A stretch of 64,000 nucleotides of DNA from Cenarchaeum sp. Lineage in GTDB: Archaea > Thermoproteota > Nitrososphaeria > Nitrososphaerales > Nitrosopumilaceae. This document shows, one piece after another, positions 1 to 64,000 of this stretch (positions are counted from its first letter, which is position 1; every line of letters begins with the position of its first letter). A program made the position numbers and the translations under genes. The stretch spans positions 1,056,001 through 1,120,000 of the forward strand of contig CBDESU010000001.1 of the NCBI GenBank assembly GCA_965242695.1, given 5' to 3'. The notes beneath the pieces are model-generated. The model saw nothing but the letters and a program-made list of their open reading frames with translations, made no database searches and was not told the DNA's origin.

Positions 1-1809
1 CAACCCGAGGTGCCGGCAGGGGGAGGGGAGGAGTGGACAGGGGCAGAAGCCGGATCCTTTCCTGGGCCTGCCGGCTTCCGTCATCCGGCGCCGCTGCTAC
101 GTGCCCCTCCGCCGCCCGGGGGCATCCATGCCGGCTGCCTCCCCGCCGCCGGCGGCCCGTCGAGTATGTTCCAGCCGGGATCTCCAATGGCGTACGTCAC
201 GGCCCTGCCCAGCGACATGCCCCGCCTTCCGGCATTGGCCGCGATCGTCATCTTTCTCGACCCGACGACCATGCCGCGGTGCCCCTTGAACTGCACGTGC
301 GCATCCATGTACCGCTTTGCGACGTTGCGTATGACCCTCTCCACGTCGTTCGAGTGCGCCGGCATGCCGTCGACCTGCGTGTGGTAGAACAGGCACGGCA
401 TCGCATTCTCGTACCGCGTCCTGACAGGATGCTTGTCCCCGTACCCCTCGAGTATGGCGCACGCCGCGCGCTGCAGGGCGAGGGCCACGATCGGGGGCGC
501 CGTGTTGATGCACGAGCTGACCCTGTAGAGGCACAGGAGTTCAAAGTAGGTGGTCGAGTCCCTGCGATATCCGGCGATCTCGCCGGCGGTCGGCCTGCGC
601 CCCGACCGCGGCCGGGACTGCGGCGATGCAGCGGCGGCGCGATCCACGATTCCCGCAAGCCCTCCGCGCCGCGGCCGCCGGCCCCTTCCGGCCGCATCCT
701 TCTCCTCCCTCCTCCCACTCCTCCCCTTTTTCAGCGCAATGTCTCCAGCCCGCGGCGGCTGCGGGAGGGAGGCGGCGGGCGCGGCAGCATCAGGGGGGCA
801 GTAGGCGGCGGGCAGGATCGAGCGGATGGCCTTGACGGGGTCTTGGCAGTCGCTGCCGCCGCTGCCGCCGCCTCCTCCTCCTCCCTCGGCCGGCTCGACG
901 GACGGCAGCTCGGCGCCGTCCACCAGCCGGACGTCCGGATTGGACCTGATCATGTCGACGAGCGGGGGGATTACAGCCCTCTCGACGGCCCTGAACTCGG
1001 CGCCGGGATCTATGCCGGCCTCTTCGGCGTGGTCGCCGAAAAGGGTGAGCCACACGTAGACGGGCTCTTCGGCGCTGCGCAGGTTGTGCACCGAGTCGGA
1101 CTGCCTGTTCCCGTCGGGGTAGGCGCCGTGCTCGTCCGTGACCTTTGGGAGGCCCCAGATCGGGCCGAGCGCCTCTTCAAGCGACGCCGCAGACCTGCTC
1201 GGGGCGGCCGTGATCAGCACGGCATTGCCGCTGCACGCGGCCACGATGTACGCCCACTTGCCCATGCTGCGCGCCATGGTCTCGTCGATCACGGCGTAGC
1301 CATTGGCGCATATGCTCTCGACTATACGCGGGATCAGGTGGGCCGCGGCGTCCATGCTAGCCGACACGGCGTTGGCGACCGCATTCTCGGACACGTCGAT
1401 CCCGTAGTACCACCGGATGTAGTTGGCCGCATCCTGGTAGGACATGTGCTCGGTCAGGTCCAGCAGGCGCTCCCTGACGATCGCGCCGAGCGCCGTTCCG
1501 GGGATCGAGATCGGCGTGCTCGCCTTCCAAGGCAGCCCGCACGCCGAGCAGCAGCCGACCTCGAGCTTTAGCGCTACGGCGCAGCCTCGCCCGACGCCGC
1601 CGATCCGGACGGCCTCCCTGGCAAGGTCCTGCAGGCGCCTGCCCCTGCCGTCGGTCGCTTCAAACTCCAAGAGCCATCCTCCGATCAGGTCGTAGAGCCG
1701 CTTGACGGCGTACCCGATTACGACATAGTCGGCGCCGCAGCACCACGAGGGCCCAGTAGTTGCAGATGTGCCGCCACAATGCCCCCGTCGTGGCGGCCGG
1801 CCCTGCCCT

Positions 1810-3216
1810 CTACAGGGCAAAGAGCGGGCCGGCTGCGACCCTGGCCTTGGCCCGCTTTCTTGCAAGCAGCGCCGCCGTGGCCGCATCGGGGGTGAACAGC
1901 CGCGAGAACTCTTCGCAGGCCTCCGCCTCGTACGCGTCCTGTTCGCCCTTGCCAAGTATGGCCAGCCGCGTGGCCTCGGAAAGGAGTATGCGGCAGAAGT
2001 CCTTGTAGGTCATGGCGTACTTTTCCTTGTCCTTCCAGCCGTGCGTTCCGAGCCTGGGAGTCTGCACGTCTTGGATCGACTCGCCCTTCTTGGCCAGCCT
2101 CAGCGCCTTTAGCGCGCGGTCCGCCAGCACCCACAGGTTGGACGAGAGGAGCGAGTAGTGGAACAGGAACGTCCGTAGCGCCGGCGAGTTGCTGGTCGTC
2201 ATCGGCATTCCCTGCTCCGCCTCCCTGTAGCCGTTCTCGATGCGCTGCCGCTTCCTCATCTCTGCGCGCAGCATTGGAAGCGCCCTCCTCAGCATGGGGC
2301 GCGGCATGTTCGAGAAGAACGGCAGCGTGGTCTTTTTCGCCTTGCCGTCCCTGAACTCCTCGACCTCCCAAAAGGCGAGCGTGCCGGCAAACTTGCCCTT
2401 CTTGGACTTGACTATGTGCTCCGACAGGGCGGGGCGCTCGCCGCGCTCGTATTCGGCCATCGCCTTTTTGACCTTGGGCGTCATGCGCGCATACATCAGA
2501 AAGTACTCGCCCCTGTTGCCGAACTTGTTCATCGCATTCACGTTGTAGTACTCCCGATCGGCCGAGTAGTACAGGCAGAAGATGAGGCGCCTGGCGTTGT
2601 CGTCCAGGAGGTCCCCGACGTACTCGGACAGGGGGCGCCCCCTGCGCAGGATGCGCGACGACGTGTGGATCGTATACGGCCCCGAGACTATCGCCGACGA
2701 CACCGCGACGACAAAGGTCGACGTTCCGTTCTTGTACTTTGATCGCGCCGTGTAGTCGTCCCCCAGGTGCTCGCCGTAATACTCCATTTTGTGGCCGTCA
2801 ATCGAGCCTATCGGTCGCGCCGGGATCACGCCCGCCTCGCGCAGGGCCGCCACGGCGGCGTCGTCCACCGGCGCCCACCTTTCCTCCATGGCGTCGGGAT
2901 CGGGATCGGAGTTGATCAGCTCGCGCGCCCAGAGCGATGTCGGAGTGTCCAACTCGTCGATCCTCTCGATGCCGACCTGCCCGGCGGCCTCGATTGCGAC
3001 CAGTCTGGCCGCCTGGTGGCTGCACGAGCGATGCAGTGCTGCGGCCGCGAGGATGCTTGCAAATCCGGAAAGTCCGTGCAATGCATTGTAGCGCCTCGAA
3101 ATGGGAAAGTTGAATTTGGCCAGCAGGGCGTGGTCGAGCTTGAGCACGTTTTGCACAACGCGTATTGCATCGCGTAGTTCGTTATAGAACTTTCGCACGA
3201 TCCCCCCCCTGCACAA
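1810..3216 (-). CDS. DDE transposase (ISH3/IS4-like)
   Basis: SIDGHKMEYYG, SADREYY and RQRIENGYREAE motifs; lies inside the TIR-bounded element. Start codon uncertain. Confidence 0.85.
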   Translation of the reverse strand: MCRGGIVRKFYNELRDAIRVVQNVLKLDHALLAKFNFPISRRYNALHGLSGFASILAAAALHRSCSHQAARLVAIEAAGQVGIERIDELDTPTSLWARELINSDPDPDAMEERWAPVDDAAVAALREAGVIPARPIGSIDGHKMEYYGEHLGDDYTARSKYKNGTSTFVVAVSSAIVSGPYTIHTSSRILRRGRPLSEYVGDLLDDNARRLIFCLYYSADREYYNVNAMNKFGNRGEYFLMYARMTPKVKKAMAEYERGERPALSEHIVKSKKGKFAGTLAFWEVEEFRDGKAKKTTLPFFSNMPRPMLRRALPMLRAEMRKRQRIENGYREAEQGMPMTTSNSPALRTFLFHYSLLSSNLWVLADRALKALRLAKKGESIQDVQTPRLGTHGWKDKEKYAMTYKDFCRILLSEATRLAILGKGEQDAYEAEACEEFSRLFTPDAATAALLARKRAKARVAAGPLFAL

Positions 3217-3308
3217 GGCTTGCTTAAATCAGTTATGAACAAGTTGTCCACATTTGTAGGCCAATTGAAATTCGGGAAAGTGTTGGCAGTGCTTGCGATT
3301 GCAATTGT

Positions 3309-3418
3309 GTGTTTGCCGGATGTGTTTGCCGGATGTGTTTGCCGGATGTGTTTGCCGGATGTGTTTGCCGGATGTGTTTGCCGGATGTGTTTGCCGGATG
3401 TGTTTGCCGGATGTGTTT
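3309..3418. repeat. 13-bp tandem repeat (GTGTTTGCCGGAT) x8 plus a partial copy, upstream of the transposase inside the IS
   Basis: Eight perfect copies read directly at 3309-3412. Confidence 0.97.
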
Positions 3419-3970
3419 TGTTGGGTGCTCGACCACCCGATCGGCAAGTGTAGATTAGATCGTTTTGACAACAACCGCGGAGCGGCGCATCACCGTGCTG
3501 GCCTGTTGCGCAGGCCGAACCACGAGCACATCCAACCACATCTGCACCATGCCATGCGCGACGTACTGCGAGGAATGCGCGCAATGCGCGCGGCGCGACG
3601 GCGAGTCCGACATGCGGCACTGGCCGCGCCGCGCGGCGCTAGCCTGTCTGGGCCGCCCTCCTCGCAGGCCCGCCCGCTGCAGACGAGCATCGCCTGTGGG
3701 ATTGCCGCAAATCGTCATGCGGCCTTGATCTCGATCTCGGCGGTGCCCTTGCCGCCACCGGGCAGATGCCGCCGGCTGGGCCCCGAACGGCCCGGTACGG
3801 CGACCGCTACCTACCGGCGCCGCAGGCGCTGTGCGATCGCACCCTCACCGAGCACATCTGCAACTACTGGGGCCCGAGCGGGACGGCCAGGGTGCACTCG
3901 GTCTTTGTGCTGTTCGACTTTCCCGGGCCGCGGCGGCGGCGGCGGCGTCTGGAGGGCGCCGCCGGTTCCG

Positions 3971-4077
3971 CCACCGCCGCCGCCTGGGATTCGGCCCCCT
4001 TTTTCCTCAAGGTGCTGACCGCGCTGCGAGTGGACGGCAGCCCACCGCCGCCGCCTGGGATTCGGCCCCCTTTTTCC
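3971..4077 (+). repeat. Putative ectopic CRISPR spacer integration 1: 36-bp duplication with 35-bp insert
   Basis: CCACCGCCGCCGCCTGGGATTCGGCCCCCTTTTTCC at 3971 and 4042 (identity runs to 38 bp); period 71; frameshifts the IS66 transposase; shares CGGCCCC at positions 22-28 with the minus-strand CRISPR repeat. Confidence 0.75.
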
Positions 4078-5056
4078 TCCCCATCCTCCCTGCCGACGCG
4101 CCGCCGCTGTCGCCGCCCCTCTGCCGGCTCCCGCTTCCCTCCGATCCCCGCTCCGGCGAGTCCGCGTTCTTGTCCCTGCCGCCGCCGCTGCCGCCGCTGC
4201 CGCCGCCCCTCCGCCTGCCGTCGTCCCCCTCGTTGTACGATCCGATCTTTGCGCGCAGCCTGTCGCGCTCCCTGTGGCATATCGCCCGCGACGAGGTCGG
4301 GCTGTTGGGGTTTTCATGGCGCCGGAGCAGGGTGCGCATGCCCTCTACATCCTCCTCGAGCCTTCTGCATCTTTCCGACAGCTCGGCGCTCGTACCGGCC
4401 GAGGTGGCCAGTGCCGTCTTCTGCAGGCGGCAGGTGATCCTCAGGCCGTCCCGCTCCGCGGTGACCTCCGACAGATTGGACACAAGCTGACGGATGGTCT
4501 CGTTGAGGGTTTCCGTCTCGGCGTCATGCCTGCGGTGCACATTCGCAAGCTCCCTGCGGAGCAGGGTGACCTCGGACGGCGATCCCATGGCCGCGCGCCG
4601 AACCAATTTGATCGATAAAGGTTTGGATCCTTGGCGCCAGGTTCGGGTGCCCGGCGCCGCCGAACTGCCGCAGCCGCGGCATGTCGTCGGCAGGCTGTGC
4701 CAGCGCACCTGCCGCCACCTGCAAGCAGCCTCGCCCCCCCCCCCCCCCCCCCCCCCCGTCAGGCGTCAGTGGCATGGGTGAGACCTGAGCTCTCGCTACA
4801 TGAGGGCATCTGGCGTGCACATTCAGGTCGGGCATACGTTGCACGCATTGGAGGGGGTGGTGGCGGTAAGACGCAGTTGACGACGGAGGCCAGAATGTCT
4901 ACCAGCTGGTGTACGATGCCCGACATCCATTGTCACTAGACAGAAATGCGAGCGGCGGGAATTTTGCTCACGTGTTGGACTAAACACCGGGCCCACATGG
5001 ATGCATGGACTGGGGGCAGGGCAGGTGCGAAGTGGATAGCGCAGGCTTACCGTCCA

Positions 5057-5863
5057 TGTCACAGCCGCTGCACGACATGCTAGCCGATGCGGGGAGGGTC
5101 GATGCCAGGCTGCGGTACTGCGCGGCGGCGCGGCGGCCGCCTCTGAGGTCCCCGAGTGTCGCATCCTGCTCGTCCCCGCGAAGAGGGGCTGTACAAGGCC
5201 GTCGCAGGACTGGTCGGAGCATGCGCGAGGGCTGGGCCGTCGCTCCGTCCGAGTGGCGCGAGGGGCAGAGGCGGCGGCGCAGGGGCGACTGAGGCCGCAG
5301 CCGGTGCCGTCGCACTAGACGGATTTACGCGCATGCATGCATCCGCGCATTACGACGCGGGGAGCGGCCGCGTGGCCCTCGTAGATGTACACAAGTCGCG
5401 TAGGATGGCGACGGTCCTGCTGTTCGGACGCGGCGCCTAGATTGCAAGGCTAGCCGGTAGTGGGCATTCCGCGCGCCTGTACGTGTGCATCAAAGCGACG
5501 CCGGACGCGTTCGATCTGCTCGCCTGCATGGTGCATGTGGGCAGGCCTGCCGCCGTCCCGCGGTCGCAGTTCGGCGGTGATGAGGGCGCCTGTGCAGGTG
5601 CCGTAGAAGCGGCCGAGCTTGCGTGGCGACTCGGCATTGCTCCTGCGTACGGCGCCGAGGATGCGTCCGAGTGCCTTGCAAGGCTGCTTTCGTTGGCCAG
5701 CACGGCAGATGCCGGAATGGGGACCTTTGTCATCGAGAGAGGCTCCGCGCGCAGGCTGTTTGCAGCGGGGTTTGCTCGCCGCTACGCCAGCGGGCCGCCG
5801 TCCCACCGGCGACTCCTGCTGACGAGTTGCATCACGCATGTGCGTAGGGCCACGCGACACTGA
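5057..5863 (+). pseudogene. Degraded hypothetical gene (frameshift and internal stop)
   Basis: Protein-like ORFs 5156-5440 and 5483-5863 are in one frame separated by a single TAG; no family recognised. Confidence 0.35.
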
Positions 5864-6596
5864 ATTGTGGCGGATGCGGTAGTGCTACACGGCGCGGTCT
5901 CGGCCCACGCCACTCTTTTGGCCGCCGCCATCGCGCCGCCGAGTGCCGCGGCCGCCCGCCCGTCCTCGGCCGCCGCATCGGACATCTCGGCCGAGCTTGC
6001 CCGCTCCTCGTCGGCCCCCTCGTGCAGCATGGCCTTTTCGGCCAGCATTGTAGGCCTGTTGCCGTCCAAACGGAACTCGCCCGTCGCCCACGCGTCCGCG
6101 TTGTCCGCCCACTTGGCCGCCTCCAGCGCCAGCATGCCCTCTTCCCCGCCCGCCGCCTTCTTCCACCGGGCCGCTTCGCGCACCATCCCGCGCACCTCCC
6201 CCTTCAGCCTGCGCGCCGCCCGCGCCCTCTTGTCCTTGCCGGCCATCTCGTACGCCTCTGCGGCCCTGCCGTACGCGGCGGCCGCCGCCCTGCCGCGCCC
6301 GGCCGCCAGCCCGAACGCCCTGCCCGCCTTTTTCATTGCGGCGGCCTCGCGCCCATCGCCCCTCCAATCTCCCTCATCGCAGCTTCGACCGCGGGATCGC
6401 CCTCCTCAGCGACGCGCCCCTTCGCCTCCGCAACCCTCATCAGCCTGGCGAACATTCCCGCCCTGGCCGTCCACGCGCGGCCGTACGCCGAGAGCGCCGC
6501 GCGGTCGTGCGCGGCAGCCTCCCACGCGGATGCGGCGCCGGCCGCGGCCCAGACGGCCGCTACGCGATCGCCGTGTCCGCCAGTGCCGCCCGCCAC
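5782..6596 (-). pseudogene. Ala-rich hypothetical protein, split or fragmented
   Basis: Overlapping ORFs 6333-6596 and 5782-6336 of similar Ala/Glu-rich helical composition. Confidence 0.3.
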
Positions 6597-6688
6597 GCCC
6601 GCCGGCCCGCGCGGCCCGTCCTTATGCGTAGGGGTAGTCTACGCGGCCGGCCGGCAGCGTGGCTCCGACAGGCCAAGCCGGGCCGCCA

Positions 6689-7870
6689 CTACTCGAAATG
6701 GGGGCATCGCGAGCCGGTCACGGCATCCAGCCAGAGTGCCCTTCTCGCGCCGCCCTCCCGCTCTACGGTGGCCACGTGGTACGGGTAGTAGATGCACTCT
6801 ATCGACTTTACGCGCACGCCGCGCCAGTACGTTCCGGCCGCCTCCGCGACGGCCCCCGGATCCAGGCGCTCCCCGCCAGTCGCCCCCACGTCCGTGCGCG
6901 ACACCGAATGCGTTCCGCCAACGCTGCCAAGGGACGACGGATCCCCGGGGTACGGGTGCATGGCCTTGTACGTGGCGGGCCTGGCGTCGGTCTGCATCAG
7001 GACTCCCTTGGCTGCCATGTCGTTGATCATCTGTCCGACCTTGCCCGGTCCGACTCCGGGCACCGCAACGGCCCTCTTCTCAAACTTGTCGCCGCCGACG
7101 GCCCGTAGCAGGCTTCGCTGGGCGCCGTCAAGCGTCGCAAGCGCCGCATGATCGTACGACATGCCGTAGGCGCCGACGGATGCGATCGCGCCGGTCGCCG
7201 CATCGAACGTGACCCTTGCCTGCACCGTATGGACGGCCTCTTCCTTGGAGCGCCAACCCGTCTTTTCTACTATCCTTACCTCGGCGTCCAGGTCGACGTC
7301 GTAGTATGGATGCCAGACCGTGTCGACGGCGACTATGCTCTCTGTAACCTTCCCGCGCCCCATGAAGCCCCCCTTTGCGCGCTTTGTAACGATCTCGTTG
7401 AATGCGGCCCGCGCCTCGTCCTTGCCCACCCTAGCCTGCACGACCAGCGGAAGCGCGGACGCATCCCTGCCGCCCGATCCATCCTCCGATCGGGCCCTGA
7501 TTCCAGAGAGGAGGGACGCCGTCTTGTTCCCGTCCCATAGGTCTATGTTGCCGTACATGGCGGCCGTCTTGAGGGCGCCCGGGGTAAAGCCGCTCGTGGT
7601 GGCCAGTATGGCATGCCCCGCCGACAGGTCGTCCCGGATCGAGGCGAGCTTCATGACGGTGTCCTTATCGATGTTGGACTGGTGGTTCTTTGCCTCGATC
7701 AGGACGGTCGTCTTGTGGAGTGGGGCGTCGTGCGTCGCGTGCACGTCGATCTGGTGGACGGTGCCGGATCTGCCCTCCATCTTGGCGTTGTGTCTTACCG
7801 TGTAGCCGTTCTGCTCAAACAGGGCGTACAGCTCCACCTCGAGGCCGGTGCCCTTCTCTACCGTCGACAC
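6689..7870 (-). CDS. Mrr-like (type IV) restriction endonuclease domain protein
   Basis: N-terminal PD-(D/E)xK Mrr_cat pattern (QIDVHA...LIEAKN...ILATTSGFTPGA...IDLWDG) plus an unassigned C-terminal region. Confidence 0.8.
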   Translation of the reverse strand: MSTVEKGTGLEVELYALFEQNGYTVRHNAKMEGRSGTVHQIDVHATHDAPLHKTTVLIEAKNHQSNIDKDTVMKLASIRDDLSAGHAILATTSGFTPGALKTAAMYGNIDLWDGNKTASLLSGIRARSEDGSGGRDASALPLVVQARVGKDEARAAFNEIVTKRAKGGFMGRGKVTESIVAVDTVWHPYYDVDLDAEVRIVEKTGWRSKEEAVHTVQARVTFDAATGAIASVGAYGMSYDHAALATLDGAQRSLLRAVGGDKFEKRAVAVPGVGPGKVGQMINDMAAKGVLMQTDARPATYKAMHPYPGDPSSLGSVGGTHSVSRTDVGATGGERLDPGAVAEAAGTYWRGVRVKSIECIYYPYHVATVEREGGARRALWLDAVTGSRCPHFE

Positions 7871-8305
7871 GACCGCCCCCGCGCGCGGCGGCAGTTAAGC
7901 GTATCGCAACACGGACAGACGCTGGCGACGCAGGCGCAAGACGCCTGCGCCCACTACGTCCACCGCCTTGCGCCGCCCATATAGATGGCTCAGCGGCGCT
8001 CACGCCACCCACCCGCGTGTGGCCCAAGATAAGGCTTCAGGCCCCGCATCGGACCACTGCGAGCGTGTCGCAGTCGGCAAGCTCGCTGTTCGTGTTGCAA
8101 GTCGCTTTCCGGTTGATCGTGTAGGCCATGCGCCGCGGGCGCCGTCGCCTCGGCATCGTATGCCCCTCATAATCATTCATCAGAATCTAGAAAAATGCCA
8201 TGTCGTTAGCGACGTTGCACGACCCTCACACAACCACCATGCCGCGTCGCACGCTGTGTGTCCCGCCCCTTCTGCAAAGGCAGGCTCGCCGCGGGGATGT
8301 TGTTC

Positions 8306-9840
8306 CAGTCAACCCAACTCTGGGCGTTGACGGTGGGCTAGGACCATCGATCTTTTTTGGTCAGATATGTGCCCGCGCCAAACCGTCTTGATCAACGATA
8401 CTTTATAAAAATATAACCTGAAAACGAAAGACGTATAACTACTCACGCGGGCGGCCCCCCGGAATGGGGCAGAAAAAAGGGCCAAGCAAGGGCGGCAGCG
8501 GGAAAAAGAAGGATCTTACAAAGTCTCAGCAGAAGTTCATGGCGAAAAAGTCGACCAAGAAGATATCGCAAAAGTTTGGACAGATCAGGAAGGCCGGCTT
8601 CGCCATCAAGAAGATGACCGACAAAATGACCCAGGGGGAGCAGTTCGTGGACTTTTCCGGCGACTCGCGGGCAAAGTACGGCGCCGCCGAGTTCCACAAG
8701 AACATGCTCAACGGGTCCCTCTTCAACGCATCGAGTACCACCTGCGCCGAGCTGTCCAAGATAAAGGCAAAGGAGGAGGGGGGCAGGTCCAGCGGCTGCG
8801 AGTGGCAGCGCCTCAAGATCAACTCGGCCAACGACGAGCGCAGCGCGCGCGTGCTCGAGGACGAGGCGCGCGAAGCGATCGAGGAGCTGCGGCGCAACGG
8901 CCGGCTGTCGGACACCCCCACCTTTGCCGTCGACATACACGTTGAGGAGCGCTGGGACGGCGGGCGCCTGGTCACGCGTGGCGTGTCCGAGGCGCAGGTC
9001 AAGATCAACAGGGAGGCGCGCAGGCGCCTTAGAAAGGAGAGGAGGCTTGTCAAGTCGAAATCTAGTCGCGGAACGACCCAGTTTGAGGCGTACATCGTGT
9101 TGCAGTGCGTCGACAAGGGGGTGCAGATCGCGGTGGCATGCCTGCTCGTCGACGACCTGTCCAACCTTGCGCGGTTCATCCCCATACTGGCCGACAAGAT
9201 CAAGGCGCTGGGGATAAGCCGCGCCAGGCTGCTCCTCGACAGGGAGTTCTTCAACCAGGCCGGCGTAGAGGAGCTGATACGGACTAGGTTCCGCTGGATC
9301 ACCCCCTGCCGCAACACCCCGGCGGTCAAGAAGGCGCTCGCCAAGTTTGCCGAGACCGGGAAAAAGACGGGCGTCGTGCGCATGACCATCACGGGCGAGG
9401 ACGGCAGGGAGACCAAGTACTGGATGCGCATCGAGCCGCGCAAGAAGGGCGAGGAGGACGACGGGGATGAGGACGGCGCAGCCGGCTCGAGGAAGGGCAG
9501 GAATCTCGAGCCGCACGAGAGGTTCATCGGGTTCGCCGTCAGCCACCGATCGGAAAAGCCCCGCCACTACAAGAAGAGGTGGGGGATCGAGACGCGGTTC
9601 AAGATGGTGTCGATCAGGCGGAACAAGACGTCGAGCACCCTGCCGAACGCTCGGTTTCTCTGCTTCATCTACTCCCTGTTCGCCAGCAACGTGTGGGTCA
9701 TGATCAATGCCGTGTTCTGGCGGCACCCGTCGGACTACGTTCCGCGGATATCGCTAGCGGCCGTGCTCTCCATGAGCGTCAGAATGCTGGAAATTCGCGA
9801 GCCTAAACCGCCCCCGTAAGGCCCAGAGTTGGGTTGACTG
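8306..9840 (+). mobile_element. ISH3/IS4-like insertion sequence, 1535 bp
   Basis: Perfect 20-bp TIR CAGTCAACCCAACTCTGGGC (8306-8325) and GCCCAGAGTTGGGTTGACTG (9821-9840); 5-bp TSD TGTTC at 8301-8305 and 9841-9845. Confidence 0.95.
8464..9819 (+). CDS. DDE transposase (ISH3 family)
   Basis: AVDIH, LLLDREFF and YKKRWGIETRFK motifs; fills the TIR-bounded element. Confidence 0.9.
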   Translation: MGQKKGPSKGGSGKKKDLTKSQQKFMAKKSTKKISQKFGQIRKAGFAIKKMTDKMTQGEQFVDFSGDSRAKYGAAEFHKNMLNGSLFNASSTTCAELSKIKAKEEGGRSSGCEWQRLKINSANDERSARVLEDEAREAIEELRRNGRLSDTPTFAVDIHVEERWDGGRLVTRGVSEAQVKINREARRRLRKERRLVKSKSSRGTTQFEAYIVLQCVDKGVQIAVACLLVDDLSNLARFIPILADKIKALGISRARLLLDREFFNQAGVEELIRTRFRWITPCRNTPAVKKALAKFAETGKKTGVVRMTITGEDGRETKYWMRIEPRKKGEEDDGDEDGAAGSRKGRNLEPHERFIGFAVSHRSEKPRHYKKRWGIETRFKMVSIRRNKTSSTLPNARFLCFIYSLFASNVWVMINAVFWRHPSDYVPRISLAAVLSMSVRMLEIREPKPPP

Positions 9841-9867
9841 TGTTCGGTGTCGTCCCGACCACGTGCG

Positions 9868-12000
9868 CTACGTCCTGGCATGTTTGGTGTCAGACTTCGG
9901 CTTTTCAGGTGACGGGACAAAGATGCCGAGTCCAAAGTGGGAGTTGTTGCCGAGTAAGAGAGGGCCCTTGAAGGATGCCCCGAATGAGATTTTCACTCGG
10001 CTAGCGGCGCCGTGCGGTCTCGCCTTGCCGGGCCGCGCGGCATCAAAAGTGCGGGCCGGCATGCGGCGCGATCCTGCCCGTATCACTGCACCCGCCTCGT
10101 GTTCTATGCGTACTGCATTCCTGTAGTGGTGGTTTTCATCCAGCTCCTTTTCTATCTGCTCTGGCACGCCAAAGTTCTTTTTTGCGTGCCGCGACGTATA
10201 GTACGGCGTGGCAGTCGTCCAGATCTTGCTTTCCTTGAACAGGATACACCTCTTGCCCATGTCCGCTGCCCCGTAGAAGCCGTCAAACCGTATGCGGGCA
10301 ACGGACGTATGCCGGTCGCGGACATCTGTTGTGGCCTGAAACGCGCGCCTTGTCGATGGTTCAAGTCCATATTTTGCATACACCGCGATGTGGTCTATCA
10401 GCCCGTCGCCGTCGTTGTCGACAGGCAGCCAGAACGCGTGGGAGTGCCCCGTGCGAAGGGGCCTGCCCGCATCGTCGTGCCCCGACAGCGACTGGGGCAG
10501 GCGGCCACCCCTGTACAGGCGACCCGCCTGTGACATGACCGCGGCCCTCACCGCTCCCGCAACCTTTACCGTCCTTTCAACCGGCGGGCGCTTACCGACC
10601 ACCTCGTAATATGCAACTTCGGGCAGCAGTGCAGGTGCCAGCAGGCCGTTACCACGCCTCGTGCCGGAACCTAGCAGCAGTGGGCCTGACACGGGGGCTC
10701 TGAACTCGATCTCTGCGTACCACAGGTTCGAGTCGTGGCCGATTTTCTCTAGGCCATCCCAGTCAGGGATCTTGTCCAGCCTTATCGACATGACAGAGTT
10801 CTTCAAGCCCCTGTCGGCAAGTTCGTCCAGTATGGACTTAGCCGCACTGCGCTTGTCGCCCGCCGAGCCGTCCGCATCCCCAGGATCAAGCGGCGTGGTC
10901 GAGCGCCACACGGTCGACCTGCGCACGTACCTCCTGGCCACACTGTCGTTATCAGGAGAAGGAACTAGCTGGAACCGGATCCCGCCAGCCTCGACAAACT
11001 TCGAGTTGATGCGGGCCAGAAGGCGATCCCGTTCAGGGACGCCCATTGACGGGGGAATTATCACTCCTACTCGCCTGACCATCGCATCAGAGTTCTGGTG
11101 TCCTATGCTGGGCATGGCCACGATCGAAGCGCAACCCAGTTTAGGGCCACACATGTCGTGCAGCCTGGCGGCCAGATCTGCAACCGCAGTGCGCGGGACA
11201 AAGCGCCTCGACTCAGTGTCGCTCAGCATGAACGTCACGAGCTTGGCCCTCGGCGCACCGCCCTTCCTGTACCCCCAGCTAGCTTGGTGCGTAATTGGCC
11301 CTGGCTTTACAAACCCCTTGGCGGTGACCTGCTCGAGAAACTCGGCATGCCTCCTTTTTGCATCGCCAAGCATGCCAGCGAGCGGTACATCAATCTTTAG
11401 TTCCGCTTGGCCGGTACCGCCACCGCCACCACCGTCGTTTGGCAGGTACTCCTGCGCCCCGGCAAGCGGTGACAGGGTGTCGGCCAGCATGCCGTTTACC
11501 GCCACGGGATCTATCCCCAGTCCCAGTACCGGCACCTCGCGCGCCAGGTTGCACAGCAGACGAGCCGCCGCGCGGCTGTCCCCACCATCGTCGGGAGCCA
11601 GCGTCCAGGAGTATCTCACTGTGCTTGCAATGTACGGCGCCATTTTCTTGGAGGTGGTGTACGCCCTCGGGTCCCGCGTGGACACGCCTTGCTTTGCATA
11701 GTCCTTTGATATCACATCCATGTCGTTGTTGGGCACGAAGATTATGTACTCTTTTCCCTTCGCCCCTCGAGCCTCGATCCGCGGCGGCCTTTGTCGCTCT
11801 AGGTATTCAAGCGCCCGATCGGCCTCGGCAACGTTGAACCGGCCTGACGGGCTCTGGTAGAGTGCCGCGACAAGCGCGAGAAAGAGCCGGCGTGGCGACG
11901 GAGGCCACTCCGCGCCATGGTACCGCTCAAGGAGAAAGCGGACGTCAATGACGAGGCGTGCCCCGTCTCCGGCCGGCAGTTCCTGCTGTTGTGACGGCAC
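9868..12000 (-). CDS. csb2: Type I-G Csb2 (Cas5/Cas6 fusion), long form of about 710 aa with two Cas6-like C-terminal domains
   Basis: N-terminal YHGAEWPPSPRRLFLALVAA and YIIFVPNND; two W.(S/T).TP ... GPLLLG....G.G motif sets. GTG start at 12000 inferred from the csb1 stop at 12032. Confidence 0.88.
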   Translation of the reverse strand: MPSQQQELPAGDGARLVIDVRFLLERYHGAEWPPSPRRLFLALVAALYQSPSGRFNVAEADRALEYLERQRPPRIEARGAKGKEYIIFVPNNDMDVISKDYAKQGVSTRDPRAYTTSKKMAPYIASTVRYSWTLAPDDGGDSRAAARLLCNLAREVPVLGLGIDPVAVNGMLADTLSPLAGAQEYLPNDGGGGGGTGQAELKIDVPLAGMLGDAKRRHAEFLEQVTAKGFVKPGPITHQASWGYRKGGAPRAKLVTFMLSDTESRRFVPRTAVADLAARLHDMCGPKLGCASIVAMPSIGHQNSDAMVRRVGVIIPPSMGVPERDRLLARINSKFVEAGGIRFQLVPSPDNDSVARRYVRRSTVWRSTTPLDPGDADGSAGDKRSAAKSILDELADRGLKNSVMSIRLDKIPDWDGLEKIGHDSNLWYAEIEFRAPVSGPLLLGSGTRRGNGLLAPALLPEVAYYEVVGKRPPVERTVKVAGAVRAAVMSQAGRLYRGGRLPQSLSGHDDAGRPLRTGHSHAFWLPVDNDGDGLIDHIAVYAKYGLEPSTRRAFQATTDVRDRHTSVARIRFDGFYGAADMGKRCILFKESKIWTTATPYYTSRHAKKNFGVPEQIEKELDENHHYRNAVRIEHEAGAVIRAGSRRMPARTFDAARPGKARPHGAASRVKISFGASFKGPLLLGNNSHFGLGIFVPSPEKPKSDTKHART

Positions 12001-12031
12001 TTCTAGCGACAATAGACTTCGCACCCGCCGG

Positions 12032-13078
12032 CTACTTTTTCTTCTTGGGCTTGCTCTTGGAGTCTTCAAGCTCCTTCTTCGCGCTCGCCAGCTGGAATGT
12101 CGCATCATCTCCTTCGCCCACGCCGAACGACTTGGCCGCGGCCTCTGCAAATGCCACTGCCTCGTCAGGATCAAGCGATACGGCATCCCTTCGACCGTCA
12201 GGATGGACGGCTTCCCACGACGGAATCCCCTTTTCCGAGTCCCTAGTAAGGTTGCAACCCTGGCGAAGATACAAATCGGTGGCCTTCGTCGCAGCCACCA
12301 GCGCAAGTCCCAGTATATACTTGCGGAGGGAGGAGGCGTCGATGCTACTCGACAGCCTGCGCAGCGCGACCAAGTTCACCACCACATCCCTGCGGATGCC
12401 GCCCCTTGCGATGACTCCCCCCGGCTGCCCTGTAGCAGGCGCCTCATTGAATCCATACTCTGACCTCGTGTCGTTCTCGGCAGTGTTAGTGATTTCCCCC
12501 AGCAGATCATCCTTCCTGTAGTCGACAGGCGGGAAGTACTGCGCCGAACGGCTCAGCTCGTCTATGTCGTACGCCCTGATCACGGACGAGATGATCCTCG
12601 GCGCCTTTACCTGCGTGTTGCGCGAGTCCCAGACCCCGAACAGCAGCGATGTCGGGGCCACCTTGGCAAGGGCGCCAGCATCGCCCGATGTCTTGTAGGA
12701 CTGTAGCGCCTCGCGGATGCGTCCGTACACATCCGAGTGCCTCAGCAGTGCATCACCCGCCCTGTGCCCAACCTCGCACAGGTTCACCTTTTGCTGGCCT
12801 GCTGTGATCGTAATCTGTGGTATAAGTCCTCTGTAGCGTCCCTCCATGAACAGCGGCTCCATGCGGTTTGCCTGCGACCCGACGCTGTCAACGAGGCACA
12901 TCTTAGTCCCGTCCTGCAGCGTGTCTATGCAGTACGAGCTCCCGTCGGATCCCGTCCCGGCATACGTGGGCGGGAAGAACGGCTCGCCGGCGCCCTCCAC
13001 CGGCACCAGATGCTCCCTCATCACCAAGGCCGACGGGCCACCCTCGACCCACGCCCCGGCATCCTCGGACAGCCCCAT
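12032..13078 (-). CDS. csb1: Type I-G Cas7 backbone protein (Csb1)
   Basis: FFPPTYA, LVDSVGSQANRMEP, HRAGDA, PTSLLFGVWDS and LRQGCNL. ATG start at 13078 chosen; the ORF extends to 13096. Confidence 0.92.
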   Translation of the reverse strand: MGLSEDAGAWVEGGPSALVMREHLVPVEGAGEPFFPPTYAGTGSDGSSYCIDTLQDGTKMCLVDSVGSQANRMEPLFMEGRYRGLIPQITITAGQQKVNLCEVGHRAGDALLRHSDVYGRIREALQSYKTSGDAGALAKVAPTSLLFGVWDSRNTQVKAPRIISSVIRAYDIDELSRSAQYFPPVDYRKDDLLGEITNTAENDTRSEYGFNEAPATGQPGGVIARGGIRRDVVVNLVALRRLSSSIDASSLRKYILGLALVAATKATDLYLRQGCNLTRDSEKGIPSWEAVHPDGRRDAVSLDPDEAVAFAEAAAKSFGVGEGDDATFQLASAKKELEDSKSKPKKKK

Positions 13079-13079
13079 G

Positions 13080-13817
13080 TCAAACCGGCGCCTCACGGGA
13101 CATATTAAAGGCTTTGTTGGCGCCGCTCCGCCCCGTCCAGAACTCGAACTTCCGGTGGGCTAGGCGCCCAATCGCCCCACTTGCGACGGCGGCCGCAACC
13201 GTCATGGGTAGAGGCTCGCCCCATGTGTAGTAGGCATAGTGGCCCCGCTCGACCTCCCTCCAAGAGTACGACTGCACCCCCACATGGGCAAAGAACTCTA
13301 CAAGTGGGTACGTCCGCATTTCCTTCATCCCCTGCTCGTTGAGGCTAAAGCCGACATCCTGCGCAGTCCATCGCGTGGCGGCATCGATGCCGGACGGGAG
13401 GCTGACCGTCGAAAAATCCGTCCATGTGGACAGCCCGCCCCCCCTCTGACAGTACGCGTTCAAGAGGCGCGCCCACCGCTCCACCAGAGGCTTCGACCTG
13501 ATCTGCCCCGCGAACAGCTTGATTGTCGGCCTGTCGTCAAAGTGGTTCCAAAAGTCCAGCCGCAAACGGACGTCGTCGATGGTCACGGGCGAGTCCGCAT
13601 CGTCGGTCTCTGCTCTGACCGAGCCCGAGCAGTCCTTGAGTCTGCGTATCACGGAGATTGCCGGGTCGGGTTCGGCCGCGCGCAGGACAAACCGATCCCC
13701 ATCAAAGTGCCCCACGGCATCCCCGAGCAGATGGTCGGCGCAGTACAGTATGCCGCAGCATGCAAAGAACTGTCCGGGATTGCGCAGGTCTGTCGCAATA
13801 GTGGATGAGGCTGTCAT
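13080..13817 (-). CDS. cas8g: Type I-G large subunit, short Cas8g (Csb3/Cas8u1-like), 245 aa
   Basis: NPGQFFACCG N-terminal motif, YPLVEFFAHVG; located between cas3 and csb1 with ATGA coupling to cas3. Confidence 0.8.
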   Translation of the reverse strand: MTASSTIATDLRNPGQFFACCGILYCADHLLGDAVGHFDGDRFVLRAAEPDPAISVIRRLKDCSGSVRAETDDADSPVTIDDVRLRLDFWNHFDDRPTIKLFAGQIRSKPLVERWARLLNAYCQRGGGLSTWTDFSTVSLPSGIDAATRWTAQDVGFSLNEQGMKEMRTYPLVEFFAHVGVQSYSWREVERGHYAYYTWGEPLPMTVAAAVASGAIGRLAHRKFEFWTGRSGANKAFNMSREAPV

Positions 13818-16420
13818 TGGTCGCCGGCCCCCTGCTTCTCCGATGCCTGCCAGTCGGCCCCGCGCAGCAGTCCCTCAAGCCAGGCAAGGCCCCACGCGCC
13901 GAACTTCTTTTGCAACGAGGCATACCTCCCCATTACAAGTAGGTGCTCGCTGTCGGCCGCGTCGATCGTTGCATTGGAGTTGAAGCAGGGGCGCGCCCAG
14001 CCGTGGTGCGCGGCGATCAAGTGCAGTACAAGATCCTTCTCCGGATGCCCGTCGAGTGAACCTGCAATCCTTCGGATGGACTCGAATTCGTGCCTGAACC
14101 CGCCCAAACTCAGGGGGCGCCTGCGCGAGGCAGTCTTTGCAAGCGGATCGTTTGCGTTGCCATGCATGCATTCCTGCCAGTGGGGGTGCGACTTGCCCAG
14201 GTCGTGGTATTCCGCCGCCGTGACTATGGCATCGGCCAGGTTGCCGTCTAGCCCCAGGTTGGAGACGATTGATTTAGCCGCCGCCTTGACATCCGCGTGG
14301 TGATCGCCAAGCCGCCGCTCGCTGGACGATGCGGAGTGCTGTCCAGCGGACCTTGCCACATAGTAGCGCAGCTCCTTGCTGGGCGCATCGTAGTCCATCT
14401 CGTCCGCGGAGCTTGTCACTACTGCCGCCGACATCTTCATGTCCGGGTGATTTGCCAGCCACTTTCCCAAGTCGTCCCCGTCGTCAAAGCCGTCTTGATC
14501 ACCGTCCAGCGTGACGCTGCCGTCGCCCCAAACCGCCACTTCGACCCTCATGCGGTTCCTATACTGGTCGTCGTCGGCCACATCGGGTACGCGGCGGTTC
14601 GAGTGTGCTAGCATCCCATCCTCGTTCAGCCCCCCCGCTTCGCAAGGCAACAGGAGTGTGGAGTAGTAGAGGTCGTCGTCGGCGATCTCGCCGATCGTCT
14701 TTACGCGTACAGTGCCGTCCCGCCGTCGAATTATGGCCTTTAGGCCGGAATGCTGGGCGGTGATTTTTTCCAGTATTTTTCTCACGTTCGGCGTCAAGTC
14801 ACGGGCCATTTCATGTGGAAGGAGTGGGTAGAGGTCTAGGACATCCTCTATCACACCCTCGTCCTGGCGGGCCAGTGCCCCCGCATCGCGCCTCCATGCC
14901 ACGTGTGTTTCGGGAACCTGATGCTTGTCGTGGCCGCGCAGCCAGTGATGGACTGCGGGCCGGGCAGGAAGCTCGGCAAGCGAAGTCATGGACCACATGT
15001 CGACGATGTCCGGCGTCAGCGGCTGCGTGTCGGGCACAGGAGATAGCATGTCGGATGTAGCCTGCGCGTCCAGTATGGGCGACAGGTTGCGCGGGCTTGC
15101 ATTGAAAGGCCCATCTGCGACGAGGCGCTTGAGCAGTCCCAAGGACGCGCAGAGGCGCTTCGACGCCCCCTTGTTCTTTTTAATGGCGTCATCCGAGTAT
15201 ACCACTACCGCCCTTGACGATCTGCCTCCGCTGCGGTTTACCCTCCCAAGCCGCTGAACAAGCGAGTCGATGGTAGAAATGTCGGACACCATGTCGTCGG
15301 CGTCAAGATCTGCTCCTACCTCCCCCGCAGATGTAGATACGAGGTAGCGCTGAACTCTGCCACCATCGGAAGCAGGCTTTGTAAACATGGCGAAGACGCT
15401 GGCGGGCGAGGCAGACTCCGCATCTAGAGAGGGGTCCCGTGTTGAGTGTTTTGGTGGTCGTGATGCCCCCGAGTCCGTATCTTTTGCAATGCCGCCGCTC
15501 GTCAGTGTGTCCCTCTCAAATCCGCGCAGTGTGCCAGTAAGGGTAGCTACTTTCATGCCCGCATCACGGAGTTTCTGTGCAATTGCAAGAGCCATGGATG
15601 GTTTCTGTACGTATACGAGCGTCTTGCCCGTCATTTTGAGTGCCTCTGTTGCGATTGCATCCAGCAAATTGGAGTCCCCCGCATCGACCAGCTCGAGGGT
15701 TTTTTTTGCATCATAGCGGTCGCATACTGCTTTGTGTTTCAGATCACTTTCGTCCAAGGATAAAACATTTTCTTTTTCATCGGTGTGGATTGTTGCAGAC
15801 ATTAAAAGGACTCGAGGGGGATAGATTTTCGTAGGTACAGAACCGGAGATCTTTTGTAAGTCTAAAAGGGAGCGTTTAAGTGCGGGGGACAGGTGTGTTT
15901 CGTCGAGTATGATCAGCGAGTCCTGTCCCATGAGTCCTGCATAGAACGGGCGGATTTTGCCCCCAAGTCCATAGCCTGAAAAGAGCAGCCGGCTACCAAC
16001 CATGTCAACAGTCCCTATCACTATAGACGGTTTGTCGGGATGTCGCATCCAGTCACGGCTGTCGGCCAAACCACCTCCTCCGCGAAATGTGCTGATGTAG
16101 GGAGTCAGTGCGAGGGAGTCAGAACCATTTATGTCATCAATGCGGTGCTTAATCTTGACTAGCATCTCGGATGCCTGATCCACAATGACCCTCCGATCTA
16201 CTATGTAAAGCAATCGACGCGGAACACGGACCGCGTGGCCCGACGATGACGTGTGTGAGAGCGCAATAAGCCATATGAGGATGACGGACGTCTTACCCAA
16301 TCCCGTTGGAATGTCAAGGACATCGGGCACATCACCCGTAATCAACCTAGAGTATAGACGATCTTGCCACGGGTACGGCTGATGGCCAGTTATGCGACAG
16401 AACGCCTCTTTAAAGTCCAC
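13814..16420 (-). CDS. cas3: Type I-G Cas3 helicase with C-terminal HD nuclease
   Basis: PYPWQ, PTGLGKT, VDRRVIVDQ, DETH, SAT, QRLGRVNR; C-terminal HDLGK...FRHE...AHHGWARP. Confidence 0.96.
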   Translation of the reverse strand: MDFKEAFCRITGHQPYPWQDRLYSRLITGDVPDVLDIPTGLGKTSVILIWLIALSHTSSSGHAVRVPRRLLYIVDRRVIVDQASEMLVKIKHRIDDINGSDSLALTPYISTFRGGGGLADSRDWMRHPDKPSIVIGTVDMVGSRLLFSGYGLGGKIRPFYAGLMGQDSLIILDETHLSPALKRSLLDLQKISGSVPTKIYPPRVLLMSATIHTDEKENVLSLDESDLKHKAVCDRYDAKKTLELVDAGDSNLLDAIATEALKMTGKTLVYVQKPSMALAIAQKLRDAGMKVATLTGTLRGFERDTLTSGGIAKDTDSGASRPPKHSTRDPSLDAESASPASVFAMFTKPASDGGRVQRYLVSTSAGEVGADLDADDMVSDISTIDSLVQRLGRVNRSGGRSSRAVVVYSDDAIKKNKGASKRLCASLGLLKRLVADGPFNASPRNLSPILDAQATSDMLSPVPDTQPLTPDIVDMWSMTSLAELPARPAVHHWLRGHDKHQVPETHVAWRRDAGALARQDEGVIEDVLDLYPLLPHEMARDLTPNVRKILEKITAQHSGLKAIIRRRDGTVRVKTIGEIADDDLYYSTLLLPCEAGGLNEDGMLAHSNRRVPDVADDDQYRNRMRVEVAVWGDGSVTLDGDQDGFDDGDDLGKWLANHPDMKMSAAVVTSSADEMDYDAPSKELRYYVARSAGQHSASSSERRLGDHHADVKAAAKSIVSNLGLDGNLADAIVTAAEYHDLGKSHPHWQECMHGNANDPLAKTASRRRPLSLGGFRHEFESIRRIAGSLDGHPEKDLVLHLIAAHHGWARPCFNSNATIDAADSEHLLVMGRYASLQKKFGAWGLAWLEGLLRGADWQASEKQGAGDQ

Positions 16421-16439
16421 GAAGCGCCCCGCACGGCGG

Positions 16440-16456
16440 ACTATAATAGTTTTAAC
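16440..16456 (-). promoter_or_regulatory. Putative archaeal TATA promoter of the cas3 operon
   Basis: AT-rich TTAAAACTATTATAG about 20-35 bp upstream of the cas3 GTG in very GC-rich DNA. Confidence 0.55.
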
Positions 16457-16550
16457 GCGGCTAGGCCATCTACGGACGCGACCTCAACAGGCCGCCGAGG
16501 GAGGGAGGATTGCCACTGTGCCGAGGTCGGCGCGGCCCGGCTCCAGCGGA

Positions 16551-16652
16551 CTGTGGATGGGGCCGCAACAGGGGGTTGCGGAGTACGTTCCGTGGCCAAC
16601 CAGATGCCGCACCATTGCTTCAATGGGGCCGCAGCATAGGAGCTGCTGAGTG
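16551..16652 (-). repeat. Two divergent trailer-end CRISPR repeats
   Basis: 16617-16652 GCTTCAATGGGGCCGCAGCATAGGAGCTGCTGAGTG and 16551-16585 CTGTGGATGGGGCCGCAACAGGGGGTTGCGGAGTA; hairpin retained with altered stem or loop. Confidence 0.8.
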
Positions 16653-16687
16653 GCGCTGCATGTGCAAGAGCAGGGGGCGCGCATAAC

Positions 16688-19600
16688 GCTTCAATGGGGC
16701 CGCAACTTGACAGTTGCGGAAGGCGTCTTGTGGGTCCACACGACCGGCGGCATCGCCATGCTTCAATGGGGCCGCAACTTGACAGTTGCGGAAGGGCTCG
16801 TCCGAGGCAGTCTCTTCAACCGTCAGCCTGCTTCAATGGGGCCGCAACTTGACAGTTGCGGAAGGCCTCAAGAGGAGTGCGACGACCCATGAGCGGCCGG
16901 CTTCAATGGGGCCGCAACTTGACAGTTGCGGAAGGGCCGCCTTGCTGTTTTCGGATTCGCTCCTCGTCGGCGCTTCAATGGGGCCGCAACTTGACAGTTG
17001 CTGAAGGCTTGCGCCTGCCGTCCTTGGCCCGCTTGCCGCCCCGGCTTCAATGGGGCCGCAACTTGACAGTTGCGGAAGGCTTGCGCCTGCCGTCCTTGGC
17101 CCGCTTGCCGCCCCGGCTTCAATGGGGCCGCAACTTGACAGTTGCGGAAGGCCCGCGCAAGCCCAAGCCCAAGCCCAAGCCCGCGCGGCTTCAATGGGGC
17201 CGCAACTTGACAGTTGCGGAAGGAGTCGTGCAGGCTGGCGGCAGTGGCGTCGGGGTCGCTTCAATGGGGCCGCAACTTGACAGTTGCGGAAGGCTCGACG
17301 GCGCTCGGCGCGCGGTACTCGTAGGCTGGCTTCAATGGGGCCGCAACTTGACAGTTGCAGAAGGCGTTGCCGCCATGCGCCGCCCCCTCAACGTGGCGTT
17401 GCTTCAATGGGGCCGCAACTTGACAGTTGCGGAAGGACCATATCATTTTCCTTAAACAAAAGATCATCCTCTAGCTTCAATGGGGCCGCAACTTGACAGT
17501 TGCGGAAGGCGACTACCCCAAGACGACCCTCAAGGCCAAGCCCTTGCTTCAATGGGGCCGCAACTTGACAGTTGCGGAAGGGATGGCCTCTTCAACGCCG
17601 ATTTTCAGCCCGTTAAGGCTTCAATGGGGCCGCAACTTGACAGTTGCGGAAGGCGCGTACAGGGACAAGCTGGCGCGCCGGCGCCGCCTGCTTCAATGGG
17701 GCCGCAACTTGACAGTTGCGGAAGGCGGAATCTACGCATGGCAGGCGGGCCAAGCCGGCAGCTTCAATGGGGCCGCAACTTGACAGTTGCGGAAGGACGG
17801 CAGCCGCCCTCCCGCCGGCGAACCCTGGCACGTGGCTTCAATGGGGCCGCAACTTGACAGTTGCGGAAGGGAGGCCGAGCAGCGCGAGTTCGACGAGGAC
17901 GAGGAGGAGCTTCAATGGGGCCGCAACTTGACAGTTGCGGAAGGTCGTACCCCATTGCCGGCGGGCGCAGACGGACCGGGCTTCAATGGGGCCGCAACTT
18001 GACAGTTGCGGAAGGCCCGCCATCACGCCCGCCCCCCACCGGGGGGGGTAATGCTTCAATGGGGCCGCAACTTGACAGTTGCGGAAGGAGTACATCCGCT
18101 TCCTGCACACCGTACACCGCATCCCGCTTCAATGGGGCCGCAACTTGACAGTTGCGGAAGGTCGCCCAGCAGCAGGGCGGCGAATATTGCGTGATATGGC
18201 TTCAATGGGGCCGCAACTTGACAGTTGCGGAAGGCGAGGGCCACGCCGACCCCGCCGCCGTCGCGGCATGGCTTCAATGGGGCCGCAACTTGACAGTTGC
18301 GGAAGGCCCCCAGGAGAAGATCCAGCGCCTAGAGGAGTATGCGCTTCAATGGGGCCGCAACTTGACAGTTGCGGAAGGACGGGGGCGGGGAAACAGGGGC
18401 GGCGGCGACAACGGCTTCAATGGGGCCGCAACTTGACAGTTGCGGAAGGCTCGCAAAGGCGGCTATCCAAGCCGAAATAGATCGGCTTCAATGGGGCCGC
18501 AACTTGACAGTTGCGGAAGGAGAAGAACGACGACAGCCGGAGCGATCCCTGATGATCGCTTCAATGGGGCCGCAACTTGACAGTTGCGGAAGGCAGGCCG
18601 TCCTCGGGCGCCGTCCACGACTTGTCGACGCTTCAATGGGGCCGCAACTTGACAGTTGCGGAAGGGTGACGGGCCCCTTGCTCATGCTCGCGATGGGACG
18701 GGCTTCAATGGGGCCGCAACTTGACAGTTGCGGAAGGCCGGGCCGCGCGCGGCATGCCCGACGAAGACCTGGTGCTTCAATGGGGCCGCAACTTGACAGT
18801 TGCGGAAGGTCGCAATCGGCACCGTATTCATATCCCGCACGTCGCTTCAATGGGGCCGCAACTTGACAGTTGCGGAAGGAGGAGCTCCGCCTCCTAGAGC
18901 GCTCCGACGAGGATCGGCTTCAATGGGGCCGCAACTTGACAGTTGCGGAAGGGTCGTCCTCGATCGACCTGGGCCCCGACCAGACCCGGCTTCAATGGGG
19001 CCGCAACTTGACAGTTGCGGAAGGCGTGATCTCGGACGACGAGGCCGCCCGCATCCTGGCGGCTTCAATGGGGCCGCAACTTGACAGTTGCGGAAGGGGC
19101 GGGGCTGACCAAGCCCAAGCCCGACCAGGCCGCGCTTCAATGGGGCCGCAACTTGACAGTTGCGGAAGGTTCTTCCTGGGCGGCGGCAGGGGCGGCTTGT
19201 CTTGCTTCAATGGGGCCGCAACTTGACAGTTGCGGAAGGGGCACCCGTGAGGCCCGTCTCGGTATGGAACTGATTGCTTCAATGGGGCCGCAACTTGACA
19301 GTTGCGGAAGGTCCTTTGCATGGAACGGCAGGTGCGCATCGACCAGCGGCTTCAATGGGGCCGCAACTTGACAGTTGCGGAAGGATCATGACCGAGCCGC
19401 GCGTGAACGCCAGGCGGTACGCTTCAATGGGGCCGCAACTTGACAGTTGCGGAAGGAATCTGGCTATTGCGCCAAGTAAAGGCCCCGACTGGGCTTCAAT
19501 GGGGCCGCAACTTGACAGTTGCGGAAGGTATCCCCCCTGCACGGCCGCCCATGCCCCGGGCTTCAATGGGGCCGCAACTTGACAGTTGCGGAAGGCCCAC

Positions 19601-22600
19601 ATTCCGACCACACCTGCCTAGAGTGCGGCATCGCTTCAATGGGGCCGCAACTTGACAGTTGCGGAAGGGGGGAGCGGATCGGCCGAATCATGCAAACAGA
19701 GGCGGGCTTCAATGGGGCCGCAACTTGACAGTTGCGGAAGGCACCTGCCGTCCCGCGAGATACCCGCCGCCGACGCCGCTTCAATGGGGCCGCAACTTGA
19801 CAGTTGCGGAAGGACGGTCCTGCCGTGGGTGCTTATCGTGGTGGCGTAGCTTCAATGGGGCCGCAACTTGACAGTTGCGGAAGGCCGGCCTCACCTGCCG
19901 CAACGACATCATCTGGCGGCTTCAATGGGGCCGCAACTTGACAGTTGCGGAAGGCGGCGGCCCTGTCCGTGTACCCGGCGAATTCGTCAATGCTTCAATG
20001 GGGCCGCAACTTGACAGTTGCGGAAGGGGGGACGTCGCAGGCAGGCAAGGCATGGAGGCGCAAGCTTCAATGGGGCCGCAACTTGACAGTTGCGGAAGGC
20101 TCCATACAGAAGGGCGGAATCAAGCGGGCTATAAGCTTCAATGGGGCCGCAACTTGACAGTTGCGGAAGGTCTCGCAGAATGTCATTGCCGCGCCGTTCG
20201 GTGTCAGCTTCAATGGGGCCGCAACTTGACAGTTGCGGAAGGTTATAAGGCCCCGCGCACGGCGCCCCCCTGATGACGGCTTCAATGGGGCCGCAACTTG
20301 ACAGTTGCGGAAGGCCAGCACGGCCACGGCCAACACGGCAATGACACCCGCTTCAATGGGGCCGCAACTTGACAGTTGCGGAAGGCACTATGTAGCGCGT
20401 CATGCGGCGGCCCCGATTCATGCTTCAATGGGGCCGCAACTTGACAGTTGCGGAAGGCCGTGTCTTTGGCTTCGCCGTCATCCCAAGCGTGGCTTCAATG
20501 GGGCCGCAACTTGACAGTTGCGGAAGGCGTATCAGTAGAGTCTCGGCAGGGACGTTCCGAGGGGCTTCAATGGGGCCGCAACTTGACAGTTGCGGAAGGT
20601 TCAGTCAACTCGTTCTTTATCGGCGAAATCCGCCAAAGCTTCAATGGGGCCGCAACTTGACAGTTGCGGAAGGGTCGGCGCTTATTGTGGATACTGAAAA
20701 GACGGGCAGGCTTCAATGGGGCCGCAACTTGACAGTTGCGGAAGGATGCATGGTTTGCGCCGCTAATAGATCCTATGGTGGCTTCAATGGGGCCGCAACT
20801 TGACAGTTGCGGAAGGCGCCGCCCGCCGGAGACGAAGGTCTTGCGGACAATTCGCTTCAATGGGGCCGCAACTTGACAGTTGCGGAAGGCCGCAAACTCA
20901 AACTTCTGCCCCTTGCGGGAAACGTTGCTTCAATGGGGCCGCAACTTGACAGTTGCGGAAGGCGCCCTAAAGCCGGCCGGCAACTACGTGCTAGTGATGC
21001 TTCAATGGGGCCGCAACTTGACAGTTGCGGAAGGGGCTCGCGCCGGCCGCTAAAGAGGCGGGCGTGGTGAGCTTCAATGGGGCCGCAACTTGACAGTTGC
21101 GGAAGGCGCCCGCCCGTGCATGGGGGACAAGCATACGGCGATGCTTCAATGGGGCCGCAACTTGACAGTTGCGGAAGGCGCCGCGTCGGCCGTCACGGAG
21201 ATGCGCCACGACGGCTTCAATGGGGCCGCAACTTGACAGTTGCGGAAGGCCGAGTACGTTTCCCATGCGAGGCACCCGACGAGGATGCTTCAATGGGGCC
21301 GCAACTTGACAGTTGCGGAAGGCGTCAAAAGCGGCGCCCGGATCCCTGATTTGCGAGGGGCTTCAATGGGGCCGCAACTTGACAGTTGCGGAAGGCGTAT
21401 CAGTAGAGTCTCGGCAGGGACGTTCCGAGGGGCTTCAATGGGGCCGCAACTTGACAGTTGCGGAAGGTTCAGTCAACTCGTTCTTTATCGGCGAAATCCG
21501 CCAAAGCTTCAATGGGGCCGCAACTTGACAGTTGCGGAAGGGTCGGCGCTTATTGTGGATACTGAAAAGACGGGCAGGCTTCAATGGGGCCGCAACTTGA
21601 CAGTTGCGGAAGGATGCATGGTTTGCGCCGCTAATAGATCCTATGGTGGCTTCAATGGGGCCGCAACTTGACAGTTGCGGAAGGCGCCGCCCGCCGGAGA
21701 CGAAGGTCTTGCGGACAATTCGCTTCAATGGGGCCGCAACTTGACAGTTGCGGAAGGCCGCAAACTCAAACTTCTGCCCCTTGCGGGAAACGTTGCTTCA
21801 ATGGGGCCGCAACTTGACAGTTGCGGAAGGCGCCCTAAAGCCGGCCGGCAACTACGTGCTAGTGATGCTTCAATGGGGCCGCAACTTGACAGTTGCGGAA
21901 GGACCCATCGACGATGGGCTTCAGGGCGAAGACTGGCTTGCTTCAATGGGGCCGCAACTTGACAGTTGCGGAAGGTGGCATACCGTCTTTTCGCCCGTCG
22001 TCGCTTGCGGCGCTTCAATGGGGCCGCAACTTGACAGTTGCGGAAGGCAAAGTCCTTCTCCCCGAAGACGTCAAAGTACTGATCGCGGCTTCAATGGGGC
22101 CGCAACTTGACAGTTGCGGAAGGATCAACCAAGTTCCCGCCCGCTCGATAGACCTTTGCGCTTCAATGGGGCCGCAACTTGACAGTTGCGGAAGGCTGCT
22201 ACCTCGCGTTCCGCAAGTTCGGCGAGCCGTCGCTTCAATGGGGCCGCAACTTGACAGTTGCGGAAGGTGACTGGGTACAACGCGGGGGGATCGACCGATG
22301 CGGAGCTTCAATGGGGCCGCAACTTGACAGTTGCGGAAGGACGTCCCGGTGGCGCCCAGGTCATACAGGGGGCGGACAGCTTCAATGGGGCCGCAACTTG
22401 ACAGTTGCGGAAGGTCGAATGGCGGAGGCCCCGATCGTCAACTTTGCCCTGCTTCAATGGGGCCGCAACTTGACAGTTGCGGAAGGCTCCTAGACGCCAT
22501 CCAGGCCATCCGCATCGCCACGCTTCAATGGGGCCGCAACTTGACAGTTGCGGAAGGTACACGAAGTCCGCAGGGACGGAACGGGCCTCTTCAGCTTCAA

Positions 22601-25600
22601 TGGGGCCGCAACTTGACAGTTGCGGAAGGCGCCGAGTACCCGCACCGCCGCCGCCGCCAGAAAACCCAGCTTCAATGGGGCCGCAACTTGACAGTTGCGG
22701 AAGGCGTCATGTACGGGTTTTCGGGCGTGGCGAACAGGTCGCTTCAATGGGGCCGCAACTTGACAGTTGCGGAAGGACGGGAAATGACGGCGGAGCAGAA
22801 GGCGGAAAACGCTTCAATGGGGCCGCAACTTGACAGTTGCGGAAGGCGCGCAGGTGTCCGGCGCCGAGTGGGAGCGGGCCAAGCTTCAATGGGGCCACAA
22901 CTTGACAGTTGCGGAAGGCCGCGCCTTGAACGCCTTGCTTGTACCTTGCCGGAAGCTTCAATGGGGCCGCAACTTGACAGTTGCGGAAGGACCAGTCGCA
23001 GTATTCGGAGGGGGGCGGACCGCCGGCTTCAATGGGGCCGCAACTTGACAGTTGCGGAAGGGCGCGTGGGGAGGTGAAGGCAACGCCGAAGATCTGAGCT
23101 TCAATGGGGCCGCAACTTGACAGTTGCGGAAGGCGCCGCCGGCGAGAGGCGCGAGGGCGCGGGCAGCGCTTCAATGGGGCCGCAACTTGACAGTTGCGGA
23201 AGGGGCGCAAGGCCGAGGGCGTCCGGCGGTACAAGGACGCTTCAATGGGGCCGCAACTTGACAGTTGCGGAAGGCCGTGCTCGGCCGCGCCGGCACGTTT
23301 CGATACGACGTGCTTCAATGGGGCCGCAACTTGACAGTTGCGGAAGGGTCGGATTTGCGCCCGACGAGTTGATTTGCGCATGCTTCAATGGGGCCGCAAC
23401 TTGACAGTTGCGGAAGGGCGGGCGTCGTCGGCAGGGGCGTTGGCGGACCGGGCTAGCTTCAATGGGGCCGCAACTTGACAGTTGCGGAAGGACGAATCCG
23501 CGGCGGAGCCTGACGAGGGGCCTGCGGAGCTTCAATGGGGCCGCAACTTGACAGTTGCGGAAGGATCGTCGGGGTTGACCCAGCGGCCGGACTCCTCGTC
23601 GCTTCAATGGGGCCGCAACTTGACAGTTGCGGAAGGCTGCGCGAGTTCCTAACGGCGCTCGGCGTCGACACCGGCTTCAATGGGGCCGCAACTTGACAGT
23701 TGCGGAAGGGGCCTTTCCGAACAACCAGAACCAAAGTCAGGCCATGCTTCAATGGGGCCGCAACTTGACAGTTGCGGAAGGCGTCCCGTCGTACAACGCG
23801 CAGACGGGCGCCAACCTCGAGCTTCAATGGGGCCGCAACTTGACAGTTGCGGAAGGCGTCCCGTCGTACAACGCGCAGACGGGCGCCAACCTCGAGCTTC
23901 AATGGGGCCGCAACTTGACAGTTGCGGAAGGCCTTGAGCGCGCCGACGATCGCGATGGCGGTGGCGTCGCTTCAATGGGGCCGCAACTTGACAGTTGCGG
24001 AAGGGGGCTGCACATGCTCGGCGGCGTATTTCAGATTCAGCTTCAATGGGGCCGCAACTTGACAGTTGCGGAAGGTGCGCGGCCGGGATTCGCTGTGGCA
24101 GTGTATGTGCGCTTCAATGGGGCCGCAACTTGACAGTTGCGGAAGGACCCGTCCGCGAGCGTCGCGGCCCTCGCCGACGCGCAGCTTCAATGGGGCCGCA
24201 ACTTGACAGTTGCGGAAGGTCGGCGGCCGTGCGATCGCCGTCCTTTGCGCTCGCGCTTCAATGGGGCCGCAACTTGACAGTTGCGGAAGGCCCTAACATA
24301 CTCGCATTGAGGGGCCTGCCGTTTATCGCTTCAATGGGGCCGCAACTTGACAGTTGCGGAAGGGGTCGGACGATACGGCATTGGGTGCGAAATAGACCCA
24401 GCTTCAATGGGGCCGCAACTTGACAGTTGCGGAAGGCTACTACCATGCCTCCCTGTGCCTGCTGGCGCTGCTGCTTCAATGGGGCCGCAACTTGACAGTT
24501 GCGGAAGGCTCACCACCCCGCCTCCCGCACGCGAGCCCGACCCCGCTTCAATGGGGCCGCAACTTGACAGTTGCGGAAGGGCCGACACCGTGCTGGTGGC
24601 CGCCGCCCGCAGGGCCGCTTCAATGGGGCCGCAACTTGACAGTTGCGGAAGGATGTGGTTTCTGCGAAATCCAGAAACCGGAATCGAAGCTTCAATGGGG
24701 CCGCAACTTGACAGTTGCGGAAGGTCCGGCGGTATTCATCCCGCACGGCAATAAACTCCGCTTCAATGGGGCCGCAACTTGACAGTTGCGGAAGGTACCC
24801 TGCCGACGACTGGGATATCCCGCTCGCCCGGCTTCAATGGGGCCGCAACTTGACAGTTGCGGAAGGCCGATGATGGACCGCATCGTAGCAGAGGGCGGTG
24901 ACGCTTCAATGGGGCCGCAACTTGACAGTTGCGGAAGGACGTTGACCATGGTCTATGGCTCAAAAGACGGCGGCGCTTCAATGGGGCCGCAACTTGACAG
25001 TTGCGGAAGGCTGTATCCGGCTTGGTGCGGCCCCACTTGTACGGCTTGCTTCAATGGGGCCGCAACTTGACAGTTGCGGAAGGGGGGTCGTGCTGCTTCG
25101 AGGACGCCGACAACGGCTTGCTTCAATGGGGCCGCAACTTGACAGTTGCGGAAGGATGCCGCAGGGCGCCGGGCGGGGGGCCGCCGCGAGCCGCTTCAAT
25201 GGGGCCGCAACTTGACAGTTGCGGAAGGAAGATGCGGCGCGAGAAGGAGCGCAGGAAGATGGACGGCTTCAATGGGGCCGCAACTTGACAGTTGCGGAAG
25301 GAGGCAAAGTCAATACTCGATGCATACAAGGAATACAAGCTTCAATGGGGCCGCAACTTGACAGTTGCGGAAGGCGCAACGTCTGCCAGTACTGCAAGCG
25401 CGCCCGGCCGGCTTCAATGGGGCCGCAACTTGACAGTTGCGGAAGGCGCCACGCTCGACGCCGTACGCAAGTACGTCGATCCGCTTCAATGGGGCCGCAA
25501 CTTGACAGTTGCGGAAGGGTGCTGGTCGTCGTCCCAGATGGGCCGCTCGGATCCAGCTTCAATGGGGCCGCAACTTGACAGTTGCGGAAGGGCCTGCTCG

Positions 25601-28600
25601 TGCGGGATCGTCGCGGCGACGAACCGGCTTCAATGGGGCCGCAACTTGACAGTTGCGGAAGGTGGATCCGCCAGAGCCGCCCCCGAACAGGCCCGTGAAG
25701 CTTCAATGGGGCCGCAACTTGACAGTTGCGGAAGGTTCGGCGCGGGCAGCCGGCAGGCGCCCGCCGAGGCCGCTTCAATGGGGCCGCAACTTGACAGTTG
25801 CGGAAGGACTTGGAGCGGCGGCGGCGGCCCCGGGAACACGAGCTTCAATGGGGCCGCAACTTGACAGTTGCGGAAGGTGGATGCCGACGGCTCCGCCGAT
25901 GCCCGCGCTGCCCAGGCTTCAATGGGGCCGCAACTTGACAGTTGCGGAAGGGGGTATAAAAGCATTTAGAATCAAAAATACTCTCGCTTCAATGGGGCCG
26001 CAACTTGACAGTTGCGGAAGGCCCGTCGCGTCGGCGGCCTGACGGCGCATGTCGACGCTTCAATGGGGCCGCAACTTGACAGTTGCGGAAGGTGCGTACC
26101 TTGACATATCGGGCGTGATTCTGCCGGGCTTCAATGGGGCCGCAACTTGACAGTTGCGGAAGGTCAACTCCTTTAGCTTTATGTCAACCAAAGTCCGCGC
26201 TTCAATGGGGCCGCAACTTGACAGTTGCGGAAGGTTGTTGGGACCGGGATATGGCTGCCCGCCGAGGGGCGCTTCAATGGGGCCGCAACTTGACAGTTGC
26301 GGAAGGGTGGGGGCGGAGTGCTCGCCGTACTCGGGCGAGGCCATGCTTCAATGGGGCCGCAACTTGACAGTTGCGGAAGGATACACGTCGGCCGTCGCCG
26401 CGACCGACGCCTTCGCTTCAATGGGGCCGCAACTTGACAGTTGCGGAAGGCGTGGACGTCACGCGCGGGGGCACCACCATCCCGCAGCTTCAATGGGGCC
26501 GCAACTTGACAGTTGCGGAAGGAGCATACGGCAGAGACCAGGGCCAAACTGTCCAAGATGCTTCAATGGGGCCGCAACTTGACAGTTGCGGAAGGCCGCA
26601 ACGCGACCACCGTAATAGAGGGCCACCAGCCGCTTCAATGGGGCCGCAACTTGACAGTTGCGGAAGGATATCTACAAGGCGATAGATGACGTGGAAAAGC
26701 CAAAGCTTCAATGGGGCCGCAACTTGACAGTTGCGGAAGGCTGGGCCGACGACACCTCGTCCTGGTCGGAGTCGGTGCTTCAATGGGGCCGCAACTTGAC
26801 AGTTGCGGAAGGTCGTATAAGCACTGTGGGCAGGCAGGGCGGCGCGAGCTTCAATGGGGCCGCAACTTGACAGTTGCGGAAGGATGCGACGTCGGCGGCG
26901 TGGCGGGCGGCGAAGTCGGCGCTTCAATGGGGCCGCAACTTGACAGTTGCGGAAGGGATTGGAGTGCAGTGTGCGCAAATCGAAAACCGCCGCTTCAATG
27001 GGGCCGCAACTTGACAGTTGCGGAAGGGCCAAGGCCAGCCCGATAGACACGGCTACGCCTAGGCTTCAATGGGGCCGCAACTTGACAGTTGCGGAAGGAG
27101 TTTACTACCTCCGCCTTGACTACCGCCAAGTCCTGGCTTCAATGGGGCCGCAACTTGACAGTTGCGGAAGGTAGAAGGTTGCGCAGGGCCGAGTCGACGG
27201 CGGCGTCGCTTCAATGGGGCCGCAACTTGACAGTTGCGGAAGGTATGACGGAATACGTGGCCGCCTTCGAGGAGGAGGGCTTCAATGGGGCCGCAACTTG
27301 ACAGTTGCGGAAGGCCGTCGCGTGGAAGCGGGGCGTGACGGTCGACAGGGGCTTCAATGGGGCCACAACTTGACAGTTGCGGAAGGCGACACCGAATACC
27401 TGGGCGAGCCGCACCGCCGCCAGCTTCAATGGGGCCGCAACTTGACAGTTGCGGAAGGAGGGATCGCGGGCGCGGGCGCATTTCTTGCGGTGGCGCTTCA
27501 ATGGGGCCGCAACTTGACAGTTGCGGAAGGCGGCGAGGTGCGTGGCGCTAATGGCGGCGGCGGCGGGCTTCAATGGGGCCGCAACTTGACAGTTGCGGAA
27601 GGGCCGCCCCCCGCCAGCCCTCGCCCGAGCTGACAATGCTTCAATGGGGCCGCAACTTGACAGTTGCGGAAGGGCGTTGGGAAAACGATGAAGGCAAGGG
27701 TTCGGCCGAGCTTCAATGGGGCCGCAACTTGACAGTTGCGGAAGGGGCGCGGGCGGCGCGGGCGGCGGCGGTGCGGGCCGTCGCTTCAATGGGGCCGCAA
27801 CTTGACAGTTGCGGAAGGCAGCTCGAACACGTTTACTGCCAACGCGCATGCCGCGCTTCAATGGGGCCGCAACTTGACAGTTGCGGAAGGCCCGTCGCTC
27901 ATCCCACCATCCACCTCCCTTCCGCGCTTCAATGGGGCCGCAACTTGACAGTTGCGGAAGGCCTAGACTCGGCGTCCCGCGCCCCCGTGTCGGCGGGCTT
28001 CAATGGGGCCGCAACTTGACAGTTGCGGAAGGGCGATGCAGGACCGCCTGTGGTTCCGCGCACAGATGATGCTTCAATGGGGCCGCAACTTGACAGTTGC
28101 GGAAGGAGTCCCCGTGGGGCGGGCCGGACGATGCAACAAGGCTTCAATGGGGCCGCAACTTGACAGTTGCGGAAGGTCAACGAGACCAAGTTCGAGGCCT
28201 TTTCGGCCAGCGCTTCAATGGGGCCGCAACTTGACAGTTGCGGAAGGTACCTGCTATCCAACGCAGGAAGCGTGGCATGCACCGGCTTCAATGGGGCCGC
28301 AACTTGACAGTTGCGGAAGGTTGAATGGGGCGACAGGACGGATATGCGAACCGGCGCGCTTCAATGGGGCCGCAACTTGACAGTTGCGGAAGGAGGGCCG
28401 CGAGATAACGGCCGCGCAAAAGGCGGCCGGCTTCAATGGGGCCGCAACTTGACAGTTGCGGAAGGGACGACAAGACGTGACATGAGGGCGGCACGCCCGC
28501 GCTTCAATGGGGCCGCAACTTGACAGTTGCGGAAGGTCGGGTACGCATACGCGCCCGAAGGCGCGGCCCGCCCGCTTCAATGGGGCCGCAACTTGACAGT

Positions 28601-31600
28601 TGCGGAAGGTGGATAGAGAGAGAGACACTGTGGGTCCGCACCAAGCTTCAATGGGGCCGCAACTTGACAGTTGCGGAAGGCGATCCGTTTGGCATGAGTA
28701 GCGGCCCCACTTTTGGTAGCTTCAATGGGGCCGCAACTTGACAGTTGCGGAAGGAGGGGGCGCATCGGCCAAGCGCCGGCCCCGCCCGCGCTTCAATGGG
28801 GCCGCAACTTGACAGTTGCGGAAGGCTCCGCCGTCAGGCCCGGGGTCACGATCGTGCTGCCGGCTTCAATGGGGCCGCAACTTGACAGTTGCGGAAGGTG
28901 ACGGCCCGCTTGCAGGCGTTCCGAGTCGCTATCGCTTCAATGGGGCCGCAACTTGACAGTTGCGGAAGGCGGAGCGGGCGGGACGAGGCAAGCGAGGGGG
29001 ACGAGCTTCAATGGGGCCGCAACTTGACAGTTGCGGAAGGTTGGCGAGCGTGTTTGCCCCGTTTCCTATCCACGTGCTTCAATGGGGCCGCAACTTGACA
29101 GTTGCGGAAGGCCGCATCGTTCGCATTGTCGAAGAAGCAGAATCCGTGCTTCAATGGGGCCGCAACTTGACAGTTGCGGAAGGTTCAATGTCCCCCAACT
29201 CCGCGAGCCTATCATCCCAGCTTCAATGGGGCCGCAACTTGACAGTTGCGGAAGGCAGGCGCGCGACGATCGCGCCCTCTGGCTTGGCCTGGCTTCAATG
29301 GGGCCGCAACTTGACAGTTGCGGAAGGCGACCCGCACCACCTCATCCGGGGAGGCCAGCGTGGCTTCAATGGGGCCGCAACTTGACAGTTGCGGAAGGGC
29401 CTCGCGAGGGTTGTCTGCATCGACGTGGAGCGTGCTTCAATGGGGCCGCAACTTGACAGTTGCGGAAGGCGTGTACGATTCGATCGTCGGAAAGAACGCG
29501 GACGCTTCAATGGGGCCGCAACTTGACAGTTGCGGAAGGGGACGTCGCCCTTCGGCGAGCCGAACCAGCCCATAGCGCTTCAATGGGGCCGCAACTTGAC
29601 AGTTGCGGAAGGCGCGTAGAGATTTCCAATCTCATACAGCGCCTGCTGGAGCTTCAATGGGGCCGCAACTTGACAGTTGCGGAAGGAAGATGTATACCGG
29701 CGGACACGTGCAGATATGTTCGCTTCAATGGGGCCGCAACTTGACAGTTGCGGAAGGGTACGCCCGCGAGCGCGACGCGGCCGCCGCCCTAAAGCTTCAA
29801 TGGGGCCGCAACTTGACAGTTGCGGAAGGCACTACGACCGCGCCCTTCGAAACCAAGAGGCCGCGCTGCTTCAATGGGGCCGCAACTTGACAGTTGCGGA
29901 AGGCGAGTCTCTGGCGAATACCGGTGAAACGACGTCTGGCTTCAATGGGGCCGCAACTTGACAGTTGCGGAAGGAGCAACCCTCCCGGGTACGCGGCCGT
30001 CATTGTCCCGCTTCAATGGGGCCGCAACTTGACAGTTGCGGAAGGCCGTATAGACCAGGCCACCGCCGCCAGCATTATCCCGCTTCAATGGGGCCGCAAC
30101 TTGACAGTTGCGGAAGGCCGTCATGATCGCTGTATGGAGTGCAACTGCCCCAGCTTCAATGGGGCCGCAACTTGACAGTTGCGGAAGGACCGATCCGATC
30201 ACGGCCGCCGCCCCCACGGCGGCGCTTCAATGGGGCCGCAACTTGACAGTTGCGGAAGGCTCCACGTGCGCGAGGCTCGAACGGATCGCCGCAGAGCTTC
30301 AATGGGGCCGCAACTTGACAGTTGCGGAAGGCGGCGGGGGCCTGCTGCCCGAGGCGAGTGTACCGGCGCTTCAATGGGGCCGCAACTTGACAGTTGCGGA
30401 AGGCGCATGGTCGCCGGCGTGTGCATGATCTCGGGGCCCCTGCTTCAATGGGGCCGCAACTTGACAGTTGCGGAAGGCGTGCGCCGTGTGCGACGCCCCC
30501 GTCCTCTACAAGCTTCAATGGGGCCGCAACTTGACAGTTGCGGAAGGCCCGTCCTCGACGCAGATCGCCTCGATCAAACTCGTGCTTCAATGGGGCCGCA
30601 ACTTGACAGTTGCGGAAGGTTCAACATAGCGGGTGCTGCCGCCCTTCACCGCCTTGCTTCAATGGGGCCGCAACTTGACAGTTGCGGAAGGGGCCGACCT
30701 GGCCGCCCTGCTCCGCGGCACCGCAGAGCTTCAATGGGGCCGCAACTTGACAGTTGCGGAAGGGGGCCGGCGCAGAGTACAGCGCCGCCCAATGCAAGCT
30801 TCAATGGGGCCGCAACTTGACAGTTGCGGAAGGGGCTTGCGCCGCCCCTCGCCATAGCAGATTGGGCAGCTTCAATGGGGCCGCAACTTGACAGTTGCGG
30901 AAGGCACGCGACTGCCGTCGCCAACGTCCTCGAGTACATGCTTCAATGGGGCCGCAACTTGACAGTTGCGGAAGGGCAGGGCCCATTCAGGGTCAAAGCC
31001 ACTGTCGTCGCTTCAATGGGGCCGCAACTTGACAGTTGCGGAAGGTGGTTATCGGCCCGCCGGCGGCGTGTACGGGCTGTCGCTTCAATGGGGCCGCAAC
31101 TTGACAGTTGCGGAAGGAATTGCCTGCGCCGTCTTAACCCGCCGGCCATTGGGCTTCAATGGGGCCGCAACTTGACAGTTGCGGAAGGAGACACAGCAGG
31201 CGATCGATGCCTGCGAGCAGGCATGCTTCAATGGGGCCGCAACTTGACAGTTGCGGAAGGTCTTGAACCGCTCGCTTACTTCAACGGCGCGGCCGGCTTC
31301 AATGGGGCCGCAACTTGACAGTTGCGGAAGGATCCCACTCGGGCCGCTCCTGCGCCCATATGGGCCGCTTCAATGGGGCCGCAACTTGACAGTTGCGGAA
31401 GGCAGTGCAACGTGGGTAATACCAGGCAGAAGGGGGCAGCTTCAATGGGGCCGCAACTTGACAGTTGCGGAAGGCTGGGGCCGAGCATGGGCCCGAGGTA
31501 CTTGACGAGCTTCAATGGGGCCGCAACTTGACAGTTGCGGAAGGAACAAGTACGCTGTTGTCGTCGGGAACCATTGTCAAAGCTTCAATGGGGCCGCAAC

Positions 31601-34600
31601 TTGACAGTTGCGGAAGGGTCAATCCCCCGCCTTCCCCAGGTGCCTCAATGCCAGCTTCAATGGGGCCGCAACTTGACAGTTGCGGAAGGGCCGCCCCCTT
31701 AGCTCTGGTCCCGCGGGATGCGCCAGCTTCAATGGGGCCGCAACTTGACAGTTGCGGAAGGTCATCGATCTGCTTTATTTCGGGGTTGTTTTTCTTGCTT
31801 CAATGGGGCCGCAACTTGACAGTTGCGGAAGGGCTCGTTGGCCGCCACGGTGAGCTCGGCTTCTTGTCTGCTTCAATGGGGCCGCAACTTGACAGTTGCG
31901 GAAGGCGCGGGCAGCTGGCCCCAGAGCCACGCCTGACGCTGCTTCAATGGGGCCGCAACTTGACAGTTGCGGAAGGCCGCCGTCCGCGTCGAGGTCGCGC
32001 GCCCCGGGGCCGCTTCAATGGGGCCGCAACTTGACAGTTGCGGAAGGATGTCCGGAAAACCGACCAAGCCCTGGCCGCCTTAGCTTCAATGGGGCCGCAA
32101 CTTGACAGTTGCGGAAGGAACAAGAACGGGGAACTGGAGCCGGAGACGATGCTGGCTTCAATGGGGCCGCAACTTGACAGTTGCGGAAGGATTGTCGCTT
32201 CCACGCTCCACGCAAAAAGGCCCGGGCTTCAATGGGGCCGCAACTTGACAGTTGCGGAAGGTGGAAGAGTTGGGTACCCAGTTCTTCGACTACATGGAGC
32301 TTCAATGGGGCCGCAACTTGACAGTTGCGGAAGGTACCGCCATTCAGCACGGCCCCGAAGTATTTGAATATGCTTCAATGGGGCCGCAACTTGACAGTTG
32401 CGGAAGGTCCGTGTTGAGGGCGGTGCGCAGGTCGGCGGGCGGCTTCAATGGGGCCGCAACTTGACAGTTGCGGAAGGTTGGCACTTTTCTCGAAATCCAA
32501 GATGACGCCTCGCGGGGCTTCAATGGGGCCGCAACTTGACAGTTGCGGAAGGCCTGCGTGCGGGCCGTAGTGTCAAAGCGGGCCTCGGCTTCAATGGGGC
32601 CGCAACTTGACAGTTGCGGAAGGGGTCAACGCCCTGGTGGCATCGCTTCAGCAGGGCCAGGCTTCAATGGGGCCGCAACTTGACAGTTGCGGAAGGGATC
32701 GACGGCCTAGAGGGCGCGGCGCGGCGCCTCAGCTTCAATGGGGCCGCAACTTGACAGTTGCGGAAGGCAGGCGGAGTGCCTGCCGCCTGTCCCCATCTTC
32801 AGATTGCTTCAATGGGGCCGCAACTTGACAGTTGCGGAAGGCGCGTACCGCGCTATCTACGGGCGCCCGCACCCTGGCGCTTCAATGGGGCCGCAACTTG
32901 ACAGTTGCGGAAGGCAGTAGCGGCCACTCGTGCGATCCCCTGTCGGACGCTTCAATGGGGCCGCAACTTGACAGTTGCGGAAGGTCGGAATCATGGCGGC
33001 CACAAACGGCAAGCTCGCAGCTTCAATGGGGCCGCAACTTGACAGTTGCGGAAGGGAGTAGCGGACGGTAGAGGCGTAGCAGTTGATCACGCTTCAATGG
33101 GGCCGCAACTTGACAGTTGCGGAAGGAGTATGAGCTCGTCACGCAGGCGTATCATCGAGTCGTGCTTCAATGGGGCCGCAACTTGACAGTTGCGGAAGGC
33201 GGACCGTCTCACGGGGCGCCGCTGGCTTACTGTCTTGCTTCAATGGGGCCGCAACTTGACAGTTGCGGAAGGCAAAGAGAGCTGCGCGCAAAGGTGCAAA
33301 GCCATACGCTTCAATGGGGCCGCAACTTGACAGTTGCGGAAGGCGGCTACAAAGCCGTCCAAAAAGCCGGCAAGTATCGGCTTCAATGGGGCCGCAACTT
33401 GACAGTTGCGGAAGGCCATGACGATACGGCGGATGTGGTTTGACCGCGGGCTTCAATGGGGCCGCAACTTGACAGTTGCGGAAGGCGGCGGCGGTGCGAT
33501 GCGCACGGCCCGGCTCGCCGCTTCAATGGGGCCGCAACTTGACAGTTGCGGAAGGTGCTCGCGCTAGTCTCTACCGTGGGGATCGGCGCAAGCTTCAATG
33601 GGGCCGCAACTTGACAGTTGCGGAAGGCGGCGGCAGTCGTCATGGCTGCGGCACCACCATGGTGCTTCAATGGGGCCGCAACTTGACAGTTGCGGAAGGC
33701 ATGGGACAATGCAAGCCAAGTAGCGGACGAGTGGCTTCAATGGGGCCGCAACTTGACAGTTGCGGAAGGCGGCCCTGCGCCGGGCTACCAGGCCGACGCG
33801 GTCCGGCTTCAATGGGGCCGCAACTTGACAGTTGCGGAAGGAGCCTAGCGATCACTGCGCGCGTGTCGGCAAGCGCGTGCTTCAATGGGGCCGCAACTTG
33901 ACAGTTGCGGAAGGCCGATCCCGCGAGCAGGCCGCCCGCGAGGCCGCAGAGCTTCAATGGGGCCGCAACTTGACAGTTGCGGAAGGGGCGGGCAGCCACT
34001 CGCCGGCGTGCCGCCACCTCGCTTCAATGGGGCCGCAACTTGACAGTTGCGGAAGGCTCAACGAGACCAAGTTCGAGGCGTTCGCCGCCTCTGCTTCAAT
34101 GGGGCCGCAACTTGACAGTTGCGGAAGGCTCGGCGAGGCCAACGCCCCGGGCAACCGCCTCGCGCCGCTTCAATGGGGCCGCAACTTGACAGTTGCGGAA
34201 GGACGGGGCAGGGTACGGCGTCCGGCGCCCAGGACCAGCAGCTTCAATGGGGCCGCAACTTGACAGTTGCGGAAGGCGTCCGCGCCCTGGTCGGGCTTGA
34301 TCTAATACGGGCTTCAATGGGGCCGCAACTTGACAGTTGCGGAAGGGCCTTGATGTATGCTCGCGCGTCCTACCGATTGTGGCTTCAATGGGGCCGCAAC
34401 TTGACAGTTGCGGAAGGCCCGGGCGGGACATGTCCCCAAAGCAGATCGCGCAGGCTTCAATGGGGCCGCAACTTGACAGTTGCGGAAGGGGCAACGTGCA
34501 GGAGCGCCTGCTCGAGATGACCCCGCTTCAATGGGGCCGCAACTTGACAGTTGCGGAAGGTGGCGGCGGGCCAACGTGTACGTCCGTCCCTCTGCCTTGC

Positions 34601-37600
34601 TTCAATGGGGCCGCAACTTGACAGTTGCGGAAGGCGCCACAATCCCTGGTATGCAAGCAGGTGGTTAGCCAGGCTTCAATGGGGCCGCAACTTGACAGTT
34701 GCGGAAGGCTCCGCTCGGTTAGCGGTCCTACGCGCCTATCACTGCTTCAATGGGGCCGCAACTTGACAGTTACGGAAGGGGCAAAGCGCTCCGGCCGCTC
34801 GGCGCGGAGTTTGCGGCTTCAATGGGGCCGCAACTTGACAGTTGCGGAAGGGCTTGTCCAAGGACTCGGCGCAATTCTGACAAAGCGCTTCAATGGGGCC
34901 GCAACTTGACAGTTGCGGAAGGCGTAACCCCGACACCGCTTCCCGAAGAGGACGAGCGGCTTCAATGGGGCCGCAACTTGACAGTTGCGGAAGGTCGGGA
35001 CCACGTCCCCAAGTTGGTAGGGGAGGACAGCTTCAATGGGGCCGCAACTTGACAGTTGCGGAAGGTGACGGGCGCAAACAAGACCATGAAGATGTTCGTA
35101 GCTTCAATGGGGCCGCAACTTGACAGTTGCGGAAGGGGGCTTGCCTCCTTTACGAAGACTGACGTGCAGGCCATGCTTCAATGGGGCCGCAACTTGACAG
35201 TTGCGGAAGGCAAACAACATGCTTGAATACCGTGCGTTGATTACTGGCTTCAATGGGGCCGCAACTTGACAGTTGCGGAAGGTGTGGGGCTTACTGCCCT
35301 GATATTCAAGGATTAAGCTTCAATGGGGCCGCAACTTGACAGTTGCGGAAGGTTTGGGAGGGCATTAGGCTCATCGACCCGAATATCGGCTTCAATGGGG
35401 CCGCAACTTGACAGTTGCGGAAGGCGCCCTAGATGTGTGGAATCTGACAGGCAACCCCAGCTTCAATGGGGCCGCAACTTGACAGTTGCGGAAGGAGGAC
35501 GGACAGGGGAGCACAGAATGACCGAGCGCTAGCTTCAATGGGGCCGCAACTTGACAGTTGCGGAAGGCGGACCGCTCAACGAGTTCGCACAGCGCTGCTC
35601 GGCGCTTCAATGGGGCCGCAACTTGACAGTTGCGGAAGGGTCGATTGGTGCAACGAACGCATCGCCGACGACAGCTTCAATGGGGCCGCAACTTGACAGT
35701 TGCGGAAGGCGTACGATCCAGACTTTGCCGTCATGGACGCCGGCGGGCTTCAATGGGGCCGCAACTTGACAGTTGCGGAAGGCGGTTGACAGGGGAGTTG
35801 GCCACCGCCCTGCGCGGGGCTTCAATGGGGCCGCAACTTGACAGTTGCGGAAGGCGCAAAGAGATTTTGCCGGTCGGCGGCGTGCAGGCTGGGCTTCAAT
35901 GGGGCCGCAACTTGACAGTTGCGGAAGGACTGGGAATGGGTAAAGACGGTAGCCACGCTTCTAGCTTCAATGGGGCCGCAACTTGACAGTTGCGGAAGGA
36001 TCATGGCCGTCCACGGGGTTGCCTTTTTTTCAACCGCGCTTCAATGGGGCCGCAACTTGACAGTTGCGGAAGGCATTATGAGATCGGTAGTGTGTTTTTG
36101 ATCCTGCTCGCTTCAATGGGGCCGCAACTTGACAGTTGCGGAAGGCCCTGAAGCGCCTTCAGCGCCCCCGCCCCACGCCTGCTTCAATGGGGCCGCAACT
36201 TGACAGTTGCGGAAGGTGAGATCGGCGGCCCCGTCGGGGCCTAGCGCAGGTGCTTCAATGGGGCCGCAACTTGACAGTTGCGGAAGGCGGTGGGGGCTGT
36301 GCCTGCCGACGCGATTGAGGATGGCTTCAATGGGGCCGCAACTTGACAGTTGCGGAAGGACGATCCTGGGGGAACGCCGGAGCAGGGCTGCTTCAAGCTT
36401 CAATGGGGCCGCAACTTGACAGTTGCGGAAGGGCCGACGGGCTTGGCCCGCAGGGCGAAGATTGGCTTGCTTCAATGGGGCCGCAACTTGACAGTTGCGG
36501 AAGGTACGTCAGGCGGCATCCCGACCTGTGCTGCATGATGCTTCAATGGGGCCGCAACTTGACAGTTGCGGAAGGAGCGCTGCATGAGCCTGCCGCTTAA
36601 CGGGGGGGGCTTCAATGGGGCCGCAACTTGACAGTTGCGGAAGGTATGCGGCAAGCCCGCCCAGCACTCGGACGCGCCTTGCTTCAATGGGGCCGCAACT
36701 TGACAGTTGCGGAAGGGGTCGGGTTCGCACTGTGGCGACTCGGTAAGGCCTATGCTTCAATGGGGCCGCAACTTGACAGTTGCGGAAGGATGTACAATGC
36801 GGCCGTACGCGCGCAAAAATCGCAGGGCTTCAATGGGGCCGCAACTTGACAGTTGCGGAAGGGGGCGGCCCGCCTGCGCCTGGCGTCCGACGCCCGCCGG
36901 CTTCAATGGGGCCGCAACTTGACAGTTGCGGAAGGACGATTCCGACTTCAATGCCGTCGGCCAATCCGCGGGCTTCAATGGGGCCGCAACTTGACAGTTG
37001 CGGAAGGATTTGCCCGAATATCTGACGGGCCTTGGCCAACCCGCTTCAATGGGGCCGCAACTTGACAGTTGCGGAAGGCGGCACGCCGTTCAACTGCAAG
37101 TATTACCGCGTCGGGCTTCAATGGGGCCGCAACTTGACAGTTGCGGAAGGCAGATGACAAGCCGTCAAAGGGGGCGCGCCCGACATGCTTCAATGGGGCC
37201 GCAACTTGACAGTTGCGGAAGGGCGGCGCCCCAGCGCAGGGCCGCGCTAGGCCTGCCCGCTTCAATGGGGCCGCAACTTGACAGTTGCGGAAGGGGCTCA
37301 ACGCCAGGGCCGTGTAAACGTCGCCGTGCCTGCTTCAATGGGGCCGCAACTTGACAGTTGCGGAAGGGGGGGGGCGCTCGCGCTGGGGCGGCCCGCACGG
37401 GCTTTGCTTCAATGGGGCCGCAACTTGACAGTTGCGGAAGGGCGTGGGCGCCATGCAGGATGAGGGCGGTGCGTTTGGCTTCAATGGGGCCGCAACTTGA
37501 CAGTTGCGGAAGGACAGGGGCGCCCGCCGCCGGCGGCATGGCCTGCTGGGCTTCAATGGGGCCGCAACTTGACAGTTGCGGAAGGGGCGATCCGTGGAAG

Positions 37601-40404
37601 TGGGACCGTCTGCGCAAGGAGCTTCAATGGGGCCGCAACTTGACAGTTGCGGAAGGGACGCGAGGCGGGTGCGCGCGGTCTCTACGGCGGTAGCTTCAAT
37701 GGGGCCGCAACTTGACAGTTGCGGAAGGGGGACGTGCCACGTGCAGTTCGATCACCCACCCGGGGCGCTTCAATGGGGCCGCAACTTGACAGTTGCGGAA
37801 GGCACCAGGCGTGGTCGTTCGCCGACGGCGTCACTGCGCTTCAATGGGGCCGCAACTTGACAGTTGCGGAAGGAGTCCGCGACGCCATGACGCCGCTCGA
37901 AAAGGCCGCGCTTCAATGGGGCCGCAACTTGACAGTTGCGGAAGGCGCCGGCATTCCGCGACGCGCGCGGGGCATGTCGGGCGCTTCAATGGGGCCGCAA
38001 CTTGACAGTTGCGGAAGGATAGCTCTCGGTCACGTCCCGCAGCAGCATCCGGATGCTTCAATGGGGCCGCAACTTGACAGTTGCGGAAGGCATCAAGCGA
38101 ACAAAGAAGGCGGGCAGGGCCCTAGGGCTTCAATGGGGCCGCAACTTGACAGTTGCGGAAGGCTCGGCCCTGGTCTACGGGCCGGCGGCCCAGAGCGGGC
38201 TTCAATGGGGCCGCAACTTGACAGTTGCGGAAGGATGCCTGATGCGCCAGGATGCGGACGGCGATCTCCGTGCTTCAATGGGGCCGCAACTTGACAGTTG
38301 CGGAAGGCATTGCGCCGGTAAAGCCAAAGGGCAGGCTATATACCCGCTTCAATGGGGCCGCAACTTGACAGTTGCGGAAGGGCCAATCATGCCTCTCCTA
38401 CGCGGAAGAGGTATATAAGGCTTCAATGGGGCCGCAACTTGACAGTTGCGGAAGGCGGCGTGGTGCGGGCGTACGCCCGCGCCAGGTCCTGCTTCAATGG
38501 GGCCGCAACTTGACAGTTGCGGAAGGATGCATATAGCGGGCCGCAGGCGCTAGCGCGGCGTGGCTTCAATGGGGCCGCAACTTGACAGTTGCGGAAGGGG
38601 GCGCGGCGGGCCGCCGCGCGGCAGGAAACCCCCAAGCTTCAATGGGGCCGCAACTTGACAGTTGCGGAAGGCTGGATGAAGTGGCGCGCCTGGCGCCGGC
38701 GGAGTATGCTTCAATGGGGCCGCAACTTGACAGTTGCGGAAGGCCGCGGCCTCGGCGTCGAGTGCAAGGTCGAGCTCGGGCTTCAATGGGGCCGCAACTT
38801 GACAGTTGCGGAAGGGGACATGACCGTACACGACTGCATCATTGCCGCACTGCTTCAATGGGGCCGCAACTTGACAGTTGCGGAAGGATATATGTCATCT
38901 AAGTACGTTGGCTCACAGTGGCTAGCTTCAATGGGGCCGCAACTTGACAGTTGCGGAAGGGGCACTGCTCGCAGCGCCCCCGCCCGACGGCCGCGCTTCA
39001 ATGGGGCCGCAACTTGACAGTTGCGGAAGGTGTTTGCCCTCAACTTTTCCTGATCCGATTATGAGGCTTCAATGGGGCCGCAACTTGACAGTTGCGGAAG
39101 GCGGCGACAGCCTCGACGCCCAGGACTACGGCAACCAGCTTCAATGGGGCCGCAACTTGACAGTTGCGGAAGGTTATATCCACTCGGCGCGGGGCGCCGG
39201 TAAGGATGCTTCAATGGGGCCGCAACTTGACAGTTGCGGAAGGGACGTGCGGCAGACAATGCAGGCTGCCGAGTCGATGCTTCAATGGGGCCGCAACTTG
39301 ACAGTTGCGGAAGGGGGCCACCGCCCCATAGTCCCGCACCGCCGTCCTGTGCTTCAATGGGGCCGCAACTTGACAGTTGCGGAAGGAGGCGTGGATCCGA
39401 TCGCCAAAAACAAAAGGGTTAGCTTCAATGGGGCCGCAACTTGACAGTTGCGGAAGGACGGCAAGTCGCTCATCGTCCGCCTCGGCGCCGCGCGCTTCAA
39501 TGGGGCCGCAACTTGACAGTTGCGGAAGGGTGCAGCATGTCCGAGCCTGCCGATGGGCAGGGGCCGGCTTCAATGGGGCCGCAACTTGACAGTTGCGGAA
39601 GGCGCCTTCAAGTTGGGCGTGCGGGCCGTAGCCGACGAGCTTCAATGGGGCCGCAACTTGACAGTTGCGGAAGGTCGTGTCGGACACGTTCCCGGCGCCC
39701 TCGGCGGCCGCGGCTTCAATGGGGCCGCAACTTGACAGTTGCGGAAGGGCCCGCGGACCCGAGCGACACGCACGGCCCGCCCGAAGCTTCAATGGGGCCG
39801 CAACTTGACAGTTGCGGAAGGCGCGCCGCGATCTCATCTTGGAGCGAGCCGGACGGCAGGCTTCAATGGGGCCGCAACTTGACAGTTGCGGAAGGCGGAA
39901 TCTCGCGGGGATCAGACACGCGGACGTTGACCGCTTCAATGGGGCCGCAACTTGACAGTTGCGGAAGGAGATCATTCCCAGACTGGCGAGCGTTGGAATC
40001 CGCCGAGCTTCAATGGGGCCGCAACTTGACAGTTGCGGAAGGCTCTTAAGGCACAAGGGGGGCGGGCCGCCCGTTGAGGCTTCAATGGGGCCGCAACTTG
40101 ACAGTTGCGGAAGGGTCCGGCACGGTCGCCGACGACGGCAATCTAAAGGCGCTTCAATGGGGCCGCAACTTGACAGTTGCGGAAGGCCACGCATCGACCA
40201 GGCCCGCCGACAGAACGTCCGCGCTTCAATGGGGCCGCAACTTGACAGTTGCGGAAGGCAGGCGGCCGCGCGGTTGCGGCGTGGGCCTAACCACGGCTTC
40301 AATGGGGCCGCAACTTGACAGTTGCGGAAGGAGGCGGCGGCCGAGCGCGACAAAAAGGGGGCCATTGGGCTTCAATGGGGCCGCAACTTGACAGTTGCGG
40401 AAGG
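16688..40404 (-). CRISPR. Type I-G CRISPR array, 36-bp repeat CCTTCCGCAACTGTCAAGTTGCGGCCCCATTGAAGC (minus strand), about 330 repeats with spacers of roughly 34-39 bp
   Basis: Repeat read directly; count estimated from 23.7 kb at about 72 bp per unit. Orientation from the ATTGAAGC 3' end, the leader next to cas2 and degenerate repeats at the opposite end. Rare point variants at 16972, 17329, about 22883, 27351 and about 34744. Confidence 0.99.
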
Positions 40405-40602
40405 CCTGCGACGGACAACCATTTGTCCGCAGCTCGGCCGGCACAGTGATCATATGTGGGCTTTGGCTCCTGCTTGCCGTGTTTTTGCATTCAGTCGCGG
40501 TGGCGCCATCTCCGGCATTATAAGCAGGCGGCGAGCGCCCCAGGGGCCGAACCCCCTCACCGGGCCGCTCGCGCGCCCCCGGCGCCACCGCCCCCGATCG
40601 CA
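40405..40602 (-). promoter_or_regulatory. CRISPR leader with TATA-like box (TTATAA at 40518-40523)
   Basis: Non-coding region between the cas2 stop and the first intact repeat. Confidence 0.75.
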
Positions 40603-40905
40603 TCATACGACAAACGACGGCCTCCTTCCCCCGCCCGGCTGCAGCTTCACGCCGATCGTCTCTATGCGCCCGTCCGATGCATCCCCGTACGAGGGGCCCA
40701 CATCGACGACCAGCACCCTGTCCTGGGCGTAGTCGAGCAGGTCGGCAAGGTCCTCGCGGAGCCCCGTCAGCTCTATCCGGCTCAGGTCGCAGGCGAACAC
40801 CGAGTACTGCATGCGGTCGCCGTACCCGAGCATGGTCTTATAGGTCTGCTGGCGCCGCTTTGAATCCGCCACATCGTACGCCACAATGTACCTGTTCCGC
40901 GCCAT
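40603..40905 (-). CDS. cas2: Cas2
   Basis: YIVAYDV...GYGDRMQYSVFACDL...DRVLVVDVG. Confidence 0.96.
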   Translation of the reverse strand: MARNRYIVAYDVADSKRRQQTYKTMLGYGDRMQYSVFACDLSRIELTGLREDLADLLDYAQDRVLVVDVGPSYGDASDGRIETIGVKLQPGGGRRPSFVV

Positions 40906-40921
40906 CCGCACCCACCGCGCC

Positions 40922-42703
40922 CTACCGCGTCCTGAACGAGGGGTACGACGGCACCTCGCCTAGCAGGTGCCTCGTTAAGAGCCGCGCCTGCGTGGCCATC
41001 ACACGCCGGTAGCTTGCCGCGTACCCGAGCAGCGGGTGCGATACCTGCTCGTCGAGCCGCCGGTTGTACGCCATGATTGCCCTCTTCCTGCCGGCGGCGT
41101 TCAGGCTCGTCCCGACCCCCGCCCTCACAAAGTCGGACGGCCCGATCTCGCCGCCGTTTACCATCCGCAGGCACACAGAGTCTGCCACAAGCGGGCGGAA
41201 CTCCTCCATCAAGTCCAGCGCCAGCGCCGGCTTGCCGTGCTTTGGCCTGTGCAGGTACCCCAGGTGCGGGTCGAGTCCGACGCGGCTCGCAGTCACAGCC
41301 GCATCCTTTGCAAGCATCGAGTACAGGTATGACAGCAGCGCGTTGACGGGGTCTGTCGGCGGGCGGCGCCTGCGCCCCTCCAGCCGGAACTCGGCCGCCG
41401 CCCCGGCATCCTTCACCATCGTGCTGAACTTTCCAAAGTACGTGCGCGCGGCCATGCCCTCTATGCCTAGCAGCGCCTCGTAGCTCCTCTCCTTCAGGGC
41501 CCGCTCGGCCAGCCCGTCGAGGTCAGATACGGCCGCGGCCACCCCCTCGTCCCCCGCCGGCCCGTTCCTCCGCAGCATCGTCGCGCAGTTGCGCGCCTTG
41601 CCGTGCACGATGCGCCGCGCAATGTCCATCGAGCCCCTCTGGTCCGAGTACATCCTATGCTGCGCGATGCGCAAGTGCACGTTCCGGCCGGACATCCCCG
41701 AGAGTATTCCGTAGAACCAGCCGCCGTACGACATGTAGCAGACCGGAATGTTGCGCACGGCGAGCTCGCGCAGCGCCTGCGTCGTGACCTGGACGTTGCC
41801 GAGGACGGTAACCTCCGATATGTCAAGAAGCTTGAACTCTTCCTCGGCCCCGCCCTTGCGCCTCACGACGAGCCGGTCGCCCGACTTTTTGACCGTCGCC
41901 CACTGCTCCTGCACGAACAGCGGGACGGTGTCGTTGCGCACGGGATACATCCGCCTCACCTGGTCCTTCGTCACGCTTCCGCCTCCGCCTTCGCCGTCGC
42001 CGGACAGCAGGTTGACCTCGTCGGGGAGACAAATGCCGACAAGCGAGCAGCCGGGGCACTTTGGGCTGTCGTAGAGCGGCGGCGGAAGGGTCTCAGACTC
42101 TGCATCGAGGCGGAACTCGGCGATCAGGGCGCGCGTGTGCGTCTCGAGATCCTCGTCGATCGGCACCTCGATGCGCCGCTTGGAGCCGATATAGTACACG
42201 GTGCCGCTGTCGCACTCGAAGCCGTTGGCCCGGAGCAGCAGCGCCTGCGCGCACACGTGCACCCTGTGGTCGAGGTACGTCCGCTCGGGCGTGTCGGGGA
42301 CCGTCCCGCGCTTGTGCTCGACCGGCGTCGCCTTTTTCCCCTCGGCCTCTAGCACGTCGAGCTTGCCGACGAGTCCCAGCTCCGGGTCGGAGAGCATCAT
42401 CGAGCGGGAGTGGATGGTCTCAGACTTCTTGCCAGCTCCCTTCTTGTCGCCGGCACCCCTGTCGTCAGGACCGCCGTCCCGCTCGGCCGCCTCCTCGGCC
42501 ATGCGCCTCTGGCCCGCCGGCCTGTCGACGTTGCGGTGCTTTAGCCTGCCGTCCACGGTGTATTCGTTGTGCTCGAACTCGCCCTGCACGTGCTCTAGGT
42601 ACCCAAGTCGCCGGCAGTACGAGTATTGGACGAGCATGCGGACGGGGATCAGGTCCTGCGCGGGCGCAGGTGCCTCGGCATTCTGCCCCTCCGCATCCGG
42701 CAT
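40922..42703 (-). CDS. cas4/cas1: Cas4-Cas1 fusion
   Basis: Cas4: YSYCRR, GKLDVLE, PVEHKRG, CAQALLL, KCPGCSLVGICLP. Cas1: LLGIEGMAARTYF, RRPPTDPVNALLSYLY, GYLH, LALDLMEEFRP. Start set at ATG 42703. Confidence 0.96.
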   Translation of the reverse strand: MPDAEGQNAEAPAPAQDLIPVRMLVQYSYCRRLGYLEHVQGEFEHNEYTVDGRLKHRNVDRPAGQRRMAEEAAERDGGPDDRGAGDKKGAGKKSETIHSRSMMLSDPELGLVGKLDVLEAEGKKATPVEHKRGTVPDTPERTYLDHRVHVCAQALLLRANGFECDSGTVYYIGSKRRIEVPIDEDLETHTRALIAEFRLDAESETLPPPLYDSPKCPGCSLVGICLPDEVNLLSGDGEGGGGSVTKDQVRRMYPVRNDTVPLFVQEQWATVKKSGDRLVVRRKGGAEEEFKLLDISEVTVLGNVQVTTQALRELAVRNIPVCYMSYGGWFYGILSGMSGRNVHLRIAQHRMYSDQRGSMDIARRIVHGKARNCATMLRRNGPAGDEGVAAAVSDLDGLAERALKERSYEALLGIEGMAARTYFGKFSTMVKDAGAAAEFRLEGRRRRPPTDPVNALLSYLYSMLAKDAAVTASRVGLDPHLGYLHRPKHGKPALALDLMEEFRPLVADSVCLRMVNGGEIGPSDFVRAGVGTSLNAAGRKRAIMAYNRRLDEQVSHPLLGYAASYRRVMATQARLLTRHLLGEVPSYPSFRTR

Positions 42704-42805
42704 GCCGCCCCTTCGCGCGCGCGGACCTAGTGCGCGGCGCCAAATGCGGTTGACGCCGTGGTGAGGAAAAGTTGACAGCGCGCGGCTGCCCCGCACCACA
42801 CTACA

Positions 42806-42825
42806 CCGCACCGCATAAATCCGCC
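42806..42825 (+). promoter_or_regulatory. Conserved 20-bp TPR-gene promoter motif CCGCACCGCATAAATCCGCC (also 44458, 45891, 50915, 52038, 56416, 57715; variant at 55976)
   Basis: Seven identical copies, each beginning 37-38 bp before a TPR start codon; ATAAAT sits at TATA-box distance. Confidence 0.85.
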
Positions 42826-42842
42826 CCGTACAGCCCGCCCCC

Positions 42843-43901
42843 GTGAGCGAAGACGGCAAGGAGGAGCACGAGCTCCCGCGCATACGCCTAAGCTACATCA
42901 CGGGCCCCGACGACGGCCCCGACGACGGCCCCGAAGAGGGGCGCGGCGGGGAAAGAGAGGGAGGCGGGCTGCCAGACCTCGCATCCTGCAAGGAGGCCGT
43001 CCGCCGCGACCCGGCCAGCATCAAGGCCCGCATGGAGCTCGCCACGGTCCTGCTCGCGTCCGGGCGCCTTGCCGCCGCGATCGCCGCCCTCGACGAGGCC
43101 GTGCGGATCGACCCGACCGGCGCCGAGGCGAACGCCATGCACGGCGCCGCGCTCCTGCGCGCCTCCAAGAGCGCCGAGGCCGAGCGCGCGTTCGGGGCCG
43201 CCGTCGCGGCCGACCCCGGCTACATCGCGGCCCACATCGGCCGGGCCGTCTCGCTCATGGGCCTCGGCAGGTACGCCGACGCGTCAGAGGCGTTCGCCGA
43301 GGCGGCGCGCAACGATCCCAAGAGCATCGATGCCAGGATCGGGCGCGGCGATACGCTGATCGCAACGGGCCGCCGCGACGAGGCCCTCGCGTCGTTCGAC
43401 GAGGCGCTGCGGATCGACCCCGGCAACGCGATGGTACACGCAAGGAGGGGCCGCGCGCTGCTCGAGACGGGCAGGCCCAGGAAGGCGCTCGCCGCGTTCA
43501 CGAGGGCCGCGCGGGCCGAGCCGAGGCTCGTCGATGCCCACATCGGGAGGGGCCATGCGCTGCTCGGGCTGGACAGGTACGAAAAGGGGCTTGCGGCATT
43601 CACGAGGGCGGCCCGCATTGACCCGCGCAGCCTGCCGGCCCACATGGGGCGCGCCGAGGCCCTCAGCGGCCTAGACCGCCCCGAGGGGTCGCTCGCCGCG
43701 CTAGACAGGGCCGCGGCCGTCGAACCGCAGTCGCCCACCGTCATCTCTGCGCGCGGAGGGGTGCTGTACGGCATGGGGCGGGTCGACGAGGGCATTGCGG
43801 CGCTCGAAGAGGCCGCCCGGCTCGCCCCCGACGACAAGTACCTTGCAAAGGTGATCGAAGAGCTGCGGCGGAGGAAGAAAGAGGGCGTGGCCGGGACTTG
43901 A
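42843..43901 (+). CDS. Tetratricopeptide repeat protein 1
   Basis: Tandem 34-aa TPRs (ALAAF.RA.R.DP...AH.GRG.AL..LGR). Confidence 0.92.
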   Translation: MSEDGKEEHELPRIRLSYITGPDDGPDDGPEEGRGGEREGGGLPDLASCKEAVRRDPASIKARMELATVLLASGRLAAAIAALDEAVRIDPTGAEANAMHGAALLRASKSAEAERAFGAAVAADPGYIAAHIGRAVSLMGLGRYADASEAFAEAARNDPKSIDARIGRGDTLIATGRRDEALASFDEALRIDPGNAMVHARRGRALLETGRPRKALAAFTRAARAEPRLVDAHIGRGHALLGLDRYEKGLAAFTRAARIDPRSLPAHMGRAEALSGLDRPEGSLAALDRAAAVEPQSPTVISARGGVLYGMGRVDEGIAALEEAARLAPDDKYLAKVIEELRRRKKEGVAGT

Positions 43902-44056
43902 GCCGCGCGCGGATGGGCGGCCCATGCGGCCCGCTCGCGCAGAGTGTGATGCGGGCCTATGAAGTGTCCGAGGGGCCTAGCCGCGCGGAATTCGCACGGC
44001 CCGCGATCGCGCCAGGGCGGCGGATCGCGGCGCAGGTTGGAGCGGCCGGCGGGCCG

Positions 44057-44308
44057 TCAGCCGCAGGGGCTATCTCGCCTGACAAAGTCGAACGTGCGGT
44101 GCGCGTCCGCGGCGGCATCCCCCGGCCGCCCCTTTTCCACGCCGGCGCCGCCTTCCGCCCCGCCGCCCCGGTCCGGGAACAGGTGGTCGGTACGCTCCTT
44201 GGCCACCCTCATGGCCTCGACCTGCTCCGGCGTCGGCCCGCGCCGGAGGGCCGCCGTGACCGTTTCCCATTCCTCCTCCGTGAGCGACCGCACGTACCGC
44301 ATCCTCAT
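44057..44308 (-). CDS. Small putative antitoxin-like protein, paralogue of 59554-59733
   Basis: MRYVRSLTEEEWETVTAALRRGPTPEQVEAMRVAKER aligns with MREVEPLGDKQWAMLAEQLKEGPTPEMVRAVELARER; CATAAT about 25 bp upstream. Confidence 0.55.
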   Translation of the reverse strand: MRMRYVRSLTEEEWETVTAALRRGPTPEQVEAMRVAKERTDHLFPDRGGGAEGGAGVEKGRPGDAAADAHRTFDFVRRDSPCG

Positions 44309-44494
44309 GCGCCGGGGCGGCGCGCGGCGCCTATTATGCGTTGCCTGTGCATTCTGTGATATAGGGAGTAGGCATCCGAGGGGCGGCCGCGGAATCGCCC
44401 GGCCGATGCGCGCCGCAGAGGCGGCGGCACAAGGGCCGTAACGCGCCCCCCTCCGCTCCGCACCGCATAAATCCGCCCCTCCCGTCCCATCCCC

Positions 44495-45565
44495 ATGGCG
44501 GGCCCGGGCAGGGGAGGGGACGGCGGGAAAAAGGGCGGAGAAAGGGGCTCCAGGCCCCGGCGCCTGAGCCTGTGGTTCGGCATCGGCGGCGACCACGAGC
44601 GCCTGCTCAAGAGGGAGGGAAAGGGAATGGGGCCGCCGAACCTTGCCGCCAGCGAAGAGGCCGTCCGGCGCGACCCGGGCGACGTCGAGGCGCGCATAGA
44701 CCACGCCACGGCCCTGCTCGGCGCCGATCGCTGCGACGACGCGATCGCCGCCCTCGACGAGGCGCTGCGCATCGACCGCACGAGCGCCGGGGCGCACGCC
44801 CTGCGCGGCGGCATCCTCATGAACACGGGCAGGGCCGCCGAGGCCGTGCGCTCGTTCGAGGCCGCCGCCGAGGCCGATCCCCGCATGGCCGAGGCCCATA
44901 TCGGGCGCGGAGGATCCCTCATGAAGCTCGACAGGAACGAGGATGCCGAGGGTTCGTTCGCCGAGGCGGCCCGGGTCGAGCCGTCGAATCCGGACGCGCA
45001 CATCGGGCGCGGCGATGCGCTCAACGCGATGGGCCGCGGCGCCGAGGCCGTCTCGTCGTACGCCGAGGCGGCCCGGATCGAGCCGGGCAGGGTCGCGCCC
45101 CACGCAAAGATGGGCCATGTTCTGCTCGAGTTGGACAGGCACAAGGGGGCGCTTGCCGCGTTCGGAAGGGCCCTTAGGATCGAGCCGGGCCTGGTAGAGG
45201 CCCACGTCGGGAGGGGCCATGCGCTGCTCGGGACGGACAGGCCCAAGAGGGCGCTCGCCGCGTTCAGGAAGGCCGTGCGGCTCGATCCGGACAGCGGGGC
45301 GGCCCACTGCGGGCACGCCGAGGCGCTCTGGCGCCTCGGCCTCCCCGAAGAGGCGCTTGCCGCCGTCGACAGGGCCGTCCGCCTTGATCCTCGCGAGCCG
45401 GTCGCGCACTATGTGCGCGGCGGGATACTGTACGGCACGGGCCGCGCCGGCGAGGGAACCGCCGAGCTGGAAGAGGCGGCCCGGCTCGACCCCGACGACG
45501 GGCACATTGCAAGGACGCTCTACATGGTGCGGCGCAGGGACGGGAAGAGGGTGCAGGGGCAGTAG
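44495..45565 (+). CDS. TPR protein 2
   Basis: TPR repeats; promoter motif at 44458. Confidence 0.92.
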   Translation: MAGPGRGGDGGKKGGERGSRPRRLSLWFGIGGDHERLLKREGKGMGPPNLAASEEAVRRDPGDVEARIDHATALLGADRCDDAIAALDEALRIDRTSAGAHALRGGILMNTGRAAEAVRSFEAAAEADPRMAEAHIGRGGSLMKLDRNEDAEGSFAEAARVEPSNPDAHIGRGDALNAMGRGAEAVSSYAEAARIEPGRVAPHAKMGHVLLELDRHKGALAAFGRALRIEPGLVEAHVGRGHALLGTDRPKRALAAFRKAVRLDPDSGAAHCGHAEALWRLGLPEEALAAVDRAVRLDPREPVAHYVRGGILYGTGRAGEGTAELEEAARLDPDDGHIARTLYMVRRRDGKRVQGQ

Positions 45566-45928
45566 CGCGGCGCGCGGCGGCCGCGGACCGGCGGCCCCGC
45601 TCCGGGCAGTTCCGCCCCGGCCGCCATGCCCGCGATCGATCGCGCAGCCGCTGCAACCGCCTCCATGCCCCCCAAGCCCGGCAGGAATAAGAGGGCATTC
45701 AGCCTCATGGGCCGCCCCGCCCGAAAAGGCCGAATATGCGGGGCGCAGCGGCTGCCCTTCCCCCTTCTCCCCGCCCTGTCCCTGCCGCCGCCTGTCCCGG
45801 CCGCCCGGCCCGCGGGCGGCGGCGCGCGCCGCGCCGCACCGCGCCGCGCCGCATCCCATGAAAGATGCTCCCCCTGCTCCTCCCAGCCGCCCGCACCGCA
45901 TAAATCCGCCCCCTCCCGCCACGCCCGC

Positions 45929-46993
45929 ATGGGAGGCGCGGCGGAAGGCGGAATAGGCGGAAGGCGGGCCCCGCGCGTGGCCATGACGATCGGCATCGGC
46001 GTCGAGTCCGAGCGCCCGGACACGGCGGCCGAAAAAGGGGACGGACGGCCCGACCTTGCCGCCTGCGAAGAGGCCGTCCGGCGCGACCCGGGCAGCATCG
46101 GCGCCCGCATGGACCACGCGGCGGCCCTGTCGAGCGCCGGGCGGCACGGCGATGCGCTCGCCGCCGCCGACGAGGCCCTGCGCATCGACCGTACGAGCGC
46201 CGGGGCGCACGCCCTGCGCGGCGCCATCCTCTTCAACTCCTCCAGGTACGCAGACGCCGTGCCCGCGTTCGAGGCCGCCGCCGCGGCCGACCCGGGCGAG
46301 GCCGCGCACCACATGGGGCGGGCAATGGCATGCACGGGCATCGGCCGCCGCGCCGATGCGATAGAGTCGTTCGGCGAGGCGGCCCGGCTCGACCCGTCTA
46401 GCGTGGATGCGCGCAACGGGCTCGGCATCGCGCTGTCCGAGGAGGGCCGCCATTCAGAGGCCCTTGCGGCGTACAGGGAGGCGCTGCGGATCGACCCGCG
46501 CAACCCCGTGTCCAACACAAAGAGGGGCGACATACTGGCCGGCAGGGGCAGGCACAAGGGGGCGCTTGCCGCGTATACGAGGGCAGTGCGGGCCGAGCCA
46601 GGGCTGGCCGAGGCCCACGTCGGAAGGGGGCGCGCGCTTGTCGGCCTGCGCAGGCCCAAGAGGGCGCTAGCGGCGCTTGCGAGGGCGGCGCGGCTGGATC
46701 CGGACAGCGCCGCCGTCCACGCCGTCCGCTCAGAGGCGCTCCTTATCCTCGGCCGGTACGAGGGGGCGCTTGCCGCCATCGACAGGGCCGCGCGCCTGGC
46801 CCCGGGCGACGGGAGCGTGCACTTTGCGCGCGGCGTCGTGCTGCTCGGCATGGGGCGGACCGCCGAGGGCGGCAGGGAGATCAAAGAGGCCGCGCGGCTC
46901 AGCCCCGACGACAGGAACATTGCAAAGGCGCTCGGCATGCTTCGGCCCGGGGGACAGGAGCGCATAGGCCGGCGCCGGGCCTCTCCCCCCTAG
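45929..46993 (+). CDS. TPR protein 3
   Basis: TPR repeats; start placed at ATG 45929 from the motif at 45891. Confidence 0.9.
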   Translation: MGGAAEGGIGGRRAPRVAMTIGIGVESERPDTAAEKGDGRPDLAACEEAVRRDPGSIGARMDHAAALSSAGRHGDALAAADEALRIDRTSAGAHALRGAILFNSSRYADAVPAFEAAAAADPGEAAHHMGRAMACTGIGRRADAIESFGEAARLDPSSVDARNGLGIALSEEGRHSEALAAYREALRIDPRNPVSNTKRGDILAGRGRHKGALAAYTRAVRAEPGLAEAHVGRGRALVGLRRPKRALAALARAARLDPDSAAVHAVRSEALLILGRYEGALAAIDRAARLAPGDGSVHFARGVVLLGMGRTAEGGREIKEAARLSPDDRNIAKALGMLRPGGQERIGRRRASPP

Positions 46994-48245
46994 CGCGCAG
47001 CGGCGCCCCTTCGCGCCGCCGCCGCAAGCCGGGTGATCAGCTCCCTTTCCGCGGCCCGAAAGCCGCAGTCCGCGTCGCGCCAAAAGCCGCGCCAGGCCTC
47101 GTTGAGAAGGCCGGCGACCGTGTCGCCGCCCGATCCGCCACGTTCCCGCCCCCCGCCGGAGTAGCCGCGCAGTCCCGCCCGCCCGAACGTCGGGAGTATG
47201 GAGGCGGCAACCTCTTGGAGCAGCTCGGACGGGAAGGCGTGGCCGTACCCGGGCGGCGGGCTGCCGCACAGCTGCGCCATCGCGCCCCATTCCGCCCTGA
47301 TGCGATCCGCCTCTGGCTCGTGCCCGAGCAGTCGCATCCCGGCGTCGAGCAGGCGCATCCTGGCCTCGCCGGAGGGGTGGTCCTGCTCGGACAGCGGCCT
47401 GAGCTCGTAGATGTCCAGGTCAGTCTTGGTAACGAGGTGCAGGTTCGAGTGCGCGTATGCAGGCCCCGCCGCAAACAGGGCAAAGAGATCGCAGAACGCC
47501 TCCTGTATCCAGATAGACTTCCACCGTGACCACATCCACTCCACACCGTCCCGCGTCAGCGCCGGATCCGGCCCGCACTCCGTCTTGCCCACAAGCTGCG
47601 AGTACCGATCATCGACGACGCCAAGCGCGCCGTCCGTGCCATCCATGATGGGCTCGCACCCGGCTCCACGATTTACGTGGACGAACAGCAGGTGCCCCAT
47701 CTCGTGATAAAAGTCAGGCATGTGCAATAGGAACGCCGCCTCCGAGAACGGGACATGCACGGTATTGGTCGCCGGATGCGCAAAGTAGTACTCACCCGAC
47801 GTACACGATACCGCCGGACAGGGAAACGGCAGGCCCACCTCGCCGTGCATCGCGGACAGGACATCGTTGAGGAACACTGCCCGCTCCGTCTGGCAGTGCA
47901 GCGGCGGCATGCAGTACCCGTCGACCGCTGTTATTACCCTGGTGCAACCTTTCAGGATCCGCAACGCCTTGGCGCCAGCGCCACCCGTACAGCCGTTGAC
48001 AAGCAGGTCGTCAGCCCGTTCCAACATGCTCGACTGCCGCTCCAGTGTCACTATAGTCGCGGCGGCCAGGCGTTCCAGTGCCGCATGCCGCCGCCGCCGC
48101 CGGCCGGCGCCCTGTACATGGACCCGGTCGCGGCGGCCAGGCGTTCCAGCGCCGCATGCCGCTGTCTGTCCGGAATTGCGGCCCTCAGGTACTCGGCCCT
48201 GTCGATCTGCTCGCGGATGGCGCACCTCAAGTAGCGGGTGCTCAT
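46990..48245 (-). pseudogene. HExxH zinc-metallopeptidase-like protein (about 394 aa), frameshifted by a 71-bp duplication-plus-insert
   Basis: FYHEMGH, EAFCDLFA...GPAY and DHPSGEAR; ATG 48245 overlaps the upstream stop (ATGA); 1256-71 = 1185 bp = 395 codons. Confidence 0.75.
48056..48162 (+). repeat. Putative ectopic CRISPR spacer integration 2: 36-bp duplication with 35-bp insert
   Basis: GTCGCGGCGGCCAGGCGTTCCAGYGCCGCATGCCGC at 48056-48091 and 48127-48162 (one mismatch); insert CGCCGCCGCCGGCCGGCGCCCTGTACATGGACCCG. Confidence 0.8.
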
Positions 48246-48649
48246 CGTCTGTACATCTTCCCGTGCAGGGACGCGCACAAGTTGTCGAGGGCATCCGAGA
48301 CATCGCCGAGGATCGACACGTCCTTGCCTGACAGATCAACCCTGCCGCCCGTGCCTTCCTCGAGCCTAGTCTCGACGGACAGTATGCCGTCCCTTATGCC
48401 CGGCCAGCCCTCGCGGTGGCGGAGGCGCAGAAACTCGGACATCTCCTCGCCGTTGATTCCCAAGGTGAAGTAGGTCCGCCCGCGGAGGTGACGGCTCAGC
48501 GGTGCAAGTACGGCCAGTAGGCTCTCGGCCTCGTCCTGCCGCTCCACGAGGCCGCCGCGCGACTCGATCGCCTCCAAAGCGGTGAGGTACGGATCGAGTA
48601 GATTCGTAGCGCAGTGGAGGTTGGTGCCGAGCGCGCCCATGATGCTCAT
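48242..48649 (-). CDS. 135-aa hypothetical protein, copy 3, coupled to the HExxH gene
   Basis: Paralogous to 49485-49892 and 48864-49271. Confidence 0.8.
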   Translation of the reverse strand: MSIMGALGTNLHCATNLLDPYLTALEAIESRGGLVERQDEAESLLAVLAPLSRHLRGRTYFTLGINGEEMSEFLRLRHREGWPGIRDGILSVETRLEEGTGGRVDLSGKDVSILGDVSDALDNLCASLHGKMYRR

Positions 48650-48863
48650 CGTCCGCAGCCCCCCAACTCTAATGCCCCCACGCTGCGCCGGCCCGCCATT
48701 GCACGCAGGCGCACGGGGGCCATTTTTAAAGCTGTCGATATCGCACTACACGCGGCGGCCAGGCGTTCCAGCGCCGCATGCCGCTGTCTGTCCGGAATTG
48801 CGGCCATCAGGGACTCGGCCCTGTCGATCTGCTCGCGGATGATGCGCCTCAAGTAGCTGGCGC

Positions 48864-49271
48864 TCATAGTCTGTACATCTTCCCGAACAGGGACTCGCAC
48901 ACGCTGCCAAGGGCATCCGAGACATCGCCGAGGATCTACACGTCTTCGCCGGAGAGCTCCATCTGTCCGCTGGATCCCCCTTCGAGCCTGGCCTTGACGG
49001 ACAGTATGCCGTCCCTTGCGGCCGGCCAGCCCTCGCGGCGGCGGAGGCGCAGAAACTCGGACATCTCCTCGCCGTTGACGCCGAGTGAAAAGTAGGTCTT
49101 TCCATTGAGATGGCAGCTCAGCGGTGCGAGCACGGCCAGTAGGCTCCTGGCCTCGTCCGGCCTCCCCACGGAGCCGCCGCGCGACTTGATGGCCCTCAAA
49201 GCATCACGGTATGGCCGGTGCAACCGCGTGGCGCAGTTGAGGCTGGTACCGAGCGCGCCCATGACGCTCAT
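48864..49271 (-). pseudogene. 135-aa hypothetical protein, copy 2, premature TAG at 48936
   Basis: Homology to copies 1 and 3 continues past the stop (ILGDVSDALGSVCESLFGKMYRL). Confidence 0.75.
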
Positions 49272-49484
49272 AGGCCGCCACCGCCCAACTCGAACGCATT
49301 CATGCCGCGCCTGTCCGCCATGCTGCGCAGGCGCACAGGGCTGTTTTTAAGGCCAGTGACAACGCCCTGCATGCGGCGGCTAGACGCTCGAGTGCCGCAT
49401 GCCGCTGTCTGTCCGGAATTGCGGCCCTCAGGGACTCGGCCCTGTCGATCTGCTCGCGGATGATGCGCCTCAAGTAGCGGGCGC

Positions 49485-49892
49485 TCAACGCCTGCGCATC
49501 TCCCTGAACAGGGACTCGCACACGCTGTCAAGGGCATCGGAGATGTCGTCGAGGATCGACATATCCTCGCCGGATAGGGCCGCCCGACCGCCGGCGCCCT
49601 CTTCAAGCCGTGACTTGACGGAGAGTATGCCGTCCCTGATTCTAGGCCAGGCCTCGCGGTGGCGGAGGCGCAAAAGCTCGGACATGTCATCGCCGTTGAT
49701 GCCCAGTACAATGTAGGTCTCCCCCTTGAAGTGGTGGCACAGCGGCGCGAGCACATCCAAGAGGCTCTTGGCTTCGTCCGGCCGCTCCACGAGGCCGCCG
49801 CGCGACTCGATGATCTCCAAGGCCGAGATGTATGGATCGAGTAGCTTCGTGGCGCAGTGGAGGTGGGTGGCGAGCACGCTCATGCCGCTCAT
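49485..49892 (-). CDS. 135-aa hypothetical protein, copy 1
   Basis: Intact paralogue (LHCATKLLDPY...LGINGDDMSELLRLRHRE). Confidence 0.8.
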   Translation of the reverse strand: MSGMSVLATHLHCATKLLDPYISALEIIESRGGLVERPDEAKSLLDVLAPLCHHFKGETYIVLGINGDDMSELLRLRHREAWPRIRDGILSVKSRLEEGAGGRAALSGEDMSILDDISDALDSVCESLFREMRRR

Positions 49893-50101
49893 TGCCCGCC
49901 GCCCCCGAGCTCGAATGCCGTCGTGTTGTGCCGGCCCGCCATTGCGCGCAGACGCATTGCGGCCACTTTTACCTCTGCCGGATGGCGCGAACGGCTGTAG
50001 GATCCCAAAAGTAGTTCACCCCCCCCCCCCCCACTCGCGCCTGTGGAGGATTTTTAGCCGATCGAGGTGCCCCGTGTCGGAACTGGGATCACAGGCCCCT
50101 G

Positions 50102-50770
50102 CTAGCGCCTATGCACGATTCCAGACTTTTCGTCCACCACCTCCACCCCCCTGGATGGCATCCCGTAGACACAGGCCATGGCGGGCGTCTCGCCCTCGTC
50201 AAGCGGCATGCCGTCTAGCTCGCAGCCGCACCCGTACGCCGGCCTCGACACGGCGTCCCGCGGGCCGTCCGCGCGGCGGAACGGCCCGCCCACGGGGGGA
50301 AGGCCCCGGGCATGCCAGACCCGGCCGCCGTCCGCGGCGGCGACTCGGACTCGAACTCGTGCTGGCGGCGCGCGACCGCCCCGTGGAACCGCCAGACCTT
50401 GCCGTTTGTCCGGGGGAGGCGCGATCCATAGCCAGACATGCCGCATGCTCGGGCGCCCCAGCGCGGCCTCGAAGGCGGACTCGCCGCGCCTGCGCCCTCG
50501 TCCCCGTTCGCAGAGCCGCGAGCCGCGGCAGGACATGATCGAGGCCGGGCGGGCAGGCCCGCCGTGCCCTCGCGCAGGACGGCCATTGCGATGCCGCAGC
50601 GGCATCCTTGGCGGCGCCAAATGCAACCGTGCGGCGCGGGACGCCGCCCTCGCACGCGATGGGACGCCGCCCGTCGAACAGCGGCACAAGGTCCGCGTGC
50701 CACATCATCCTCGAGTGGCCTCACACCCACCGCAGCCGCATCCTCCCCCTGCTGCAGTGTACCAACTTTT
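50102..50770 (-). pseudogene. Degenerate IS481-like (integrase core) transposase remnant
   Basis: Fragments across frames: MWHADLVPLFDGR, PASIMSCRGSR, ESAFEAAL, PRTNGKVWRFHG, GETPAMA. These resemble rve-type IS481 transposases (recognised from memory, not searched). Confidence 0.55.
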
Positions 50771-50952
50771 GCACGCCGTCGCCGGCATCCAGGACGGCGA
50801 GTATTGTCCCGCGGAGATGCAAAGCTCGTGCTGCCTCGTTATCCTCCCCGCCCATGCGCGCCGCAGCGGCGCTCGCTCCCCCTCCAGAGGCCGGAAGCGT
50901 ACTCCCCCCCCCTCCCGCACCGCATAAATCCGCCGCGTCCGGCCCTGCCCAC

Positions 50953-51906
50953 ATGGGCGGCCCCGACGAAGGCGGCGGCGAAAGGGACGGCGGCAGCGGC
51001 AGGCCCCCGCGCGTTCGCATGTGGTTCGGCACCGCCGCCGACCACGAGCGCCTGCATAGGATTCACGGGGAGGGCAAGGAGAAGGCAGGCACCGACATCG
51101 CCGCCCGCGAAGAGGCCGTCCGCCTGGACCCCGGCAGCGCCAACGCCCGAATGTACCTGGCCCTGGCGCTGCTCGGCAGGGGGCGCCACGACGACGCGCT
51201 CGCCGCCCTCGACGAGGCGCTGCGGATCGACGCGACCAGCCCCGATGCGCACAGCATGCGCGGCGCCATCCTCGTGAACACGTCCAGGGCCGCCGAGGCC
51301 GCGCGCGCGTTCGAGGCAGCCGCCGCGGCCGATCCCGGCAGCGCCGGGGCCCACATCGGGCGCGGCACGTCGTACATGGGCCTCGGCAGGCACGAGGATG
51401 CCGCGGCGGCGTTCGCAGAGGCGGCGCGGGCCGACCCGTCGAGTCCGGATGCGCGCATCGGGCGCGGCGATGCGCTGGTCTGGATGGGCCGCCGCGCCGA
51501 GGCCCTCGCAGAGTACGTCGAGGCGCTGCGGATCGACCCGCGCAGGGTCGCTCCCCACGCAAAGATCGGGCGCCTGCTGCTAGAGGCGGGCAGGAACAGG
51601 AGGGCGCTTGCGGCGTTTGGCAGGGCGGCGCGGCTGGAACCCGACAGCGGGCCGGCCCACTGCGGGCGCGCCGAGGCCCTCGAGCGCCTCGGCCGCCACA
51701 GGAGGGCGCTTGCGGCGGCCGACAGGTCGGCGCGGCTGGATCCGCACGAGCCGGCCGTGCACTTTGTGCGCGGCGTAGTGCTGTTCGGCATGGGGCGGGC
51801 CGATGAGTCGATCGCCGCGCTCGAAGAGGCTGCCCGGCTCGACCCCGACGACGGGAACGCGGCCGGGGTGCTCGAAGAGGTGCGGCGGAAGACGGGGCGC
51901 GCGTAG
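50953..51906 (+). CDS. TPR protein 4
   Basis: TPR repeats; start from the motif at 50915. Confidence 0.9.
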   Translation: MGGPDEGGGERDGGSGRPPRVRMWFGTAADHERLHRIHGEGKEKAGTDIAAREEAVRLDPGSANARMYLALALLGRGRHDDALAALDEALRIDATSPDAHSMRGAILVNTSRAAEAARAFEAAAAADPGSAGAHIGRGTSYMGLGRHEDAAAAFAEAARADPSSPDARIGRGDALVWMGRRAEALAEYVEALRIDPRRVAPHAKIGRLLLEAGRNRRALAAFGRAARLEPDSGPAHCGRAEALERLGRHRRALAAADRSARLDPHEPAVHFVRGVVLFGMGRADESIAALEEAARLDPDDGNAAGVLEEVRRKTGRA

Positions 51907-52075
51907 GCGGGCAGGGGCGGCGCTGCCGTCCGCCGCACCCTTCCTTCCGTGCCGCCGCCGCGCATGCTGGACTGCGCCGCAGGGGGCATGCCGCGCCCGT
52001 TCCGCCGGCTATGCGCCCCGCATCGATGCCCCCAGTTCCGCACCGCATAAATCCGCCATGCCAGGCCCCGCCCTC

Positions 52076-54280
52076 ATGGGCGGCGGCGGCGGGCGCGCGG
52101 GGCAGGACAAGGAGGGCAGCCCCGCCGGAACAGACGGGGCGGCAGGAGCCGAATGCGGCGGCCATGCGGCGCGCGGCGCAGACCTGCAGTCGCAGGGCCT
52201 CCACGAAGAGGCCCTTGCGGCGTACGACGAGGCGGTGCGGCTGGATCCCGGCAGCGCGGCCGGGCATGCAGGGCGGGGCGATGCGCTGCTAGAGATGGGC
52301 CGCAGCGAAGAGTACCGCGATCCGGACGAAGAGACGGAGGGGCCTGGTCCCCGCGGAGCGCGGCCCGGAAGGGATCGCTTCAAGGACGCCCTTGCGGCGT
52401 ACGACGAGGCGGTGCGGCTGGATCCCGGCAGCGCCGACCGGCGCGCGGGGCGCGGCGAGGCGCTCCTAGAGCTTGGCAGCAACAAGAAGGCGATCGAGGC
52501 CTTTGGCGAGGCCGCGCGGCTGGATCCCGGCAGTGCAGACCGGCGCAGGGTGCTCGCAGAGGTGCTGTGCGACCTGGACCGGTTCGAGGACGCCCTTGCG
52601 GCGTACGACGAGGCGGTGCGGCTGGATCCCGGCAACGTCCACCTGATCGAGGGTCGCGGCGAGGCGCTGCTGGCCCTTGGCAGGAACGAAGAGGGCGTGG
52701 CCGCGTACAGGGAGGCGGTGCGGACAGAGCCCGGCAGTGCAGACCGGCACGAGGCGCTCGGCATGATCTTCAGGCGCATCGACCGCCCCGAAGAGGCGCT
52801 GGCCGCGTACGGGGAGGCCGCGCGGCTGGATCCCGGCAGCGCATCCAGGCAGAGGGAACTCGGCGAGGCGCTGCTAGACCTTGGGCGCACAGAGGACGGC
52901 CTGGCCGCGTACAGGGATGCGGTGCGGCTAGAGCCCGGCAGTACATCCAGGCAAAGGGAACTAGGCGAGGCGCTGCACCTGGCAGATCGCAACGCCGAGG
53001 CGCTCGCCGCGCTCAACGAGGCCGTGCGGATGTGCAGTAGCAGCGGCAGCGGCAGCGGCAGCGGCAGCGGCAGCGCCCGGTCGGCCCATATCCTGCGCGG
53101 CTGCGTCCTGATGGCCATGTCGCGGCACGACAGGGCCGTGCCGGACTTCAAGTCGGCCGTGGGGCTCGACCCCGGCGATGCCAGCGCGCACGTGTGGCTG
53201 GGGGTCGCGTACGAGCAGCTTGGCAGGTACAAGAGTGCGATCGCATCGATGAAAAGGGGCATCCGGCTCGATCCGCAGAACGCGGACGCGCATACCGTCC
53301 ACGGCAGGGCGCTGCTCAAGGCCGGCCGCACCGGCAAGTCCCTTGCCGCGTTCGACAGGGCGGTCAGGCGCGACGGCGGCCTGGCAGAGGCCCACGAGGG
53401 GAGGGGCTATGCACTGCTCAAGGCCGGCAGGCACAAGGAGGCGCTCGCCGCGCTTGCAAGGGCGGCGCGGCTCGATCCCGACAGCGCAAGCGCACACCTG
53501 GGAAGGGGCCGCGCGCTGCTCAAGGCCGGCCGCCGCAGGGCGGCGCTCGCCGCGCTCAAGAAGGCCGCGCGGATCGACCCCGACGATGCATATGTGCACC
53601 TGGCCGCCGGCATCGTGCTGAGCGGGGCCGGCCTACACAAGAGGGCGCTTGCCGCCCTCGACAGGGCCGCATCGCTGGACGACGGCGATGCTGCCGTCCA
53701 CCGCATGCGCGGCATTGCGCTGGGCGAGCTCGGCCGCCACAAGAGGGCGCTTGCCGCCCTCGACGGGGCCGCATCGCTGGACGACGGCGATGCTGCCGTC
53801 CACCGCATGCGCGGCATTGCGCTGGGCGAGCTCGGCCGCCACAAGAGGGCGCTTGCCGCGCTAGACAGGGCCGCATCGCTCGACGACGGCGACTGGAAGA
53901 CGCACCTTGCAAGGGGCAGGGCCCTTGAGGACATGGGGAGGTACCCCGAGGCGCTCGCCGCCCTCGACAGGGCCGTGGAGATCCAGCCCGGGAATTCGGC
54001 CGTGCACTGCCGGCGCGGCATGATCCTTGTCAGCCTCCACAGGGAGTCCGAGGCACTCTCCGAGTTCGACGAGGCCGACCGCATCATGCCCGGCAACGGG
54101 CTGGTTGCCTGCGGGCGCGCCATGGCCCTGGCCGGCCTCGGCCGCCTCGAAGAGGCGCGCGCCGTGGCCGACAAGGCCTCGCGGATCGACCCCGACGACG
54201 AGGACGTTGCACAGGTCCGCAGGATGCTGCAGGAGGCGCCCGGGGGCGGCAGGAGGCGGCGCAGGGCGCGGGGCGCGTGA
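52076..54280 (+). CDS. Long TPR protein 5 (about 734 aa)
   Basis: About 20 TPRs, an (AGCGGC)n Ser-Gly tract at about 53040-53075 and a near-exact 102-bp internal duplication at about 53637-53890; start from the motif at 52038. Confidence 0.9.
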   Translation: MGGGGGRAGQDKEGSPAGTDGAAGAECGGHAARGADLQSQGLHEEALAAYDEAVRLDPGSAAGHAGRGDALLEMGRSEEYRDPDEETEGPGPRGARPGRDRFKDALAAYDEAVRLDPGSADRRAGRGEALLELGSNKKAIEAFGEAARLDPGSADRRRVLAEVLCDLDRFEDALAAYDEAVRLDPGNVHLIEGRGEALLALGRNEEGVAAYREAVRTEPGSADRHEALGMIFRRIDRPEEALAAYGEAARLDPGSASRQRELGEALLDLGRTEDGLAAYRDAVRLEPGSTSRQRELGEALHLADRNAEALAALNEAVRMCSSSGSGSGSGSGSARSAHILRGCVLMAMSRHDRAVPDFKSAVGLDPGDASAHVWLGVAYEQLGRYKSAIASMKRGIRLDPQNADAHTVHGRALLKAGRTGKSLAAFDRAVRRDGGLAEAHEGRGYALLKAGRHKEALAALARAARLDPDSASAHLGRGRALLKAGRRRAALAALKKAARIDPDDAYVHLAAGIVLSGAGLHKRALAALDRAASLDDGDAAVHRMRGIALGELGRHKRALAALDGAASLDDGDAAVHRMRGIALGELGRHKRALAALDRAASLDDGDWKTHLARGRALEDMGRYPEALAALDRAVEIQPGNSAVHCRRGMILVSLHRESEALSEFDEADRIMPGNGLVACGRAMALAGLGRLEEARAVADKASRIDPDDEDVAQVRRMLQEAPGGGRRRRRARGA

Positions 54281-54497
54281 GCGGGGCGGCCTGCCGCTGC
54301 GATGCGCGGGCGCATGCGGCGCCGGGCATCCGCGCGCGCCCGCCTGCCGGCCCGGCGGCCGCGGCGGCGCACGCGGCAGGCGGCGCCGGCGATTGGGCCT
54401 AGATCATGGCGGCACTTCTTGCCCCCGTGATCCGTTCCGCCGGCAGGCGTTGCCGCGAACATTGTTTTTAATACCACCTCGCCCGCCCGCGCTCACG

Positions 54498-54914
54498 ATG
54501 ACGACCCAGCAGGCAGTCCTCAGCAAAAGGAGAGCGGATTTGAAAGGGCGACATGTGGCCCCCACCGTGGACGAGTCCATGGCGGCTGGCGTGGCCGCAG
54601 CCGAGGCGGCCGCAATGCCAGCAGGCTGGAAGCCGAGCAGGTTCTTCGAGGCATGGAAAAAAGTAGCGGCCGAGAAGTCGGCATTCAAGCTTTGCTGGCT
54701 CAACATGGGGCACTACAGCGCCCTTACGCCCAAGGATAGAAAGCGGGTCATTGGCAAGATCTTGCGCATCACGATAGCTTCAAGAGCCTACGACTCTGAC
54801 GACTTTTACGAGGGCGTCCTTGCATCGCACAACGACTACGGCGCTATGCAGGTATACGTGTCCGCGTTCGTGGATGCGTTCTGGAAGGACTACTGGACGG
54901 ATTGCATCGAGTGA
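54498..54914 (+). CDS. Hypothetical protein (138 aa)
   Basis: Protein-like composition; TTTTTAATA about 25 bp upstream. Confidence 0.65.
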   Translation: MTTQQAVLSKRRADLKGRHVAPTVDESMAAGVAAAEAAAMPAGWKPSRFFEAWKKVAAEKSAFKLCWLNMGHYSALTPKDRKRVIGKILRITIASRAYDSDDFYEGVLASHNDYGAMQVYVSAFVDAFWKDYWTDCIE

Positions 54915-54957
54915 TGCCCGGGCGGCGAGCAGGAGTGAAGTGCACCTCTCTCTCCCG

Positions 54958-55800
54958 CTAGCCTCCGAGCCACCTGATCCTGTGCCTTGCCCCCAGCGCC
55001 TCAGCATTATCCCTGCCGATCTCGGCGCCAGGCAACACGACAAAGTCTGTTTCCGGCGGGATCGGAGTCCCGTCGGGCACCCTCACCTCCGCCTCGGACG
55101 CGTGTTCCGCCTCTTTCGGATCGTCCACCCGCTCGTCTTTTTCCTCCATGTCCCTAGGCAGGGCGGTGTACTGCACGCATCGGACATTCCTGCGCATAGC
55201 GTCGCTCATTGGGACGCGCATCTGGATTTTTCGTCCGCCAAATCGCAGCCCCGGATTGACAGTGAGCGCCTTGAAGCCGCGCCGCGCACCATCCGCCTCG
55301 ATCCTACTCTCGAACACGCCCGTCATGCAGCTCCCAATCTCAAGCGGGTCGATCCACCGGTACACATGATCCGATGCAAGGGCCGTTCCGCAGAGCCAGG
55401 CGCTAAACGCACGCGCCGTCTCCTCTGCGTCCAGAATTTTGCAGTATTTCGCACCATCTCTTGCAAGCCCGTCTAGGAGCAGCCGGTCGCACTCGCGCCA
55501 GTCCTTTCGCGCATGGGCCGCCTTGTACCTGCCGTAGGCCTCACCGCTCTCGAAGAGCCACCTGCGGGCATGGCCTTTACGGCCCCACACTCCGGCCCGT
55601 GCGCCTTCCACTGCCGACAGCACCCCCGGCATGGAAAGGGCGCCGAATGTCGCGAGCTTTTCGCGCACACCACGAATCTCGATCGCATGCCCCGGCGCTA
55701 TGATGGACGCGGAGACTCCGCTTCTGTCTGCGCCGCCCAGCCCTGCTACGGTGTCCGCCATGCCGTCGATGGCCTCTCGTAAACATATAACAGTTTTCAA
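54958..55800 (-). CDS. Hypothetical protein (up to 280 aa; start may be ATG near 55761)
   Basis: Long protein-like ORF with an AT-rich upstream region; no family recognised. Confidence 0.65.
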   Translation of the reverse strand: MKTVICLREAIDGMADTVAGLGGADRSGVSASIIAPGHAIEIRGVREKLATFGALSMPGVLSAVEGARAGVWGRKGHARRWLFESGEAYGRYKAAHARKDWRECDRLLLDGLARDGAKYCKILDAEETARAFSAWLCGTALASDHVYRWIDPLEIGSCMTGVFESRIEADGARRGFKALTVNPGLRFGGRKIQMRVPMSDAMRRNVRCVQYTALPRDMEEKDERVDDPKEAEHASEAEVRVPDGTPIPPETDFVVLPGAEIGRDNAEALGARHRIRWLGG

Positions 55801-55975
55801 GCGTACTATAAACGTATATTAGCATCGTCAGCTGTTGTAGCCGGTGGTAAATTCAGATCTATCCATATCCGGGTCCCCCCGCTGCATACTGATCCCCATG
55901 GCATCGATGCCGTAACCGCCCCCTGTATGCGCGCCGCTTGCCAGGCTCTGCATGCCCCGCCCGCCCCTCGCATCC

Positions 55976-56240
55976 CCGCACCGCGCAAATCCGCCCCCTC
56001 CTCCGCTCCGAATGCATGGACGGCGCAAAGGGAGGCACGGCGCCTGCACAGCCGCGCCGCCGGCAGCGGCATCGATGACCTCAATGGCAGGGCCCCGGCC
56101 TCGACAAGCGCCGGGCGCATCGAGGATGCGCCGCAGGGCGCGGGGCGCGTGAGCGGGGCGGCCTGCCGCGGCGATGCGCGGGCGCATGCGGCGCCGGGCA
56201 TCCGCGCGCGCGTGCCTGCCGGCCCGGCGGCCGCGGCTGC
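55976..56240 (+). pseudogene. Collapsed TPR-gene cassette
   Basis: Mutated promoter motif (GCAAAT) followed within about 150 bp by sequence nearly identical to the 3' end and downstream flank of TPR5 (54261-54365). Confidence 0.55.
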
Positions 56241-56452
56241 GCGCAGTTCCGCCCCGCGGCGGCATCGACAATGGGGCCATGGCAACGCCCGATTCCGCCC
56301 TCCTGCCGGCACGCCAGTGTCGGCCTGTGCGACGAGTGGATGGACGGCGGCGGTAGCGGCATCCCAGGGACAGACGCCCCTGCCGCATTCCCTCCACTCC
56401 ACCCTCCCTCTCATCCCGCACCGCATAAATCCGCCCTGCTCGCCCCTCCCGC

Positions 56453-57517
56453 GTGGACGGCGGCGCGGCCGGGGGCGCAGGGGAGGAAAGAGGCGGCAGG
56501 AGACCCCGCGTAATCGTCGCGTTCGGCACCGATCCCGATCGCAGGAACCTGGTGGAAATGACGTGGATCGACACCAAGGTCGATGGCATTGCCGCCTGCG
56601 AAGAGGCCGTCCGGCGCGACCCGGGCGGCGCGGGCGCGCGCATGGACCTCGCCGCGGCCCTGATCGGCGCCGGGCGGCGCGGCGATGCGCTCGCGGCGCT
56701 CGACGAGGCCGTTCGGATCGGCGGCGACGGCAGCGCTGACGCACATGCCATGCGCGGCGTCGTCCTCTTGATCGACCGCAAGAGGGCCGAGGCCGCGCGC
56801 GCATTCGAGGCCGCCGCCGCGGCCGACCCGGGCAGCGTCGCGGCCCGCATGGGATGCGGACTGGCCTGCCTGAAGCTGGGCCGGCGCGCCGATGCGATAG
56901 GGTCGTTCGGCGAGGCGGCGCGGCTCGATCCCGGCAGCGCGGATGCGCGGATCGGACTTGGCGGCGCGCTGGCCGAGGAGGGCCGCTACGCCGACGCCCT
57001 CGCGGCGCTCGACGGGGCCCTGCGGATCGACCCGGACAGCGTCCCTGCCCACGCAAAGAGGGGATACGCGCTGCTCGGCATGGACAGGCCCAAGAGGGCG
57101 CTTGCGGCGTTTACAAGGGCCGCCAGGCTCGAGCCCGGCCTGGCCATCGTCCACATTGGGAGGGGGCGCGCGCTGCTCGACGCGGACAGGCCCAAGAGGG
57201 CGCTTGCGGCGTACGCGAGGGCCGCGCGGCTGGACCCCGGCATCGCCGGTGCCCACCAGGGGCGCGCCGAGGCCCTGCACCGCCTCGGCCGCCACAAGAG
57301 GGCGCTTGCCGCCATCGACAGGGCCGCGGCCATTGATCCGCGCGAGGCCGGCGTTCACCTTGGGCGCGGCATCATACTGTGCAGCCTGGGGCGGATCGGC
57401 GAGGCCGTGTCCGAGTGCGAAGAGGCCGCCCGGCTCGACCCCGGCGACGAGAACGTTGCGGGGGAGCTCGCAGAGATGAGGCGGCTGGCGGCGAGCGCGC
57501 AGGCCGGCGGCGAGTAG
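56453..57517 (+). CDS. TPR protein 6
   Basis: TPR repeats; motif at 56416. Confidence 0.92.
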   Translation: MDGGAAGGAGEERGGRRPRVIVAFGTDPDRRNLVEMTWIDTKVDGIAACEEAVRRDPGGAGARMDLAAALIGAGRRGDALAALDEAVRIGGDGSADAHAMRGVVLLIDRKRAEAARAFEAAAAADPGSVAARMGCGLACLKLGRRADAIGSFGEAARLDPGSADARIGLGGALAEEGRYADALAALDGALRIDPDSVPAHAKRGYALLGMDRPKRALAAFTRAARLEPGLAIVHIGRGRALLDADRPKRALAAYARAARLDPGIAGAHQGRAEALHRLGRHKRALAAIDRAAAIDPREAGVHLGRGIILCSLGRIGEAVSECEEAARLDPGDENVAGELAEMRRLAASAQAGGE

Positions 57518-57752
57518 GGCGCCCGGCGCGCCCCGGCGCCGCCGTCCCGGCGCCGCCGCGGCCCGGCAGGGGCGGCATACCCCCGGCCGCGGGGCCCGTC
57601 CAGCCCAAAGGGGCCGCGCGCACGGGACGCGCCCGCGCAGGGGCCGTCACCCTCAGCCCCGCCCCGCGGAGAAAAGGCGGCCGGAACGCCGCGCCGCACT
57701 GCGCCCCCCATCCCCCGCACCGCATAAATCCGCCCCGTCCCCGCCCGCCCGC

Positions 57753-58781
57753 ATGGCGAGGGGCGTGAAGCGGAAAAGGGGAAAGAGGCCCCGCATAGTC
57801 GCCGGATTCAGCATCGACGCCGAGGGCAGGCGCCTGATGGAGGTGACGCTGATCGACACCATGGTGCCCAGCCTCGCCGCCTGCAAAAAGGCCGTCCGGC
57901 GCGACCCTGGCAGTGCGGACGCCCGCATGGACCTGGCCTCGGCCCTGATCGGCGCCGGGCGGCGCGGCGATGCGCTCGCCGCCGCCGACGGGGCCGTGCG
58001 GGTCGGCCCGGGAAACGCCGAGGCGCACGCCCTGCGCGGCGCCATCCTCGCAGCCTCCGACAAGGCAGGGGCCGCGCGCGCGTTCGAGGCCGCCATCGAG
58101 GCCGACCCCGACCACATCGGGGCCCACATGGGGCGGGCGATGGCATGCCTAAAGCTCGGGCGGCGCGCCGATGCGACAGGGTCGTCCGGCGAGGCGGTGC
58201 GGATCGACCCGGCGAGCGCGGATGCGCGGATCGGACTTGGCGGCGCGCTGGCCGAGGAGGGCCGCCACGCCGAGGCCCTCGCCGAGTACGACGAGGCCCT
58301 GCGGATCGACCCGGACAGCGCCGCGGCCCACGCAAGGAGGGGATACGCGCTGCTCAGCCTGGGCAGGACCAAGAGGGCGCTTGCGGCGTTTGCGAGGGCC
58401 GCCAGGCTCGAGCCCGGGCTGGCCGTCGTCCATGTTGGGAGGGGGCGCGCGCTGCTCGACGCGGACAGGCCCAAGAGGGCGCTTGCGGCGTGCACGAGGG
58501 CCGCGCGGCTGGTGCCGGACAGCGCCGATGCCCACCGCGGGCGCGCCGAGGCGCTCCACCGCCTGGGCAGGCACGAGAGGGCGCTTGCCGCCATCGACAG
58601 GGCCGTGGCCGCGGGGCCGCGCGTGGCTCTCGCCCGCCTTGTGCGCAGCACCATACTGTACAGCCTGGGCAGGAACGGCGAGGCCGTGTCCGAGTGCGAA
58701 GAGGCCGCCAGGATCGAGCCCGGCGACGAGAACGTTGCAAAAGCGCTCGCCGAGGCGAGGCGGCTGGCGGGGCGCTCGTAG
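57753..58781 (+). CDS. TPR protein 7
   Basis: TPR repeats; motif at 57715. Confidence 0.92.
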   Translation: MARGVKRKRGKRPRIVAGFSIDAEGRRLMEVTLIDTMVPSLAACKKAVRRDPGSADARMDLASALIGAGRRGDALAAADGAVRVGPGNAEAHALRGAILAASDKAGAARAFEAAIEADPDHIGAHMGRAMACLKLGRRADATGSSGEAVRIDPASADARIGLGGALAEEGRHAEALAEYDEALRIDPDSAAAHARRGYALLSLGRTKRALAAFARAARLEPGLAVVHVGRGRALLDADRPKRALAACTRAARLVPDSADAHRGRAEALHRLGRHERALAAIDRAVAAGPRVALARLVRSTILYSLGRNGEAVSECEEAARIEPGDENVAKALAEARRLAGRS

Positions 58782-59071
58782 GCGGGCCGTGCAGAGGCCG
58801 GGCTGCACGGGGGCCGAGCGGAGGCGCCCGGGCGCCGCCTCTGACGACGATGTGCGGACCATCCCGAGGCGGAAGCGGAATTCCTGCCGCCTCCCCTCCC
58901 TCCACCCTCCCCCGTTCCGCCGCGCGGGCGTTGGGAAGGACAACAAGGGGGGCGGCCAGCGCAGAGGCCTGCAGAGGGCAGGGCGCGTCCACGGCGCCGC
59001 GATCCTGCCGGCCTGCCGATGCACCTTGCATCCCCCCCCCTCCTTCCAACGCGGATCCCGCCGCGGCCTGT

Positions 59072-59553
59072 CTACTGGGCCTTGAACTTGCCCTGTATGT
59101 CGATGCAGAATGCGTCCGCCTCGCCGCCGCCGACGGGCAGATAGAGGATTCCCTGTTGCGGCGGAACAGCCTGATCGCAGGATCGTCGACGGGGCCGAGC
59201 ACGACGATGCGGCACCCGGCCCTCTTTGGCATGCAGACGGCCTCGCCGAGCGCCCATGTTAAGAAGTCGGCGGTCACACCCTCGTGGTTTTTGCCCGTGG
59301 TCAAGTAGGCGGCGAGGAGTGCCGGGATGTTGCCGCATCCCATTCCCTTCAGGGCAGGATCGCGGTCGGGGCGCAGGTGCGCTGCGGCTGCTGGCGGGCA
59401 GCCAAGGGCGCCGCCGCGCCCGTCGCCGCACATCCGTGCTCTGTTCAGCCCTTCATGCCGCTGTAGGAATCGACCCTGTAGTATTCGTGGAACTCGGCGT
59501 TGCAGCACTCGAATCTTGGATCGTGGACAGTGTCTGGAAGCACCGGCGAGATA
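59072..59553 (-). pseudogene. Frameshifted GNAT acetyltransferase (TacT/AtaT-like toxin)
   Basis: Pieces in different frames: FECCNAEFHEYYRVDS, NIPALLAAYL, LTWALGEA...GCRIVVL.PVDDPAIRLF, AFCIDI. Confidence 0.6.
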
Positions 59554-59733
59554 TTACGCCCCGGATGCCCGCCTGCGGCGCTCCTGGAACTCGTAGGGAC
59601 CTACTTTCGTTATGTGCCGGATGCGCTCCCGGGCCAGCTCGACGGCGCGAACCATCTCTGGTGTGGGCCCCTCTTTTAGCTGTTCTGCTAGCATGGCCCA
59701 CTGCTTGTCGCCGAGCGGCTCGACTTCCCTCAT
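59554..59733 (-). CDS. Small putative antitoxin upstream of the GNAT pseudogene
   Basis: 59 aa, abuts the GNAT gene; W...L..GPTP pattern reminiscent of the DUF1778/TacA C-terminus. Confidence 0.55.
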   Translation of the reverse strand: MREVEPLGDKQWAMLAEQLKEGPTPEMVRAVELARERIRHITKVGPYEFQERRRRASGA

Positions 59734-59839
59734 TGGCACGCCCGCTGGAAACCTGGCGGGATTATGTACATTGCCTTTTGGCGGCAGGCGAACGATCGCA
59801 GCTGGACAGGCCCCGCCGGACGGCCGCCGCGCCTCCGAT

Positions 59840-59936
59840 CTATAGTCACGAGCACGTGTTCTCGACGCTTTTTTTGCCGCATCGACGCCTAATCGATGCA
59901 CGTAAAAGTGTCAGAAACTTATGCTCGGGACTATAG
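59840..59936. mobile_element. 97-bp imperfect inverted repeat, MITE-like
   Basis: Arms CTATAGTCACGAGCA...GCATCGA and TCGATGC...TGCTCGGGACTATAG around a 7-nt loop. Confidence 0.55.
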
Positions 59937-60227
59937 CCGCCCGCATATCCTCCTCCTCCGATGCTGCCGCCGCGCCGCCCTCTTCCCGGCCGCGGCGATG
60001 CGCTTGCCGCGCTGGGCCGCCACGCCGAGGCGCAGGATGCCCGCGAAGCGGCCTCTCGCATCTCAAGCAATGCCGGCAACGACTAGCACCCCTGCCGCAT
60101 GGCGCACCCTGTCCACGTGCGATGGGGTATGCGCTCGCCATCCGCCGCACTTGAGGACAAACACGGCCACGCGGCGCTGCGCGGAAACCCCTCGGCGCGG
60201 CCATTCCAGCGGCCGGCGTCCCTCAAG

Positions 60228-60629
60228 TCAATACAGGGAATTCTCGCGCCAAGGCGTGGTATGCTCGATCACCTCGCCCGAGGCGATCATCTCCCTTATC
60301 TCGTCCTCGCTGTACTTTGATCCCAGGTTGCACGGATCAAACCGTATCGTGATGCGCTTAGGCCCCGTCTTTTGGCTCTCGTACATGAGTTCAGCGAGCT
60401 CGCGCGCCGAGAGGTTGCGGTCCTCCTGCGCCGGCAGGCTGCGCATGCCCGCCATCCCAGCGCCGTCCGCCCCGCCGCCCTCGCAGACGCTACCCTGCGG
60501 CGCGGCACCGGCCGCGCCCTCGGGCACGCCGCCAGTCGATGCCGGCGCGTCCTGCCCCGCTCCCGCCCCGCCGCGGGCATCGGCCGCGGGCGCCTCGGCC
60601 CCCGTGCTGCACCCTGCAGGCCTGTCCAT
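60228..60629 (-). CDS. 133-aa hypothetical protein, copy 1
   Basis: Three paralogues (ITIRFDPCNL.SKYSE.EIR.MI.SGEVIE.TTPWRE), each with CTTATATT about 25 bp upstream. Confidence 0.7.
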   Translation of the reverse strand: MDRPAGCSTGAEAPAADARGGAGAGQDAPASTGGVPEGAAGAAPQGSVCEGGGADGAGMAGMRSLPAQEDRNLSARELAELMYESQKTGPKRITIRFDPCNLGSKYSEDEIREMIASGEVIEHTTPWRENSLY

Positions 60630-61053
60630 GCGGGGTGGATATTCAACTCCAATATAAGGCCTGCCGTGCCCCGCCGGCGATCACCCTGTCGGCCTTGGCC
60701 GTGCATCGCCTGCAGTAGAATTGCGTGTGCGGTCGTACGTTGCAAAGATGGGCCGCACAGCCGCATGTGGACGGCCCGGCAGTCCCCGCGCTGCGCTGCT
60801 TGCGCCCGGTGTCGCGGCCGCGGCCGCGGCCGCCGCGCCTGCCTCCCGCGCCTCGCCCCAGATCTGCGGGTCGCGGCCGCAACCCTCGTGCGCGCCAGAA
60901 TTGCGGCGTCCAATCACGCGTCCCATTTCACAGGGTTCGCGCCAGCGGCAGCGCATGCGGCATGGCCGGCAGGGGCCGGGGCGGGCAGGGAGGGGGGCGC
61001 CCTGCGGCGGTCCGGACATCAACATCTGCGCTCGCACCCTAGAGTAATATGTA

Positions 61054-62037
61054 GTGCCGTCTTCGACCGCACTCGTGGCGCGGAAGAGGATATACGTGCG
61101 CGGCTCGGCCCGGTTGCCGCGGGTCAGCCTGTACGACATGTTTGTAAAGTTCTACCGGGCGCGCGTCAAGGCGGGCGACGGCGATCCGGACCACGCCGAC
61201 ATGGCGGTCGTCAGGTTCTCTACTACGCTCGAGCAGTCCGGCCGGCGCCTTTGGAAGGTTTACCTGGAGGGCCATCCAGACGACGAGACCGTCGAGGTGG
61301 TCGTGCAGCGCCACAATTTTGACCATGTGCGGCGCATGGCATGGGCCGAGCTGGTTGCAAGCAGCAAGAACATCTCTAGCACGGACGATCTGCGCTCGAT
61401 CCTTGACAAGTTGGGGATGGGCGCCGTCCTTGGCAAGAAAAGGGCGGCGGCGGCGGGCTCCACCATGAGCAGCCGGCACGGGGTCGTCCATGGCGCCGCA
61501 GACGCGGGCATCGACGTGGTCGATGCGTTCGGAGAGATCGAGCCGCTGATTCGCGACATGCTCTCGAACGACCTGGAGGCGCTGATCCAGATGGACCTTG
61601 CAAAGGCCCACGTGGCGGAGACGGTGCCTGGCAGCACGTGGTCGCCGCGCGAGTGCCACGAGGCGATCGTGGAGCGGTGCAGCAAAGCCAGGGGCGGCGA
61701 TCAAGCGCTGGTCCAGCGATCCATGGGCAGGTCGCTGGCTGCGCTGGAACGGGATGCAGAGGCCTTGGAGGCGTACACCCGCGCTGCCGAGATCAATCCG
61801 GAATACGCCGCCGCGCATGCCGGCCGCGGCGATGCGCTCTACGCGCTGGATCGGGATGCAGAGGCCTTGGAGGCGTACACCCGCGCTGCCGAGATCAATC
61901 CGGAATACGCCGCCGCGCATGCCGGCCGCGGCGATGCGCTCTACGCGCTGGATCGGGATGCAGAGGCCTTGGAGGCGTACACCCGCGCTGCCGAGATCAA
62001 TCCGGAATACGCCGCCGCGCATGCCGGCCGCGGCTAG
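61054..62037 (+). CDS. TPR protein with unique N-terminal domain, C-terminally truncated
   Basis: Three near-identical 102-bp TPR units at about 61750-62034; the missing tail (DALAALGRHGEAQDAHEAASRISSNAGND) survives at 62912-63001 and about 59995-60086. Confidence 0.75.
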   Translation: MPSSTALVARKRIYVRGSARLPRVSLYDMFVKFYRARVKAGDGDPDHADMAVVRFSTTLEQSGRRLWKVYLEGHPDDETVEVVVQRHNFDHVRRMAWAELVASSKNISSTDDLRSILDKLGMGAVLGKKRAAAAGSTMSSRHGVVHGAADAGIDVVDAFGEIEPLIRDMLSNDLEALIQMDLAKAHVAETVPGSTWSPRECHEAIVERCSKARGGDQALVQRSMGRSLAALERDAEALEAYTRAAEINPEYAAAHAGRGDALYALDRDAEALEAYTRAAEINPEYAAAHAGRGDALYALDRDAEALEAYTRAAEINPEYAAAHAGRG

Positions 62038-62185
62038 CGCCCCTGCCGCATGTAGTGCCTTGCCAGCGCGCGACATTCAGTGTGTTAGCTAGGCCGCCGT
62101 ACTGTAGGACGAGCACAGCCACACGGCGCCGCACGTAAACCCTCGGCGCTCGGCGCGGTCATTCCAGCGGCCGGCGTCCCTCAAG

Positions 62186-62587
62186 TCAAGACAGGGATCT
62201 CTCGCGCCAAGGCGTGGTATACTCGATCACCTCGCCCGATTCGATCATCTTCCTTATCTCGCTCTCGCTGTACTTTGATTCTAAGTTGCACGGATCAAAC
62301 CGTATCGTGATGCGCTTAGGCCCCGTCTTTCGGCTCTCGTACATGAGTTCAGCGAGCTCGCGCGCCGAGAGGTTGCGGCCCTCCTGCGCCGGCAGGCTGC
62401 GCCTGCCCGCCATCCCAGCGCCGTCCGCCCCGCCGCCCTCGCCGGTGCGGCCCTGCGGCGCGGCACTGGCCGCGCCATCGGGCACGCCGCCAGTCGATGC
62501 CGGCGCGTCCTGCCCGGCTCCCGCTCTGCCGCGGGCATCGGCAGCGGGCGCCTCGGCCCCCATGCCGCATCCTGCAGGCCTGTCCAT
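62186..62587 (-). CDS. 133-aa hypothetical protein, copy 2
   Basis: Paralogue of 60228-60629. Confidence 0.7.
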   Translation of the reverse strand: MDRPAGCGMGAEAPAADARGRAGAGQDAPASTGGVPDGAASAAPQGRTGEGGGADGAGMAGRRSLPAQEGRNLSARELAELMYESRKTGPKRITIRFDPCNLESKYSESEIRKMIESGEVIEYTTPWRERSLS

Positions 62588-62789
62588 GCCGGGCGGATAT
62601 TCCACTCCAATATAAGGCCTGCCCTTCCTAGCCGCGAGATCCCTGTCCTAGGGCGGCACGGCGAGGTCGCCTTGCGGCACCGCCGCATCCGGCGGCGGCG
62701 CGATCGGCGCCATGCCGCTGGCTGCAGAGGGAACCGCCACGGCGGCGGCACGGGGAATGAGGGTGCAGGGGAGTGGACAGGGACGGGCA

Positions 62790-63001
62790 ACGCGCATGCC
62801 GGCCGCGGCGGTGCGCTCTACGCGCTGGAACGGGATGCAGAGGCCTTGGAGGCGTACACCCGCGCTGTCGAGATCAACCCGGAATACGCCGCCGCGCATG
62901 CCGGCCGCGGCGATGCGCTTGCCGCACTAGGACGCCACGGCGAGGCGCAGGATGCCCACGAAGCGGCCTCTCGCATCTCAAGCAATGCCGGCAACGACTA
63001 G
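62790..63001 (+). pseudogene. C-terminal TPR fragment related to 61054-62037
   Basis: Near-identical DNA to the 102-bp unit plus the native stop. Confidence 0.7.
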
Positions 63002-63141
63002 CACCCCTGCCGCATAGTGCACCCTGTCCACGTGCGATGGGGTTTGCGCTCGCCATCCGCCGCACTGTAGGACAAACACGGCCACGCGGCGCCGCACGGA
63101 AACCCCTCACGCGGCCATTCCAGCGGCCAGTGTCCCTCAAG

Positions 63142-63543
63142 TCAAGACATGGATCTCTCGCGCCAAGGCGTGGTATACTCGATCACCTCGCCCGAGGCGA
63201 TCATCTCCCTTATCTCACTCTCGCTGTACTTTGATTCTAGGTTGCACGGGTCAAACCGTATCGTGATGTACCTAGGCTTCGTCTTTCGGTGTTCGCGTAC
63301 GCGCTCAGCGCGCTCGCGCGCCGAGAGGGTGCGGCGTCCTTGCGACTGCCGGCCATGCTTGCCCGCCATCCCAGCGCCGTCCGCCCCGCCGCCCTCGCAG
63401 GCGCTACCCTGCGGCGCGGCACCGGCCGCGCCATCGGGCACGCCGCCAGCCGATGCCGCCGCGTCCTGCCCTGCTCCCGCCCCGCCGCGGGCATTGGCCG
63501 CGGGCGCCTCGGCCTCCGCGCCGCATCCTGCAGGCCTGTCCAT
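63142..63543 (-). CDS. 133-aa hypothetical protein, copy 3
   Basis: Paralogue with a divergent middle segment (RERAERVREHRKTKPRY). Confidence 0.7.
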   Translation of the reverse strand: MDRPAGCGAEAEAPAANARGGAGAGQDAAASAGGVPDGAAGAAPQGSACEGGGADGAGMAGKHGRQSQGRRTLSARERAERVREHRKTKPRYITIRFDPCNLESKYSESEIREMIASGEVIEYTTPWRERSMS

Positions 63544-63652
63544 GCTGGGCGGATATTCCACTCCAATATAAGGCCTGCCCTGCCTAGCCGCGAGATCCCT
63601 GTCCTAGTGCGGCACGACGAGGCCGCCTTGTAGCACCGCCGCATCCGGGGCC

Positions 63653-63760
63653 GGCGCGATCGGCGCCGTGCCGCTGGGCTGTGGAGTGCCTGTACCAGGC
63701 GGCGGCCAACGGAGCGACATCCTAGGCGCGATCGGCGCCGTGCCGCCGGGCTGCGGAGGG
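63653..63760 (-). repeat. Putative ectopic CRISPR spacer integration 3: 36-bp duplication with 36-bp insert
   Basis: 63653-63688 and 63725-63760 (three mismatches); insert CCTGTACCAGGCGGCGGCCAACGGAGCGACATCCTA; paralogous site 62696-62731 has a single copy and no insert. Confidence 0.8.
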
Positions 63761-63869
63761 AACCGCCACGACATCGGCGGCACGGAGGACGAGGGTGCAG
63801 GGGATTGGACAGGGGCTGGCAGCGTGCATGCCCGCTGCGCGGCGGCGGAGGCGGGATGCGTCGGCCCGC

Positions 63870-63970
63870 TGCCAGCCCGAGGCGCCGGCAGAGAGATGGA
63901 AGGCGGGGGCCGGATCCTTCCCTCGGCCTGCCGCGGCCCGTCGAATATGTTCCAACCTGGATCGGCATTG
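63870..63970 (-). mobile_element. Remnant of the 3' end of the IS66-like element
   Basis: Matches window positions 1-72 and 152-185 (DPGWNIFDGP versus DPGWNILDGP). Confidence 0.6.
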
Positions 63971-64000
63971 GCAGGGGCCACGACGTCGTCCCTTCCTGTC

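Follow-up and report, generated by a model that had tools for sequence, protein, structure and literature searches.

What places three short repeat-insert-repeat structures, each with the unit size of a CRISPR array, at unrelated sites outside that array? The structures lie in a 64-kb window (the whole stretch of DNA analysed) from a sponge-associated ammonia-oxidising archaeon. The first-pass annotation had attributed them to a Cas4/1-Cas2 integrase acting away from its array. This attribution is supported by a genome-wide peak in unit size, inserts copied from distant loci, contigs that span the junctions, the distribution among relatives, and the type I-G genes. The three sites and about 90 more very probably arose by off-array spacer integration through the sole type I-G Cas4/1-Cas2.

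Three scars and the type I-G locus

All three sites lie where they had been described, with 0 (over 38 bp), 1, and 3 mismatches (the last in the 36-bp reading of site 3) between the copies of the duplicated target, here called direct repeats (DRs).

3971..4008, no strand: site 1, left copy of the duplicated target (38 bp, 38/38 identical to 4042-4079)
4009..4041, no strand: site 1, insert (33 bp; period 71)
4042..4079, no strand: site 1, right copy of the duplicated target
46990..48339, - strand: gene broken by site 2, of a multi-copy family with an HEMGH motif; putative start codon near 48268
48056..48091, no strand: site 2, left copy of the duplicated target (36 bp, 35/36 against the right copy)
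48092..48126, no strand: site 2, insert (35 bp; period 71)
48127..48162, no strand: site 2, right copy of the duplicated target
63653..63686, no strand: site 3, left copy of the duplicated target (34 bp, 32/34; 33/36 if extended to 63760)
63687..63724, no strand: site 3, insert (38 bp with a 34-bp DR, 36 bp with a 36-bp DR; period 72)
63725..63758, no strand: site 3, right copy of the duplicated target

Two paralogs of site 1 (C2:384773-385105 and C2:629387-629716, 94-95% identity) carry the target in single copy without an insert, and a paralog of site 2 (C1:1123013-1123404) has one target copy. In translation, the 71 bp added at site 2 cause a frameshift after about 47 codons. The proposed disruption of a peptidase gene thus stands as a gene interruption; the product has no Pfam or NCBIfam match, and 'peptidase' is plausible because of the HEMGH motif. 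The companion proposal, disruption of a transposase, found no support, as Pfam and NCBIfam family searches found no transposase target.

The array and its cas genes are arranged as follows.

9868..16420, - strand: interference genes (Pfam)
9868-12306, - strand: GSU0054/cas5-6 (Csb2), PF09609 7.7e-19
12032-13096, - strand: GSU0053/cas7 (Csb1), PF09617 4.6e-42
13080-13817, - strand: ORF in the place expected for the Cas8u2/Csx17 large subunit, zero Pfam matches
13814-16420, - strand: cas3, helicase and C-terminal domains found
16551..16652 (approximate), - strand: two degenerate repeats at the trailer end of the array, counted by hand in the left flank
16688..40405, - strand: CRISPR array of 330 repeats (36 nt) with 329 spacers (mean 35.98 nt, sd 1.18)
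40406..40602, - strand: leader, from the first repeat to cas2, with a TTATAA box on the - strand
40603..40911, - strand: predicted cas2 (102 aa), from sequence and position; adjoins cas4-cas1
40922..42883, - strand: cas4-cas1 fusion (653 aa), presumed integrase, Pfam Cas_Cas1 4.5e-87 and Cas_Cas4 1.1e-14

The repeat count agrees with the 330 units first reported. Array periods are mostly 70-74 (72 in 121 cases, 71 in 77, 73 in 66, 70 in 30, and 74 in 28), and the scar periods of 71, 71, and 72 correspond to this unit, as had been claimed. The best Rfam match of the array repeat is CRISPR-DR16, on the - strand, with a score under the gathering cut-off. The Cas4-Cas1 fusion, Cas2, Cas3, and the GSU0053 and GSU0054 families bear out the type I-G assignment; the Cas3 HD domain scored 20.2 bits against a cut-off of 23.1. 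Relative to the Geobacter sulfurreducens Cas4/1 structure 7MI4 (E=3e-145), Cas4/1 keeps D87, K102, E380, and the Cys motifs. Judged from its sequence, its catalytic make-up is intact and the integrase looks functional. It is the single PF01867 match in the whole assembly, which holds no second Cas1 homologue.

Unit size across the genome

A scan for isolated direct repeats over the whole 3.89-Mb genome yielded 94 units with a period of 66-75 bp, chiefly 71-72. Counted over periods of 65-77, there are 98, with 27 at period 71 and 31 at period 72 (58/98 together). The bins at period (d) 65-78 hold 94 events, against 19 events in 25 bins at d 40-64 and 10 in 23 bins at d 79-101, a background of about 0.4-0.8 per bin. 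The peak at 36 plus 35-37 bp, whose absence the first-pass annotation had named as grounds for giving up its reading, is thus strongly present. DR length has its mode at 36 bp, the length of the CRISPR repeat; the DR measures 34-44 bp in 53 of the 94 events, and the matching DR is shorter (22-33 bp) in the other 41. For the 53 events with a DR of at least 34 bp, the period minus 36 averages 35.36 (sd 1.20), while array spacers average 35.98. DR pairs are perfect in 63/94 events, implying recent, ongoing activity, and carry 1-3 substitutions in 31/94; over the 98 units, 0, 1, 2, and 3 mismatches occur in 66, 22, 7, and 3, respectively.

Following the known Cas1-Cas2 mechanism, from which the strand-attack and gap-filling steps are taken, each 3' end of a spacer-sized fragment would attack one strand of a non-CRISPR target, the two points of attack lying about 36 bp from each other. 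Once the gaps were filled, a copy of these 36 bp would stand on either side of an insert of roughly 35 bp, for a net gain of one CRISPR-sized unit (71-72 bp) per event. Insertions within genes are mostly purged, and surviving scars may turn over, and at times amplify, by slippage between their own direct repeats.

Some units depart from this scheme. Although their matching DR is only 22-33 bp, 27 events keep a period of 70-72, which runs counter to a fixed stagger, since that predicts a fixed DR. DR length and period show a correlation of 0.05 among perfect events. With gaps and mismatches permitted, about half of the short DRs lengthen to about 36 bp, and the others fall short of this. On a bolder reading, the integrase may set the combined length of repeat and spacer, about 72 bp, instead of only the stagger. 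Long duplicated parts of 44-73 bp also occur, as do tandem arrays of period 69-72. Most of these run to n+0.5 copies, the left-over part being 32-40 bp long, which is what an amplified DR-insert-DR unit would yield. The suggestion that scars seed new arrays is weakly favoured by 2 loci with two inserts and by the amplified single units; nothing stronger was seen.

Targets and inserts

Targets 1 and 3 had each been credited with 17 of 36 matches to the CRISPR repeat; sliding along both strands gives 17 for site 1 and 15 for site 3. Random genomic windows have a mean best match of 14.40/36 (sd 1.64), with 17 or more in 436 of 5000 (5 of them from the array itself), and scar targets do no better (mean best 14.85/36, 53 events). 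Because the targets do not resemble the repeat, the earlier match is at chance level. Likeness of targets or flanks to repeat or leader, as is reported for Escherichia coli targets, was not seen. The duplicated sequence favours G at position 1 (56-58%), G at 4, and C at 5, amounting to a weak preference for G-N-N-G-C at either end of the duplication; its first base is G or C on each strand, and target GC is 77% versus 67% for the genome. Target choice is nearly independent of sequence. With crude gene calls, 47/94 events are intergenic versus 22% of random placements, and 24/94 fall within ORF calls versus 65%.

A match of any kind elsewhere in the genome exists for 44/94 events. Six of those 44 have empty paralogs, in which two matches overlap by 36-39 bp, uninterrupted, at up to 97% identity. 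In the sister species G004, the ortholog of C1:646576 has one target copy and no insert (3 loci tried in relatives, 1 informative). These single-copy states bear on whether the units could be decayed or horizontally acquired orphan mini-CRISPR arrays of two repeats and one spacer. One unit, C2:312248, may be such a mini-array, as its repeat is clearly related to the main CRISPR repeat. It is the sole exception: every other unit has its own unique repeat without CRISPR-repeat similarity, full-length copies elsewhere in the genome exist for only 3/94 units, and the 'repeat' is ordinary local sequence, single in paralogs and in the one ortholog. Orphan mini-arrays are therefore a highly improbable source of the units as a class.

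The inserts point to integration of captured fragments. A plausible source elsewhere in the genome was found for 14/98, and at least 9 copy distant same-genome loci at 94-100% over 32-37 nt, with the match stopping at the DR edges. The sources lie hundreds of kb away or on another contig. Slippage from adjacent DNA, raised at the outset as a competing origin, is excluded by the several inserts that exactly copy distant loci. Viral origin was sought for two inserts, those of sites 1 and 3, and neither matched IMG/VR (for site 3, an exact match was not found); the site 1 insert also had zero matches elsewhere in the genome. The TTN-type PAM that had been anticipated is lacking among self-derived inserts, only 1/14 of which has an exact TTN beside its source. 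Since these inserts carry no TTN PAM, fragments used off-array appear to have escaped Cas4's PAM gate. Only 2 array spacers have a perfect genome match; TTA lies beside both, on the side opposite to the leader-based expectation.

A Cas-independent process of intrinsic 71-72-bp periodicity (template switching, replication or repair slippage, or another element) would make the match to the CRISPR unit coincidental or indirect. Such a process could account for a period that is kept with short (22-33 bp) or long (44-73 bp) duplications, for tandem arrays at that period, for targets without repeat likeness, and for self-derived sources without a PAM. It is nonetheless unlikely, given exact far-locus copies of spacer length with sharp ends, a DR mode at repeat length, tandem arrays mostly of n+0.5 copies that fit an amplified DR-insert-DR, and two Cas1-less congeners that are scar-free in the sampled DNA.

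Transposon or casposon target-site duplication was considered and rejected: the inserts are 32-38 bp, their sequences are unique, and the assembly has just one Cas1 homologue. A casposon spans kilobases and makes a short duplication of about 14-15 bp. The inserts of about 35 bp and duplications of about 36 bp seen here differ from both. What is shared with casposons (Cas1-solo, e.g., family 1 of Nitrosopumilus; PMC8464041) is a Cas1-family integrase that leaves target-site duplications in the chromosomes of archaea from the same broad lineage.

Other assemblies, known systems, and implications

Support for the junctions, one of the points raised initially, comes from contigs of other studies. 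Among the matches listed, contigs of runs X6, X9, and X2, from three studies, cross the site 2 DR1-insert-DR2 and contain both internal junctions with 0-3 differences. A search for PF01867 gave a single match per genome in G000, G002, and G004 and none in G001 or G003. The three Cas4/1-bearing genomes, all of the same genus, have 17-35 scars per Mb. These scar-positive genomes are kin. In the 400 kb sampled from each genome, G004 has 7 events (d 71-72) and G002 has 14 (d 67-74), whereas G001 has 0 at d 64-74 and one at d 75, and G003 has 0. Scars thus occur in 3/3 Cas1-positive congeners and, in sampled DNA, in 0/2 relatives without cas1, a contrast in line with the integrase reading that is confounded because the Cas1-less relatives differ in GC (58%, 51%) and genome size. 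In G017, which encodes a Cas4/1 (52% identity) and also has a small array, 400 kb held only 1 candidate, so possession of an integrase of this family is not enough.

These assemblies also bear on an artefact of assembly or sequencing. The genome was assembled from a sponge metagenome, and outside support consists of contigs at site 2. An artefact would, however, have to recur in contigs of three studies (among the matches listed), produce like structures in assemblies of two other species, avoid genes, and carry substitutions in a third of DR pairs (31/94), which makes it extremely improbable. A different Cas1-Cas2 of equal unit size (viral, plasmid-borne, or since lost) could have made the scars. 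The PAM-less self-derived inserts are unlike a Cas4-fused integrase, and at about 96% completeness the genome could lack an extrachromosomal element. This origin is very unlikely in view of the one PF01867 match in the assembly, the recent, ongoing activity implied by the perfect DR pairs, and the agreement in unit size between scars and resident array in three species, which each encode a Cas4/1 of their own.

Off-array integration by the resident Cas4/1-Cas2 has precedents, described below as far as excerpts of the cited papers go. In Escherichia coli, off-target integration by Cas1-Cas2 with repeat-length duplication is documented (PMC7054753; bioRxiv 148544). The type I-E case (Nivala, Shipman and Church, 2018, Nat Microbiol 3:310) likewise involves a spacer-sized insert and duplication of a non-CRISPR target, and such events are a proposed route to new arrays, or 'neo-CRISPR' (PMC7054753; bioRxiv 148544; PMC6698737; PMC9456107). 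There, the integrase was over-expressed in a laboratory strain, and rare events were recovered by deep sequencing, at sites favoured near IHF-like or leader-like motifs (PMC9456107). Natural evidence was termed 'circumstantial', from two species (bioRxiv 148544). In contrast, the scars reported here are natural retained events, tens to about a hundred per genome in three archaeal species besides amplified units, at targets without repeat or leader likeness and with self-derived inserts without a PAM.

A close counterpart is the adaptation module of the type I-G (formerly I-U) system of G. sulfurreducens (Almendros et al., 2019; PMC6547450), which shares the Cas4-Cas1 fusion, its catalytic residues, the order cas4/1, cas2, leader, array, and the 36-nt repeat; 36-bp spacers predominate in its array. 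In the excerpted text, it is described as a stringent TTN selector, with TTN chosen for 50% of unique spacers, and as integrating where leader and first repeat meet; 'off-target' appears there 0 times, and genome-wide ectopic integration is not reported. Ectopic acquisition at Streptococcus thermophilus CRISPR1/3 likewise occurs away from the leader-proximal repeat (PMC7999890; PMC5338259), but still inside the array, at a bona fide repeat. Arrays remote from cas genes have been proposed to stem, among other origins, from off-target acquisition (Shmakov et al., via PMC13142298). Such isolated or orphan arrays share a recognisable CRISPR repeat, whereas nearly all units here combine one insert with a non-CRISPR 'repeat' of their own.

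Taken together, a broader reading is moderately favoured, in which the CRISPR integrase is a chronic genome-wide insertional mutagen, nearly target- and PAM-independent, in this archaeal symbiont lineage. Off-array events would make up about one in four or five retained acquisitions (94 scars versus 329 spacers). Scars would break genes, turn over, amplify to 71-bp satellites, and occasionally gain a second insert; the second inserts and satellites would represent a natural, ongoing de novo birth of proto-arrays. Scars would not be expressed as crRNAs and would therefore keep self-derived spacers that are intolerable in the array, consistent with a self-derived share of about 10-14% in scars versus <1% in the array. 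They would thus be an unselected natural record of adaptation sampling, including a cluster around the orc1/cdc6 replication-origin region.

Off-target integration by Cas1-Cas2 has so far been mainly a rare laboratory event, and its natural cost and role in array birth a conjecture. Three related genomes with many events each offer a natural gauge of CRISPR adaptation fidelity and of its mutational cost, and about 100 target and insert sequences per genome a readout of intrinsic Cas4/1-Cas2 specificity. For array finders, the implication is one of caution: isolated two-repeat "CRISPRs" in such genomes would be integration scars, not arrays. For the biology of adaptation, the scars would show naive self-sampling free of the autoimmunity filter and make intermediates visible, from the single stray insertion through the tandem satellite to the two-spacer proto-array.

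Distribution and dimensions of the scars

All three repeat-insert-repeat units that the first-pass annotation had described in the window are present, with periods (start of the first direct repeat, DR1, to start of the second, DR2) of 71, 71 and 72 bp.

Repeat-insert-repeat units in the window (window positions)
Site 1: DRs 3971-4008 and 4042-4079, perfect over 38 bp; insert 33 bp; period 71
Site 2: DRs 48056-48091 and 48127-48162, 36 bp with one mismatch; insert 35 bp; period 71
Site 3: DRs 63653-63686 and 63725-63758, 34 bp with two mismatches or 36 bp with three; period 72

Site 2 lies within a gene of a multi-copy family, the product of which has an HEMGH motif, and the 71-bp addition shifts its frame after about 47 codons; no gene was called at sites 1 and 3. 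Of the gene knock-outs proposed earlier as possible, the frameshift in the HEMGH-motif gene stands, and a transposase, the other suggested target, was found at none of the sites. The DNA of this organism, which encodes archaeal AmoA, is present in sponge-metagenome runs of four studies. Contigs of three of these runs, each from a different study (X6, X9 and X2, one of which may be the assembly's own source), start at 47284 or 47358 and cross site 2, covering DR1, the insert and 32 nt or more of DR2, with 0, 0 and 3 differences, in support of the junctions. A contig of another sponge-metagenome run (X1) ends exactly at the DR1/insert junction (window 48091), a sign, perhaps, that the sample contains filled as well as empty alleles. 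Some 550 bp upstream of site 1, where no genes are called, the 13-bp unit TGTGTTTGCCGGA forms a perfect tandem repeat (window 3308-3418, 8.5 copies, 100% identity), and a run of 24 C occupies window 4734-4757.

The whole genome (3.89 Mb, two contigs, C1 and C2, 67% GC) was scanned by comparing each position with the position d further on (d = 20-300) and keeping isolated matches shorter than d. The genome-wide peak expected of off-array spacer integration is sharp: 98 isolated units have d of 65-77, with 27 at period 71, 31 at period 72 and shoulders at 67-70 and 73. The background amounts to 19 events in the 25 bins of d 40-64 and 10 in the 23 bins of d 79-101, versus 94 in d 65-78. The only other large peak, the second largest, lies at d = 102 and derives from TPR-type protein repeats; genes with such 102-bp (34-aa, TPR-like) repeats are numerous in window 44000-54300 and 61000-62100 and also genome-wide.

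A working set of 94 events (d 66-75, DR at most 44 bp) has a modal DR length of 36 bp. For the 53 events with a DR of at least 34 bp, the period minus 36 averages 35.36 (sd 1.20), and the array spacers average 35.98 (sd 1.18), the two sizes being similar though distinguishable (Mann-Whitney p = 0.0008). Fifty of the 94 events are canonical (DR 34-44 bp, period 70-75) and three combine a long DR with a period of 68-69. Shorter DRs occur in 14 events with a DR of 26-31 bp and a period of 66-69, corresponding to a shorter stagger with a normal insert, and in 27 events with a period of 70-75 in which just 22-33 bp match. With gaps and mismatches permitted, roughly half of the short DRs can be extended to about 36 bp, which suggests that these, such as C1:1262759, are old events; the others do not extend. 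DR length and period correlate at 0.05 across the perfect events. A 5'-flap model for the short DRs, with extra bases copied from the flank of the source, was set aside, as the one clean case (C2:535454) did not support it.

Over 100-kb bins of the genome, event numbers approach a Poisson distribution (mean 2.42, variance 2.88); four events lie within 25 kb of the array versus 1.2 expected (P=0.035, uncorrected) and seven within 100 kb versus 4.8 expected. Relative to 20,000 random placements, and with crude GC3-based gene calls, 47 of the 94 events are intergenic (22% expected) and 24 fall inside ORF calls (65% expected). The scars are real and under selection.

Target sites and the origin of inserts

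The scars are insertions with target duplication. Some other match in the genome exists for 44 of the 94 event regions, and for six of these a paralog aligns to both flanks with an overlap of 36-39 bp, and so has one target copy and no insert. The cleanest empty paralogs are two on C2 for site 1 (94-95% identity) and a copy 3 kb from C1:2062135 (97%); site 2 likewise has an uninterrupted paralog. Three loci were tried in four relatives: the intergenic C1:646576 has an ortholog with one target copy and no insert in the sister species G004, whereas the alignments for the other two loci did not reach into the event. The units are unique, since only three of the 94 had a full-length copy at another place in the genome; two of these three, C2:21121 and C2:22547, represent one event within a later duplication.

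A resemblance of the targets to the CRISPR repeat, part of the initial proposal, was not borne out on testing. Targets have a GC content of 77%, versus 67% genome-wide and 64.5% in intergenic DNA. The first base of the duplicated segment, read on each strand, is G in 56-58% and T in 3-4% of cases, with weaker preferences for G at position 4 and C at position 5. Perfect stems of at least 6 occur in 19% of events versus 10-13% of random 36-mers, and the mean folding energy is -11.5 versus -9.7 kcal/mol; because both differences fit the higher GC of the targets, a palindrome or cruciform preference was not taken as real. Separately, the decamer ATGCGATCGC occurs 70 times genome-wide (17x the mononucleotide expectation) and GCGATCGC 574 times (3.8x), and this motif recurs in intergenic sequence, several scar targets included.

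When all inserts were compared with the genome by BLAST, 14 had a plausible source elsewhere; nine of these match over 32-37 nt at 94-100% identity, with matches that end at the DR edges. Their sources are hundreds of kb distant or on the other contig. About 85% of the inserts have no source in the assembly, and only two of 329 array spacers match the genome perfectly. The inserts are thus captured fragments of spacer size, most of them derived from DNA absent from the genome, and not products of local slippage, the alternative raised at the outset. Proviruses were considered as the self-sources and rejected, since C2:680-708 kb carries housekeeping genes, for a CCA enzyme, glutamine synthetase, SHMT, PolD and Orc1/Cdc6, and C1:1519-1530 kb those for ArgRS and a GTPase. 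Searches of the entire array against GenBank phages (no match), of two inserts against IMG/VR (no exact match) and of the inserts against 2 Mb of relatives' DNA (only 18-22-nt matches) say little. A region of about 35 kb outside the window, C2:673297-706077, is the source of four of the 14 self-derived inserts and of one self-matching array spacer, and may be a hotspot of prespacer capture; within it lie orc1/cdc6, the genes for both PolD subunits and a low-GC intergenic stretch that is probably the replication origin.

The TTN-type PAM sought for the inserts was mostly missing from the self-derived ones, an exact TTN lying beside the source of only one of the 14. Geobacter Cas4/1 selects TTN in 50% of unique spacers, a selectivity lost with a mutated Cas4 nuclease (PMC6547450). 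Off-array events may therefore use fragments never gated by Cas4 PAM recognition, for which the 14 inserts are no more than suggestive. The two self-matching array spacers (nos. 245 and 319 from the low end, with sources at C2:698844-698878 and C1:975632-975669) each have a flanking TTA, on the other side from the one that the leader position predicts. Both look inserted backwards and may survive as flipped, harmless spacers, although two cases are suggestive only.

The resident type I-G locus and its relatives

The genome has a single array with the 36-nt repeat, comprising 330 repeats, with periods of 72 (121), 71 (77), 73 (66), 70 (30) and 74 (28).

The CRISPR-Cas locus (window positions, in gene order)
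42883-40922, minus strand: cas4-cas1 fusion, first in the order
40911-40603, minus strand: cas2, followed by a 197-bp leader
16688-40405: array
Beyond the array, minus strand: cas3, an unassigned ORF, GSU0053/cas7 and GSU0054/cas5-6, in that order

A leader on the cas2 side is consistent with degenerate repeats at the low-coordinate end of the array, with the order of the genes and with a minus-strand Rfam match below threshold. The locus is a type I-G system, as first assigned, on the basis of its gene set and of an alignment of Cas4/1 to the Geobacter sulfurreducens Cas4/1 structure (E=3e-145), in which D87 and K102 of Cas4, the Cys motifs and E380 of Cas1 are conserved. With genus records left out, the best matches of Cas4/1 reach at most 48% identity. 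Relative to the Geobacter protein, Cas4/1 (window 40922-42883) is extended by about 68 aa at the N-terminus and carries an insertion of some 27 aa (residues 125-151, charged/Gly-rich) that separates the first Cas4 motif from the nuclease core; alignments to the Cas4/1 of genus relatives start only at residue 60-76. Nearby, an ORF of the DDE transposase type (window 8464-9819, plus strand; weak Pfam match, 21.4 bits versus a cut-off of 23) adjoins cas5-6, where the interference operon ends, and window 6689-7870 (minus strand) encodes a protein with an Mrr-type restriction endonuclease domain.

The Cas1 family PF01867 is represented once each in this genome, G002 and G004, and was not found in G001 and G003 (99% complete).

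Cas4/1, arrays and scars in relatives (400 kb of each scanned; G001-G004 of the same genus)
G004: Cas4/1 79% identical; identical repeat; GC 70.5%; 7 events at d 71-72
G002: Cas4/1 53% identical; variant 36-nt repeat, array of about 40 kb, period 71-72; GC 70.3%; 14 events at d 67-74
G001: no Cas4/1 found; no array; GC 58%; 0 events in d 64-74, one at d 75
G003: no Cas4/1 found; no array; GC 51%; 0 events
G017, another genus: Cas4/1 52% identical; small array; GC 38%; 1 weak candidate

Scar density is 17-35 per Mb in the positive relatives versus 24 per Mb in the source genome, and the scars are missing, as the proposed cause predicts, from the scanned parts of the two relatives lacking Cas1; this comparison is one of part-genomes, and it is confounded by the kinship of the three positive genomes and by GC content and genome size, which vary together with Cas1. 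None of the G004 or G002 events was found filled in the source genome, which indicates that the events are species-specific and recent.

Taken together, the initial observation is confirmed and greatly extended, and its interpretation as ectopic integration is supported save for the details of repeat-likeness and the transposase; it is highly probable that the resident Cas4/1-Cas2 made the scars. Off-target integration that duplicates a target of repeat length was reportedly shown in E. coli with over-expressed Cas1-Cas2, the evidence from nature being only circumstantial and from two species (Nivala 2018, as cited by later work); off-target acquisition is also reported as one proposed origin of isolated arrays (Shmakov 2020, as cited by later work). 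Among the accessible papers, our literature search turned up no account of ectopic integration en masse in nature, no natural genome carrying tens to a hundred scars of this kind, and nothing of the sort for type I-G or these archaea. Although the mechanism is already known, novelty lies in its scale in nature, in its independence from PAM and target sequence, and in what the scars evolve into.

Turnover and amplification of scars

DR pairs differ by 0, 1, 2 and 3 mismatches in 63, 21, 7 and 3 of the 94 events, a geometric fall-off that fits a turnover of scars, for which precise excision through slippage between DRs would be the obvious route. Two loci, C2:173437-173640 (periods 72 and 71) and C2:223802-223970 (periods 70 and 65), have three DRs and two different inserts and are candidate two-spacer proto-arrays; the first insert at C2:173437 starts with 11 nt identical to the downstream flank. 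A two-repeat unit at C2:312248-312345, the repeat of which is related to the main CRISPR repeat (same 3' end, variant stem), is probably not a scar but a genuine orphan mini-array.

Eight tandem arrays have periods of 69-72, with n+0.5 or about five copies and a remainder near DR length.

Tandem arrays
C2:1268624-1269100
C1:1603098
C2:875175
C1:1792189, length 71+36
C2:361054
C2:1210675, length 72+36
C2:1034820
C2:167718

These arrays appear to be DR-insert-DR units amplified by inter-repeat slippage. If they are such slippage-amplified ectopic units, they would represent the birth of satellites from CRISPR scars.

Follow-up and report, generated by a model that had tools for sequence, protein, structure and literature searches.

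An IS66-like transposase gene of a Cenarchaeum sp. (genome G000, whose two contigs are called C1 and C2) carries 71 extra bases, and these very probably result from off-target (non-canonical) spacer integration by the type I-G Cas4/Cas1-Cas2 complex of the same genome. The site lies in the window, a stretch of 64,000 nucleotides of C1 that was analysed as a whole (Table 1). The extra DNA has the dimensions of a unit of the array, it is missing from the other copies of the element, and it places a stop codon in the transposase frame. The core of this reading, an ectopic spacer with a repeat-length duplicated target in an IS66-like transposase gene, had been put forward in an earlier note made from the sequence; it is now supported by empty sites, by the period, by a genome-wide family of similar sites, and by a peak that appears only in genomes with Cas1. 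We infer that Cas4/Cas1-Cas2 was the agent from this family, from the inserts it contains, and from its restriction to Cas1-bearing relatives. Because the 71-bp site is joined by dozens more here and in two sister species, the CRISPR integrase seems often to act off-target in nature.

The site consists of a duplicated target (X) on either side of an insert (Y). The earlier note described identical copies of 38 bp with 33 bp between them, which repeat finding confirmed (100% identity, period 71). It also divided the 71 bp into 36 + 35 and let the site end at position 4077; its start at 3971 was right, while that end fits the 36-nt reading and the exact run goes on to 4079. The division is compatible with the data, but the true duplication may be 36–38 nt and not strictly 36, and events of known source give 35–39 nt. 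An exact duplication of 38 nt in place of 36 means either that two bases match by chance or that the spacing is not measured strictly. The DNA beyond copy 2 bears no resemblance to Y; the structure is therefore X-Y-X rather than a tandem pair of complete units. X does not have the 8-bp hairpin of the CRISPR repeat when the two sequences are compared, so the locus would make no crRNA. Two other full copies of the IS66-like element were found by BLAST (C2:627666-630224 and C2:384269-386826; 91–96% identity), and both (2/2) have a single X and no Y, with three extra bases of a CCG-type run in X.

Table 1. Coordinates of the features discussed, in positions of the window unless a contig is given.
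Feature	Position	Strand	Remarks
IS66-like element copy	1..4796	-	left end ~310 nt before the window, C1:~1055690; 17-nt terminal inverted repeats
Nested ISH3-family IS	1755..3869	-	2115 bp; inverted repeats 1749-1771 and 3852-3874 (23 nt, 96%)
Nested IS transposase ORF	1810-3216		within 1755..3869; NF033541 64.9 bits, below cut-off 225
Copy 1 of duplicated target (X)	3971..4008	.	38 nt exact; 100% identity to copy 2
Insert Y, spacer-like	4009..4041	.	33 nt; 33-35 nt if 1-2 bases of X are Y's
Copy 2 of X	4042..4079	.	exact match to copy 1; start-to-start spacing 71
Truncated IS66-like transposase frame	4007..4588	-	MGSPSE start at 4588; TGA 4009-4007; 193 aa
csb2/cas5-6	9868-12306	-	TIGR02165 219.6 bits (cut-off 45)
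csb1/cas7g	12032-13096	-	TIGR02570 142 bits (cut-off 38)
cas8g2	13080-13817	-	111.2 bits, just below cut-off 125
cas3g	13814-16420	-	TIGR02621 602.7 bits (cut-off 400)
CRISPR array	16688..40404	-	330 repeats of 36 nt; spacers 31-40 nt, mode 36
Leader	40405..40602	-	198 nt between cas2 and first repeat
cas2	40603..40911	-	TIGR01573 35.6 bits (cut-off 24.5)
cas4/cas1 fusion (Cas4g/Cas1g)	40922..42883	-	NF049935 688.3 bits (cut-off 560)
Second event	48056..48162	.	X 36 nt (1 mismatch), insert 35 nt, period 71
Third event	63653..63753	.	X 29 nt (1 mismatch), period 72

The CRISPR repeat quoted in the earlier note is real, with 330 copies at ≤3 mismatches where none is expected, and the array is the sole place in the genome with this repeat, 12.6 kb from the 71-bp insertion. 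Its spacers are of 31 (1), 33 (1), 34 (30), 35 (77), 36 (121), 37 (66), 38 (28), 39 (4), and 40 nt (1), which gives a period of 71 in 77 of the 329 units and of 70–74 in 322, with the mode at 72. On the minus strand the order is cas4/cas1, cas2, the 198-nt leader, and the array, and degenerate repeat remnants are present at the low-coordinate (trailer) end. The genome has only one Cas1 match, the Cas4g/Cas1g fusion, which is an intact open frame with Cas2, likewise an open frame, adjoining. Judging from profile matches, the system is of type I-G (I-U): the Cas4/Cas1 fusion, Cas3g, Csb1, Csb2, and Cas2 are above their cut-offs and Cas8g2 is just under, and the interference genes together span 9868..16420 on the minus strand. 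The host was identified as an archaeon with the archaeal SSU model (1450 bits), and the stretch is present in sponge-metagenome runs.

The 71-bp site is not alone. Both contigs were scanned for isolated direct repeats (a 28-nt window with ≤1 mismatch, unlike flanks at that offset, sequence not of low complexity, array excluded), and the hits were filtered uniformly for X ≥28 nt, an insert ≥27 nt, and no 10-mer common to the insert and its surroundings. The whole genome then gave 4, 6, 21, 28, and 9 isolated X-Y-X sites at offsets 69, 70, 71, 72, and 73, 68 in all, as compared with 18 sites at the 87 control offsets (55–66 and 76–150), or about 0.2 per offset. The peak is sharp and stands at the array's own period. 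Between sites, the X and Y sequences bear no relation to one another, nor are they related to the spacers of the array. At 9 of the 68 sites a paralogue aligns straight across without the insert, as is the case for the second and third events in the window, whose paralogues without the insert are at C1:1123013-1123404 and C1:1118497-1118811, respectively. At C2:173437-173650, X is present three times with two different inserts between the copies, at periods of 72 and 71, which makes this locus a two-spacer array that arose away from the CRISPR locus. Clustering near the cas locus was looked for in 200-kb bins, which show no clear excess around 1.06–1.12 Mb.

The same kind of site was found in relatives. 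Among the five genomes of the genus, Cas1 was found in three (G000, G002, and G004), always in frames of fusion length, and not in G001 or G003. G004 has the same repeat as G000, with at least 231 copies in the 40 kb examined and an array mode of 72–73, and a 360-kb sample of it yielded 11 events at offsets 70–73 with a flat distribution. G002 has a variant repeat, with at least 265 copies in the 40 kb examined and an array mode of 71, and its 360-kb sample yielded 18 rows (17 loci) at offsets 70–73. No event was seen at offsets 55–80 in 400 kb each of G001 and G003, in which no Cas1 was found. Thus a peak of the 69–73 type is present in 3/3 Cas1-bearing and 0/2 Cas1-free genomes sampled, a correlative result among kin that are not independent, in which the Cas1-free genomes are smaller and of lower G+C content (51–58% vs 67–71%). 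The ectopic mode tracks the array mode (71/71 in G002 and 72/72 in G000), and the density of events is about one per 20–57 kb across the three species. The Cas1-bearing genomes are of 3.2–3.9 Mb and the Cas1-free ones of 1.8–2.0 Mb. Each of the three Cas1-bearing species has very large arrays, to judge from the 330 repeats of G000 and the minimum counts given above for G004 (231) and G002 (265).

In the mechanism that we propose, the integrase would be the only one of its kind in the genome, the Cas4/Cas1 fusion with Cas2, whose genes lie beside the 330-repeat array at a distance of 37 kb. A prespacer of 33–35 nt would have been joined to both strands of the IS66-like gene at points 36–38 nt apart, and gap filling would then have duplicated the stretch between the two joining points. 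The gene was presumably struck by accident rather than recognised as part of a mobile element.

The agent could also be another integrase or the repair of a break, in which a double-strand break with staggered overhangs of ~36 nt was filled and a stray fragment ligated into it without any action of Cas1-Cas2. Such an origin is improbable, even though a structure of duplication and filler names no enzyme by itself and most of the captured fragments have no PAM. The lengths of stagger and filler match the array's own unit and move with it between species, the peak is restricted to the three Cas1-bearing genomes among those sampled, and we know of no other enzyme that gives duplications of 35–39 nt.

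Replication slippage, or a tandem duplication that diverged later, is more doubtful still. The genome is rich in tandem repeats, which would suit this origin, but a 71-nt tandem unit would repeat Y, and the DNA after copy 2 bears no relation to it; the flanks of the site at offset 71 are only 20–23% alike, Y is absent from the other copies of the element, and in 12 of the 68 events of the genome-wide family Y comes from a distant locus.

Frameshifting is common in IS transposases, and the 71 nt might belong to the transposase gene itself, perhaps as a region of programmed frameshifting, or else be the footprint of a small mobile element. We give this hardly any credence. An intact copy of the element with the same 71 bp would have spoken for it, as the earlier note pointed out, and the two other copies (2/2) do not have them and are read through as one frame, an unbroken protein of 759 aa on the minus strand. 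Against a small-element footprint, Y has neither inverted ends nor a second copy in the genome.

The low-complexity, GC-rich DNA around the site might raise the suspicion of an assembly artefact, which we consider next to impossible, for Logan contigs of runs X8 and X9, built independently although from what may be the sample from which the genome came, reproduce 3979-4071 (X8) and 3979-4078 (X9) with zero differences and cross both X|Y junctions, and the same class of event occurs in separately assembled sister species. In these two runs the exact filled variant has a depth of ~90–140, as for single-copy DNA, and the paralogue variant ~266–478, a ratio of about a third. A further contig spans the ISH3/IS66 junction at 3870. 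Runs X1 and X2 contain only the uninterrupted empty paralogue form, and they leave 3941-4033 uncovered, so they are uninformative on the filled copy.

Off-target integration of a spacer would account for one IS copy being dead. There are three full copies of the element in the genome in addition to partial ones, and their 17-nt ends, read by eye, are mutually inverted. The 759-aa paralogue matches PF03050 (DDE_Tnp_IS66) over residues 313-429 with 30 bits against a cut-off of 23.1, and this covers profile positions 19-144 of 284 only; the NCBIfam IS66 model NF033517 gives 47.7 bits, far under its cut-off of 180. Because the first match is partial though above threshold and the second is below threshold, the element is named IS66-like. 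A search for relatives with a fragment of the IS returned only distant homologues, of ≤72% identity (in G004), and no orthologous copy. In the window's copy the frame is closed by a TGA placed right on the X|Y junction, before the DDE region is reached. The earlier note had calculated that removing the 71 bp and the nested IS restores a frame of 772 codons, and its arithmetic was right: in silico, once the 71 bp and the nested IS (2115 bp) were both taken out, the frame stayed open for 773 residues starting at MGSPSE, and taking out just one of the two did not restore it. Its statement that the adaptation machinery had inactivated a mobile element directly holds as far as the stop codon and the 193-aa product are concerned, but it is overstated, because an ISH3-family IS is nested in the same copy and either insertion could have been the first. 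Nor does anything in the data suggest that the IS66-like element was targeted, as that wording implied.

Some further features of this copy may be mentioned. A perfect 13-nt tandem repeat of 8.5 copies (TGTGTTTGCCGGA) lies at 3308-3418, within the nested ISH3-family element, and a run of 24 C lies at 4734-4757, upstream of where the transposase frame begins on the minus strand. Another X-Y-X site, with a period of 71, occurs ~300 nt left of the window at C1:1055703-1055808, where the copy has its left end. This event is less clear-cut: at this point the C2 copies show a single X without Y, yet they are short of ~100 further nt as well.

The targets are G+C-rich (76.5% as compared with 67.5% for the genome), and the duplication, taken on each strand, begins with G at 59% of 106 edges in G000 against a background of 34%, and at 28 of 56 edges in G002 and G004 together. 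Likeness to the repeat is slight. The target of the site at 3971-4079 shares 17 of 36 positions with the CRISPR repeat, and CGGCCCC stands at positions 22-28 of both, as the earlier note had seen and as was verified by hand and by script. Its description of the target as repeat-like is weakly supported, by these identities and by the in-register motif. For the 68 targets the mean best identity with the repeat was 13.5, as compared with 12.9 for random 38-mers, and an earlier test had shown almost no shift (14.8 vs 14.4 identities). In-register runs of at least 7 with the repeat were found in 6 of the 68 events and in 1.4% of random 38-mers. CGGCCCC occurs five times among the 68 X of G000, always at offsets 20–24 and three times at 22, as in the repeat; this register was not replicated in the sister samples, since the motif had 0 occurrences in the 11 events of G004 and was found twice in G002, at offsets 16 and 17. 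We therefore regard the register as a lead and not as a rule. No leader-like or host-factor motif was identified at the ectopic targets.

Only 3 of the 68 targets are coding-like as judged by the period-3 amplitude of G+C, a measure that is not comparable between genomes differing in G+C content, whereas 57% of 3000 random windows are. GC3 proved useless as a gene caller in this genome. This sparing of coding-like DNA could be due to purifying selection or to a preference of the enzyme.

Where the inserted DNA comes from could be established for other sites of the family. For Y itself no source was found in the genome, the genus, viral_contigs, metagenome_contigs, phages, or plasmids: the site itself is the only occurrence of its 33-nt core in the genome and of the 35-mer in the window, there is no match in the five genomes of the genus at ≤3 mismatches, a 27-mer of it is absent from viral_contigs and from metagenome_contigs, and phages and plasmids gave only chance matches of 20 nt (E 0.2–0.5). 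For 12 of the 68 inserts, a match of 30–38 nt with 0–4 mismatches exists elsewhere in the same genome; some of these matches are perfect (38/38, 37/37, 34/34, and 31/31), and the rest have 1–4 mismatches. The source alignments imply a captured fragment of ~32–38 nt and a duplicated target of ~35–39 nt, and the site at 3971-4079 (33–35 + 36–38) falls within the range of these source-known events.

This proportion of self-derived DNA, 12/68 among ectopic inserts, compares with 2/329 among array spacers, which gave two perfect matches and one partial match to the chromosome only, and the whole array had no match among phages. The spacers at 34347-34381 and 39675-39712 match C2:698844-698878 and C1:975632-975669 perfectly, and both have TAA directly 3' of the protospacer in crRNA orientation, that is, TTA on the wrong end. 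We infer that these two spacers are flipped and therefore harmless, with no self-targeting. Since so few array spacers have matches, the PAM rests on two cases and the literature. At the sources of the ectopic inserts, TTN or NAA was present at the edge in at most 2 of the 14 alignments inspected. Three sources of self-derived spacers lie within 8 kb of the sole cdc6/orc1 gene, namely C2:698844 (an array spacer) and C2:700567 and C2:706047 (ectopic), and this gene is flanked by both PolD subunit genes. The region of C2:698–707 kb may be a hotspot of capture at a replication origin, although it was noticed post hoc and the numbers are small.

Off-target integration by Cas1-Cas2 was shown in the type I-E system of Escherichia coli with overproduced enzyme, where it generated 'neo-CRISPR' loci (Nivala, Shipman and Church 2018, cited in PMC7054753, PMC9456107, PMC6698737, bioRxiv 10.1101/148544). 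As far as these accounts go, the events are of the same kind as ours, a spacer-sized insert with a repeat-length target duplicated outside the array, and the second spacer at C2:173437-173650 belongs to the same likeness. The E. coli events were reportedly rare, arose with overproduced Cas1-Cas2, and lay near IHF-like motifs, whereas those described here are fixed in wild archaeal genomes and belong to subtype I-G with a Cas4/Cas1 fusion. In a 2018 preprint, the natural evidence is called 'circumstantial' and concerns two other species, and it is left unclear how common such events are in nature (bioRxiv 10.1101/148544).

Cas1-Cas2 of Pyrococcus furiosus was likewise reported to integrate off-target on plasmids in vitro (PMC6698737). 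Paired points at repeat-length spacing away from an array, a preference for G, and partial likeness to the repeat are common to both systems, while purified proteins, plasmid DNA, and a spacing of 30 nt contrast with natural chromosomal sites, a spacing of ~36–38 nt, and a weak likeness here (PMC6698737). The Cas4/1-Cas2 of Geobacter sulfurreducens (I-U/I-G) uses the PAM TTN, which 50% of the unique spacers had (PMC6547450). Its fusion belongs to the same family as ours (NF049935) and 36-nt spacers predominate in both; of the array spacers here, the two that match their own chromosome have TTA, on the opposite side. In G. sulfurreducens only integration into the array was reportedly scored (PMC6547450), and the source-known ectopic spacers here are mostly without TTN. 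'Ectopic' acquisition in Streptococcus thermophilus also takes place away from the leader-proximal repeat, but its targets are reportedly true internal repeats of the array, unlike the unrelated chromosomal sequences found here (PMC7999890). Our literature search, which covered main texts, turned up no description of a natural genome in which off-target integration events abound. The mechanism is of a known kind; new are its frequency in nature, its occurrence in this subtype and in an archaeal host, and inserts that are self-derived and largely without a PAM.

On balance we lean towards the wider view that an integrase that feeds giant arrays (at least 230–330 repeats) in a sponge-associated genus acts as a chronic, low-fidelity insertional mutagen. 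Because the scattered units would not be expressed as crRNA, they would escape autoimmune selection, and they would then form an unselected fossil record of capture (self-derived, mostly PAM-less, and clustered at cdc6/oriC), with some sites firing again. If the off-target reading of these sites holds, the natural error rate and the mutational cost of CRISPR adaptation become measurable, as do the intrinsic target preferences of the Cas4/Cas1 fusion and a spectrum of capture that is free of selection by interference. There would also be a concrete route to new arrays, whose possible natural birth the re-fired two-spacer locus would show.

Two further features of the window lie in the neighbourhood of the cas genes. 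A gene with an Mrr_cat restriction-endonuclease domain is present at 6689-7870, in the interval that separates the cas genes from the IS66-like copy. Directly beside csb2, another IS at 8305-9841 has a weak DDE_Tnp_1 match and inverted repeats at 8306-8328 and 9818-9840, and at least four further copies of it, with 84–99.7% identity, occur in the genome.

What the first reader, a model, noticed from the sequence alone, without database searches (positions are those of the whole stretch)
48056..48162. Ectopic spacer 2: exact 36-bp duplication and 35-bp insert knocks out an HExxH protein
Seen: the duplication boundaries are sharp at exactly 36 bp (peptide RHAALERLAAAT appears twice, in different frames), and removing 71 bp gives a 395-codon ORF from the ATGA-coupled start. 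Similarity to the repeat is weak here (3' TGCCGC versus TGAAGC), which suggests a length ruler rather than sequence recognition (inference).
Basis: partly seen in the sequence, partly recalled or inferred. Interest (0 to 1): 0.8.

Follow-up and report, generated by a model that had tools for sequence, protein, structure and literature searches.

The report
Stray CRISPR spacer breaks a gene
A 35-base piece of DNA flanked by a 36-base duplication sits inside a protease-like gene of a sponge-dwelling archaeon; it has the exact geometry of the genome's own CRISPR array and is one of about eighty such scars, so the CRISPR integrase probably often misses its target here.

Summary
48056-48091 and 48127-48162 are a sharply bounded 36-bp direct repeat (35/36 identical, not exact) around a unique 35-bp insert. 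Removing 71 bp restores a 395-codon ORF. A paralogue, congener homologues and 11 of 11 aligned family members carry one copy and no insert. Independent contigs from three studies span the insertion.

The neighbouring type I-G CRISPR array has 330 repeats of exactly 36 nt, with spacers of 36, 35 or 37 nt.

The event is not isolated. A whole-genome scan found 81 isolated duplication-plus-insert events with period 68-75 against about one per period elsewhere. The duplication length steps up at 36. Ten inserts are 32-37-nt copies of distant chromosomal DNA. Two congeners with the same system show the same peak; two without it do not.

Against this: a low-GC relative with a similar system shows none, and 21 of 81 events have shorter duplications at an unchanged period.

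Best reading: off-target Cas4/Cas1-Cas2 spacer integration, a known reaction, here natural, gene-breaking and unusually frequent. This scan has noted similar footprints on other DNA.

The parts
48056..48091 (.). Copy 1 of the 36-bp duplicated target (D). On the minus strand it is contiguous with the C-terminal 366 codons of the HExxH gene.
48092..48126 (.). 35-bp insert (spacer-length). Unique in the genome; source not found.
48127..48162 (.). Copy 2 of the 36-bp duplicated target. Contiguous with the first 40 codons of the gene. Carries C at 48150 as in the paralogue and the 622-bp units.
46990..48090 (-). Downstream part of the broken gene B (366 codons plus stop; HEMGH and EAFCDLFALFAAGPAYA motifs). 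Open frame, 76% identical to full-length homologues.
48127..48245 (-). First 40 codons of gene B, from the ATGA-coupled start. The frame then runs into the insert and stops at codon 65.
48242..48649 (-). Upstream gene A (135 aa, no known family), translationally coupled to B.
16688..40404 (-). CRISPR array: 330 repeats of exactly 36 nt. Period 72 (121), 71 (77), 73 (66), 70 (30), 74 (28). Degenerate repeats at the low-coordinate end place the leader at 40405-40600.
40603..42883 (-). Adaptation module: Cas4/Cas1 fusion (40925-42883, 653 aa, open) and Cas2 (40603-40911). It is the only Cas1 match in the genome.
9868..16420 (-). Type I-G interference genes: Cas3 (13814-16420), Cas8g2-like (13080-13817; below the curated cut-off), GSU0053 Cas7 (12032-13096), GSU0054 (9868-12306).
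3971..4079 (.). Second event of the same kind in the window: 38-bp exact duplication, period 71, 33-bp insert.

Best explanation
The 71 extra bases are the footprint of an off-target spacer integration by the genome's own type I-G adaptation complex (Cas4/Cas1-Cas2, encoded 5-7 kb away). Inferred mechanism: the two 3' ends of a 35-bp prespacer attacked the two strands of gene B at points 36 bp apart, which is the spacing the complex uses on a CRISPR repeat. Gap repair then copied the 36 bp between the two joints, leaving target-insert-target. Shown: the insertion is real; it has exactly the repeat and spacer lengths of the resident array; homologues have the empty site; and it shifts the frame (71 = 3 x 23 + 2), so the 394-aa HExxH protein ends after 64 residues. 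Also shown: it belongs to a set of 81 similar events in this genome, with unrelated target sequences and unrelated inserts. The duplication length steps up at 36. Where the source of an insert is known, it is a 32-37-nt copy of distant DNA. Inferred: site choice depends mainly on the fixed spacing of the two active sites plus a weak preference at each 5' end of the target (S-N-N-G-C), not on likeness to the repeat. Inferred: such insertions persist mostly where they do little harm (intergenic DNA, or a member of a multi-copy gene family as here). Inferred: they escape the autoimmunity that removes self-targeting spacers from the real array, because the flanking duplicates are not processed as repeats.
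For: (1) Geometry. The duplication is 36 bp and the insert 35 bp. The array repeat is invariantly 36 nt in 330 of 330 copies, and spacers are 36 (121), 35 (77) or 37 (66) of 329.
(2) Empty site. The own paralogue L004, congener loci L003 and L007, and the two 622-bp units each hold one copy and no insert. All 11 full-length family members aligned (388-417 aa) have one RHAALERLAA segment. The restored ORF of 395 codons fits the family length.
(3) Not an artefact. Contigs with 0 gaps span both copies and the insert in runs X6 and X7. In X1 the contig runs through copy 1, the insert and copy 2 up to 48158. These are three studies.
(4) Genome-wide. Among isolated direct-repeat pairs at offsets 30-300, 78 fall at 68-75, against 0-3 at most other offsets; the other peaks are at 36, 48, 102 and 141/144. 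The cleaned set is 81 events with P 71:21, 72:30, 73:9, 70:8. Core length is 36:12, 37:10, 38:7, 39:5, 41:1, against 35:6 and 34:5. The 12 events with an exact 36-bp core have inserts of 35 (4), 36 (7) or 37 (1) nt.
(5) Inserts are pasted DNA. Ten of 81 match a distant place in the genome at 94% identity or more over 32-37 nt, six of them exactly, and the match ends at the insert borders. The array has 2 of 329 such self matches. One array spacer source and two ectopic insert sources lie within 7.3 kb around the cdc6/PolD genes.
(6) Serial events. Three-copy mini-arrays occur at G000:C2:173431 and G002:C1:209985. One G002 insert starts with 17 nt of that genome's own CRISPR repeat.
(7) Congeners. 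In 400-kb samples, G004 (248 repeats) has 13 events and G002 (528 repeats) has 18. G003 has 0. G001 has 4, all at P=69; 3 of them are one tandem repeat. G001 and G003 have no Cas1 and no such repeat.
(8) Selection signature. Events lie inside genes 3.7% of the time against 37% for random sites, by a crude GC3-periodicity classifier.
(9) The reaction is known. Off-target integration was reported in E. coli in vivo and for P. furiosus Cas1-Cas2 in vitro (passages seen).
Against: No protospacer was found for this particular insert. Searched: own genome at up to 9 mismatches, array spacers, 50,697 phage records and 1.6 Mb of relatives. IMG/VR and metagenome collections were not searched.
This site's likeness to the repeat is at chance level (12 of 36). 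No leader-like flank was tested.
Twenty-one of 81 events have a sharply bounded duplication of only 26-32 bp yet keep the 68-73 period. A fixed 36-bp ruler with an independent spacer length does not predict this. About 8 of them may be unrelated background pairs.
A relative in another genus (G017, 38.6% GC) has a Cas4/Cas1 fusion and a 36-nt-repeat array with at least 38 repeats, yet shows 0 events in 360 kb.
The three positive genomes are high-GC, large-genome congeners, so the comparison with G001 and G003 is confounded by clade, GC content and genome size.
The self-derived ectopic inserts show no shared flanking motif, whereas both self-matching array spacers have TTA on one side.
An earlier scan note on another genome (e1-5079327) read a similar ~72-nt pattern as not CRISPR-like.
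There is no biochemical evidence.
Confidence: 0.8

Rival explanations
1. An undescribed, clade-specific process unrelated to Cas1-Cas2 adds a nearly constant ~71-72 nt: a short copy of other DNA plus a compensating target duplication. The match to the CRISPR period would then be coincidence.
For: Twenty-one of 81 events have duplications of 26-32 bp at an unchanged period. G017 has a similar CRISPR system and no events. All positive genomes belong to one high-GC group. An earlier scan note, e1-5079327, reached this reading on another genome (unchecked).
Against: The duplication length has a sharp step at exactly 36, the repeat length. The 12 exact-36 events have inserts of 35-37 nt, the three commonest spacer lengths. 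Copied pieces of known source are 32-37 nt even where the duplication is short. Inserts are no more hairpin-prone than random 35-mers or array spacers (mean MFE -9.2, -9.4 and -9.0). No enzyme is known that makes 36-bp staggered joints other than a CRISPR integrase with a 36-nt repeat (general knowledge).
Confidence: 0.12
2. Local replication slippage, template switching or unequal recombination tied to the adjacent 622-bp tandem repeats produced the duplication and filler.
For: The 36-mer lies near the end of the segment repeated in the 622-bp units. The region is recombinogenic: three tandem units, one with a truncated gene A.
Against: Homology between the units and gene B runs about 20 nt beyond the 36-mer, so the unit junction is not at its border. 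The insert matches nothing in the units or elsewhere in the genome. A simple tandem duplication would copy all 71 bp, not 36 of them. Eighty other events lie at loci without such tandem repeats.
Confidence: 0.04
3. Assembly or polishing artefact, or a miniature transposon with a 36-bp target-site duplication.
For: None beyond the general possibility. The genome is a two-contig assembly of an uncultured organism.
Against: Independent contigs of three studies carry the insertion without gaps. The insert is single-copy, and the 81 inserts are unrelated to each other, which does not fit a mobile element family.
Confidence: 0.02

Closest known systems
Non-canonical (off-target) spacer integration giving 'neo-CRISPR' loci, E. 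coli type I-E (Nivala, Shipman and Church 2018, Nat Microbiol). The paper is not held; I saw only what bioRxiv 10.1101/148544 and PMC6698737 say of it (passages).
   Same: A spacer-length insert lies flanked by a repeat-length duplication of non-CRISPR DNA, made by the resident Cas1-Cas2. Serial insertion can start a new array. As cited, circumstantial natural cases were noted in two other species.
   Different: Here the system is a natural archaeal type I-G (Cas4/Cas1 fusion) without over-expression. The event is present in the contigs of three studies and breaks a gene. The density is about 21 events per Mb (81 in 3.89 Mb). Many inserts are copies of the cell's own chromosome.
Off-target full-site integration by Pyrococcus furiosus Cas1-Cas2 in vitro (PMC6698737; passages seen)
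   Same: Cas1 and Cas2 alone integrate at non-CRISPR sites. Relative spacing and a few sequence features specify the two attack points.
   Different: That work reports off-target sites sharing features with the repeat. Here overall likeness to the repeat is barely above random (mean best 13.8 against 12.1 of 36), and the shared feature is a short symmetric end preference. Those are in vitro plasmid targets; these are chromosomal scars.
Ectopic spacer acquisition inside CRISPR arrays of Streptococcus thermophilus and S. mutans (PMC7999890, PMC5338259, PMC8265633; search listing and abstract starts only)
   Same: A spacer is inserted away from the leader-proximal repeat.
   Different: Those events use a genuine internal repeat of the array. 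Here the target is unrelated coding DNA 7.7 kb from the array.
Casposon integration by casposases, which are Cas1 homologues (general knowledge; PMC7786333 seen in a search listing only)
   Same: A Cas1-family integrase makes staggered joints and a target-site duplication.
   Different: Casposon duplications are about 14-15 bp (recalled) and flank a multi-kb element. Only one Cas1 gene, the Cas4/Cas1 fusion, was found in this genome.

Membership tests
Off-target Cas1-Cas2 spacer integration (neo-CRISPR unit) | Direct duplication of the target equal in length to the resident CRISPR repeat | tested here: met
   The duplication is 36 bp with sharp borders. The repeat is 36 nt in 330 of 330 copies.
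Off-target Cas1-Cas2 spacer integration (neo-CRISPR unit) | Insert of spacer length, unrelated to the target | tested here: met
   The insert is 35 bp, and 77 of 329 array spacers are 35 nt. It has no likeness to its flanks or to the genome.
Off-target Cas1-Cas2 spacer integration (neo-CRISPR unit) | Intact adaptation genes in the same genome | tested here: met
   The Cas4/Cas1 fusion is an open 653-aa frame (Cas1 4.5e-87, Cas4 1.1e-14). Cas2 matches TIGR01573. Activity is inferred only from the 330-repeat array.
Off-target Cas1-Cas2 spacer integration (neo-CRISPR unit) | Empty site in related sequences | tested here: met
   The paralogue L004, G004 loci L003 and L007, and 11 of 11 aligned homologues have a single copy and no insert. 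These are homologues, not proven orthologues.
Off-target Cas1-Cas2 spacer integration (neo-CRISPR unit) | Insert traceable to a protospacer (foreign or self) | tested here: not met
   Not found for this insert; viral and metagenome collections were not searched. For the set, 10 of 81 inserts match at 94% identity or more over 32-37 nt.
Off-target Cas1-Cas2 spacer integration (neo-CRISPR unit) | Target resembles the leader-repeat junction or repeat | tested here: inconclusive
   This site matches 12 of 36 positions, against about 12 for random. The set averages 13.8 against 12.1 (sd 0.37). An end preference S-N-N-G-C exists; the native ends are CCTTC and GCTTC. Leader likeness was not tested.
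Off-target Cas1-Cas2 spacer integration (neo-CRISPR unit) | Integration shown to depend on Cas1-Cas2 | not testable with these tools
   This needs biochemistry or genetics. The comparative proxy is mixed: 3 congeners with the system have events and 2 without have none, but G017 has the system and no events.
HExxH zinc metallopeptidase (gene B) | Conserved HExxH plus a downstream acidic ligand, and a recognisable peptidase fold or family | tested here: inconclusive
   Within HELGH, E, G and the second H are nearly invariant (the first H is R in P0009), as are the core residues of an EAFCDLFALFAAGPAYA block. No Pfam, NCBIfam or PADLOC hit. The AF2 model has pLDDT 78.8, and the best PDB fold match has E 0.25. 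The Atlas gives only weak leads to Peptidase_U49/M48 at 0.78-0.79.

The most novel reading that the evidence does not exclude
In a group of high-GC, large-genome sponge-symbiont archaea, the type I-G adaptation complex is promiscuous enough to pepper the whole chromosome with spacers (about 20-45 footprints per Mb in three genomes). This would leave an unfiltered fossil record of naive adaptation. That record includes PAM-less self-derived pieces, a source hot spot at the replication-origin region, and nascent two-spacer arrays built on arbitrary 36-bp 'repeats'. CRISPR adaptation would then act as an endogenous insertional mutagen and as a visible source of new arrays in nature.
Probability: 0.7. 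Interest if true: 0.85.

Novelty: new member of a known kind. Interest (0 to 1): 0.78.

Why it matters
Off-target spacer integration has been shown with over-expressed E. coli proteins and in vitro. According to the passages I saw, natural evidence was described as circumstantial. Here a natural, verified event breaks a gene and belongs to a set large enough for statistics. That set makes several open questions directly testable. First, how the integrase measures the repeat when no repeat is present. Second, which sequence features it needs (the S-N-N-G-C ends are a concrete prediction). Third, what naive adaptation samples when autoimmunity does not filter the result (15% or so self-derived inserts against 0.6% in the array). 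Fourth, how new arrays start. It also puts a measurable mutational cost on carrying a very active CRISPR system. My three literature searches listed no paper describing dozens of such footprints in one natural genome. That covers only the held library and those terms.

Tried and rejected
- Rfam found no family in the window.
- Earlier notes near this place or on look-alike DNA: none.
- Empty allele in reads: none of four runs showed a joint skipping the 71 bp. In X5 the contig simply ends at 48091. All runs are contigs, which cannot show absence.
- Protospacer for the insert: no match in phage records. In relatives' DNA only low-complexity GC-rich 13-20-mers matched.
- PAM and orientation: both self-matching array spacers have TTA on the leader-distal side. 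The ectopic self-derived inserts share nothing comparable. Two data points are too few, so this was left open.
- The idea that the 622-bp unit junction coincides with the duplication border: rejected by alignment.
- The second cluster of insert sources at C1:1523.6-1526.9 kb is in ordinary genes (ABC ATPases, ArgRS), not a mobile element.
- Function of genes A and B: no Pfam, NCBIfam or PADLOC hit. The PDB profile search gave only E of 0.097 or worse. Foldseek gave nothing below E 0.25. The Atlas gave only unnamed clusters.
- The Nivala 2018 paper could not be read because it is not held.
- Supplementary files of papers were not consulted.

Full report
**The object.** On the plus strand, 48056-48091 and 48127-48162 are two copies of a 36-bp sequence, separated by 35 unrelated bases. 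The bases outside both borders differ, so the duplication is exactly 36 bp long. The copies differ at one internal position (48079 T against 48150 C), so it is 35/36 identical, not exact. No match to this 36-mer at up to 3 mismatches appeared in 100 shuffles of the window.

**The gene.** The element lies in a minus-strand gene that I call B. Its ATG (48245-48243) overlaps the TGA of an upstream 135-aa gene A as ATGA. The frame reads 40 codons (ending ...RHAALERLAAAT), enters the insert and stops at codon 65. The remaining 366 codons are open in another frame and begin again with RHAALERLAAAT. Deleting 71 bp in silico gives 395 codons without an internal stop.

**It is an insertion.** A paralogue 18 kb away (L004) aligns to both flanks, and its single 37-bp stretch aligns to both copies. 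In the multiple alignment, the paralogue, two loci of congener G004, and the two 622-bp tandem partial copies of the operon at 48751 and 49372 all have one copy and no insert.

A search of the protein collection gave 65 homologues, mostly 388-399 aa, with no Pfam family and no name. All 11 that I aligned have a single RHAALERLAA segment. It matches both the end of the N-terminal piece and the start of the C-terminal piece.

The homology of the 622-bp units to gene B continues about 20 nt past the 36-mer. The unit junction therefore does not coincide with the duplication border.

**It is real.** Nine public runs from four studies hold the stretch; several are sponge metagenomes. Contigs spanned copy 1, the insert and copy 2 without gaps in X6 and X7. 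In X1 the contig reached 48158. In X5 the contig stopped at 48091. No contig skipped the 71 bp. Only contigs were available, so an empty allele at low frequency is not excluded.

The 90% cluster representative P0001 is 98% identical to the downstream part. It is called from a start just after copy 1, which is weakly consistent with the break being present in a variant strain too.

**The CRISPR system next door.** The array at 16688-40404 has 330 repeats with 36 invariant or nearly invariant columns and variable columns on both sides. Periods are 72 (121), 71 (77), 73 (66), 70 (30) and 74 (28).
- The flanking genes are a Cas4/Cas1 fusion, Cas2, Cas3, GSU0053, GSU0054 and a Cas8g2-like protein. 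This is type I-G, formerly I-U.
- Degenerate repeats at 16546-16652 mark the old end, so the leader lies at 40405-40600 beside cas2.
- The finding lies 7.7 kb beyond the leader.
- Its 36 + 35 geometry is that of a repeat plus the second commonest spacer length.

**The genome-wide pattern.** I laid the whole genome (3.89 Mb, two contigs, 67-68% GC). I listed all near-exact direct-repeat pairs at offsets 30-300 outside the array.
- Isolated pairs show a sharp peak at offsets 68-75 (6, 4, 10, 22, 26, 6, 1, 3 = 78). Other offsets have 0-3, apart from peaks at 36, 48, 102 (TPR repeats) and 141/144.
- A second caller gave 87 pairs in 68-75. Six were dropped as internal tandem or low-complexity repeats, leaving 81.
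- Core lengths are 26-35 at 1-7 per bin, then 36:12, 37:10, 38:7, 39:5, 41:1. This is a step at the repeat length, followed by the tail expected from chance extension.
- The 12 events with an exact 36-bp core have inserts of 35 (4), 36 (7) and 37 (1) nt.
- All duplicated sequences and all inserts are unrelated to one another.
- A second event lies in this window at 3971-4079.

**Inserts are pasted DNA.** Fourteen of 81 inserts match elsewhere in the genome over 29 nt or more.
- One is part of a larger segmental duplication and was set aside.
- Ten match at 94% identity or more over 32-37 nt, six of them exactly, and the match ends at the insert borders. Three match at 88-91%.
- Only 2 of 329 array spacers have such self matches.
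- The source of array spacer 246 and the sources of two ectopic inserts lie within 7.3 kb around the cdc6/orc1 and PolD genes, probably the replication origin region. With 15 known sources in 3.89 Mb, that clustering is very unlikely by chance (my estimate).
- The finding's own insert has no match in the genome, the array, phage records or 1.6 Mb of relatives.

**Site preference.**
- Likeness of the duplicated segments to the repeat is slight. The mean best match is 13.8 of 36, against 12.1 (sd 0.37) for random segments. This site scores 12.
- At the 34 unambiguous 5' ends (17 exact-36 events in three genomes), +1 is G or C in 33, +4 is G in 27 (p about 8e-7 before correction) and +5 is C in 19.
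- The native repeat ends are CCTTC and GCTTC. This site has GTCGC and GCGGC.
- By a crude GC3-periodicity classifier, events lie inside genes 3.7% of the time against 37% for random sites. They lie in non-coding DNA on both sides 51% of the time against 21%. This fits selection against gene-breaking insertions, of which this finding is one of the few survivors, in a multi-copy gene family.

**Relatives.**
- Of five genomes in the genus, G000, G004 (248 identical repeats) and G002 (528 repeats, a 3-mismatch variant of 36 nt) have the array and the Cas4/Cas1 fusion. G001 and G003 have neither.
- In 400-kb samples the 68-75 peak holds 13 events in G004 and 18 in G002 by the first scan. A relisting over a narrower offset range gave 21 for G002, including one 58-bp pair.
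- G003 has 0. G001 has 4, all at period 69, three of which are one tandem repeat.
- G002 has a three-copy mini-array, and one of its inserts begins with 17 nt of its own CRISPR repeat.
- G000 has a three-copy mini-array at C2:173431, with a further event abutting it.

**Results against the reading.**
- G017 belongs to another genus (38.6% GC, 4.3 Mb). It has a Cas4/Cas1 fusion and a 36-nt-repeat array with period 72-74 and at least 38 repeats. It shows no event at any offset 40-110 in 360 kb.
- Carrying such a system is therefore not sufficient. The contrast within the genus is also confounded with GC content, genome size and descent.
- Of the 46 events with a core shorter than 36, 25 reach 36 with two mismatches or fewer. 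The other 21 have sharply bounded duplications of 26-32 bp at an unchanged period. About 8 of those may be background.
- Where the source is known in such cases, the copied piece is still 33-37 nt, and a few unexplained bases fill the difference.
Its hairpin feature is absent here. I keep that reading as a rival at about 0.12.
- Eight events at period 68 with 29-32-bp duplications match the geometry of a two-repeat variant array at C2:312248. This may point to a second, lost system.

**Comparison with what is known.**
- Off-target integration creating neo-CRISPR units was reported for E. coli with induced Cas1-Cas2, with circumstantial evidence in two other species. I saw this only as cited (passages), because the paper itself is not held.
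- P. furiosus Cas1-Cas2 integrates in vitro at off-target sites that share features with repeats (passages).
- 'Ectopic' acquisition in streptococci occurs within arrays (listing).
- Papers on sponge Thaumarchaeota note enrichment of CRISPR genes. In the passages I read, they say nothing about such footprints.
- This scan has noted single or few similar footprints in other genomes.

**Verdict.** The finding is a well-supported natural case of a known reaction. Its value lies in being verified from several sides and in belonging to an unusually large set.

**Gene B.** It has a conserved HELGH and an EAFCDLFALFAAGPAYA block but no recognisable family or fold. What was lost is a putative zinc metallopeptidase of unknown role, one of several copies of the A-B operon.

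**The organism.** It is an archaeon (PolD and Cdc6 genes) found in sponge metagenomes. I infer an ammonia-oxidiser-like sponge symbiont; this was not tested.

Noticed in passing
window 3971-4079: A second event of the same kind: 38-bp exact duplication, period 71, 33-bp insert. By the crude periodicity test it lies inside a coding region.
   Followed up: partly
window 48129-49990: Three tandem 622/621-bp units, each holding about 100 bp of upstream DNA with a TTTAAAAA box, gene A and the first ~45 codons of gene B. The gene A copy of the middle unit (48936-49271) is truncated. Origin and function of this partial-operon amplification are unknown.
   Followed up: partly
G000:C2:312248-312350 (outside the window): A two-repeat mini-array with a 30-31-nt variant of the main repeat (it shares the ...GCGGCCCCATTGAAG end), period 68. 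Eight ectopic-like events also have period 68, several with 29-32-bp duplications. This may be the trace of a second, lost system.
   Followed up: partly
L099 1409-1703 (G000:C2:173409-173703); G002:C1:209985-210170: Three copies of a locus-specific ~36-bp sequence at 72/71 (G000) and 73/73 (G002) spacing, that is, two inserts in series. In G000 a further event abuts the third copy. They look like nascent arrays.
   Followed up: partly
L097 6844-14077 (G000:C2:698844-706077): The sources of one array spacer and two ectopic inserts cluster within 7.3 kb around cdc6/orc1, PolD large and small subunits and PcrB. This is a possible adaptation hot spot at the replication origin.
   Followed up: partly
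G002:C1:110117-110225: The insert of this event starts with 17 nt identical to the 3' part of G002's own CRISPR repeat, followed by 20 other bases. It looks like a prespacer cut out of the array itself.
   Followed up: no
genus level (G000-G004): The three genomes with the I-G system and giant arrays (248-528 repeats) are 3.2-3.9 Mb and 68-71% GC. The two without it are 1.8-2.0 Mb and 51-57% GC. Detectable footprints add only about 6 kb, so they do not explain the size difference.
   Followed up: no
window 34347-34381 and 39675-39712: Two array spacers match the organism's own chromosome exactly (35/35 and 38/38). One of them matches inside a giant open frame of more than 3600 codons. Both targets have TTA on the leader-distal side.
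   Followed up: partly
window 3308-3418: A perfect tandem repeat of a 13-nt unit (8.5 copies, 100% matches) in otherwise GC-rich DNA.
   Followed up: no
window 8464-9819: An ORF with a weak DDE transposase match (below the curated cut-off), directly beside the cas interference genes.
   Followed up: no
G000 genome-wide (21 of 81 events): Events with sharply bounded duplications of only 26-32 bp keep the 68-73 period. In two cases with a known source, a spacer-length copy (33 or 37 nt) is accompanied by 4-10 bases of unknown origin. Unexplained.
   Followed up: partly

Follow-up and report, generated by a model that had tools for sequence, protein, structure and literature searches.

The segment at 63653–63760 of the stretch of Cenarchaeum DNA analysed here (64,000 nucleotides, called the window; contig C1, positions 1056001–1120000, of the genome G000) is most probably a scar left where the genome's own type I-G Cas4/Cas1-Cas2 machinery integrated a spacer off target (ectopically). 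The evidence for ectopic integration is the geometry of the unit, an empty paralogue and an empty population allele of the same site, a genome-wide class of 119 such units, the donors of some of their inserts, and the co-occurrence of units with Cas4/Cas1 among relatives. On the proposed mechanism, the integrase would join both 3′ ends of a prespacer of ~36 bp to opposite strands of non-CRISPR DNA at points ~36 bp apart, and gap filling would then duplicate the 36 bp between the joints, as it would for the first repeat of an array. Against ectopic integration stand the absence of repeat likeness in the targets, donors without TTN, an anticorrelation between the lengths of duplicated core and filler, a relative that has the cas genes and is free of units, a confounding of Cas1 with G+C content, and the divergence of the two target copies at 3 of 36 positions.

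The genome (3.89 Mb in two contigs, C1 and C2; 67–68% G+C) carries an archaeal 16S rRNA gene and archaeal AmoA. By its profile matches, the window holds a type I-G CRISPR-Cas locus, the cas operon of which (9868–42883) is split by a 23.7-kb array and runs on the minus strand in the order cas4/cas1, cas2, leader, array, cas3g, cas8g2, cas7g, csb2. Adaptation is represented by a cas4/cas1 fusion (40922–42883, minus; Pfam Cas1, E = 4.5e-87, and Cas4, E = 1.1e-14) and by cas2 (40603–40911, minus; PF09827, E = 3.5e-17), so that a Cas1 + Cas2 adaptation module is present in this unit-bearing genome; a PF01867 search of the whole genome gave one match, the fusion itself, as the only Cas1 homologue found. 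The type I-G interference genes cas3g (13814–16420), cas8g2 (13080–13817), cas7g (12032–13096) and csb2 (9868–12306), all on the minus strand, are matched by the corresponding NCBIfam set of four families (TIGR02621, TIGR04106, TIGR02570, and TIGR02165). The leader region, assigned by position only, lies between cas2 and the first repeat (40405–40602, minus) and has a TTATAA-like box, read from the sequence, which on the minus strand precedes the first repeat by ~125 nt. The array itself (16688–40404, minus) comprises 330 repeats, all of 36 bp, and spacers of 31–40 bp with a mode of 36 (121 of 329), which gives an array unit with a mode of 72. Since the degenerate repeats (two decayed copies just below 16688) and the leader (on the 40405 side) lie at opposite ends, the array is read on the minus strand, where the repeat runs CCTTCC...ATTGAAGC.

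Two array spacers match the genome perfectly elsewhere: the 10th from the leader (39675–39712) matches C1:975632–975669, and the 84th (34347–34381) matches C2:698844–698878, from which the adaptation module appears to have been active recently. Both protospacers have TTA beside them on the leader-distal side, opposite to the upstream TTN of Geobacter sulfurreducens, and the two spacers would therefore have been integrated the wrong way round and tolerated for that reason; wrong-way integration looks like a way in which self-targeting would become harmless. When 952 spacers from five arrays were compared with G000 and the sampled genomes, these two self-matches and one low-complexity spacer were the only matches. 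Elsewhere near the cas genes, two open reading frames (1810–3216, minus; 8464–9819, plus) have weak ISH3-family transposase matches (E ~1e-18, under the curated cut-off), and a 13-bp unit, TGTGTTTGCCGGA, is repeated 8.5 times with 100% identity at 3308–3418, which is unusual in DNA of 68% G+C.

The unit at 63653–63760 consists of a left target copy (R1, 63653–63688), a spacer-sized insert of 36 bp (63689–63724), and a right target copy (R2, 63725–63760), with a period of 72. The two target copies have three mismatches (at positions 23, 30, and 35; 33 of 36 identical), their longest identical run being 22 nt; strict ends, with the last two positions dropped, give 34 bp of duplication and 38 bp of insert. 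The duplication is therefore as long as the genome's own CRISPR repeat (36, or 34 strict, vs. 36 bp), and the insert falls within the range of array spacers and at their mode. The target was also considered as a functional CRISPR array, but it agrees with the main repeat at 17 of 36 nt and has no counterpart of the stem CCGCAACT/AGTTGCGG. Weak coding signal around the site, upstream of a small gene, probably explains why insertion was tolerated here: codon periodicity is low on both sides (0.18 and 0.06), and the gene in question is an open reading frame of 139 amino acids (63142–63561, minus) without a Pfam match.

No second copy of the insert exists in G000, and none of the 329 array spacers matches it; with up to 3 mismatches allowed, its own site is the sole match across the five genomes of the genus, and an exact search of viral, metagenome and genome contig collections returned 0 hits. 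Single copy in its genome and confined to its own site in those five genomes, the insert is not of present host origin, which supports its reading as an insertion. Insertion sequences and MITEs have terminal inverted repeats, duplications of 2–15 bp, and many copies of the same insert; this reading was rejected, as the insert here has ends (CCTGTA.../...ATCCTA) that form no inverted repeat, is flanked by a duplication of 36 bp, and occurs once in the genome, while at the level of the class the inserts are mutually unrelated except at one duplicated locus. Replication slippage, or a tandem duplication of 72 bp of which one half later diverged, is extremely improbable, even though 72 is a multiple of three and a few of the 119 units are plain tandem duplications (e.g., C1:1942254, where the core is 52 bp long and the filler repeats the flank). 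At 63653–63760 the insert matches the 36 nt that follow R2 at only 11 of 36 positions, at or below the background of 0.31, while the repeat half matches at 33 of 36, and the unit is therefore not a 72-bp tandem duplication; across the class, periods of 70, 71, and 73 are enriched too, and 11 inserts have donors elsewhere in the genome.

The same site is found without the insert in a neighboring paralogue. Cassette A (~62150–62800) and copy B (63106–63830), which bears the unit, have a mean column identity of 88% over a cassette of ~700 bp, and in their pairwise alignment cassette A reads straight through a single, unfilled copy of the target at 62697–62731, with a gap of 73 columns opposite one target copy and the insert of B. 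The target in A is 35 nt long, one G shorter, and is followed directly by AACCGCC. The picture of two target copies flanking a 36-bp insert beside a one-copy paralogue, drawn in the first-pass annotation, is thus confirmed. The small gene of the cassettes is present three times on the minus strand as an open reading frame of 133–139 amino acids (60228–60629, 62186–62605, and 63142–63561), none with a Pfam match, alternating with pieces of a TPR gene that include 2.9 copies of a 102-bp unit at 99% identity (61741–62034).

An empty allele of copy B itself occurs in the population. In X5, a metagenome run from a different study from X1–X4, a contig of 181 nt joins 63675 to 63748, skipping exactly 72 bp; it differs from copy B at 1 position in 124 nt, whereas a paralogue-like contig of the same run has 9 differences over the same 124-nt stretch. 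Depth in X5 is 0 over 63689–63719 and the insert is absent from its contigs, while the filled allele of 63653–63760 is present in contigs of X1, X3, and X4; the runs that hold the stretch include some labelled sponge metagenome, and none of them is listed as RNA. Because the flanks of the empty allele are nearly identical to those of copy B, the polymorphism between filled and empty is recent. If an assembly k of ~31 is assumed, the joint in X5 is unlikely to be a k-mer collapse, since the identical runs of the two copies reach 22 nt at most, and we infer that k-mer assembly could not have created it. At the three mismatches between R1 and R2, the empty allele carries T, C, and G, the letters of paralogue A, which are for this reason taken as the ancestral state; measured against paralogue A and the X5 allele, R1 has derived letters at positions 30 and 35. 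Relative to the empty allele, R1 and R2 together have 3 changes in 72 nt as against 1 in 181 nt of flank (P of 3 or more = 0.008 at equal rates), which would mean that the copies already differed when they were formed or that they are fast-changing.

It is conceivable that the two-copy state predates the duplication of cassettes A and B, and that recombination between R1 and R2 removed the insert both from A and from the X5 allele; the unit would still have originated as an integration. Direct repeats of 36 bp can recombine, and the divergence of R1 from R2 (3 of 36) is not far below the ~12% between A and B. The locus has no outgroup, since no relative carries the cassette (among 41 genomes, a full match was found in G000 only, and the hits in G002 and G004 are short, with E > 9e-5) and the third gene copy (60228–60690) is without the target region. 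An ancestral two-copy state would, however, need two independent precise deletions, and for a crossover between R1 and R2 to leave the full set of three ancestral letters seen in X5, it must have fallen in a particular 6 nt of the 36 (~0.19); the closeness of the X5 flanks to copy B weighs against it too, and we regard it as very unlikely. The single-copy paralogue and the empty allele with ancestral letters thus uphold the earlier claim of an insertion with target duplication. The paralogue, which the first-pass annotation had ranked as the best internal evidence, is surpassed in strength by the population allele and by the genome-wide class. A further empty site is seen between genomes, a unit in G004 having an unoccupied orthologous site in G000.

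The genome-wide class was found in a scan for direct repeats, imperfect ones included (27 or more of 30 nt matching, periods 40–130), from which the array, low-complexity sequence, and full tandem repeats were removed and in which overlaps were merged. Clean pairs number 5, 9, 8, 14, 27, 46, and 10 at periods 67–73, respectively, an excess beyond chance, while the remaining scanned periods, multiples of three apart, have mostly 0–2 pairs each; period 102 corresponds to the TPR repeat. There are 119 isolated units in G000 (~31 per Mb), each with its own duplicated sequence, and in 59 of them the copies are identical. Two further units lie in the window, both of period 71: one with R1 at 3971–4008, insert at 4009–4041, and R2 at 4042–4079 (copies identical at 38 of 38 positions), the other with R1 at 48056–48091, insert at 48092–48126, and R2 at 48127–48162 (35 of 36). 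Units lie in coding-like DNA in 16 of 119 cases, vs. 57% of random sites (p = 6e-27), a depletion consistent with random insertions that selection has since filtered. A concentration of units around the CRISPR locus was considered and rejected: five units lie at 1.04–1.13 Mb of C1, and counts in 200-kb bins are fairly even. Several loci have more than two copies: a 3-repeat array at C2:173431–173680 of G000 has one non-CRISPR repeat and spacer-sized fillers, overlapping units that have a single repeat in common form a run at 36223–36460 of the G002 sample, and a 3-repeat array of a non-CRISPR repeat occupies 63589–63770 of the G059 sample. These multi-copy units, each with at least two spacer-sized fillers, look like small new arrays grown from a first stray insertion. 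At C2:312248–312355 of G000 there is also a degenerate repeat pair of period 68 that has TGCGGCCCCATTGAAG in common with the main repeat and a different stem; it may be the remnant of a second array.

The lengths of duplication and insert are not fixed separately. The duplicated core ranges from 23 to 52 bp (mode 36, SD 4.8) and the filler has an SD of 4.9, while the period has an SD of only 1.6 and core and filler lengths are strongly anticorrelated (r = -0.95); the sum is fixed and the split is variable, which simple integrase geometry does not predict. Decay of the duplication or indels as the source of short cores found little support, as the match rate beyond the core is at background in registers 0 to ±3 and a gapped tail test for decayed duplication gave a weak signal (z = 0.8). 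Exact local matches of at least 7 nt occur at the start of the filler in 31% of short-core units vs. 12%; where a short-core unit has a known donor (three cases), the donor part keeps a length of 33–38 bp and the adjoining 4–10 nt match neither donor nor duplicate. The length of some long cores reflects 2–4 nt common to the donor end and the target. Two candidate accounts can be offered, namely scars of untidy repair at the junctions, or a ruler for the second site that reads spacer and repeat as one length. Conservation of the sum alone also speaks for an undescribed, Cas1-independent process that adds ~72 nt as a short DNA piece with a compensating target duplication, its match to CRISPR lengths being indirect or coincidental; the evidence from inserts, targets, and relatives bears on this process as well.

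Donors elsewhere in G000 were found for 11 of the 119 inserts, with 33–38 bp matching at 94–100% identity (15 rows were reduced to 11 by dropping two rows of a duplicated locus, a 60-nt match to a repeated gene, and a weak low-complexity hit), and period minus donor match is 34–39 bp. That 11 of 119 inserts are host-derived can be read in favor of the Cas1-independent process; the length of the donor-matching parts, which is in the range of spacers, counts against it. Self-derived inserts are more frequent outside the array than inside it (11 of 119 vs. 2 of 329; Fisher p = 1.5e-5), as would be expected if ectopic units make no functional guide RNA, and we infer that they make none that works. 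TTN on the donor flanks is found in ~1–2 of 11 cases with both sides counted, and is not enriched. Comparison of the inserts with array spacers and with each other gave short chance matches only, except for the duplicated locus C2:21121/22547, and hairpins are not enriched in the inserts (filler folding energy -9.07 vs. -8.90 for random DNA, p = 0.70). In 2 of 11 pairs (e.g., C2:1502087 and C1:1412333) the donor end and the target share 4 nt at the joint, with ~0.2 expected by chance over 22 joints, which hints that short base pairing helps to place a stray integration.

Off-target integration in Escherichia coli is said to favor leader- and repeat-like sites, and the first-pass annotation had placed the present unit at a repeat-mimicking site, on the strength of a 9-of-11 match between the target end (the last 11 nt of R2, GCTGCGGAGGG) and the leader-proximal end of the repeat (GTTGCGGAAGG). 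The match is correct and in register with the 36-nt repeat, and no other unit among the 119 reaches 9 of 11 (4 of 119 reach 8 or more). Random sites reach 9 or more with P = 0.0018, so that at least one among 119 is expected with a probability of ~0.19. The class as a whole has no enrichment in likeness to the leader-proximal 11-mer (mean 5.39 vs. 5.35 in controls) or to the whole repeat (15.7 vs. 15.3–15.5), and since targets thus have no repeat likeness, the match at 63653–63760 is probably due to chance. Of the earlier interpretation, the insertion with a repeat-length target duplication is supported and the mimicry of the repeat is not. The only target biases seen are G+C richness (76% vs. 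67%) and a G where the duplication begins, read on either strand (101 of 172 ends, with C at a further 52; p = 9e-5). The want of both a PAM and repeat likeness is a further point for the Cas1-independent process.

Relatives were sampled over 340–400 kb each with the same filter, at periods 67–74. G004, with a Cas4/Cas1 79% identical to that of G000, the same repeat, and 69% G+C, has 16 units in 360 kb; G002, with a Cas4/Cas1 53% identical, a related 36-nt repeat, and 66% G+C, has 28 units in 340 kb; and G059, which belongs to another genus and has Cas4/Cas1, a related repeat, and 63% G+C, has 14 units in 360 kb, a coding-repeat cluster accounting for 3. No Cas1 was found in G001 (57% G+C), which has 0 units in 400 kb, or in G003 (51% G+C), where the single hit in 400 kb is an AT-rich 69-bp tandem repeat. 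With that repeat set aside and G000 counted, units occur in 4 of 5 Cas4/Cas1-positive genomes and in 0 of 2 Cas1-less ones, a contrast that is confounded in that every unit-bearing genome is both Cas4/Cas1-positive and of 63–69% G+C while the Cas1-less samples have 57% and 51%. G017 (4.3 Mb, 38% G+C), which has Cas4/Cas1 and a related 36-nt repeat, was examined at C1:400001–760000 and 1696001–1736000; it has 0 units in 360 kb, and the unit load is therefore not general to this type of system.

Where units occur, their period follows the array of the same genome. The array mode is 72 in G000, where 27 units have a period of 71 and 46 one of 72, and 71 in G002 (118 vs. 87), where 14 units have 71 and 3 have 72; the split of units between 71 and 72 thus differs between the two genomes in the direction of their arrays (Fisher p = 0.0009). 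This tracking, together with the restriction of units to Cas4/Cas1-positive genomes, is difficult to reconcile with a Cas1-independent process, for which the unit-free G017 with its cas genes would otherwise speak. We also know of no enzyme besides Cas1-Cas2 that makes repeat-length duplications around spacer-length inserts. On balance a Cas1-independent origin is unlikely, and ectopic integration by Cas4/Cas1-Cas2 is the reading followed below.

Casposons are Cas1-dependent transposons, kilobases long, that carry their own cas1 and make duplications of ~14–15 bp. The units of Cenarchaeum are like them in that a Cas1-family integrase would make the target-site duplications, and differ in their 36-bp insert and in the single Cas1 that the genome-wide search returned. 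Another likeness is to the neo-CRISPR loci that arise by non-canonical spacer integration in E. coli, type I-E, when Cas1-Cas2 is over-produced (Nivala, Shipman & Church 2018, Nat Microbiol 3:310, as described in 10.1101/148544, PMC7054753, and PMC6698737); natural cases, in two species, are called circumstantial in a passage that cites Nivala 2018. As these sources describe the E. coli loci, the units share with them a spacer-sized insert between repeat-length duplications of non-CRISPR sequence, an adaptation module in the genome, and multi-repeat descendants (the examples in G000, G002, and G059). Unlike the E. coli loci so described, the events in Cenarchaeum are natural, heritable, polymorphic between populations, and set in an archaeal type I-G system at ~31 per Mb; their targets are without measurable leader or repeat likeness, most of their inserts lack a PAM, and some of the inserts come from self DNA.

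Off-target full-site integration by Cas1-Cas2 of Pyrococcus furiosus in vitro, as described in PMC6698737, has paired joints one repeat length apart with a preference for G and then C, and the joints of the Cenarchaeum units are likewise one repeat length apart and prefer G and then C. The P. furiosus reactions differ in that they were run on plasmids, with a 30-bp repeat, and that the preferred sites share conserved positions of the repeat (PMC6698737), whereas the Cenarchaeum targets share no detected repeat positions. For the Cas4/Cas1 fusion of G. sulfurreducens, type I-U/I-G, array-integrated spacers are described as mostly having TTN upstream (Almendros et al. 2019, PMC6547450). Cenarchaeum resembles this system, to the extent that it is described there, in its fused Cas4/Cas1, the position of cas2 upstream of the leader, the 36-bp spacer mode, and a repeat ending in AGC, and the TTA flank of its two self-matching array spacers fits TTN; in contrast, its ectopic inserts are mostly without TTN, which resembles the lost PAM selectivity reported for Cas4 mutants (PMC6547450). 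In ectopic acquisition at CRISPR1 and CRISPR3 of Streptococcus thermophilus, too, the spacer is placed away from the leader-proximal repeat, but as described in PMC5338259 and PMC7999890 those events are inside the array at true repeats, whereas the Cenarchaeum targets are unrelated chromosomal sequence.

Off-target integration is known from E. coli that over-produces Cas1-Cas2 and from test-tube reactions. The literature searched, in which Nivala 2018 is represented by papers that cite it, describes no comparable scar load for any natural genome. What differs here is the natural archaeal type I-G setting, with ~31 scars per Mb in G000 and scars in at least four species of two genera. Because half of the scars have identical duplications and one is variable in the population, the integrase would be a continuing insertional mutagen, the survivors of which lie in non-coding DNA. 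Ectopic units that make no working guide RNA would preserve the catch of the enzyme before selection, a catch that is mostly without a PAM and ~15-fold richer in self DNA than the array is. For the question of how arrays arise from nothing, natural material is provided by the 3-repeat arrays and, in G002, the longer run, and a fixed sum with a variable split is a testable rule for the choice of the second site. It is possible, although we put it forward only tentatively, that in these sponge-associated ammonia-oxidizing archaea promiscuous Cas4/Cas1-Cas2 integration has left, and is still leaving, a natural record throughout the genome. Each genome would then have over 100 scars, variable between populations, in which only the sum of duplication and insert is fixed. 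If this is true, the second strand transfer would be measured over spacer and repeat as one length, not over the repeat alone, and the scars would also seed new multi-repeat arrays.
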